DNA of 28,958 bases from a virus (Duplodnaviria; Caudoviricetes). Positions 1 through 28,958 of the stretch are shown piece after piece. The stretch is taken from the IMG/VR virus record IMGVR_UViG_3300011334_000349, positions 1 to 28,958 of that record, one strand, 5' to 3'. The notes under the pieces were generated by a model. It did no database searches, had not been told where the DNA came from, and saw nothing but the letters and a program-made list of their open reading frames with translations. How positions within the stretch are numbered: position 1 is the stretch's first letter; the number at the start of each line of letters is the position of its first letter. A program made the position numbers and the translations under genes.

Positions 1-1072
1 CCGCAGTAGACCCTGAGCCTGCTGAATTTATTGCATTAGCAGTGATACTATATGACCCTAAATCCACATTTGCTACTGCACCTGTGTAGGGTACTTTGCC
101 ATTAAAGCTAGACCAATCGGCACTACTTAAAGCACCTCTATTTGTAGCACTTGCCGTAGGCAGATTGAAGGTGTGAGTACTTCCCGTACTACTTATTCCA
201 AAATTTGTACCGCTTGTGCCTGTGGCGAAGTTCTGCACCTGTGCAGTCAACCCATTCAAGGCAGTCAATCCTGTGGTGAAGGTGGTGATGATTTGGCAAA
301 GGTGACTATTCTCTGTGTGCAAAGTGATAGTTCTACCTGCATGGGTTACATAGTACCTAAGTGCTAGTCTATCTGTTAAGGCTAGGGTAGTAGTAGGCAC
401 TGCCAAAGCACTGAAATAAGGGTTGATATTTGTGCCTAAAGAAATAGACTCAGGGGTAGTGCTATTTGATGCTATCAAGGTAGCCGTACCTCCTGAATTT
501 ACCTTGTACAATTCAATATAGAAGGTAGGACTACCTCCACCTGAAGAGGCAGAAAGATAGGTTTCAAAATTCCAATTACCCGCAGGAATTTCAAGCAAAG
601 CAGGATCACCTGCATCAGTAATGAATGAGGCTATGTATCCGTCTGCATTGATATTGATATCAGTACCTGCACCTAGAACAGGAACTTTATTCATCTCCCT
701 GTAGGCAATACCTCCAATAGTTCCCTGAGATACTGAACCATTTAGGTAGTAAGAAACGGAAGAACCACCGCCTCCACCTGAAGGGAAGTCAGCAAGGCTA
801 CCATCTCCTCGAATGTATTGGGACACTGTTCCGGCGCCGGTCACGCTTATATTCCCGCTCATAGTCACGGGGCTATTGCTTACCACAAAGGCCGAAGGCA
901 TTGACAATCCAATTGAAGTGACTCCAACGTCAAGGTTCTCTTGCATATATGATTGAATGCTCGAGATCGTTGCCTTGTTGGTTGTGCTTGCCCCAAATGC
1001 TACTATTGGAACGACGTCATTGTTTGCAATGTCGGTCCGCTCTACTAATTGACTAATCCTTTTATCCGCCAT
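1..1072 (-). CDS. Tail fibre / receptor-binding protein, N-terminal part (runs off the left edge; absent from the ORF track)
   Basis: Manual translation from ATG 1072 is open to base 1: MADKRISQLVERTDIANND...GAGTVSQYIRGDGSLADFPSGGGGG...TASATNRGALSSADW. G/S/T-rich and directly downstream of the tail genes. Confidence 0.8.
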   Translation of the reverse strand, partial: MADKRISQLVERTDIANNDVVPIVAFGASTTNKATISSIQSYMQENLDVGVTSIGLSMPSAFVVSNSPVTMSGNISVTGAGTVSQYIRGDGSLADFPSGGGGGSSVSYYLNGSVSQGTIGGIAYREMNKVPVLGAGTDININADGYIASFITDAGDPALLEIPAGNWNFETYLSASSGGGSPTFYIELYKVNSGGTATLIASNSTTPESISLGTNINPYFSALAVPTTTLALTDRLALRYYVTHAGRTITLHTENSHLCQIITTFTTGLTALNGLTAQVQNFATGTSGTNFGISSTGSTHTFNLPTASATNRGALSSADWSSFNGKVPYTGAVANVDLGSYSITANAINSAGSGSTA

Positions 1073-1076
1073 GATT

Positions 1077-3254
1077 TTAAATATAAAACTTGCTTACTCC
1101 GTTTTCTTGTAACATAAATGCATCATTCTCCAATAGTATAAAATCAAAGTCTTGTGGCTCGAGATTACCAAGGATTTTGAATAATGAAACATAACTCAAC
1201 CCATTTGATATTGGATTGTACTTGTCGACCTTTTGCAATTGAAAGAAGTGATTCCCCACTTTTATAATTCTCCGGAAATCCAAATTGGAAATATCCGTTG
1301 GAGTCAAATAGAAATATCCCTCAAGAAGTCGACTATTTCGGTCCCCGATTGAGGTGATTAATTGATCATAATACCTCGAATATAGATTCGTTTCCGGATA
1401 TAAACCGATTGAGAAATACACCTCTTCCGGCTTGCCAAATAACAAGTCGACGGATGGCTCAACAACACTATTCAAGTGGCCCGCGTAAGGATATGTTGTA
1501 TATGTCACCGGCGTTGGATCGGAATACTTTATTTTCCAAGGTGTTGGACAAGGCGTGTTTGGTTGATAGTACACCACTCTTGGCTTGAAGTTGTCCGGAA
1601 TCTTGACGTTGTTTTGGACCTTGTAAAGGTGGATCATGATTTGGCCGGCAACCTCCTCGCGTAATACCGGAGGAGCAAACACAACGCCAACGCTCTTGGT
1701 CTCAAGTACGAAATCATTGTCAATGATGTGGCGTTTTTCGCCATATCCTCGGTTGAATTTTGTCGAGTAAAATTGGGACCAATAGTCCGAATCATCGTCA
1801 AACTTCAAGCGGTATTCCTTCGCGGTTAATTCGCTCAAAGGTGTGATTTGTATATCTTGAGATTGATCAAGTTTGTCGGTCCAATCAATTGCTTGATCCT
1901 TGAAGGTTTTGAAAAACTCATTGTATGGATCGATTTCGAGAACGCTAGTTTGAAGGCGATTTTGAGTGACATAAAGATTGTACATTGAGATCGTGCTTTT
2001 CAAGAAGTCTCTCATCTTCATTGACTTTGGCATGGTGTATGTGATTTTCATCTCATCACCTTCCTCAACCTCTACGGCGGTGGGGACAGTGTTGCCTATT
2101 TTTAGCGATCCAAATGGGGCGATTGTCACTCTTGTTTGCAAATCGTCACCAAAGCCACCACCTCCGGCAATCTCACCGGTAAGTTCGACCTCGAAGAAAT
2201 CGCCTTGTTGAAGCGTAATGCCACCACTTATGTCAATGTCCCACGAAATGGATTGACCTACCGAAATGAAGTTCACGTTGAAACTATCGTAAAAAATCTC
2301 GATGGAATTACGAAGGATGCGCATCGTGAAAACATTATTACGCGGCGCTTGCAAAGCCGTAAAACTTACCCGACCAATGAAGTTGAGTCCGGTGTTTAGG
2401 TCTTGCGCTTTGTTCCATGTGAATTTTGTTCCGGCCGGATTGATTGTGAATCCGGATGCCTCCACATTTGTAAAATCTAGAAAGTGAGAATATGTTGTGT
2501 CCGTTGTGACGTCATCAATATTGAGAGTATTGGTTTGATTGAGTAATGTACTCACCAACCTTGTAATGGTTTTTTCGGCGGTCACCAAGATTGACTTCCG
2601 GAAATAGAAATTATCAAAGATCGGAGAGACGATTTGGAATTGTGCAAACTCAAAAATCCTCTTGAGAATTTCGCTCACAAAAACCGCCGGTTTGAAATTA
2701 CGGATTGGAAAGGTATTCATGTCAACCGAATACCCGTAGTCAACCAATGGATAAACATAATTTTGCGCGCCCTCTTCGTACTCAATGCGGCTCCAACTCG
2801 CCTCAATGTTTGCCCTATTCCACGTATGATCATAGTCATCAAAATCAAGATCGGCAAGTGTAAAGTCACCGAGTTCGTGGAGGATGTCACGAAGCCTTCC
2901 AAACATATTCACCTCATATGTGACATCCCCTTCTTTATTGTTGATTTTGCTTAACCTCAAAACGCCGTCAAAAATCTTGACGTTGTCCAATAGGATTTGG
3001 GATTGTGCTTGTTTTGCCGGATTGAAATTTTGGCCGATGTTGGGTCCGGCGATAATATCATTTGAAACCGAGATGTCAAAGATGTTTCCAAAGAGTTGTT
3101 GGTTTCTTGGTGTCGATGGTAAGGTCAACGTCTTTGAGAACGAAGTATTTCTCCGCTCGATATCGCTTATGTCCGCAACCGAAAAGGTGAATTCAACATC
3201 AATATCCCCGAGTGTATCCGCTTCGAATCCCTCGATAAATAGGCGAGCGCTCAT
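1077..3254 (-). CDS. Minor tail / baseplate hub-like structural protein
   Basis: 725 aa. N-terminal 'FSVADISDIERRNTSFSKTLTLPST' and 'YVYPLVDYG' motifs resemble Bacteroidetes siphovirus tail proteins. Lies upstream of the fibre gene. Confidence 0.65.
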   Translation of the reverse strand: MSARLFIEGFEADTLGDIDVEFTFSVADISDIERRNTSFSKTLTLPSTPRNQQLFGNIFDISVSNDIIAGPNIGQNFNPAKQAQSQILLDNVKIFDGVLRLSKINNKEGDVTYEVNMFGRLRDILHELGDFTLADLDFDDYDHTWNRANIEASWSRIEYEEGAQNYVYPLVDYGYSVDMNTFPIRNFKPAVFVSEILKRIFEFAQFQIVSPIFDNFYFRKSILVTAEKTITRLVSTLLNQTNTLNIDDVTTDTTYSHFLDFTNVEASGFTINPAGTKFTWNKAQDLNTGLNFIGRVSFTALQAPRNNVFTMRILRNSIEIFYDSFNVNFISVGQSISWDIDISGGITLQQGDFFEVELTGEIAGGGGFGDDLQTRVTIAPFGSLKIGNTVPTAVEVEEGDEMKITYTMPKSMKMRDFLKSTISMYNLYVTQNRLQTSVLEIDPYNEFFKTFKDQAIDWTDKLDQSQDIQITPLSELTAKEYRLKFDDDSDYWSQFYSTKFNRGYGEKRHIIDNDFVLETKSVGVVFAPPVLREEVAGQIMIHLYKVQNNVKIPDNFKPRVVYYQPNTPCPTPWKIKYSDPTPVTYTTYPYAGHLNSVVEPSVDLLFGKPEEVYFSIGLYPETNLYSRYYDQLITSIGDRNSRLLEGYFYLTPTDISNLDFRRIIKVGNHFFQLQKVDKYNPISNGLSYVSLFKILGNLEPQDFDFILLENDAFMLQENGVSKFYI

Positions 3255-4435
3255 ATTACTTGACGATTGTTTATAAGTCCAATTTCAAGGTCCAATTCAA
3301 TGTTGAATACTTTGTCAATCGAGGTCTTTTTAACCTCGTACGAAGTGGCGGTTGGCATTACCGGAATCCATGAAAAGTTGATATAATTATCGTTGACCAA
3401 ATTCATGTAAACGAGTGGAGAGGAATACAATTCACGCAAGGTTTCCGCTTGGGCGTTGTTCAAATAGTCCGAGGTGATCCTCCACTTTTGAGTTTCCTTG
3501 GTATAATAAATTGGATTTATATTCTTGACGATTATGCCGTTGGCCTCGTATATACTTCCGGTATAGTTCCGTTCATATCTCTTTCGCTCGGTGTCAAATG
3601 TGGTCTTGCTTACAAGGTCAAAATTAAAGAAGTCATATGCGCCAAACTTGTTGAGATATGCCAAGCGCATCGGATCAAATCGACCACAACCTTGAGTGTA
3701 AATTGTCGCAAACATTGTACGTCTTGGCGACTCGGGATCGTGGTTGACAAACAAGTTGATTGTTGCAATGTTGGAGCCATATGTCATCGGCATTACTTTG
3801 ACATAAGAAATGCAAGGTGTTGATTCCGGTTCCGATGGAGAGATGTAATAAGTTTGCACGGAGCCATTTGCATAAGTAATAAACAACTCAAAATTTATGA
3901 TTAGCCCCGTATTTAAAAAGGCAAATATTTGAGAATCCGTTTCTCTCATTTTGATATCGCTCCAATTTGTCAACGGCCGATATTCGGTAATATCTTCGCC
4001 GGTATACTTTGCCAAATCCGAATACCAATTGTCCAACTCGAGCAAAGGCAAAGAAGCCGCCAAGGCATACTTGGTCGCGCTCACAACCTCGGAAGCCTCC
4101 ACGATCTCAAATACTCCGCCAACCTCATAATATTCATAACATTTGAGATAATACCCTTTGATCGTATTGGTCCGATTCAAGAATGATTCGACTTGATAAA
4201 AGCCATCGGTATATTGGAAGTTGACCGAGACAAATTTACTCACATCGAATTCCACCTCTTCGGATGGATTTGCCGGAGAGTCGTAAAACGCTTGAGTGAT
4301 TAATTCATCGGAATCGTTGTAAACCTTCACAACGTACTTGAATCCGGATTGATTAGCGTTGGTACTACTTATCAAATAGTTGATCCGGTTAAATGCCGGA
4401 AGAATGTCAATGCTTGGCTCGACGAGTGTGATCAT
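3251..4435 (-). CDS. Tail structural protein (distal-tail-like)
   Basis: 394 aa, 'YLNKFGAYDFFNF' motif, 4-nt ATGA overlaps with both neighbours, tail module context. Confidence 0.55.
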   Translation of the reverse strand: MITLVEPSIDILPAFNRINYLISSTNANQSGFKYVVKVYNDSDELITQAFYDSPANPSEEVEFDVSKFVSVNFQYTDGFYQVESFLNRTNTIKGYYLKCYEYYEVGGVFEIVEASEVVSATKYALAASLPLLELDNWYSDLAKYTGEDITEYRPLTNWSDIKMRETDSQIFAFLNTGLIINFELFITYANGSVQTYYISPSEPESTPCISYVKVMPMTYGSNIATINLFVNHDPESPRRTMFATIYTQGCGRFDPMRLAYLNKFGAYDFFNFDLVSKTTFDTERKRYERNYTGSIYEANGIIVKNINPIYYTKETQKWRITSDYLNNAQAETLRELYSSPLVYMNLVNDNYINFSWIPVMPTATSYEVKKTSIDKVFNIELDLEIGLINNRQVI

Positions 4436-5064
4436 TTGCTTACTTTTAAAATTAGGGAATTAAATCCAATCTCTTTGATGTCAATGTTGAAATCCGGAGT
4501 GGCCTCATCAATAGATTGCTTGATGAATTGACGACCCTCGATTCCGTACTTCTTAATATAGTAAGCCATCCTCTTGGCACTACTTGAAATTTGAGGCAAC
4601 ATTTGTCGGCCCTCAATTAGGTTGGTGGCCTCGATCTCCATGTTCTTTCTTTTCATCCATCCTTCCAATTCGGTCAATGCTTTGACCGGCATAAAGTAGG
4701 TTTTGAATTGATAGTATTCCCCCTTCACGTTTGGATATGTCTTTTTGTTTTTGATGTTTTGCATCACTCCGCGAACACCCTTGTCAATATAATCCGAATA
4801 CTCGGCGCCAACCGAAATTTCCAACCGATATCCGGTTTTGGTTTCAACTACACCAATGACATCATAAGAGGATTTTAGTTTTCCATTATCCTCGGGAGAA
4901 TACTTCTCAAGATTCAATACGATGTTTCCACCCAATTTGAGCATCGCCTCCTTGACATTTGTCACGAGCATATTCTCAACGTCAAGGATATATTCCCCCG
5001 CTTTCTTTCTTCTTCCCCCTACGTTAATGAGCCCGTCTACTTCGCTCTGGCTTGAAACTCCCAT
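4432..5064 (-). CDS. HK97 gp10-like tail completion/neck protein
   Basis: 'SPEDNGKLKSS...AEYSDYIDKG...YGIEGRQFI' pattern resembles the gp10/virion morphogenesis family. Confidence 0.55.
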   Translation of the reverse strand: MGVSSQSEVDGLINVGGRRKKAGEYILDVENMLVTNVKEAMLKLGGNIVLNLEKYSPEDNGKLKSSYDVIGVVETKTGYRLEISVGAEYSDYIDKGVRGVMQNIKNKKTYPNVKGEYYQFKTYFMPVKALTELEGWMKRKNMEIEATNLIEGRQMLPQISSSAKRMAYYIKKYGIEGRQFIKQSIDEATPDFNIDIKEIGFNSLILKVSK

Positions 5065-5310
5065 TTCTTATATTCGAATTCTTTGTGTTTGTTGTAATCC
5101 TTCAAATATGCGAGTGAGTTTAAATACTCAATCACCCGCAAATCATATGCATCGCTTACTTTTATGTTGTTGAAATCCGCCACTTGTTTGGTGTGAAAGA
5201 CCCACCCCCAACGCGCCATAAACGTGCTGCCTTCTCCATCAACGCTTTGTTCTCCGGTGAGTAAATTATTATAGTTTCGATTAATTCGTTGAACAATTGA
5301 CAAAAAAAAA
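5037..5310 (-). CDS. -1 frameshift extension of the tail assembly chaperone (GT-like product, about 242 aa in total)
   Basis: The -1 frame is open from the T9 slippery run (5302-5310) to the stop at 5037 and encodes 'FFLSIVQRI...ARWGW...YLAYLKD'. Confidence 0.6.
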
Positions 5311-5764
5311 GCATACACCCATAAACATCAAGGAAATTTGCATTGAGCAAATCATCCGCAACGACGTCATGAGGAACAACTCCATATCCTTGATACTTTT
5401 TCCCCTTCATTGGAAGGAAGAAACAAGCGGCAATCTTGTTTAATTGCATGATCTCGCCACTAAATGAGAGAATGTCGATGTATTGACCGGCCGTGATCTC
5501 GTTAATCTCATGACAAAACTTATATCGATTCTCTCCAACTTGCAAGAAGTCAACCGGCTTGGTCTCCGGAATGTTGTTGAAGAAGGATAATTTTTGGCCA
5601 TATTCATGGATTAGGTCTCGATATTTGTAATTATCATAATCGCGCTCATTTTTCCCCTCGATCACCGACAACATCTTTTGTTGTTTTTCAATGATGTTGA
5701 GATTGACATTCATCTCGATGTCATATAGGGTAATGAATTGACCAACATTTAATTTGTCCCACAT
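5162..5764 (-). CDS. Putative tail assembly chaperone (G-like)
   Basis: 200 aa with CTT TTT TTT slippery site near the 3' end and an overlapping -1 ORF. Confidence 0.55.
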   Translation of the reverse strand: MWDKLNVGQFITLYDIEMNVNLNIIEKQQKMLSVIEGKNERDYDNYKYRDLIHEYGQKLSFFNNIPETKPVDFLQVGENRYKFCHEINEITAGQYIDILSFSGEIMQLNKIAACFFLPMKGKKYQGYGVVPHDVVADDLLNANFLDVYGCMLFFCQLFNELIETIIIYSPENKALMEKAARLWRVGGGSFTPNKWRISTT

Positions 5765-5797
5765 AATCGTAAATATATTTTCTTGGTTTAATGTATT

Positions 5798-6958
5798 TTA
5801 TCGGAAAGAGTACCGGCCCAAATGGCTCTTGGAAATCTTGTTCACAACCGAATATCTCAACGCATCAAGCGCGTGATTGAAATTGTCCACTGGCCGATTG
5901 GTCATGACCCCATTTTTATCTTCAATGTACTTGTAATTTCTCAACTCTTTGATGAGGTTAAAACTCGACTCGGTCGCGTGCAATTTATACCGGCGGATGA
6001 TGTCAATTCCGATGTTGATTGATCCCTTGATCGTTGGCTTTACGTTCCAACCCATGCGGTATATTTCCTCAATTGACTTTGGCTCGGCGCTATCGGCGAA
6101 CACCTCATTGGACCGGTCAAGGCCGAGCGCCTTCATCTCGTTCGCGATGTCTTGGTTGGTCATGCCGGTCCGGTACAACAATTCATCCACGTACATATTG
6201 TCATCCAAAACATACGTACGGACCAAGGATGTTGGATCACTTGAGTACCCGAAGTCAAGTCCATATGAGACCAATTTGGCCTCCTTGGGAATCTCTTTGA
6301 TCGTGTTGAAAGTGTATACCAACGATCTCGATTGCCCGCGCTCACCGAGCCCGTATACCCTCCAATAATTCTCATCAACTTGTTTGAGTCTCTCGATCTC
6401 TTCTTTGATCACATCGCCCAAAAACGGATTGTCTTTGTATGTGGTTTGAAAAAAGTCAACGTCCGATCGTGTCAAAACTTGATCATATATCCAATGGAAT
6501 TCCTCACTTGGATTATAGTCAAGAATCACTTTCTCGTTGGTACGAAATAGCAATTGAGTCCAATCCTCTTGGGTCAATTCGTTGGCCTCGTTGGCAAATA
6601 GCAAATCCCTCTTCCGTCCGCGTATCTTTTGCGGCATATCCAAAGAGATAAACTCGATCGTGTTCTCATTGAGTCGGTACTCGTTCGCGGTCTTTGAGTG
6701 GGAGTCCTCGGAATAGATGTTGTGATCTTTGAGGATTTGAAAGAAGTCGCGCATGACAGTGCCGCGAAGGGCCGGAAAAGACTTGCGGCAAATCGTGATA
6801 ATCTTTCCCTCGTTTCTTAGGCAATATGAGAAGATAATCCAAAGAAGAATATTGTATGTCTTGCCGGATCGCGTGCCCCCTTGTTGGACCACTATCTTGG
6901 CCGTCGATGTCTCAAGGTGCTTGAATACCTTGTTTGTTTTTATACTACTTGTCTCCAT
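5798..6958 (-). CDS. terL: Terminase large subunit (PBSX/SPP1-like)
   Basis: Walker A QGGTRSGKT, Walker B-like LFANEANE, DYNP, nuclease motifs GLDFG and DNFNHALDALRY. ATG at 6958 preferred over the track's 6964. Confidence 0.95.
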   Translation of the reverse strand: METSSIKTNKVFKHLETSTAKIVVQQGGTRSGKTYNILLWIIFSYCLRNEGKIITICRKSFPALRGTVMRDFFQILKDHNIYSEDSHSKTANEYRLNENTIEFISLDMPQKIRGRKRDLLFANEANELTQEDWTQLLFRTNEKVILDYNPSEEFHWIYDQVLTRSDVDFFQTTYKDNPFLGDVIKEEIERLKQVDENYWRVYGLGERGQSRSLVYTFNTIKEIPKEAKLVSYGLDFGYSSDPTSLVRTYVLDDNMYVDELLYRTGMTNQDIANEMKALGLDRSNEVFADSAEPKSIEEIYRMGWNVKPTIKGSINIGIDIIRRYKLHATESSFNLIKELRNYKYIEDKNGVMTNRPVDNFNHALDALRYSVVNKISKSHLGRYSFR

Positions 6959-7280
6959 CCACAATGGTCACCTCAAAGAGTTTCTTCCCATCGGCACCGG
7001 TCACCTCTTGGCGCTCGACATATCCTCGGCTTTTGCCTTGGGTCTTCAAGTAAAAAATGATTGCGGTCATGTTGCCGTCCTTCATGCCTTTGTCCAACAT
7101 TGACTCGGCAAAATCAAGCCGCTTGTTTCGTCCCTCTTGTACGGCCTCTTCAAGGCCCTCTTGTTCAATCCAAGCGTAAAGCGATGACCTATCAACACCC
7201 AATGACTTTGAAGCCGTTGAGAGGTTCCCAAATGCCTTGACAATGGCTTCGTGAATAATTGATCGGTCCGGCTTTTTCAT
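6945..7280 (-). CDS. terS: Terminase small subunit
   Basis: N-terminal HTH (LSTASKSLGVDRSSLYAW) and 'TAIIFYLKTQGKSRGYVERQE'; overlaps the terL start. ATG at 7280 chosen. Confidence 0.8.
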   Translation of the reverse strand: MKKPDRSIIHEAIVKAFGNLSTASKSLGVDRSSLYAWIEQEGLEEAVQEGRNKRLDFAESMLDKGMKDGNMTAIIFYLKTQGKSRGYVERQEVTGADGKKLFEVTIVDGDK

Positions 7281-7302
7281 AGTGTGGATTTTTGTTGTTT
7301 TC

Positions 7303-7332
7303 AAAAAAGGTAGCCGGAAAACCCGACTACCT
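7303..7332 (-). terminator. Rho-independent terminator upstream of terS
   Basis: Minus strand AGGTAGTCGG-GTTTT-CCGGCTACCT followed by a T-run. Confidence 0.75.
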
Positions 7333-7358
7333 ACTTAACGTATTTTTTACTTCAAAGA

Positions 7359-7547
7359 TTACGCCGTTTCTTCGGCTTCAAGCGGAATGGGCTCCTCGAT
7401 CAATTTCTCGGTGATCGTGTTATCAATGCCGGCATCATCCAAGATTTTCTTGAATAGGTTGGCAAGGTCAAAGATGGCATCATCTTCAACGAGTGAAATG
7501 GTGACAACCTTTTTGGCGGAATTAAAATTTAGTTGAAAGTTTGACAT
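7359..7547 (-). CDS. Hypothetical acidic protein
   Basis: 62 aa ORF in operon order with an A-rich leader. Confidence 0.65.
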   Translation of the reverse strand: MSNFQLNFNSAKKVVTISLVEDDAIFDLANLFKKILDDAGIDNTITEKLIEEPIPLEAEETA

Positions 7548-7559
7548 GGTTTGTGGTTT

Positions 7560-7826
7560 TTAAAATGGAAGATTATCGACCGGTGCGGTATCAAATGAAT
7601 TTGCCTTTGGTACCGCGGCATCTTTCTCGTATTCATTCAAGGTGATTGAGACGTCCTTTCCGAATTGGTTTGGCTCCTCAAAGATATTGATGTTGAGGTT
7701 GATGTACTTTTTGCCATTGTACGTGTACGCGTGGGCCTCCGCATCGGTGAGGCAAATTGATGATGTCATCCAAGAAGCGCTTCTTTTCTTTCCGCTTCCG
7801 AGTCTTACTTTTGGTTTTGGTTCCAT
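7560..7826 (-). CDS. Putative ssDNA-binding protein
   Basis: 88 aa, 'NGKKYINLNI...NQFGKDVSI', acidic C-terminal tail ending DNLPF as in SSBs. Confidence 0.55.
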   Translation of the reverse strand: MEPKPKVRLGSGKKRSASWMTSSICLTDAEAHAYTYNGKKYINLNINIFEEPNQFGKDVSITLNEYEKDAAVPKANSFDTAPVDNLPF

Positions 7827-7829
7827 GAT

Positions 7830-8177
7830 TTATTTGGTTTTTGGTTTTCTTCCTCTTTTGATCGGTGCCGGTTCCGGTGCAATTGCCGGAGCCACTTCCT
7901 CGATCGCGCTCAATATTTGGGCACTCTCCTCGCTTTGTTGCCGGTACCAAGTAGTTTGTTCCTCATTGGTATACCACGAATACAAGTAGTTGACCAATTC
8001 CATTCGGCACGATGTACACCAATGGGCAAATGCGTGTTTTGGATTTATATACTTGGTGTATAGATATATAAGTTCATTATAAACCTCCTTCGAATAGTTT
8101 CGAATGAATGCGTGTTTTTTGAAGCATTCATACAATGGCATATGCTTCTTGAAAATTTCGTGATCTTCCGGTGTCAT
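7830..8177 (-). CDS. Hypothetical protein (CxxC motif, basic KRGRKPK tail)
   Basis: 115 aa; ATGA overlap with the upstream gene. Confidence 0.65.
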   Translation of the reverse strand: MTPEDHEIFKKHMPLYECFKKHAFIRNYSKEVYNELIYLYTKYINPKHAFAHWCTSCRMELVNYLYSWYTNEEQTTWYRQQSEESAQILSAIEEVAPAIAPEPAPIKRGRKPKTK

Positions 8178-8440
8178 AATTCAAATTTGTTTAAAATGTA
8201 ATCCTCAACAAAGAGGAAAATGAATGGTGTCGTACTTGATATAAATATCGCCTCCACAATACTTGTATTGCAAACGAAATATAAAAGGCTAATCCAAAAG
8301 GACATACAAAATCCACATCCAAATGGCTTGCCCAAATTCCTTCCGGTGGCTTGCTTGAACTTCATTGGAAAGTTGATGATATAAAAATAAATCAAGGTCA
8401 ATCCTATCGACCCTAATACACCAATCGTGATTTGATACAT
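8174..8440 (-). CDS. Membrane protein with CxxC (DUF1360-like)
   Basis: Hydrophobic segments and 'KPFGCGFCMSFW' motif. Confidence 0.6.
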   Translation of the reverse strand: MYQITIGVLGSIGLTLIYFYIINFPMKFKQATGRNLGKPFGCGFCMSFWISLLYFVCNTSIVEAIFISSTTPFIFLFVEDYILNKFEL

Positions 8441-8898
8441 GAGCGAATTTTTTTAATGGTTATGAAAATAGATGTGTGAGGTATTCCGGTTTGCTTGCTT
8501 ACTTTTCGAACACTACCCAACTCGACATACATCTTGAGTATTTCTTGATCATACCAATATAGTTCCTCAACCAACTTGGTAATCCCATCCGCCACCTCTT
8601 GACTATTGTCGATCGGCTCCTCCTCCTTTACAAATTTAAGGATGTCCTCGACCGGAATAAGAGTGGCATACATTCGGCCAAACTTCCCATATTTTGAGTT
8701 TGTTTGATTGCAACATATGCGGACAATCCAAAACTTGAAAACTTGCTTTCCCTTGTCCTCGAGTTCACTTATCTTTTTACTATCGTATTGAAGGACAATA
8801 TACGCCACCTCTTGCCGCAAATCTTCCCAAAGGTCTTTACCTATGTTCTTGAAAACGAACTCAAACTCGGTGTCATATAACCATCCAATCGCTTTCAT
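8413..8898 (-). CDS. Sigma-factor-like transcription regulator (candidate late activator)
   Basis: Region-2-like 'WEDLRQEV' and region-4 HTH 'SVRKVSKQTGIPHTSIFITIKK'. Confidence 0.65.
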   Translation of the reverse strand: MKAIGWLYDTEFEFVFKNIGKDLWEDLRQEVAYIVLQYDSKKISELEDKGKQVFKFWIVRICCNQTNSKYGKFGRMYATLIPVEDILKFVKEEEPIDNSQEVADGITKLVEELYWYDQEILKMYVELGSVRKVSKQTGIPHTSIFITIKKIRSCIKSRLVY

Positions 8899-9146
8899 TT
8901 TAAAGTGATCACCTTTCCGGTTGGATTTCCTTCAATGTCACAAAACGATCCAAACAAAACAAATCGAACTTCTTTCTCTCGGTTCATGTAGGGGCTTGCC
9001 AACAATCGAATTTGTTTTTTCACGATATCAATACCTTGAAAAGTGCCCATCCCTTTTGGGGACCAATCGGACCAATCATTATTTTCTTTGCGGTATCGGA
9101 TTTGAAGTGAATAATCCGGTTTCGATGTTGGCAATCTCTTACTCAT
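8895..9146 (-). CDS. Hypothetical protein
   Basis: 83 aa, overlaps both neighbours by a few nt. Confidence 0.6.
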   Translation of the reverse strand: MSKRLPTSKPDYSLQIRYRKENNDWSDWSPKGMGTFQGIDIVKKQIRLLASPYMNREKEVRFVLFGSFCDIEGNPTGKVITLK

Positions 9147-9342
9147 GTATCTCTTGGATTATAACCTCCAACCCCAATTCTTTGCAAATCGCTCTCAAGT
9201 TCGAAAGACTTATCGACTCCTTCCCGTTTTCTAAATGGTGGATCGGCGCTTGACTAATACCAATCTTTTTGCATAGTTGCAATTGGGTCAATCCTTTTGA
9301 CTTTCTCTTTCTCTTGATCATTAATCCTTCCAAATCGGCCAT
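9139..9342 (-). CDS. XRE/Cro-family HTH regulator
   Basis: 'RKSKGLTQLQLCKKIGISQAPIHHLENGK' canonical HTH_3 pattern. Confidence 0.9.
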   Translation of the reverse strand: MADLEGLMIKRKRKSKGLTQLQLCKKIGISQAPIHHLENGKESISLSNLRAICKELGLEVIIQEIHE

Positions 9343-9358
9343 GTGTTTAAGTATTTAT

Positions 9359-9392
9359 TCAAATGTAATTTTTTTATTTTAATCAAATGTAA
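9359..9392 (-). promoter_or_regulatory. Tandem TTACATTTGA repeats containing the Bacteroidetes -7 element TAnnTTTG, upstream of the HTH gene
   Basis: Plus strand tcaaatgtaa at 9359-9368 and 9383-9392. Confidence 0.5.
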
Positions 9393-9406
9393 AAAACGGC
9401 AATTGG

Positions 9407-9751
9407 TTAGAAAGGAAGTAAAGAAAAAATTCCCATCTCAAAGAAATCCTCTCCTTTTTTCACCAAGCATTTTCGAATATTCAACTCAAAAACATTGGAA
9501 TCATTGAATCCATATTTTTTTTGAGCGATATCCATGAGCAATTTTACCGGATTGTCAAGATCACTCGCCTTGTTTGAGAATCCAAAAAAGAAATCGACCC
9601 TAAGCATTTGATCATTTGCAACCTTTCCGGATGGCATTTGCGACAAGATCGCCTTTTCATATTCCTTATATCTCGGAGTTTTGAATCTTTTGCCTTGCCA
9701 AGCGAGATTCACGCTCAACGGCTTCTCTTTTATTTTGAATTGAATCATCAT
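9407..9751 (-). CDS. rusA: RusA-like Holliday junction resolvase
   Basis: 'KPLSVN' N-terminus and 'SDLDNPVKLLMD...FNDSNV' catalytic pattern. Confidence 0.85.
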   Translation of the reverse strand: MMIQFKIKEKPLSVNLAWQGKRFKTPRYKEYEKAILSQMPSGKVANDQMLRVDFFFGFSNKASDLDNPVKLLMDIAQKKYGFNDSNVFELNIRKCLVKKGEDFFEMGIFSLLPF

Positions 9752-10599
9752 GGTTTTTTAAAAACAAGAATATTTTGATGCACCTTAACAAGTTTTTTAC
9801 TTTTCATATTTCCGTTGGCTCTCATGCTTGCGCTTGCGATTGCGTTCAAAAGAATTGCCTCATTGTAAAATCTCATTCCGCATTTCTCAAATGCCTTGAT
9901 TGTATCCGGAACGAAACCAATATAAAATCCATTTTTGTCCCTTACCTCACCAACAACAAAACAAGCATATCCTCCCTTTTTTAAATTTGCACAACTCTTC
10001 TCGATTATGCTCTCATAAAGTTGTAAAAAAATCGGATATGTTTTGTTTGAAATGTCACCATCGAGATCACTATATATCTCAAGATCGGCATATGGTGGGC
10101 AACTCATTACCAAGTCAAATTCAATGTTCCATTTGTTTTCAAGAAGTTCATTGGAATCACCAACATACCATTGAGGTTGATTTTCAATCGGTAATATTTT
10201 GAGCGCTTGGTCTCGGTTGCTTTCGATTTGTTCTTGTCGTATATCGATTCCGGTGTATTTATACCCAAGGTAATTCGCCACAATTCCACGGACCGAACCT
10301 CCGGCAAATGGGTCCAAAATATTCCCTCCACTTTCACAAAACCAATGGTATAAAACCTCACAAAGAGCCGGATCAAAAACACTCACATATTCGGCCGAGT
10401 TTTTCTCCACGTTTGTGGTGCCCATATTTATCACTTTGGAATCTCTTCCAACCTCGCTTCGAATTCCCTTATTGATCCAAAGTTTTTTTCTCTTTTGCCA
10501 ATTGCCGCTTTTGGTATCCAAAACACTAAATGGAGGCTCGATAAATTTATCCCTCAATAGTTCGTCTTGAATGATTTCGTTTCCAAATAAATCAAACAT
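9748..10599 (-). CDS. Orphan amino (N6-A/N4-C) DNA methyltransferase
   Basis: SAM-binding ILDPFAGG followed by catalytic SCPPY; no cognate endonuclease nearby. Confidence 0.85.
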   Translation of the reverse strand: MFDLFGNEIIQDELLRDKFIEPPFSVLDTKSGNWQKRKKLWINKGIRSEVGRDSKVINMGTTNVEKNSAEYVSVFDPALCEVLYHWFCESGGNILDPFAGGSVRGIVANYLGYKYTGIDIRQEQIESNRDQALKILPIENQPQWYVGDSNELLENKWNIEFDLVMSCPPYADLEIYSDLDGDISNKTYPIFLQLYESIIEKSCANLKKGGYACFVVGEVRDKNGFYIGFVPDTIKAFEKCGMRFYNEAILLNAIASASMRANGNMKSKKLVKVHQNILVFKKP

Positions 10600-10615
10600 G
10601 ATTTTTTCTTTTAAC

Positions 10616-10765
10616 TTATTTGCAAGCCTTATACAAGAAGTCCATTGCGATGGTATAGGTTGCCACTATAACCACAAACAAAAAGAGATTTGAGATGTTG
10701 ACTTGCATCAATCCAAAGATCGCGAGCATTGTCGAGGAGATACTAAAAAGGTCCGCTTTTTTCAT
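10616..10765 (-). CDS. Small membrane protein (49 aa, not in track)
   Basis: MKKADLFSISSTMLAIFGLMQVNISNLFLFVVIVATYTIAMDFLYKACK fills the gap between helicase and methyltransferase. Confidence 0.6.
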   Translation of the reverse strand: MKKADLFSISSTMLAIFGLMQVNISNLFLFVVIVATYTIAMDFLYKACK

Positions 10766-10777
10766 AATGTGTTTTTT

Positions 10778-11839
10778 TTAAAATGGTGCAATTGATTGTT
10801 CATGATTAGGAAATTTAAAGTCATCATCCGGTGATGGGTATTGAAATTTTGGAATATCCGAAATCATATTTTTTCCAACAACCGCATTTTCAAAATAGTC
10901 AAATCCATCTTGTCCGATGTATCGATTTCGTTTTCGATTAAAGTCGATCGTGATCTCGAATGGAATACCAACCAACTTTTGTTTTTTAATCTTGTCCGAT
11001 TTAATGATCACCGAGGTATCATTTGGATCGGTTGCCCTATTTGGTCTCCAAACCGAAATCGTATTGTCCGTACTATCGGCAAAGGTTCCTCCACCCTTGA
11101 TTTGGTATAGGCTCGGCGGTGGATAATTTCCATCCTTCTCCTTTCGTGGTGTCGTTTGGTGCATAACCAAATGATATGAGACATTATTCTTTCGAGTGAA
11201 ATTTATCCGGTCCATCATAAAACGTGAAGCGTATAAATGCTCCGGCTCTCCGGCGCTCATCTCATGACGAATCTTGATGTATGGGTCCACGATCACCGCC
11301 TTGACATCCTTCTCCCAAACAAGGTATTCAAACACGCTCTCGATTTGTTCAATTCGAAAATCCGGCATTCCGTCCTTCTCCGGATATACAAAAAAGAAGT
11401 TGTCCTTGACCATATCGAAGGCCCTCAAATATTCCTCCTCATTCACATCAAAATTCTTATACGCTCGGTCCGTTGACTTTCCAAGGATCGTGTGAATTAT
11501 GTCATCGAAAAACTCATCCGGTGGATAATTCTCCGGAGAAAAAAAGGCAAACTTCCACCCCTCATTTATCGCTTTCAATACACAAAGAAATATCAAGAAT
11601 TGGGACTTGCCTTCGTTATTGTATCCGGTCCAAAGATTGAATTCTCCGGCCTTCCACGACCACATCTTGTTTTGAATACCTCCACTACTTATGTGATCAA
11701 TATCTCTCACGTAAGTCTTGCTTCCGGCCTCCTTTCCTTTGCGAAAGTTTTTAAGCATCGAGTCTCTTTGTCCGGCAAATGTTTTGATACTTGACTCGCA
11801 AAAATCGAGGTCAAATATTTTCTCGCTTTTCTTTTTCAT
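10778..11839 (-). CDS. SF4 (DnaB/T7 gp4/Twinkle-like) replicative helicase
   Basis: Walker A TGYNNEGKS, FSPEN, VIVDPY, LVMHQ, YQIKGGG...DN motifs. Confidence 0.88.
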   Translation of the reverse strand: MKKKSEKIFDLDFCESSIKTFAGQRDSMLKNFRKGKEAGSKTYVRDIDHISSGGIQNKMWSWKAGEFNLWTGYNNEGKSQFLIFLCVLKAINEGWKFAFFSPENYPPDEFFDDIIHTILGKSTDRAYKNFDVNEEEYLRAFDMVKDNFFFVYPEKDGMPDFRIEQIESVFEYLVWEKDVKAVIVDPYIKIRHEMSAGEPEHLYASRFMMDRINFTRKNNVSYHLVMHQTTPRKEKDGNYPPPSLYQIKGGGTFADSTDNTISVWRPNRATDPNDTSVIIKSDKIKKQKLVGIPFEITIDFNRKRNRYIGQDGFDYFENAVVGKNMISDIPKFQYPSPDDDFKFPNHEQSIAPF

Positions 11840-12144
11840 TCAACAAAAAATTTATCAATTCTTTCCTTCATTTCTTGATAGTTGCCTTGTCTTTTGCAAA
11901 CATCTTTCAACCATTGTTTTTCCAATAGGTTGTTGACCCTTGCTTCTTCTTGAGCAATCAAGGTAATACCTTTTATCTCGTAATCTTGCAAATTTATGAT
12001 ATTGATATATCTTTTTTGCAAAGCATTCAACCTCTTGAGATTTAATTCGATCAAGGCCCAATTTTTAGTTTCCACCGCCAAGACGATCATTCCCCATATA
12101 TCTCGATTGAGATCATTCAAATCCTTCAATGTTTTCTTTTCCAT
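11836..12144 (-). CDS. Hypothetical helical protein between initiator and helicase (possible loader/adaptor)
   Basis: TAATG overlap with the initiator stop and ATGA overlap with the helicase. Confidence 0.6.
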   Translation of the reverse strand: MEKKTLKDLNDLNRDIWGMIVLAVETKNWALIELNLKRLNALQKRYINIINLQDYEIKGITLIAQEEARVNNLLEKQWLKDVCKRQGNYQEMKERIDKFFVE

Positions 12145-12848
12145 TACCACCAATTATTTTCAATGCTTGACTTTGAGTGTGACGTTCCATTCTCATTTTT
12201 ATCCGGTATCGGATTACCTCTTTTTACCCAATTGATAAAATGCTCCTTTGCATCTTTCTCGCTCACCTTTAATTCCTCCTTGAGGATGCATTCTTGTCGA
12301 AATTCGTTGAGGTGTTTTTGTACTTGCTCAATTGTTGATTTGTTTTTCATGGCAATACCCTCGAGCCATATAGTACTTTTCCAAAGTGTTCGAAAAATTT
12401 CATTGTGTGACTCTTCATTTAATATTTCTTTTTCTTTCCTTTCCTTTAATTGCATTACTTGTGCATTGCTTATGCTATGCTTATGCATTGCTTGAGCATC
12501 AACATCCTTATTCCAACGCTTGTTGGCCGCATTTCTCATCTTTTCGGATCGCTCTTCTTTTAATTCCATGCGCTTCAATAGACTTTCGGACCAAAAAAAC
12601 TCCTCATCTTTTGCGAACAAATCAAAGTCGTTGATTATACTTTTGATATGATCCTCTTTTGTATGCAATGCAAATGCAATGCTTTTGTAATGCTTATGCA
12701 ATCGGTGAGTTCCCTCGTTCCGGAGCATTTCCACAAGCGCCCAAAATATTCCATAACCTTCCCAACCAAGAGTCATCCTAAGTTTGAGAATTTTTGGATC
12801 ATCCTTCGCGTTTGCATCGTGTGAAAAATAATACGCTTCTTTCCTCAT
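12144..12848 (-). CDS. Replication initiator, DUF4373 (Lin1244/Lin1753-like) N-terminal domain
   Basis: 'YYFSHDANAKDDPKILKLR...GWEGYGIFWALVEML'; upstream of helicase and contains iteron-like repeats. Confidence 0.8.
   Translation of the reverse strand: MRKEAYYFSHDANAKDDPKILKLRMTLGWEGYGIFWALVEMLRNEGTHRLHKHYKSIAFALHTKEDHIKSIINDFDLFAKDEEFFWSESLLKRMELKEERSEKMRNAANKRWNKDVDAQAMHKHSISNAQVMQLKERKEKEILNEESHNEIFRTLWKSTIWLEGIAMKNKSTIEQVQKHLNEFRQECILKEELKVSEKDAKEHFINWVKRGNPIPDKNENGTSHSKSSIENNWW
12451..12494. repeat. Iteron array 1: four 11-bp repeats (candidate origin)
   Basis: tgcattacttg, tgcattgctta, tgctatgctta, tgcattgcttg at 12451/12462/12473/12484, beside an AT-rich tract at 12418-12450. Confidence 0.7.
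12664..12702. repeat. Iteron array 2: three full and one partial 11-bp repeats
   Basis: tgcaatgcaaa, tgcaatgcttt, tgtaatgctta, tgcaat at 12664/12675/12686/12697. Confidence 0.6.
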
Positions 12849-12858
12849 GTTGTAAAAT

Positions 12859-12945
12859 AAAAAAAGCCCCGTGGGTGAGAGACCATCGGGGCCGGTTATA
12901 AATTAACCTTGGAATTTTTCTTGACTCTCACCTCAAGAAAAACTC
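12859..12945 (-). promoter_or_regulatory. Structured 5' leader of the initiator gene: two hairpins with complementary loops, the second terminator-like
   Basis: Hairpin TTTTTCTTGA-GGTGAGAG-TCAAGAAAAA; hairpin GCCCCG(A)TGG-TCTCTCAC-CCACGGGGC followed by T7. Confidence 0.7.
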
Positions 12946-12951
12946 GTTTTT

Positions 12952-12984
12952 CAAATATATAATTTTTTTTATCATCCTACCAAA
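12952..12984 (-). promoter_or_regulatory. Bacteroidetes housekeeping-sigma promoter
   Basis: TTTG (12984-12981), 21-nt spacer, TATATTTG (12959-12952); matches the -33/-7 consensus. Confidence 0.75.
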
Positions 12985-13151
12985 CACCTCTTTTTTAATT
13001 CTTGATATACGGAGGTATATGAAAGACCGACCTCAATTGCGATGGCCTTTGTTGGAAGTCTATCTTGCCAAAGTGAAAAGATTCTTTCCTTCATTTCTTC
13101 GTCAATTTTATATGACTTCCCTTTTGATTTGGTTTTTTCTAGTCCATCCAT
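12972..13151 (-). CDS. Small HTH DNA-binding protein (59 aa, not in track)
   Basis: MDGLEK...EEMKERIFSLWQDRLPTKAIAIEVGLSYTSVYQELKKRCLVG. Confidence 0.7.
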   Translation of the reverse strand: MDGLEKTKSKGKSYKIDEEMKERIFSLWQDRLPTKAIAIEVGLSYTSVYQELKKRCLVG

Positions 13152-13267
13152 TTTCCGTCATTGATTAGGTGGTGAAACCGATGTCGAATTACCTCGATAA
13201 TCAATGCGGTAATTGTGTCCGATTCATATGATCCGGCGGGGACCATGAGTGTGTATTTGCTTTTCAT
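13139..13267 (-). CDS. Small hypothetical protein (42 aa, not in track)
   Basis: MKSKYTLMVPAGSYESDTITALIIEVIRHRFHHLINDGKWMD; ATGA overlap with the upstream gene. Confidence 0.6.
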   Translation of the reverse strand: MKSKYTLMVPAGSYESDTITALIIEVIRHRFHHLINDGKWMD

Positions 13268-13467
13268 CTTTCCAATCGATAACGTGCAATTCTCTTGTCA
13301 TTTATCTCAACCATTTCGGTAAGGATAGGCAAACCGGCCGCCCTAAGGTTCTCGATTCTTGCGGACAACCGAAAGCATCCAAACATATTCAACGCTTCAA
13401 TGGTGGTCAAAGAATGCCCATTCATGAGCCATCCTTTTATGAGTGCATTTTGGGAGTCCGTTTTCAT
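13264..13467 (-). CDS. Winged-helix protein (HTH_39-like)
   Basis: 'GHSLTTIEALNMFGCFRLSARIENLR...RIARYRL'. Confidence 0.8.
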   Translation of the reverse strand: MKTDSQNALIKGWLMNGHSLTTIEALNMFGCFRLSARIENLRAAGLPILTEMVEINDKRIARYRLER

Positions 13468-13763
13468 AGTGAATCAATGAATGTCATGCAAGCATCAAAT
13501 TGCTCAATGAATTGTTCCTTGGTTATCTCGATGAGGTCTTTACCTTGAATGTGAATATACAAGTGATCCACCATCTTGACTTGGATTTCCGGATATATAA
13601 GCAATCCCTCCATTTCTTCTTTGGTGGTACCATAATAATTGACCACTACATAAGTCTTGTCACTCACAATTTTATAATATTGAGAGTGATTGATTCGAAA
13701 GTACTCCGGAACCTCGGTGGTACCTTCAACGATCTTGGTTGTTTTTAAGATTAAATTTTTCAT
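13464..13763 (-). CDS. Hypothetical protein
   Basis: 99 aa, A-rich leader, ATGA overlap downstream. Confidence 0.65.
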   Translation of the reverse strand: MKNLILKTTKIVEGTTEVPEYFRINHSQYYKIVSDKTYVVVNYYGTTKEEMEGLLIYPEIQVKMVDHLYIHIQGKDLIEITKEQFIEQFDACMTFIDSL

Positions 13764-13782
13764 TTAGTTTTTGGTTTTTAGT

Positions 13783-13884
13783 TTACAATAATTTCAAACC
13801 TAGCATATAGCCAAGGGCAAAGATTGGTGATAAGGCAAGGATGGTATACATGATTTTGCCAATAATCTTAAATGTTTTTTTCAT
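13783..13884 (-). CDS. Small single-pass membrane peptide (33 aa, not in track)
   Basis: MKKTFKIIGKIMYTILALSPIFALGYMLGLKLL fills the intergenic gap. Confidence 0.55.
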   Translation of the reverse strand: MKKTFKIIGKIMYTILALSPIFALGYMLGLKLL

Positions 13885-13904
13885 GGTGATTTTGGTTAGG
13901 TTAA

Positions 13905-13929
13905 GTGAAGCCCCCCGAAGGGGGCCGGT
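13905..13929 (-). repeat. 25-bp repeat copy 1, GCCCCC-TTCG-GGGGGC hairpin
   Basis: Identical to 16636-16660. Confidence 0.9.
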
Positions 13930-13931
13930 GA

Positions 13932-14393
13932 TTATTTGATAAGGTATCGGTAATGTGGTTTTTGAATGTCTCCGCTTGCAACGATTGTGAACGCTCTCAC
14001 AATTTTTTCTCCGTCGGTCAAGGTTGTTTCAAAATTTACTCCAACTCTCCCGCTTTTTACTTCTAGTTTTTCGATGTTCAATCCCTTTGATTCGATTTTT
14101 GCTGAGAGTTTCAAGATTGCCGACTCATAATGTTCTCCGGCTTCTTTGACTTGCTTGGCGATAAATTTGTCAACTCCACCTTGAATGATATTATATCCTT
14201 GATTCCACAAAAACTTTTGAACTTTGAAGTATTGCATTGTTCTTGGTGTGAAAACATTGTTGTAAAAATCATTTTGTAACTTCACAATGTTTGCAAATTC
14301 TTGTTTTGCCCAATCCGCAATTTGCTCCATATAGGTGGTTTTGATTGCTTCGGTCTCGTTTCTAAGTGCTTGAACTAGGAGTAAATTTGTCAT
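13932..14393 (-). CDS. Hypothetical early protein
   Basis: 153 aa, with its own promoter-like leader and a downstream hairpin. Confidence 0.7.
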   Translation of the reverse strand: MTNLLLVQALRNETEAIKTTYMEQIADWAKQEFANIVKLQNDFYNNVFTPRTMQYFKVQKFLWNQGYNIIQGGVDKFIAKQVKEAGEHYESAILKLSAKIESKGLNIEKLEVKSGRVGVNFETTLTDGEKIVRAFTIVASGDIQKPHYRYLIK

Positions 14394-14405
14394 TTTGATA
14401 TAGGG

Positions 14406-14461
14406 TTTTTTTGTGCCGATTGATTACTGATTCAAAAGAACAAACAAATATCTTATATTCC
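14406..14461 (-). promoter_or_regulatory. Putative early promoter/leader, copy A
   Basis: GGAATATAAGATATTTGTTTGTTCTTTTGAATCAGTAATCA...CACAAAAAA aligns with 16868-16918. Confidence 0.55.
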
Positions 14462-14466
14462 TATTT

Positions 14467-14808
14467 TTAACTAACTTTTTTTATCAACTTTTTTTCCTTT
14501 GCCTCTTTTACAATTTTTGAAACTTCGTTTTGCGATATGTTTTGATCAATTGCAATCTCCTTATTCGTGTAGCCAAAAGAAGAAAGAGTGATGATCTTAT
14601 TGATCTTTTCCTTTGGTAGCGCTTTAAATAGGTCGGCACCGGTTTGCCTTCTTGGAAATGCTTCATGAATCTTGAGTTGGACATATAGGATATATCCGAT
14701 TTGATCCATGTCAACATCAAGTTGATCACTTATCTTTCTCTTGCTTAGTCCTTGGATATACATCTCCCGAACTTGATCGACTATCTCATTGTATTTATAA
14801 CTTGCCAT
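14467..14808 (-). CDS. Tandem-HTH DNA-binding protein
   Basis: From ATG 14808 (MASYKY): 'GLSKRKISDQLDV' and 'GYTNKEIAIDQNISQNEVSKIV'. Confidence 0.65.
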   Translation of the reverse strand: MASYKYNEIVDQVREMYIQGLSKRKISDQLDVDMDQIGYILYVQLKIHEAFPRRQTGADLFKALPKEKINKIITLSSFGYTNKEIAIDQNISQNEVSKIVKEAKEKKLIKKVS

Positions 14809-14927
14809 AATCTTTGGAAGGTTTCGTTGAATGGTAATCTTTCCTTGTTGTATGTCGACTTGATTCCCCTCGGGATAAGGTCGTTCGTGGTTTCGATAAT
14901 CTTCCCACAATAGGTATATCTTTTCAT
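14781..14927 (-). CDS. Small hypothetical protein (48 aa, not in track)
   Basis: MKRYTYCGKIIETTNDLIPRGIKSTYNKERLPFNETFQRLWQVINTMR; ATGA overlap with the Gp157 stop. Confidence 0.5.
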   Translation of the reverse strand: MKRYTYCGKIIETTNDLIPRGIKSTYNKERLPFNETFQRLWQVINTMR

Positions 14928-15406
14928 TTGATTTGAATATTAAAGTTTTCAATGATCCTCGCTCCGATGACATTCTCGCCTCTCTTGATGGCTTCCTTGA
15001 TTGCTACTTTGTCCGGAGTAATTACGTTTTTAATATTAATGAACTCACTCGGCAAGGCATCAACAACATCAACCTCCACGGCTTCGCTTCTTCTCAAGGA
15101 TAGTTTAAATAAACTCGACTCAATCTTGTCTATTCCACTCACCAACATCGCTTCTCTCAACGCTTCTTTAAGTCTATTGAGCGCGCGATCCTTGGTCTCC
15201 TTCATTGCTTTCAATCTTTTGATCTCGGCATCAATGGCATCGGAATCGCTTTGGATGTTTGTGATGACCTTGGCATAATTTCCGGCCTTGTTTTGAAGTT
15301 GATCTTGGTTGATTATAAGAGCCGCCTCAAGTTCCGGAGTGAGTTCTTCGGTCTCAAGTAGAGAGGCCAACTCTTGGGCCTCTCTTGTGATTTCGTAAAG
15401 ATTCAT
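14924..15406 (-). CDS. Siphovirus Gp157 family protein
   Basis: 'MNLYEIT', coiled coil 'IDAEIKRLKAMK', 'PDKVAIKEAIKRGENVIGA'. Confidence 0.88.
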   Translation of the reverse strand: MNLYEITREAQELASLLETEELTPELEAALIINQDQLQNKAGNYAKVITNIQSDSDAIDAEIKRLKAMKETKDRALNRLKEALREAMLVSGIDKIESSLFKLSLRRSEAVEVDVVDALPSEFINIKNVITPDKVAIKEAIKRGENVIGARIIENFNIQIK

Positions 15407-15741
15407 AGTTCGTCCCAAGTTTGTTTTAAAACCTTGTATCCTTTTCCCTTCAAATGCTCAATCATTTGATGCTCATCAAGTAGAGTCATTTGTTTCATTG
15501 GTGCTTCAATGATTTCCGGAGAGATCATGATTTGGTTGGCATCCGTTTTCTTGGCCCAACTACTTCGGTTTAATCGGTTGCAATTTTGAAGCAAGAATTG
15601 GATGACTCTTCCGCTCTTGATCTCTTTCTCCGATATCTTAAATAATCGGAGGCGATCCATAAACATATGAGAAGAGAATGATGCCGGCATCCGGTCGAGT
15701 GCCTTGAAATAGAGTGGATTGTTGTTTGTGTAATTGTTCAT
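15403..15741 (-). CDS. Hypothetical protein
   Basis: 112 aa, C-terminal 'IEHLKGKGYKVLK'. Confidence 0.65.
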   Translation of the reverse strand: MNNYTNNNPLYFKALDRMPASFSSHMFMDRLRLFKISEKEIKSGRVIQFLLQNCNRLNRSSWAKKTDANQIMISPEIIEAPMKQMTLLDEHQMIEHLKGKGYKVLKQTWDEL

Positions 15742-15778
15742 CTTGTTTTTTGGTTTGTTTGTTTGATTGTTTGATTTA

Positions 15779-16339
15779 TTAAATTAACCCATCAAGGATT
15801 TCTTGTTGGTCTTTGGTTAGATTGTATTTTTTGAGAGCATCCTTTGCGATCTTCTTTTGGTCCTCGTTTCCATTTAGGTATTGAACTATTCCGGAAAATT
15901 GTTGATCCGTTGGAGCCACCTTTTCCGGTGCTTGATTTGATTGTTGTTGACGTACCGGTCTCGTTGCCGCTTCCCCATCATCATCCGAAATGGCCAAATT
16001 CAAAATCGATGTGATCGCATATCGGCGCGCATAACTAATCGCCGACCCTTGGGCTTGAGGATCGTTGTGCCTTACCACTTGCAATGTGTAGGTGGAGGAT
16101 ATAAACTCGCCGCTCTCGGCATGGATCAACATGGTGGTGAGACCATCGGCATTTGGGAATTGAGAGATGACAAGTCCGGCTTTCTCAAGTGGCTCGGCAA
16201 CCTCGGTGATAATGTGAGGAAGGCTCGCGTAATTGCTTTTGAAGAATGGATTTTTTGCATCCTTTGAAATACGTCCAACCATCGCGTGGAATTTTGCAAG
16301 TCCTTTGGTGAGATTGGTGATGTTTGGTGATTTGTTCAT
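15779..16339 (-). CDS. erf: ERF family ssDNA-annealing recombinase
   Basis: 'KNPFFKSNYASL', 'PQAQGSAISYARRYA', 'DDDG'. Confidence 0.92.
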   Translation of the reverse strand: MNKSPNITNLTKGLAKFHAMVGRISKDAKNPFFKSNYASLPHIITEVAEPLEKAGLVISQFPNADGLTTMLIHAESGEFISSTYTLQVVRHNDPQAQGSAISYARRYAITSILNLAISDDDGEAATRPVRQQQSNQAPEKVAPTDQQFSGIVQYLNGNEDQKKIAKDALKKYNLTKDQQEILDGLI

Positions 16340-16354
16340 ATTTTTTTTTTTGGT

Positions 16355-16618
16355 TTATAAATTGTGTTCAATTATTAATTCAACATGAAGAAGGAGAGAT
16401 GGTGTTGGCTTTACTTGGACCACGAGATCGGTATCGTGATCATAATATGAAAGACTTGAAGTGTGGTTGATAGTGACCTCGTTTTCTCCATATGCCGGAG
16501 CGAATTCCGTTTCCTCTTCAATACTTGATTCAATCGTGTAATCCCCGCACCAAATGTATTCAAAGCCATCATATGTGAATTCGATTTCTTGGTCAAAGTA
16601 ATTTTCGGTTTCGTTCAT
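16355..16618 (-). CDS. Hypothetical acidic protein
   Basis: 87 aa, D/E-rich, early region. Confidence 0.65.
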   Translation of the reverse strand: MNETENYFDQEIEFTYDGFEYIWCGDYTIESSIEEETEFAPAYGENEVTINHTSSLSYYDHDTDLVVQVKPTPSLLLHVELIIEHNL

Positions 16619-16635
16619 TTTATTAATTGATTAAG

Positions 16636-16660
16636 GTGAAGCCCCCCGAAGGGGGCCGGT
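16636..16660 (-). repeat. 25-bp repeat copy 2, UUCG hairpin
   Basis: Identical to 13905-13929. Confidence 0.9.
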
Positions 16661-16664
16661 TGAT

Positions 16665-16856
16665 TTATGCTTTTAATTTTGCCAAGCACTTTTCGCAAAC
16701 AAGGCTCTCATCTTCTTTAAGTAATTCAAGAAAATGTTTTCCCCTTACAACATGGGTCCCTCTTGAGTTTCTTTGTAGGTGTCTACCGCATGAAGTTCTT
16801 GATGGGTGAAGTTTGCCGTTTCCGATGCTTGCGAATGTGTGAGCCTTGTAATCCAT
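16665..16856 (-). CDS. Small putative zinc-binding early protein (63 aa)
   Basis: From ATG 16856: H...CG...CEKC pattern; first gene of the leftward early unit. Confidence 0.65.
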   Translation of the reverse strand: MDYKAHTFASIGNGKLHPSRTSCGRHLQRNSRGTHVVRGKHFLELLKEDESLVCEKCLAKLKA

Positions 16857-16867
16857 GACGTTATTCG

Positions 16868-16918
16868 TTTTTTGTGTGTGATTGGTGATTCGAATATCAT
16901 ATAAATAAATTAGATTCC
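16868..16918 (-). promoter_or_regulatory. Putative early promoter/leader, copy B
   Basis: GGAATCTAATTTATTTATATGATATTCGAATCACCAATCA...CACAAAAAA in the AT-rich divergent intergenic region. Confidence 0.55.
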
Positions 16919-17004
16919 AAACTATTTGTAAAAATATTTCGCACAAAAAGTAAAAATATTTTTTAATGTGAAGAATCTTGCTTTTATCTTGAGAAAAAAA
17001 AGCC

Positions 17005-17334
17005 ATGAATTTTCAAGATCAAGTCAATCAAGCATTGGGAGAAATCCAAGAAATCCTTGTTTCTAAAAATGAGAAATACGGGAATAGTGCCCTTGAGCCA
17101 CTCGGAGTGTTTAGTCAACTATCTCCGGAGGAAGGTCTCAAGATTCGGATCGACGACAAATTAAAAAGGATCAAAAATGGAAGCCTTACCAAGGATGACG
17201 AGGATGTTGTCAACGATCTAATCGGCTACCTCATTTTATTAAAAATTCATGCAAAGCAAAGCATGATTGACAAGGCGATGAAAGGAGAAATTGGAAAGTG
17301 GAATTTTCACGATATAAATCTCGATGGAATATGA
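17005..17334 (+). CDS. Nucleotide-modification-associated domain 1 (Nmad1/DUF1599-like) protein
   Basis: 'KNEKYGNSA...RIDDKLKRI...EDVVNDLIGYLIL'. Confidence 0.78.
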   Translation: MNFQDQVNQALGEIQEILVSKNEKYGNSALEPLGVFSQLSPEEGLKIRIDDKLKRIKNGSLTKDDEDVVNDLIGYLILLKIHAKQSMIDKAMKGEIGKWNFHDINLDGI

Positions 17335-17531
17335 GTCCGGATATTTGTATGTGCATGGGGACAAATTGTCCCCACAAAGAAAGTTGTCACCGGTTTACCG
17401 CAAAGCCAAGTGAGTACCAAAGTTATTTCATGAAACCTCCAATCAAGGATGGCAAATGCGAAATGTATTGGGGAAATATTTCCGAGAGTATATGGACTCA
17501 ACTCAAGGAAATTGTCGAAGGTAAAGTTTAA
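17331..17531 (+). CDS. Small Cys-rich protein (66 aa)
   Basis: MSPDICMCMGTNCPHKESCHRF...CEMYW; ATGA overlap with the upstream stop. Confidence 0.7.
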   Translation: MSPDICMCMGTNCPHKESCHRFTAKPSEYQSYFMKPPIKDGKCEMYWGNISESIWTQLKEIVEGKV

Positions 17532-17545
17532 GATTTTTTACCTTC
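17517..17545. terminator. Inverted repeat between convergent genes (possible weak terminator)
   Basis: gaaggtaaa-N11-tttaccttc. Confidence 0.3.
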
Positions 17546-17581
17546 AAGGTTAAAAATGTAAATCCATTTTTATCTTATAAG

Positions 17582-17830
17582 TCAATCATTCAAGTCATCC
17601 TCTTGACTAAGGTGGATCAATTCGTCCCGAATCTCGGGATAGGTGCCACGAATTAGACATGAGGTATTATCGTAAAAAAAAATTACTTGGATATCATGGA
17701 CCAACTCTTGAACATATGCCACGTCATTGACTCTCACCATGCGACGGACAAACTCGTGTTTCACGTCCAATCCCAATTCTTTCCAATCCATTGTACTTCC
17801 GGAAAGCATGACGTCAATTTCAATCCACAT
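17582..17830 (-). CDS. Hypothetical protein
   Basis: 82 aa; last gene of the late leftward unit. Confidence 0.65.
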   Translation of the reverse strand: MWIEIDVMLSGSTMDWKELGLDVKHEFVRRMVRVNDVAYVQELVHDIQVIFFYDNTSCLIRGTYPEIRDELIHLSQEDDLND

Positions 17831-17831
17831 A

Positions 17832-18380
17832 TTAAAAAAGTTTTTTTGAAACGCTTATTTGATGCACTCTTTGCAATGGCTCAAATTCATATGAGAACAA
17901 ATACTTGTTGTCAAGATAGGAAAGTTTGGCACTCGGTTGCAACAAAGAAGTAATCCCAACACCCAAATAAATTCCTTTTGGTTTGACGGCAATTGTCGAT
18001 ACGTTGTCGATGGTTGTTGTGTTTGTCACGACCGGTAAAGAATACTCATTGATTGCGCTCATTTTCAAGACCTCTCCGAGGACTTCTCCGGTCACCTTAG
18101 TACTTCCATTCTCGAAAGGAAAGGAGGCCGTGAAGAGCCTAATTTTGGGCTTGTATTCTTTGATCGTTGTATCTCTTAAATACTTGGTTTTGATTTGAGT
18201 CTTTTCCAAATAAAGAGTATCGATTTTCTTGACAAATATTGTATCGGTTTCGGTTTTTGTGGTTGTCTTATATCTTGTTTCAATTTCTTTTTTCGGGAAC
18301 AAGATCACCGCCAAAACTATTCCGGCAAAGAAGGAGATCGCCGAAATTCTTGTCTTTTCATTATCAATTAAATCTTTCAT
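17832..18380 (-). CDS. Membrane-anchored protein, possible lysis accessory
   Basis: N-terminal TM helix, repeated DT motifs (TDTIF, IDTLY, RDTTI), beta-rich C-terminus ending in F. Confidence 0.55.
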   Translation of the reverse strand: MKDLIDNEKTRISAISFFAGIVLAVILFPKKEIETRYKTTTKTETDTIFVKKIDTLYLEKTQIKTKYLRDTTIKEYKPKIRLFTASFPFENGSTKVTGEVLGEVLKMSAINEYSLPVVTNTTTIDNVSTIAVKPKGIYLGVGITSLLQPSAKLSYLDNKYLFSYEFEPLQRVHQISVSKKLF

Positions 18381-18598
18381 TTTTCAAGATTAATATTTTC
18401 CTCAATAATCAAGTCGCGCAAATACTTTCGACATTCCTTATAAACATCATGTTGATGTTGAGGAATTTCCTCGTATTTCATCTTGGCTCGAAGCCATTGA
18501 TCCATCTCCCAAAGTACACTTCTCATCTTTGCCCCATCAATGGCATTTTCCCATTCATGATTTTCTTCCGGTAAATTGAATTCAAGTATTGCTTTCAT
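18377..18598 (-). CDS. Phage hypothetical protein
   Basis: 'MKAILEFNLPEE...LWEMDQWLR'; ATGA overlaps on both sides. Confidence 0.7.
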   Translation of the reverse strand: MKAILEFNLPEENHEWENAIDGAKMRSVLWEMDQWLRAKMKYEEIPQHQHDVYKECRKYLRDLIIEENINLEK

Positions 18599-19476
18599 AT
18601 AGGGAATTTGTGTGAGTCAATTAATACGTCATAACTTTCGCCTCCTTTTTTGCGATCGTATACTCCGTTGATCGTCAGAATCCTACCACCAATCGGCTTG
18701 ATTGGGGCGCCTCTTTCAACGTGCCATCCTCCGAAACCATCAACATATTCCTCCTTATATGTTCCGGTGATTGCCAAGTGAATGTCTTTTTGAATCAACT
18801 CATAGGTCCGCTTTCCGGTATTGTATTGAATCGAATCTCTCACATCATTACGGCTTGAGTTTTCGTGAATGTGGCCCATGATAAACACGTCCATATTCTC
18901 GTAAATCTCCAACGCCCTTGTCAAGTTTATTGCGCCGCGTGTAACCAAACCCCCGCCTCCTGCGCCATGATAATACTTCAAAAGTTTTGTCATGCTCGTA
19001 TTGGTCCGGATTTCCTTTCGGATAACAAGCCAACCTCCATATCCTCCGGTGAAGATATTACTCTTGTTTTTGTAGTTCATGAGATCAACGAACCTTTGGA
19101 GAAGATCGGTCTCTTGATACTTAATGATTGCGGTTTCGTGGTTGCCGTATCCGATGATTGTGAGAATGTGGGCGTATGGAGAAAACCAATCAACGGCGGT
19201 TTCAACTATTGAATCCAAATACTTAGCGTTGTTATGCTCGGGCCGAATGTCGGACTTATTTCCGCGCCGGTCGCCCTTGCCTTGCATGAGACAGAAAAAA
19301 TCGCCGTTGATCAAGACCGGAATGTTTTCTTTCAAACAATAGTCAAGATGTTTTTTCAACATTTCTCGATCACATTTTGGATTGTCCCAGTGTAGATCGG
19401 AAAGAATTGCAAGCCTTGTCTCTTCCTTTTTTAAGTTTAGAGTGTGAAGGTTGCGAGATACTTTTGTCAACTCCAT
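18595..19476 (-). CDS. Calcineurin-like metallophosphoesterase
   Basis: SDLH, NGD, GNHE, YHG and GHIH metal-binding motifs. Confidence 0.88.
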   Translation of the reverse strand: MELTKVSRNLHTLNLKKEETRLAILSDLHWDNPKCDREMLKKHLDYCLKENIPVLINGDFFCLMQGKGDRRGNKSDIRPEHNNAKYLDSIVETAVDWFSPYAHILTIIGYGNHETAIIKYQETDLLQRFVDLMNYKNKSNIFTGGYGGWLVIRKEIRTNTSMTKLLKYYHGAGGGGLVTRGAINLTRALEIYENMDVFIMGHIHENSSRNDVRDSIQYNTGKRTYELIQKDIHLAITGTYKEEYVDGFGGWHVERGAPIKPIGGRILTINGVYDRKKGGESYDVLIDSHKFPI

Positions 19477-19497
19477 GAAAAGAGGTTTTGGTTTATG

Positions 19498-19692
19498 TTA
19501 TTTGACAAAATTGCCAAACTTGGTGAGGATTGTATCCGGAGAAAATATCAAAACTAATCCGGCACCAATGCCAAATACGGCATCGGACCATTGTATTTCC
19601 TTAATAAATACCGAAGCAATTGAAGCGATGATGATAATCAATCCAAGAGTGGTGGTTTTCCATTGCTTTACGTTTCTTTTCACCTTATTCAT
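19498..19692 (-). CDS. Holin-like membrane protein
   Basis: 64 aa, two TM segments, 'WKTTTLG', directly after the amidase. Confidence 0.6.
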   Translation of the reverse strand: MNKVKRNVKQWKTTTLGLIIIIASIASVFIKEIQWSDAVFGIGAGLVLIFSPDTILTKFGNFVK

Positions 19693-20108
19693 AGGTTTCG
19701 ATATTCGGCTTTTGCATCAAAACAAGGACAAGCCTTATTTTGATTTGGGAAATCTCGATGTCCTTGGATGATTAAATTTTTATTATCGCTCCACTCCTTC
19801 ACTTCGGCAATACAATCGAGGATTGCTTTCTTTTGTTTATCGGTCCTATTGTCTATCGGCTTGCCCTCCTTGGTTATTCCTCCGATATAACTTATGTGAA
19901 TGGTGTGATTGTTAAATCCACGGACTCCGTTGGCTATCCCATCAAAAGGAAGGAGCCGGTTTATGGTCCCGTTTGGCTCGATAAGGAGATGATATCCAGG
20001 ATTTTTCCAACCCAAATGATCTTTCCAATACCTAAGAATTGCGGCAATTGTCGCGGTTGGTTGCGTTGCGGTGCAATGAATGGCGATGTATTTAATGGCT
20101 CTTTTCAT
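19689..20108 (-). CDS. Endolysin, N-acetylmuramoyl-L-alanine amidase (T7 lysozyme-like)
   Basis: IHCTAT, GYH, SYIGG, GHRDFP, KACPCFD. Confidence 0.93.
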   Translation of the reverse strand: MKRAIKYIAIHCTATQPTATIAAILRYWKDHLGWKNPGYHLLIEPNGTINRLLPFDGIANGVRGFNNHTIHISYIGGITKEGKPIDNRTDKQKKAILDCIAEVKEWSDNKNLIIQGHRDFPNQNKACPCFDAKAEYRNL

Positions 20109-20233
20109 CTCCCTTGACCTTTGTATTTTTTGACGTTCTTACCCTTTGGCGTGTTGGTGTTCTTTGCCTTTCCGGTTCGCTTTTTTCCAAACGAGGTCTT
20201 GACCTTTTCCGTGTTAATTTTAGCCTTTGCCAT
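20105..20233 (-). CDS. Small highly basic protein ending KKYKGQGR (42 aa, not in track)
   Basis: MAKAKINTEKVKTSFGKKRTGKAKNTNTPKGKNVKKYKGQGR; ATGA overlap with the amidase start. Confidence 0.7.
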   Translation of the reverse strand: MAKAKINTEKVKTSFGKKRTGKAKNTNTPKGKNVKKYKGQGR

Positions 20234-20414
20234 TGTCTTGATTTCTTTTGATTTCGTGCCGTATTTTATAACCCAAATACACTATTGAGAGGATCGAAAT
20301 GATGGAGGTAAAAACCACGTTAACAAATTGAAGGCCGGCAATGGTTGTCACATTTGCAAACATTGCAAGGAAGGTGGAGGGGACTCCTAATTCATCGCTT
20401 TTCAATAGATTCAT
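20220..20414 (-). CDS. Holin-like small membrane protein
   Basis: Hydrophobic core and charged C-terminus, upstream of the endolysin. Confidence 0.55.
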   Translation of the reverse strand: MNLLKSDELGVPSTFLAMFANVTTIAGLQFVNVVFTSIISILSIVYLGYKIRHEIKRNQDNGKG

Positions 20415-20418
20415 TTTT

Positions 20419-20853
20419 TTAAATAGTTGGTACTTGGCACAAATTCAATGGCATTGGACTTGTGATCTCAATTTCGATTGAAACACCGGCCGTGAAATCG
20501 TCAAATCTTTCTTGGAAAAACTCAACCGATGCTTGTGGTTGAGTATTAAAATTATACTCATTGTCAAGTTTTAATTTTGCCAACACGTCAAGAGCCACAA
20601 GAAGTTGATCACTTTGAATTTGCAATCGGTTGCTCTTGTCCTCGGTAAGTAAGTCGGCAAACAAAAGAACGAGTCGGTATCTCATGCTCATGTTTGAGTA
20701 TTGAGATGGCCGGACAACTACCCAAAAAACCGGATATACTATCTCGCCGCCATTGTCGGTATAATCGTAAATATCACCCTCGCCGAATGTCCGGATCATT
20801 GGATGATCTTCTTGGATTGCCTTGAGTTTTGATATTAGATTTGAGAGAGTCAT
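20419..20853 (-). CDS. Tail terminator/completion-like protein
   Basis: 144 aa, 'YPVFWV', 'FFQERFDDFTAG'; follows the adaptor gene. Confidence 0.55.
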   Translation of the reverse strand: MTLSNLISKLKAIQEDHPMIRTFGEGDIYDYTDNGGEIVYPVFWVVVRPSQYSNMSMRYRLVLLFADLLTEDKSNRLQIQSDQLLVALDVLAKLKLDNEYNFNTQPQASVEFFQERFDDFTAGVSIEIEITSPMPLNLCQVPTI

Positions 20854-20907
20854 CTTGTTTTGATAAGAATGATTTGAGTTTCTTTTCGTTTTTTGAGTAA
20901 GCCATTT

Positions 20908-21501
20908 TTAAAATGGTTTTTTATATCTATTCCCTTGGTATCTTTCGGAGTATGGTCGGTGATCTTCGTAATCACCACGGCCAAGATTTATGGCCACCTT
21001 GTATTGATTACTTACCGGTTGGATGGTGGTGACGTCAGATCCAGGATTTAAGTACTCCGGATAAAGAGTCGAGTTTGCGCACAAGTAATTGATTGAGCGC
21101 TCCGCGTACCATTCGGCATATCCCTTGTAATATTGACTTACACTTGACAACTCGGCAAAGGTCGGCTCGGTAATGTTCTCACTCTTGCGCTTGACCACTC
21201 CCTTGTTCACAAATTTGTATTGCATCGCCATTGGTAATTCACCAAGGACATAATTGAAAAGAGTGTCGGTAAGATAGTCGTCAAGCAAAGTACGATAAAC
21301 CGCGTTTCCCACGTCGGTAATTGTTCCGGCCACAATGAGATCAAGAATCTTGTCATATAGGGCCGTTCCAACTATTGGATGGATATACCGATCTTGAGTC
21401 ATTTTGATGACTTGGGTGACGTTCTTCAAGTCAATGTTCGCGGATGCGACAGTGAAGTCTTTGAAGGATTGCTCGGAAATCATTAATACGTTCGCGCTCA
21501 T
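20908..21501 (-). CDS. Head-tail adaptor / head completion protein
   Basis: 'QDRYIHPIVGTALYDKI...YLCANSTLYPEY'; translationally coupled to the portal. Confidence 0.6.
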   Translation of the reverse strand: MSANVLMISEQSFKDFTVASANIDLKNVTQVIKMTQDRYIHPIVGTALYDKILDLIVAGTITDVGNAVYRTLLDDYLTDTLFNYVLGELPMAMQYKFVNKGVVKRKSENITEPTFAELSSVSQYYKGYAEWYAERSINYLCANSTLYPEYLNPGSDVTTIQPVSNQYKVAINLGRGDYEDHRPYSERYQGNRYKKPF

Positions 21502-23540
21502 CTTGATTTATTTTCGACAACTACATTTCTTCTCCACTCATGACGACAAAATGGAGTTCTCTTTCCGGTGTTTGGATTTGTGTACCAACCTCCGCAAAGT
21601 TGAAAAACGGAATATCCAAGTTGATTGGAAATATTTTGAATTTCTTCACGAGTAAATAAAAGAGAGTCTCCTCCATTATATAAACGCTCGCACAATGGAC
21701 GGCTTCCGCTTATCGCATCCGGTACGTTTGGACGTTCCTCATATGAGTATAGTACTCGGAAAGAAGTCACCGGAGTGAGCCGCTTAATGGCCGCCTCGCC
21801 GGTCCTCGTAATCTTCCGAGTAATTAGTCCGGTATTTTTTATGTCCTCGGTGATCACATTGTCATCAATCAAGGTATTAATCCGATCAATGACAACCTTC
21901 TCGTCAATGCCGACCGCCTTGGATATTTCCGGAATGGTGACATTGGGATCGTTTTGTATTTGACTCAATATCTTTCTTTGCACCTCATTCAATTGATACT
22001 CGGCAAACAATTCTTGTTTGACAAATTCATCCATTGTGGAGGAGAAAACCATGCGGTCGTTTTGGATAACCTTGAAGCGATCACGGCTCATTCCTTTGCC
22101 CTCAAATAATGCGAGAATCTCTTCGTCCTTTTTTGTATGGGCGCAAGTCAAATGCATATGATCGCTCATCGTCAATTTGACATTCTCATTCAAGGTGGTA
22201 ATGATCTCGGCCTCGGCCGCTTTCTCCGGAGTAAGTACTTCCGTTTTTGCCGGCAATCCAATCAATGTTCGGAGTTCGTTGATGTCCATGCTCTCGACTA
22301 CCTTGGTGGCAATCAAAGGCGACAAACTATTCAATGAATTGATGATGTCTTGGGAACCAGCACTCTCTTTCTTTTCAATAGCAGCCAAACCTAACTTGGT
22401 TCGAATCTCGTCTTGAGTCATGTTTGCGGAAATGATCGCCTCGCTAAATTCAAAAGATATCGGCTCGGTTGGCTTCAATTCCAATTTGGCCGTGACATCG
22501 TTGAATTTATATAAGTAATTGATCGTCTCCTCAAGAGCGCGTTGTTTTGCGTTGATGTACGTGTTTTGAAATAATTGGTAAGCATCTCGCAACTCGCTTC
22601 TTCCTCCGAGTTGTCCTTCGGTTTTTATGCCGAATAAAAGTGGAGACGTGATTTTGTGTCCGGAGAATATTTCTTGTTGGACAGTCAAATTCAAAAGATC
22701 AAAATGTTTGTCCAATTCGGTACCACTTAGGTCAATGATTGACGGCTCGTTCTCCTTTGAATCATTGAAAGCGAGCATGAATTTGCCGGCGTTCTTTGAT
22801 CCGCTAAATTTATTTTGGAATTGTCTCTCAATGCGGTCCTCTTCCTCTTGGCTAACTTTGCCGCCATTAAGGTTGATCAACTTGCTTGAGAACATTCCGT
22901 TGTTTATGGTGTTCAAATGGTACTCCCCGATTGAAATATCAAGTTCGATGTAAGAAATGGCACCACGATAATCCGGCAAAGAGTAAGTATTTACACCGGC
23001 TCGATATTCTTTAAAGTATAGGATTTGTGATCCGGTTGGATTGTTTGGATCAAATGCCGGATAGGTATCAAAGTCCGGACGTGGATTGACGTTGTCGTTT
23101 TTGATCCAATTGTCCGAAACAAAAAACAAGGAATTATCCGCGTTCGTCCGCACCTTGTAATAATCGACATGATACATTTCCGCAATCTCTCCGGTCGCCT
23201 TGGTCCAAATGATTTGAAGATAATACCCTCCAAAGATTGTCAAGTCTGTCACCAACTTATTTGTCAACTCATTCAAGGATTCTTCTTTGGTGTTTACCTT
23301 GTCGATCATGCCAAACACCTTGGCCTTCTCCATTTCGTCGTCACTCTTTACATTCCAGCCATTGCCGGAAATGTAATCGACTTTTCCGGTCACAATTGCG
23401 TTGTGCTTTGCGGAATTATTATAAATGCGGAGAAGATAATTTGGGTAATCATTTTTCTCCCCATAAAAAATATAATCCTTGCCTTTGACCTCCTTATAAA
23501 TTGGAAGCGGTACTTGATCGAATTTTAAGAATTTTATCAT
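21498..23540 (-). CDS. Portal protein with C-terminal extension
   Basis: 'YGEKNDYP', 'SAKHNAIV', 'YSLPDY', 'KFSGSKNAGK', 'HKITSPLLFGI' portal motifs; 680 aa. Confidence 0.85.
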   Translation of the reverse strand: MIKFLKFDQVPLPIYKEVKGKDYIFYGEKNDYPNYLLRIYNNSAKHNAIVTGKVDYISGNGWNVKSDDEMEKAKVFGMIDKVNTKEESLNELTNKLVTDLTIFGGYYLQIIWTKATGEIAEMYHVDYYKVRTNADNSLFFVSDNWIKNDNVNPRPDFDTYPAFDPNNPTGSQILYFKEYRAGVNTYSLPDYRGAISYIELDISIGEYHLNTINNGMFSSKLINLNGGKVSQEEEDRIERQFQNKFSGSKNAGKFMLAFNDSKENEPSIIDLSGTELDKHFDLLNLTVQQEIFSGHKITSPLLFGIKTEGQLGGRSELRDAYQLFQNTYINAKQRALEETINYLYKFNDVTAKLELKPTEPISFEFSEAIISANMTQDEIRTKLGLAAIEKKESAGSQDIINSLNSLSPLIATKVVESMDINELRTLIGLPAKTEVLTPEKAAEAEIITTLNENVKLTMSDHMHLTCAHTKKDEEILALFEGKGMSRDRFKVIQNDRMVFSSTMDEFVKQELFAEYQLNEVQRKILSQIQNDPNVTIPEISKAVGIDEKVVIDRINTLIDDNVITEDIKNTGLITRKITRTGEAAIKRLTPVTSFRVLYSYEERPNVPDAISGSRPLCERLYNGGDSLLFTREEIQNISNQLGYSVFQLCGGWYTNPNTGKRTPFCRHEWRRNVVVENKSR

Positions 23541-23899
23541 GTGGTTGTGGTATAGGTTTTGAAATCACCATTATATCCGTTGTATCGAACAACTCCGGCC
23601 GTACTAAGATTTGGCGCGGTGAGTTGCATCTTTCCCGTTGCAATTACATCACTCCCGCTCTCGCTTTGTGTGACATTATATCTCCAAAACCCAATTGTTG
23701 ATTCTTCAAAGTGGGCCTCGGTAATGGTGAATAAAGATGCGCGATCTTTGAACTCACTTGTGTCGGTCAATGTCAAGGTCACATTTTCATTTGTCACTTC
23801 ATGGTTGAATGAGAAAATATAGACGTTGCTCGTTGTTTCTCGTTTGTCAGTTAGCGTAATAAAGAAAGAAGTGTTTTCTCCTTGTGGTATTGCGATCAT
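23537..23899 (-). CDS. Virion-associated hypothetical protein
   Basis: From ATG 23899 (MIAIPQG); beta-rich, ATGA overlap with the portal. The track's upstream start abuts a terminator. Confidence 0.6.
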   Translation of the reverse strand: MIAIPQGENTSFFITLTDKRETTSNVYIFSFNHEVTNENVTLTLTDTSEFKDRASLFTITEAHFEESTIGFWRYNVTQSESGSDVIATGKMQLTAPNLSTAGVVRYNGYNGDFKTYTTTT

Positions 23900-23932
23900 A
23901 ATTAGAAATATAAAATGGGGAAAGATGTACAC

Positions 23933-23960
23933 AAAAAAAACGCCCCCAAACCGGAGGCGC
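23933..23960 (-). terminator. Rho-independent terminator after the major tail gene
   Basis: CGCCTCC-GGTTT-GGGGGCG followed by T8. Confidence 0.8.
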
Positions 23961-23987
23961 TTTTATCATCAAACCTAAAACCAAAAA

Positions 23988-24491
23988 TTAATCCAAAGGA
24001 GGAGTTCCGGTGAACAATCCGGCCAACTCTTTTTCATTACCGGTAAAGGTTAGAGTGTACCCGTTACGATCACCAAACGCGGTTCCCGTAGCCGACCCAC
24101 CACCGGTGATGTCAAGACCATTTTGGAAACCAAGAATCCACATCTTGTCATTGTTATCTTTAACCAATGCAACCAAGTTGTTTTTCGCAAGAAGAAGAAT
24201 CTCGTTGCGTGTGTTCACTTGCAATTTGTTCAAGATAATCTCAAGAGTCTGAGTATAGAAAACTGTCCCGTTTTGGACGTTTGTGTTTACCGCTTCCGCA
24301 AAGTTTGAACTCTCTTTTACGAGTTCATACTTCCAAAAGTATTTTCCGGTTTCCATTGTTACGCCGGTATAAGTTCCGGCCGATCCGGTCCATGATGCCA
24401 CATCTTCAACCGCGGCGAAGTATACTTCCTTCAAGCCACCGATTGAATCCTTGCAATCCAAGGTATAATTTTGAGTCAACGCACAAGGCAT
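23988..24491 (-). CDS. Major tail (tube) protein
   Basis: 'CKDSIGGLKEVYF...GTAFGDRNGYTLTFTGNE'; directly after the capsid gene, with its own terminator. Confidence 0.65.
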   Translation of the reverse strand: MPCALTQNYTLDCKDSIGGLKEVYFAAVEDVASWTGSAGTYTGVTMETGKYFWKYELVKESSNFAEAVNTNVQNGTVFYTQTLEIILNKLQVNTRNEILLLAKNNLVALVKDNNDKMWILGFQNGLDITGGGSATGTAFGDRNGYTLTFTGNEKELAGLFTGTPPLD

Positions 24492-24512
24492 ATATCTATC
24501 GTTTAGAGTGTG

Positions 24513-24545
24513 AAAAAAGGGGAGAAGGAAAATCCTCTCCCCCTT
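24513..24545 (-). terminator. Rho-independent terminator after the capsid gene
   Basis: GGGGAGAGGA-TTT-TCCTTCTCCCC followed by T6. Confidence 0.8.
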
Positions 24546-24552
24546 ATTTTAT

Positions 24553-25509
24553 TTAAGGTGCAACGTATTTTTTCCAGAACACTACCTCGTCTGGGAATGC
24601 GATCTGAACACCTAATTTGAACTCAACAACAAATCGCATTTCGTCTGCCTCCTTGGCGAAGAACAACTCAAAGCGGTCCTGCTCGTTCAGAAGGTCGGTT
24701 CCGAGGTACAAGTTTGACATTGACAATCCAACCAAGTAGTCGGTACCATTCAAACCATTTACGCCGATCAACTTGACGTTGGTTCCAGGGACGATCAATT
24801 CCATGTTTGCGGCATCAACCGGATAATGGAAATAATTTCCTTCTCTCAAGGCGATCACATATTCACGGAAAGTGTCGTTTCCGCAGAAGATAACGACGTC
24901 TTGCTTGTCCAACAAAGCGGCCGGAAGAGCCAAGAATACCGCATCAACCGCGGCGATTACGTTCGCGCTTGTCAATGTAGTTACTTGAGCGGAGTTTCCG
25001 TTGATAGGATCACCGGCACCACCAAAACCAAGGGCGTTGATGATTGTTGCAATTCCGTTGAACTTGTTCAATTGAGCATTACCGGAACCGGTATCACCTT
25101 GCCAAATTGCGGTTTCCAAAGCGGCTCCAATTCTCTCCACCTTTTGAGCGGAATACTCGGCGCCATATGCCATGTAATCGTAAGTCGATCCCTCTCTCAA
25201 AGCCTTTTGAGTATACTTCGCTTCAAATGCCTTTGGGCAAATTGATTCTTGTACCTTGATCTTGCCCACTGTCAACACTCTCTGAGTGATTGAAGTCGTT
25301 CCGCTTGAAGAGAAACCGCAAGTTCCTCCCGCTTGGAACACGGCATCGGTTGTCATGATGTTGATTGTCTCGGCGGATTTGATACCCACTTGAACGTTTC
25401 CTTGTGCCTCGATGAGAGATGCAGTTTTTGCGGAGAAGATTGCCGCGGACGTAAGTTGGAGTTCGTTCTCCTTTACGTAGTTAGTTAAACCGGTTAAGTC
25501 TAGTGCCAT
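24553..25509 (-). CDS. Major capsid protein
   Basis: 318 aa after protease and scaffold; 'ETAIWQGD...KFNG', 'YLGTDLL' motifs; followed by a terminator. Confidence 0.85.
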   Translation of the reverse strand: MALDLTGLTNYVKENELQLTSAAIFSAKTASLIEAQGNVQVGIKSAETINIMTTDAVFQAGGTCGFSSSGTTSITQRVLTVGKIKVQESICPKAFEAKYTQKALREGSTYDYMAYGAEYSAQKVERIGAALETAIWQGDTGSGNAQLNKFNGIATIINALGFGGAGDPINGNSAQVTTLTSANVIAAVDAVFLALPAALLDKQDVVIFCGNDTFREYVIALREGNYFHYPVDAANMELIVPGTNVKLIGVNGLNGTDYLVGLSMSNLYLGTDLLNEQDRFELFFAKEADEMRFVVEFKLGVQIAFPDEVVFWKKYVAP

Positions 25510-25515
25510 TTTTTT

Positions 25516-26103
25516 TTATTTTTTTAGTGATTGAAATGCTTTTTGAAGGTTTTTAAAACTTTCATTTTTCTCTGTTTTTAATTGCTTTGCAAATTGATTC
25601 GGTGCCGTGATTGCTTTATCGCTTGGCTCCTTTGCAAGTGACTCGATTACTTGAGCGGACAACTTTACCGCTTCCGTTACATCGGCCGCTTTCTCTTCCA
25701 TTGCTTTAACCTTGGCGGAAAGTTCTTCAACCTTCTTTTCAAGTGCCCCCATGACCTCTTCAAACTTGGCCATTGCCTCGTCTTTGATCGGCTCCACCAT
25801 TGGCGCCTCTTCGGATGCCTCAATTTCGATTTCTACTTTTGCGGCTTCTCCGCTTTTTACCTCGGCGATCTTACCCGCTTCGGTCACCACAACGACTTCT
25901 CCGGTCTCCAAGGTATGCTCTCCAATTGGTGCTGGAATAAGTTCGCCATCTTCTCCGATCACATAGATTTCCAACGTCTCGAGATCATATGATACCTTAG
26001 TACCATCGATCAAAACGCCTTCCATCATTGCGAAAGTTGCTTTCTTGCTTGCTTCGGTAAAAAGCAATTTTTTGATTTCTGTGAGTGCTTCTTTTGCGTT
26101 CAT
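25516..26103 (-). CDS. Capsid scaffolding protein
   Basis: Acidic, 'PAPIGEHTLETG', C-terminal coiled coil; between protease and capsid. Confidence 0.7.
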   Translation of the reverse strand: MNAKEALTEIKKLLFTEASKKATFAMMEGVLIDGTKVSYDLETLEIYVIGEDGELIPAPIGEHTLETGEVVVVTEAGKIAEVKSGEAAKVEIEIEASEEAPMVEPIKDEAMAKFEEVMGALEKKVEELSAKVKAMEEKAADVTEAVKLSAQVIESLAKEPSDKAITAPNQFAKQLKTEKNESFKNLQKAFQSLKK

Positions 26104-26123
26104 AATTGTAAATATTTGGTTGA

Positions 26124-27032
26124 CTATTTTTGTTCAATTTGAGAAAGAATTTTGAAAATTTGGGACATGATCTCCTCGTCCTTTGTCATCACCTCTCCGG
26201 TCTTTTCGTACTTAAATAAACCCTCCACCGAGAAGCCCTTGAAGGTGCCATCTTTTACCTTACTCCAAAGAGATTCATTTTCCACTTTGAATGAGCCAAA
26301 CCATGAGCCATTTGCCACGTCCTCAAATCCCTTTGGAGGATTTACTCCCCGCTCTCGGTCGATGATGTACGATTCAAACATATATACCCCTTGGGCCGGC
26401 TTGCCATGTTCAATGTTGACCTTTGCTTGGTACCCTTTTTTGAAGAATTTTTGGACAATCTTTTTGATTTCCTCCGAACTAAATGTGACATAATATTCAC
26501 CCTCCTCATCTCTCCGGTATATCGGTAAATCGGCGATCATTAAAGGACCGGAAACAATTCTTTGATCCTCGCTTTGTACCGAGAAAGAAAGTTTGGTGGA
26601 AAATTCCTCTTTGATAATCTTGGATTCCGCCCAACGAAGCATTGACTCGCCACCCCATAAAAGATATGAGATTGTACCACAAGCCTCGGTATCATCCGGA
26701 TTATAATACTCGGCCGCTCGACTCAAATAAGAGTAAGTCCTTTTGATCGTTTCCTCCGAGAGATTTTCCCCGTTCATGATCTGCGTTGCACGAATTTTTC
26801 CCACTTGTGTGGCGCATCGATTGCCTATCTTCTCATTCAATTCGATTCCTCTCTTGGCCGCATCTCTTGCGCTTTGTGGGTAATCGTTGTACGATTCAAA
26901 ATTCTCCTCGCCGAAGGCAAGAAAGTTGCGTTGAATCGCGGGGCTTTCCACCAAGGCAACAAAGTCAACCTCCTCCTCTCCGTCGATATCATCGGAGATG
27001 AGCATCTTATAAATAGGTATTTGATCCATCAT
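26124..27032 (-). CDS. XkdF-like prohead serine protease with an inserted domain
   Basis: 'VALVESPAI', 'RIVSGPLMIAD', 'VNIEH', 'GSWF', 'FKGFSVEG'. Confidence 0.85.
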   Translation of the reverse strand: MMDQIPIYKMLISDDIDGEEEVDFVALVESPAIQRNFLAFGEENFESYNDYPQSARDAAKRGIELNEKIGNRCATQVGKIRATQIMNGENLSEETIKRTYSYLSRAAEYYNPDDTEACGTISYLLWGGESMLRWAESKIIKEEFSTKLSFSVQSEDQRIVSGPLMIADLPIYRRDEEGEYYVTFSSEEIKKIVQKFFKKGYQAKVNIEHGKPAQGVYMFESYIIDRERGVNPPKGFEDVANGSWFGSFKVENESLWSKVKDGTFKGFSVEGLFKYEKTGEVMTKDEEIMSQIFKILSQIEQK

Positions 27033-27043
27033 GTATTTAAGTA

Positions 27044-28958
27044 TTAAAAACCGGCTCTTCGTTCAATATCGGCCACCCTCTTTTGGGAGTTGGTCACTTC
27101 ACTTTCCACAACGTACGCTTTGAGTGGAGGTTGATTTTGCATAATGCTCCCGAGTGCGGTCACCGGACTATTGCCCAAGGTTGGCACCGCCGGTGCAACG
27201 GCCGGAGCCGCTCCGGAAACCGATGGTACGGAGGCACCACCTCCACCCCCTGGCACCGGAGTCCTTGCAATTGCTCTTACATTCTTAATACCTCCGGCAA
27301 TAGCAATGGCCGCCGCGATTGCCGCTCGAATTGGAGACGAAGGATCACCAACAATGAGTTGAGAAGCGTACGCCTTTTGAGCGCCAAGATAGGTGTCAAT
27401 AGTTGTGGAGGCAATTGCCGTCGCCTTTCCGGCGGCGGTATTCTTTCCAACCAAATCCGAAATCGTGCCCAATAAATTCGAAGCAACTTCCGCATTTTGG
27501 ACCTTCGCTTGGTTCTCTAATTTGTCGATCTCTTTTCTCGCGTTGGAATTTGCCAAGACTCCGGCGGTATATTCATCGTCCGATATCTTTCCGGCCTTGT
27601 GATATTGTTCCAACAAGTCAAGTTTTTGATCAAGTAGTGTTCTTTGAGTGTTGAAATCGTTTTCGTCTTTCAACATTTGCGCATCCAACTTCTCAAGTTC
27701 CTTGATCGCATCCGCCTCATCAATTGATTTTTGCAATGCTTTCAACGCTTGATCTTCTTGAATTTTTAGCGCCACCAATAAATTCGTTTTCTCCTCCGAT
27801 TTTAATTTTTCGTTGTTTAATATCTCGTCCTTTTGCGCTTGGAAATCAAGTAAAATTTGCTCCCTTGCTTTGACGTTTTCATCTTTGATTCCGTCAAGTC
27901 TCGTTTGAGTGATGATTTCATTCAATCGAATTTGTGCCTCCTTGCTTCTTTCCTCCTCCTCTTTTTGGTACTTATCTTTTACCGCTTGAATCTCACTTTG
28001 TCTCGCTTTCTCAAGACTTCCATCATCTTTGATCGATGCATCGTCAAGGACCTTTTGTTTTGCTTTGTACGCTTGGTTGATTGCGAGTTCTTCTTGGGCT
28101 TGTTTATCAAGCATCTTGTTTCTCGCTTCTTGCAATACGGCCAACGCCTCCTCTTCCGCCTTGGTTTGTTTATCTCGCTCCGCGGATGCCTTTTCTCCGG
28201 CCGCCTTTTGAGAATCCAAAACGGATAATTCATATCCGGCTCTTTGCTCTTTTAATTTATCAAGTCCTTGTTGCGCTTCTTTTATTGTGGCATCTCCCGC
28301 TTCACCAACCGCTTCCGGATCAAATACGAAAGAAGCCAAGTAATCCATTGTATCCTCTCTTAAATTTGTTACTTCATCAAGTACACCAATGGCATTTAAT
28401 CCTTTTGAAATCAAATCGATGCTCCCAAGGATCGCGGTCAATGGTAGTGACATAAAGTTAAGAAGGCCCGCAAGAATATCTTTATTCCTTTGTGCCGCAT
28501 CAACTTGGGCCTTCTTTGTTGCTTGAGCGTTTTGAAGATTGATCTCCGCCGCCGCGATTGCCTCGTCCGTTTGGGCAATCTTTAATTGGAGTATTTCCTC
28601 CTCGCTTTTGCCTTGAAGTTTGAGTTGATTGGTTTGGCCGTCAATTGCCTCGAGTTTTTCTTGATTGGCCTCAAGGTCTTTTTGAGTGGCCATGTTCAAG
28701 TCTTTTTGTTCCTTGCTTACACCTCCAACCAATGCGACAATGTCCTCCCAATAGGCAACGAGTAAACCAACCGCGACAACCAATGCGCCGATACCGGTGG
28801 AGATCAATGCTTTCTTGAATCCGTTTGCTCCGGCTGTCAATCCCATGAAGGAAGTCTTCAACTGAGCACCTACCTTTCCAATGTCTTTGAGTTGGGATAG
28901 TCCCTGAGAAAGTGCCATTGCTGACTGAACTTTCAGGAGTGCCTTTTCTACTTCCTGT
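27044..28958 (-). CDS. Tape measure protein (5' end outside the window)
   Basis: Frame is open to the right edge (QEVEKALLKVQSAMALSQGL...); long coiled coil, TM-like 'TGIGALVVAVGLL', C-terminal 'KAYVVESEVT'. Confidence 0.85.
   Translation of the reverse strand, partial: QEVEKALLKVQSAMALSQGLSQLKDIGKVGAQLKTSFMGLTAGANGFKKALISTGIGALVVAVGLLVAYWEDIVALVGGVSKEQKDLNMATQKDLEANQEKLEAIDGQTNQLKLQGKSEEEILQLKIAQTDEAIAAAEINLQNAQATKKAQVDAAQRNKDILAGLLNFMSLPLTAILGSIDLISKGLNAIGVLDEVTNLREDTMDYLASFVFDPEAVGEAGDATIKEAQQGLDKLKEQRAGYELSVLDSQKAAGEKASAERDKQTKAEEEALAVLQEARNKMLDKQAQEELAINQAYKAKQKVLDDASIKDDGSLEKARQSEIQAVKDKYQKEEEERSKEAQIRLNEIITQTRLDGIKDENVKAREQILLDFQAQKDEILNNEKLKSEEKTNLLVALKIQEDQALKALQKSIDEADAIKELEKLDAQMLKDENDFNTQRTLLDQKLDLLEQYHKAGKISDDEYTAGVLANSNARKEIDKLENQAKVQNAEVASNLLGTISDLVGKNTAAGKATAIASTTIDTYLGAQKAYASQLIVGDPSSPIRAAIAAAIAIAGGIKNVRAIARTPVPGGGGGASVPSVSGAAPAVAPAVPTLGNSPVTALGSIMQNQPPLKAYVVESEVTNSQKRVADIERRAGF

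Follow-up and report, generated by a model that had tools for sequence, protein, structure and literature searches.

What leads a phage to give up nearly every copy of one trinucleotide? The window analysed here (28,958 nt) is the entire contig IMGVR_UViG_3300011334_000349, a near-complete phage genome. The genome itself is circular and ~31 kb long, and ~2.3 kb of it is missing from the contig. The habitat of the phage is river and lake. A first-pass annotation made from the sequence had reported a near-total avoidance of CAG/CTG inside the contig, and had offered as causes a host defence with an unusually short target, several systems sharing a CAG core, or long-term deamination of methylated CWG.

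Results

CAG and CTG along the genome

The contig contains 83 CAG/CTG by exact count, and their distribution is given in Table 1 with expectations from a first-order Markov model. The near-total avoidance seen by the first-pass annotation is borne out, with the core far below expectation. The seven sites in 830-18600 are located at 2087, 5047, 5227, 5890, 6757, 14102, and 14427; the four that had been picked out by eye (near 2087, 6757, 14102, and 14427) are at exactly these positions, and the estimate of about 37 sites in the first 830 nt agrees with the exact count for 1-829. The capsid-like gene (24553-25509) carries 11 of the 32 sites in 18601-28830.

Table 1 Features of the contig and their CAG/CTG counts
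Feature	Position	Strand	Observed	Expected	Ratio	Remarks
Tail-fibre gene	2..1072	-				Truncated by the contig end; dialect switch inside at ~nt 829
Fibre C-terminal part, from ~residue 81	1..829	-	37			Normal CAG/CTG; CpG-poor
Core	830..28830		39	556	0.07	
Purged backbone, extreme	830..18600		7	342	0.02	17.8 kb; tail genes, small and large terminase subunits, methyltransferase slot, replication/recombination genes
Predicted DNA methyltransferase, N6/N4 class	9748..10599	-				Family matches; N-terminus weakly similar to a ParB-like nuclease family
Purged backbone, less complete	18601..28830		32	215	0.15	10.2 kb; exonuclease, endolysin, portal, capsid-like, and tape-measure-like genes
Start of the tape-measure-like gene (27044-28957), ~42 codons present	28831..28958	-	7			Normal CAG/CTG, in 128 nt
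Both contig ends	1..829 and 28831..28958		44	40.5	1.09	

Relative to 169 normal family loci, CAG/CTG is at 0.05. On the sense strand, CAG is at 0.04 and CTG at 0.06 of the family level, indicating that both orientations are equally affected, and TAG and CTA are at 0.22 and 0.21. The avoided word is a non-palindromic 3-bp word depleted in either orientation; it is really YAG/CTR, with CAG depleted far more than TAG. The CAG and TAG depletions may have separate causes, because the relative L082 is CAG-free yet its TAG is merely half depleted, and TAG/CTA in the contig is down only ~5-fold.

Among the 16 NCAGN contexts, 11 are at or below 0.1 of the family level. The four that exceed 0.13 are those with the fewest sites family-wide (at most 23 expected), and all well-populated contexts, including non-palindromic ones, are down at least 10-fold. 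Therefore, a few 4-6 bp sites do not explain the deficit, an account that the first-pass annotation had named as a possible refutation of its claim. The flanks of the 39 core survivors are patternless. The orientation of surviving sites, in which a Type III enzyme would leave a polarity, is mixed in the left part, and in the right part it shows only regional trends that track codon context.

Routes of site loss

Shuffling the synonymous codons of 37 genes, with the phage's own codon usage kept, gave 315±13 sites (with a low of 273 over 100 shuffles) versus 38 observed; at codon joints, 25 and 5 sites are observed versus 200 and 107 after shuffling. In intergenic DNA (2,975 nt), there is 1 site versus 46 expected. 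Codon-usage bias was rejected on these grounds, and the earlier claim that the avoidance exceeds codon bias in all frames and on both strands is confirmed by the shuffles, the intergenic DNA, and the matching CAG and CTG levels.

As reference sites, we used the 405 CWG that 60% or more of the normal relatives share. The contig has lost 389 of them and kept 16, by substitutions that are overwhelmingly synonymous: CAG became CAA inside codons (77 cases), and xCW|G became xCC|G or xCG|G across codon joints (W→S, 63+51+40+29), with 114 codon-joint transversions among the lost sites. In ~192 of the 389 losses, an S replaced the middle W, with transversions making up over half of these changes. Nearly every CAG/CTG has thus been purged through synonymous changes, in all frames and orientations, and the purge extends to intergenic DNA.

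Because the synonymous alternatives to CWG in xCN before G all carry CpG, the purge accounts for an excess of CpG, CCGG, and TCGA (e.g., NCAGG→NCCGG). CCGG, GATC, TCGA, GGCC, and ACGT are all common or enriched in the contig. The first-pass annotation had called CCGG, GATC, and TCGA conspicuous; measured against 180 family loci, this is correct for CCGG (177 copies; 6.3 versus 0.85 per kb in the family) and TCGA (141 copies; 5.0 versus 1.8 per kb), both of which are in lineage-specific excess, but GATC (166 copies; 5.9 versus 5.8 per kb) is ordinary. The same annotation had found no AGCT after position 110, and its only copy in the contig is indeed at 106, leaving none in the core. ACCGT/ACGGT (ACSGT), CCCGG/CCGGG (CCSGG), and GACGC/GCGTC are absent as well, and CTAG is at 0.05 of the family level. 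AGCT, CTAG, CCNGG, and ACNGT fit the pattern of 4-6 bp palindromic sites of known enzymes.

Relatives of the purged lineage

When 25 kb of the contig was compared with a phage collection, no near-identical sequence emerged, and exact 30-nt words of the contig had 0 matches in viral contigs. Protein searches found only distant portals (Nonlabens phages, 27%; Streptomyces phages, 23%). The 725-aa protein detected 22 loci in metagenomes, all at 75% or below, and the purged lineage was not among them. The backbone was recovered with few differences in long Logan contigs of the runs X2 (9,369 nt), X13 (9,101 nt), and X1 (3,111 nt) and in shorter pieces in X14. Each of these four runs belongs to a different study, and the purged DNA is therefore real.

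The comparison with related phages that the first-pass annotation had proposed shows that the purge is lineage-specific. Among 160 related loci, only 2 carry it (ratio 0.05), 6 are at 0.33-0.63, and the others are at least 0.81. The closest relatives over 830-18600 are L081 and L082, and the purge is common to both; over 18601-28830, L001, L002, and L004, which are partly depleted, come nearest. If the substitutions observed against L081 and L082 were randomly placed, they would create 22-46 new sites per segment, and the relatives hold 0-6. The word has therefore been kept out across 10-22% divergence, which is sustained selection.

A tail-fibre cassette of normal composition

The two contig ends differ from the core in their sequence dialect. 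The segment 1-829 is 85-86% identical to L036-L038, and the DNA past 829 is only 68-70% identical. In the fibre, relatives match only residues 1-77 or 1-96, contigs of other runs diverge from this contig at 801 or 908, and the 3,111-nt contig of X1 bridges the junction at 829. Alternative cassettes occur in X2, X13, and X14. At the opposite end, the match of L093 to the tape-measure-like protein is limited to residues 1-42, and the junction at 28830 is placed only by composition and by mosaic joints in relatives. Both ends are the two sides of one swapped host-range (tail-fibre) cassette that runs across the missing ~2.3 kb. The cassette would be a recent import from a relative with the normal dialect, and its import was perhaps coupled to a host change. 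Its 957 bases in the contig carry 44 sites, and more are presumed in the missing 2.3 kb.

Host and encoded enzymes

The host is probably a Bacteroidota bacterium, as judged from genome matches, 15 of 15 of which are in Bacteroidota. Leads to the host order are one 5.9-kb contig in a Saprospiraceae MAG, whose large terminase is 86% identical, and one spacer match of 27/30 bases; Cas1 was not found in this MAG, but the genome is incomplete and the organism may still carry the gene. In 150 genome stretches from the candidate order, CAG ratios are at least 0.76 with a median of 1.13, and mimicry of the host composition was rejected because these genomes have no CAG deficit.

The methyltransferase gene lies between those for RusA and the helicase, in a slot whose content varies among relatives: N6/N4 enzymes of two kinds, C5 enzymes, a single unknown ORF, or no gene. 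No ORF matched a restriction-type endonuclease family in PHROGs, Pfam, or NCBIfam. Nuclease-type matches were limited to RusA, a metallophosphatase-type exonuclease, a weak HNH, and the weak ParB-like nuclease-family match. Genes at 16665-17006 and 13932-14393 are private to the lineage or common only to partly depleted relatives, and family searches with the lineage-private genes gave no matches. The product of 13932-14393 (153 aa) has 59 homologues across many phage-sized and bacterial contigs and lacks a nuclease signature.

Discussion

In this study, we found that a phage lineage has silently removed CAG/CTG from its backbone. We hold with moderate confidence that the deficit results from selection on the DNA word, and that the agent is likely a host DNA-targeting factor reading ~3-bp YAG, CAG more strongly than TAG. 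Of the host defence with an unusually short target suggested by the first-pass annotation, the selected deficit of a dsDNA word stands, whereas the ~3-bp host agent is only what we infer as the best account. Such a reader would cost the phage little per site, as might a frequent-cutting nickase or nuclease accompanied by a protective methylase, and each lost site would then bring a small gain. An efficient CAG cutter would still be lethal to a genome with 39 core and 44 cassette sites, so that either a weak effect per site or a recent host change is needed. The lineage specificity of the purge resembles that of strain-variable defences. The absences of AGCT, CTAG, ACNGT, CCNGG, and GACGC may be the work of conventional restriction enzymes that these hosts carry.

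To our knowledge, no bacterial enzyme has a 3-bp CAG or YAG site. A search of the open-access literature gave nothing relevant on a CWG methylase or enzyme or on trinucleotide avoidance in phages. Non-palindromic 3-bp sites, like the word avoided here, are those of the natural chlorovirus nickases Nt.CviPII (^CCD) and Nt.CviQII (R^AG), the latter found with M.CviQII; R^AG differs from YAG solely in the first base (PMC3017599). A nick is a small, repairable cost per site and would permit a gradual purge. However, these systems are encoded by algal viruses and are not known from Bacteroidota, and the action of such an enzyme on this phage is something we infer. It is conceivable, though we regard it as doubtful, that bacteria such as the freshwater Bacteroidota host of this phage possess an undescribed DNA-targeting immunity directed at a non-palindromic 3-bp word (YAG, mainly CAG), maybe a bacterial counterpart of chlorovirus AG-nicking, which through intense and prolonged pressure would force silent rewriting of whole phage genomes.

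Silent, lineage- and host-specific elimination of words is likewise reported for virulent dsDNA phages by Rusinov et al. 2018, who describe avoidance chiefly of the palindromic sites that orthodox Type II enzymes recognise (PMC6286503). The complete losses of ordinary sites here (AGCT, CTAG, ACNGT, CCNGG, and GACGC) are of the same kind, and CAG/CTG shares with restriction-site avoidance a strong under-representation (0.07 by the Markov model and 0.05 versus relatives). The sites avoided on account of orthodox Type II enzymes are 4-6 bp long, and CAG/CTG is not a palindromic 4-6 bp site of a known enzyme. Unlike in such avoidance, the word here is a non-palindromic trinucleotide with ~550 copies expected and no known cognate enzyme.

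Two other forms of host immunity deserve attention. In CRISPR PAM depletion, which we consider unlikely, the host PAM would be CAG (YAG), and escape mutations, each permanently abolishing one targetable site, would erode the word on both strands. A PAM is a non-palindromic word of 2-5 nt read either way, which fits the equal loss of CAG and CTG, and its additive gain per lost site fits the graded lineages, the tolerance of a remnant, and an imported cassette left unpurged. CRISPR is also widespread in the candidate host order, where 158 of 401 genomes yielded Cas1. PAM depletion in phages has been published and likewise removes a short non-palindromic word both ways with an additive gain, but the published depletion is mild, not 20- to 50-fold (PMC4246573, PMC12174588). 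A literature search for a natural CAG/CTG PAM found none among the matches listed, which deal with engineered Cas9, repeat diseases, and an E. coli I-E PAM survey, and Type I systems usually tolerate several PAMs, so that losing one word would not protect. When we compared 3,053 spacers with the family, taken from 102 arrays that lie in 140 Cas1 regions (of at least 150 Cas1 matches), one spacer matched (the 27/30 match, at 4 loci); its flanks had no clear motif, and a single match is too few to define a PAM. When 301 candidate-order genomes were searched with 20 kb of the relative L127, none of the 35 stretches examined among the short matches had a repeat array, and many of the remaining short matches fell on one conserved element at 18.5-18.7 kb of L127. 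Less probable still is that many host restriction systems with 4-6 bp sites containing CAG/CTG add up to an approximate trinucleotide ban. The lineage does avoid AGCT, CTAG, ACNGT, CCNGG, and GACGC fully, the family is rich in lineage-specific zeroes (other lineages have no CCGG, AGCT, or GATC instead) and has a swappable methyltransferase slot, and the partly depleted L004 and L083 have lost the word unevenly by context, with NCAGG and ACAGC affected the most. However, dozens of CAG-containing systems would be needed, none with CCGG, GATC, TCGA, GGCC, or ACGT, and the uniform loss across well-populated NCAGN contexts and the patternless survivor flanks argue against such a union.

The remaining accounts place the cause in the phage, in replication, or in decay of the sequence. 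Freedom from sites as self-protection beside one's own nuclease is a strategy of chloroviruses, and the few genes private to the lineage or shared only with partly depleted relatives (16665-17006 and 13932-14393) would be candidates for a frequent CAG cutter with which this phage, or a competing element, would attack host or rival DNA. We judge this very unlikely: no ORF has a restriction-type endonuclease family match, 13932-14393 encodes the widespread phage protein described above, and the cassette, part of this very molecule, is site-rich. Primase start-site avoidance, which we find even less plausible, would mean that the phage purged CTG and CTA as template words at which DnaG starts primers. 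The identity of the words agrees (CTG 0.05 and CTA 0.22 in the contig), and 3-nt words are read on either strand. The start words of bacterial DnaG primases are d(CTG) in E. coli, and d(CTA) and d(TTA) in S. aureus and Geobacillus (PMC2532735). Of these, CTG and CTA are the trinucleotides lost here, and they are recognized on single strands in either orientation. DnaG, however, has a replication function rather than a defence function, a lineage-specific ban has no known reason, and the benefit is not apparent: with a DnaB-type helicase but no recognisable primase domain, the phage probably needs host priming. Moreover, 172 of 178 family loci have at least 15 CAG/CTG per kb, though their hosts should share the primase class. 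We know of no established start-word specificity for Bacteroidota primases. Finally, we give almost no credence to loss of the word through deamination of methylated CWG, as the first-pass annotation had suggested, or to a sequencing or chimeric-assembly artefact. CAA/TTG is enriched, and the core and the contig ends differ sharply, as these accounts would have it. However, about half of the 389 losses altered the central base, often by transversion, and TAG/CTA, the other deamination product, is itself down to 0.22, on which ground deamination decay was rejected. An artefact is at odds with the recovery of the backbone in four studies and with the X1 contig across the junction at 829, where the two dialects are 68-70% identical and would offer an assembler few long shared words for crossover.

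No known agent leaves the kind of footprint seen here, a clean, sustained, genome-wide ban on a trinucleotide for which ~500 sites in 28 kb were silently rewritten. Such a footprint points to a reader of very short words that has so far gone unrecognised and could be a nuclease, a nickase, or a PAM-dependent system. Since xCN|G codon joints force either CWG or CpG, less of one means more of the other, and this trade-off accounts for much of the family's unusual oligonucleotide composition. Close relatives spanning 0.02 to 1.1 of expectation, together with a fresh unpurged cassette, constitute a natural experiment and provide a handle for tracing the host of the reader in metagenomes.

A single word avoided in either orientation

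The first-pass annotation had described a near-total avoidance of CAG/CTG (CWG) that was not simple codon bias, and exact counts bear out both points. Against first-order Markov expectation, the core of the window (830–28830) contains 39 CAG/CTG versus 556 expected (ratio 0.07), with 7 versus 342 in 830–18600 (ratio 0.02) and 32 versus 215 in 18601–28830 (ratio 0.15). The two ends hold 37 (1–829) and 7 (28831–28958), which pooled gives 44 versus 40.5 expected (ratio 1.09). When the codons of each of 37 core genes were permuted among synonymous positions in 100 shuffles, 315 ± 13 sites (minimum 273) were obtained versus the 38 observed; the two kinds of codon joint held 25 versus 200 and 5 versus 107 in the shuffles. 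Intergenic DNA (2,975 nt) contains one site versus 46 expected. Codon usage is ruled out as the cause by the shuffles and the intergenic DNA together. On the sense strand, CAG and CTG stand at 0.04 and 0.06 of the level of the phage family, so that both orientations are equally depleted. As these are the two strands of one non-palindromic trinucleotide, a single word is banned in either orientation. The purge is real, strong, and well controlled. The capsid-like gene carries 11 of the 39 surviving sites, including four in-frame CAG and one in-frame CTG, possibly because the purge conflicts with translation of a strongly expressed gene, or because the gene was imported more recently.

Compared with 1.6 Mb of related sequence (169 loci in which CAG/CTG is normal), the core has ratios of 0.05 for CAG/CTG, 0.22 for TAG/CTA (sense-strand TAG 0.22, CTA 0.21), 0.05 for CTAG (seven occurrences), 0 for AGCT, 0.96 for AAG/CTT, and 1.9 for GAG/CTC. 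The TAG/CTA deficit exceeds that set by the window's own codon usage (196 versus 395 ± 15 in shuffles), whereas AAG/CTT and GAG/CTC are at or above shuffle level. Therefore, the avoided word is YAG/CTR, with CAG avoided far more than TAG. Across the lineages, TAG/CTA declines in step with CAG/CTG. Exact counts of AGCT, ACCGT/ACGGT, CCCGG/CCGGG, and GACGC/GCGTC in the core were all zero.

Route of site loss and its by-products

There are 405 positions at which 60% or more of the normal relatives carry CAG/CTG, and the window retains the word at 16. In-codon CAG became CAA in 77 of 106 cases. At xCW|G joints the middle base changed to C or G (CAG to CCG, 63; CTG to CGG, 51; CAG to CGG, 40; CTG to CCG, 29), and transversions account for more than half of these middle-base changes. 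The replacements are synonymous, the signature of selection against a word with protein constraint intact; the sites were thus lost through silent recoding by selection on a DNA word. Deamination of methylated CWG, which had been suggested as a source of the deficit, does not fit, because its other product, TAG/CTA, is itself depleted and the middle bases are often transverted.

A codon xCN preceding G permits only CWG or a CpG-containing triplet, which makes the excess of CCGG and TCGA a by-product of the purge. ACAGG, TCAGG, and GCAGG each occur about 100 times per 28 kb in normal relatives versus 0–2 times in the window, which has 105 ACCGG, 163 TCCGG, and 84 GCCGG. Among the three tetranucleotides earlier called conspicuous, CCGG (6.3 versus 0.85 per kb in the family) and TCGA (5.0 versus 1.8) are indeed elevated in the core, but GATC is ordinary (5.9 versus 5.8). 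Across 178 family loci, CAG/CTG and CpG densities are negatively correlated (Spearman −0.51), the extremes being L037, with 40 CWG and 11 CpG per kb, and the window with its relatives L081 and L082, with about 1 CWG and 44–56 CpG per kb. Many normal relatives are CAG/CTG-rich and CpG-poor (11–14 per kb versus about 40 expected at 40% G+C), including the whole loci L037, L149, L134, L144, L156, and L075. CGCG is nearly missing family-wide (0.05 per kb).

Persistence of the purge and dialects of the family

Among 160 related viral loci (75–99% protein identity), the purge is shared by L081 and L082 (ratio 0.05), six loci from five contigs are partially depleted (0.33–0.63), and the remainder have ratios of at least 0.81. 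L081 and L082 differ from the window at 11% and 19–22% of bases, respectively. Had the observed substitutions fallen randomly, with base and codon-position classes preserved, 22–46 new CAG/CTG would be predicted per aligned segment, and these two loci contain 0–6; therefore, selection against the word persisted through much divergence. Other lineages have completely lost other words: CCGG in many (L019–L027, L036, L042–L044, L051, L075, and others), AGCT in some (L022, L023, L027, L039, L040, L054, and L143), and GATC in L054 and L143. The family comprises several sequence dialects, which probably follow differences in restriction systems among host strains. Further words are avoided family-wide: in pooled normal loci, CCAGC/GCTGG (25) and CCAGT/ACTGG (21) are 10–20 times rarer than the remaining words of the form NCAGC or NCAGT, and normal relatives have almost no GCCGC/GCGGC (9 in 167 kb).

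Genome organization, candidate host, and a swapped fibre cassette

The window is an entire contig of 28,958 bp and represents a tailed-phage genome, with the identified genes nearly all on the minus strand. In relatives possessing both the tail-fibre and tape-measure-like genes, the points matching the two ends of the window lie about 2.3–2.7 kb apart. This implies a circular or circularly permuted genome of about 31.3 kb, roughly 2.3 kb of which are missing from the contig; related contigs, at 31–32 kb, are consistent with this size.

Genes identified in the window
Product	Position
Tail fibre, truncated at contig end	2–1072
Large terminase subunit	5798–6964
Small terminase subunit	6945–7304
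RusA	9407–9751
N6/N4-class DNA methyltransferase	9748–10599
DnaB-type helicase	10778–11839
Replication initiator	12144–12848
Gam	14924–15418
Erf	15779–16339
Metallophosphatase-type exonuclease	18595–19476
Amidase endolysin	19689–20108
Portal	21498–23540
Capsid-like protein	24553–25509
Tape-measure-like protein, truncated at contig end	27044–28957

All 15 large-terminase relatives found in prokaryote genomes are in Bacteroidota. The closest (86%) lies on a 5.9-kb contig assigned to a Saprospiraceae MAG, and further relatives belong to prophages of freshwater Bacteroidota MAGs and of Hymenobacter. The nearest cultured phages are Nonlabens phages (portal identity 27%). Genome stretches from the order of the Saprospiraceae MAG (the candidate host order), 150 in all, are not short of CAG (ratios of at least 0.76, median 1.13), so the purge does not mirror the oligonucleotide composition of the genomes sampled from this order. 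A ~100-nt element in the related locus L127 (18540–18715) matches dozens of genomes of this order at 70–94% identity, and could be a tRNA or other host-like conserved element.

The dialect switches at about 829, near residue 81 of the tail fibre. Several relatives share only fibre residues 1–77 or 1–96 with the window, which makes the switch an ordinary mosaic joint where a conserved anchor meets a variable distal part. Positions 1–829 are 85–86% identical to L036–L038, from CAG-rich, CpG-poor lineages, and the adjoining backbone is 68–70% identical to the same loci. At the opposite end, the dialect changes near 28830, some 42 codons into the portion of the tape-measure-like gene present on the contig, and L093 matches only residues 1–42 of that protein. 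The two ends thus look like opposite sides of one ~3.3-kb cassette that runs from the distal fibre through the missing 2.3 kb into the beginning of the next gene. Among the matches listed, at least 12 public sequencing runs from three studies contain at least half of the words sampled from bases 1–2400. A single 3,111-nt contig from run X1 spans 310–2400 with small differences at 780–800. In X2 (9,369-nt contig) and X14, the backbone continues leftward beyond 801 into another sequence, identical in both, and in X13 (9,101-nt contig) it departs at 908 into a third. In 30 letters of these alternatives, no CAG/CTG occurs. These contigs show that the backbone is real and that the distal fibre is a swapped module, the window's version being probably an import in normal dialect. 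Dialects only 68–70% identical beside the joint would offer few shared long words for assembler crossover, which makes a chimera unlikely.

Methyltransferase slot

The slot between RusA and the helicase, occupied in the window by the methyltransferase gene, is swappable. In the nine family loci with both flanking genes (L082, L144, L217, L126, L142, L136, L156, L134, and L149), it contains an ORF of 267–380 aa in eight and none in one. Pfam searches of six slot ORFs gave three N6/N4 methylases of two kinds, two C5 methylases, and one ORF (269 aa) without a match. Such a slot fits a family under heavy restriction pressure. The window's own methyltransferase is 83% identical in L144, a lineage with normal CAG/CTG, so it is probably not CAG-protecting.

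The selecting agent

We propose that the selecting agent would be a host DNA reader of a non-palindromic target of about 3 bp, exacting a small cost per site. A small multiplicative cost could account for the gradation among lineages, the 39 remaining sites, and the tolerance of a freshly imported cassette, which may also mark a move to a host lacking the reader. We know of no restriction enzyme with a word as short as CAG/CTG, and a literature search found none. The closest parallels are two chlorovirus nickases, Nt.CviQII (R^AG) and Nt.CviPII (^CCD), with their methylases (PMC3017599). A union of ordinary restriction sites, or several systems sharing a CAG core as the first-pass annotation had offered, is unlikely, since all well-populated NCAGN contexts are down at least 10-fold.

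The main rival to a host reader is depletion of a CRISPR PAM, which would follow the same additive logic as a per-site cost. Cas1 was detected in 158 of the 401 genomes searched from the candidate host order; 140 Cas1 regions from this order contained 102 neighbouring arrays, which supplied 3,053 spacers. Only one spacer matches the family (27 of 30 bases in L227, L155, L139, and L106), at a conserved site some 450 nt upstream of the gene for the large terminase, and a single match yields no PAM. This spacer is the first of a 46-nt-repeat (type II-C-like) array at about position 5050 of the Cas1-adjacent locus L350 (G004:C2), and mildly supports the candidate order as host of the family. Two minor possibilities are a phage-borne nuclease whose sites the phage would avoid, for which the window's genes yielded no candidate, and removal of the trinucleotides at which primases start; d(CTG) and d(CTA) are known DnaG words (PMC2532735), but no benefit of avoiding them is apparent. 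The purge is best classed as an extreme form of site avoidance, with a fair chance of being the mark of a reader of 3-bp words that has not been described before.
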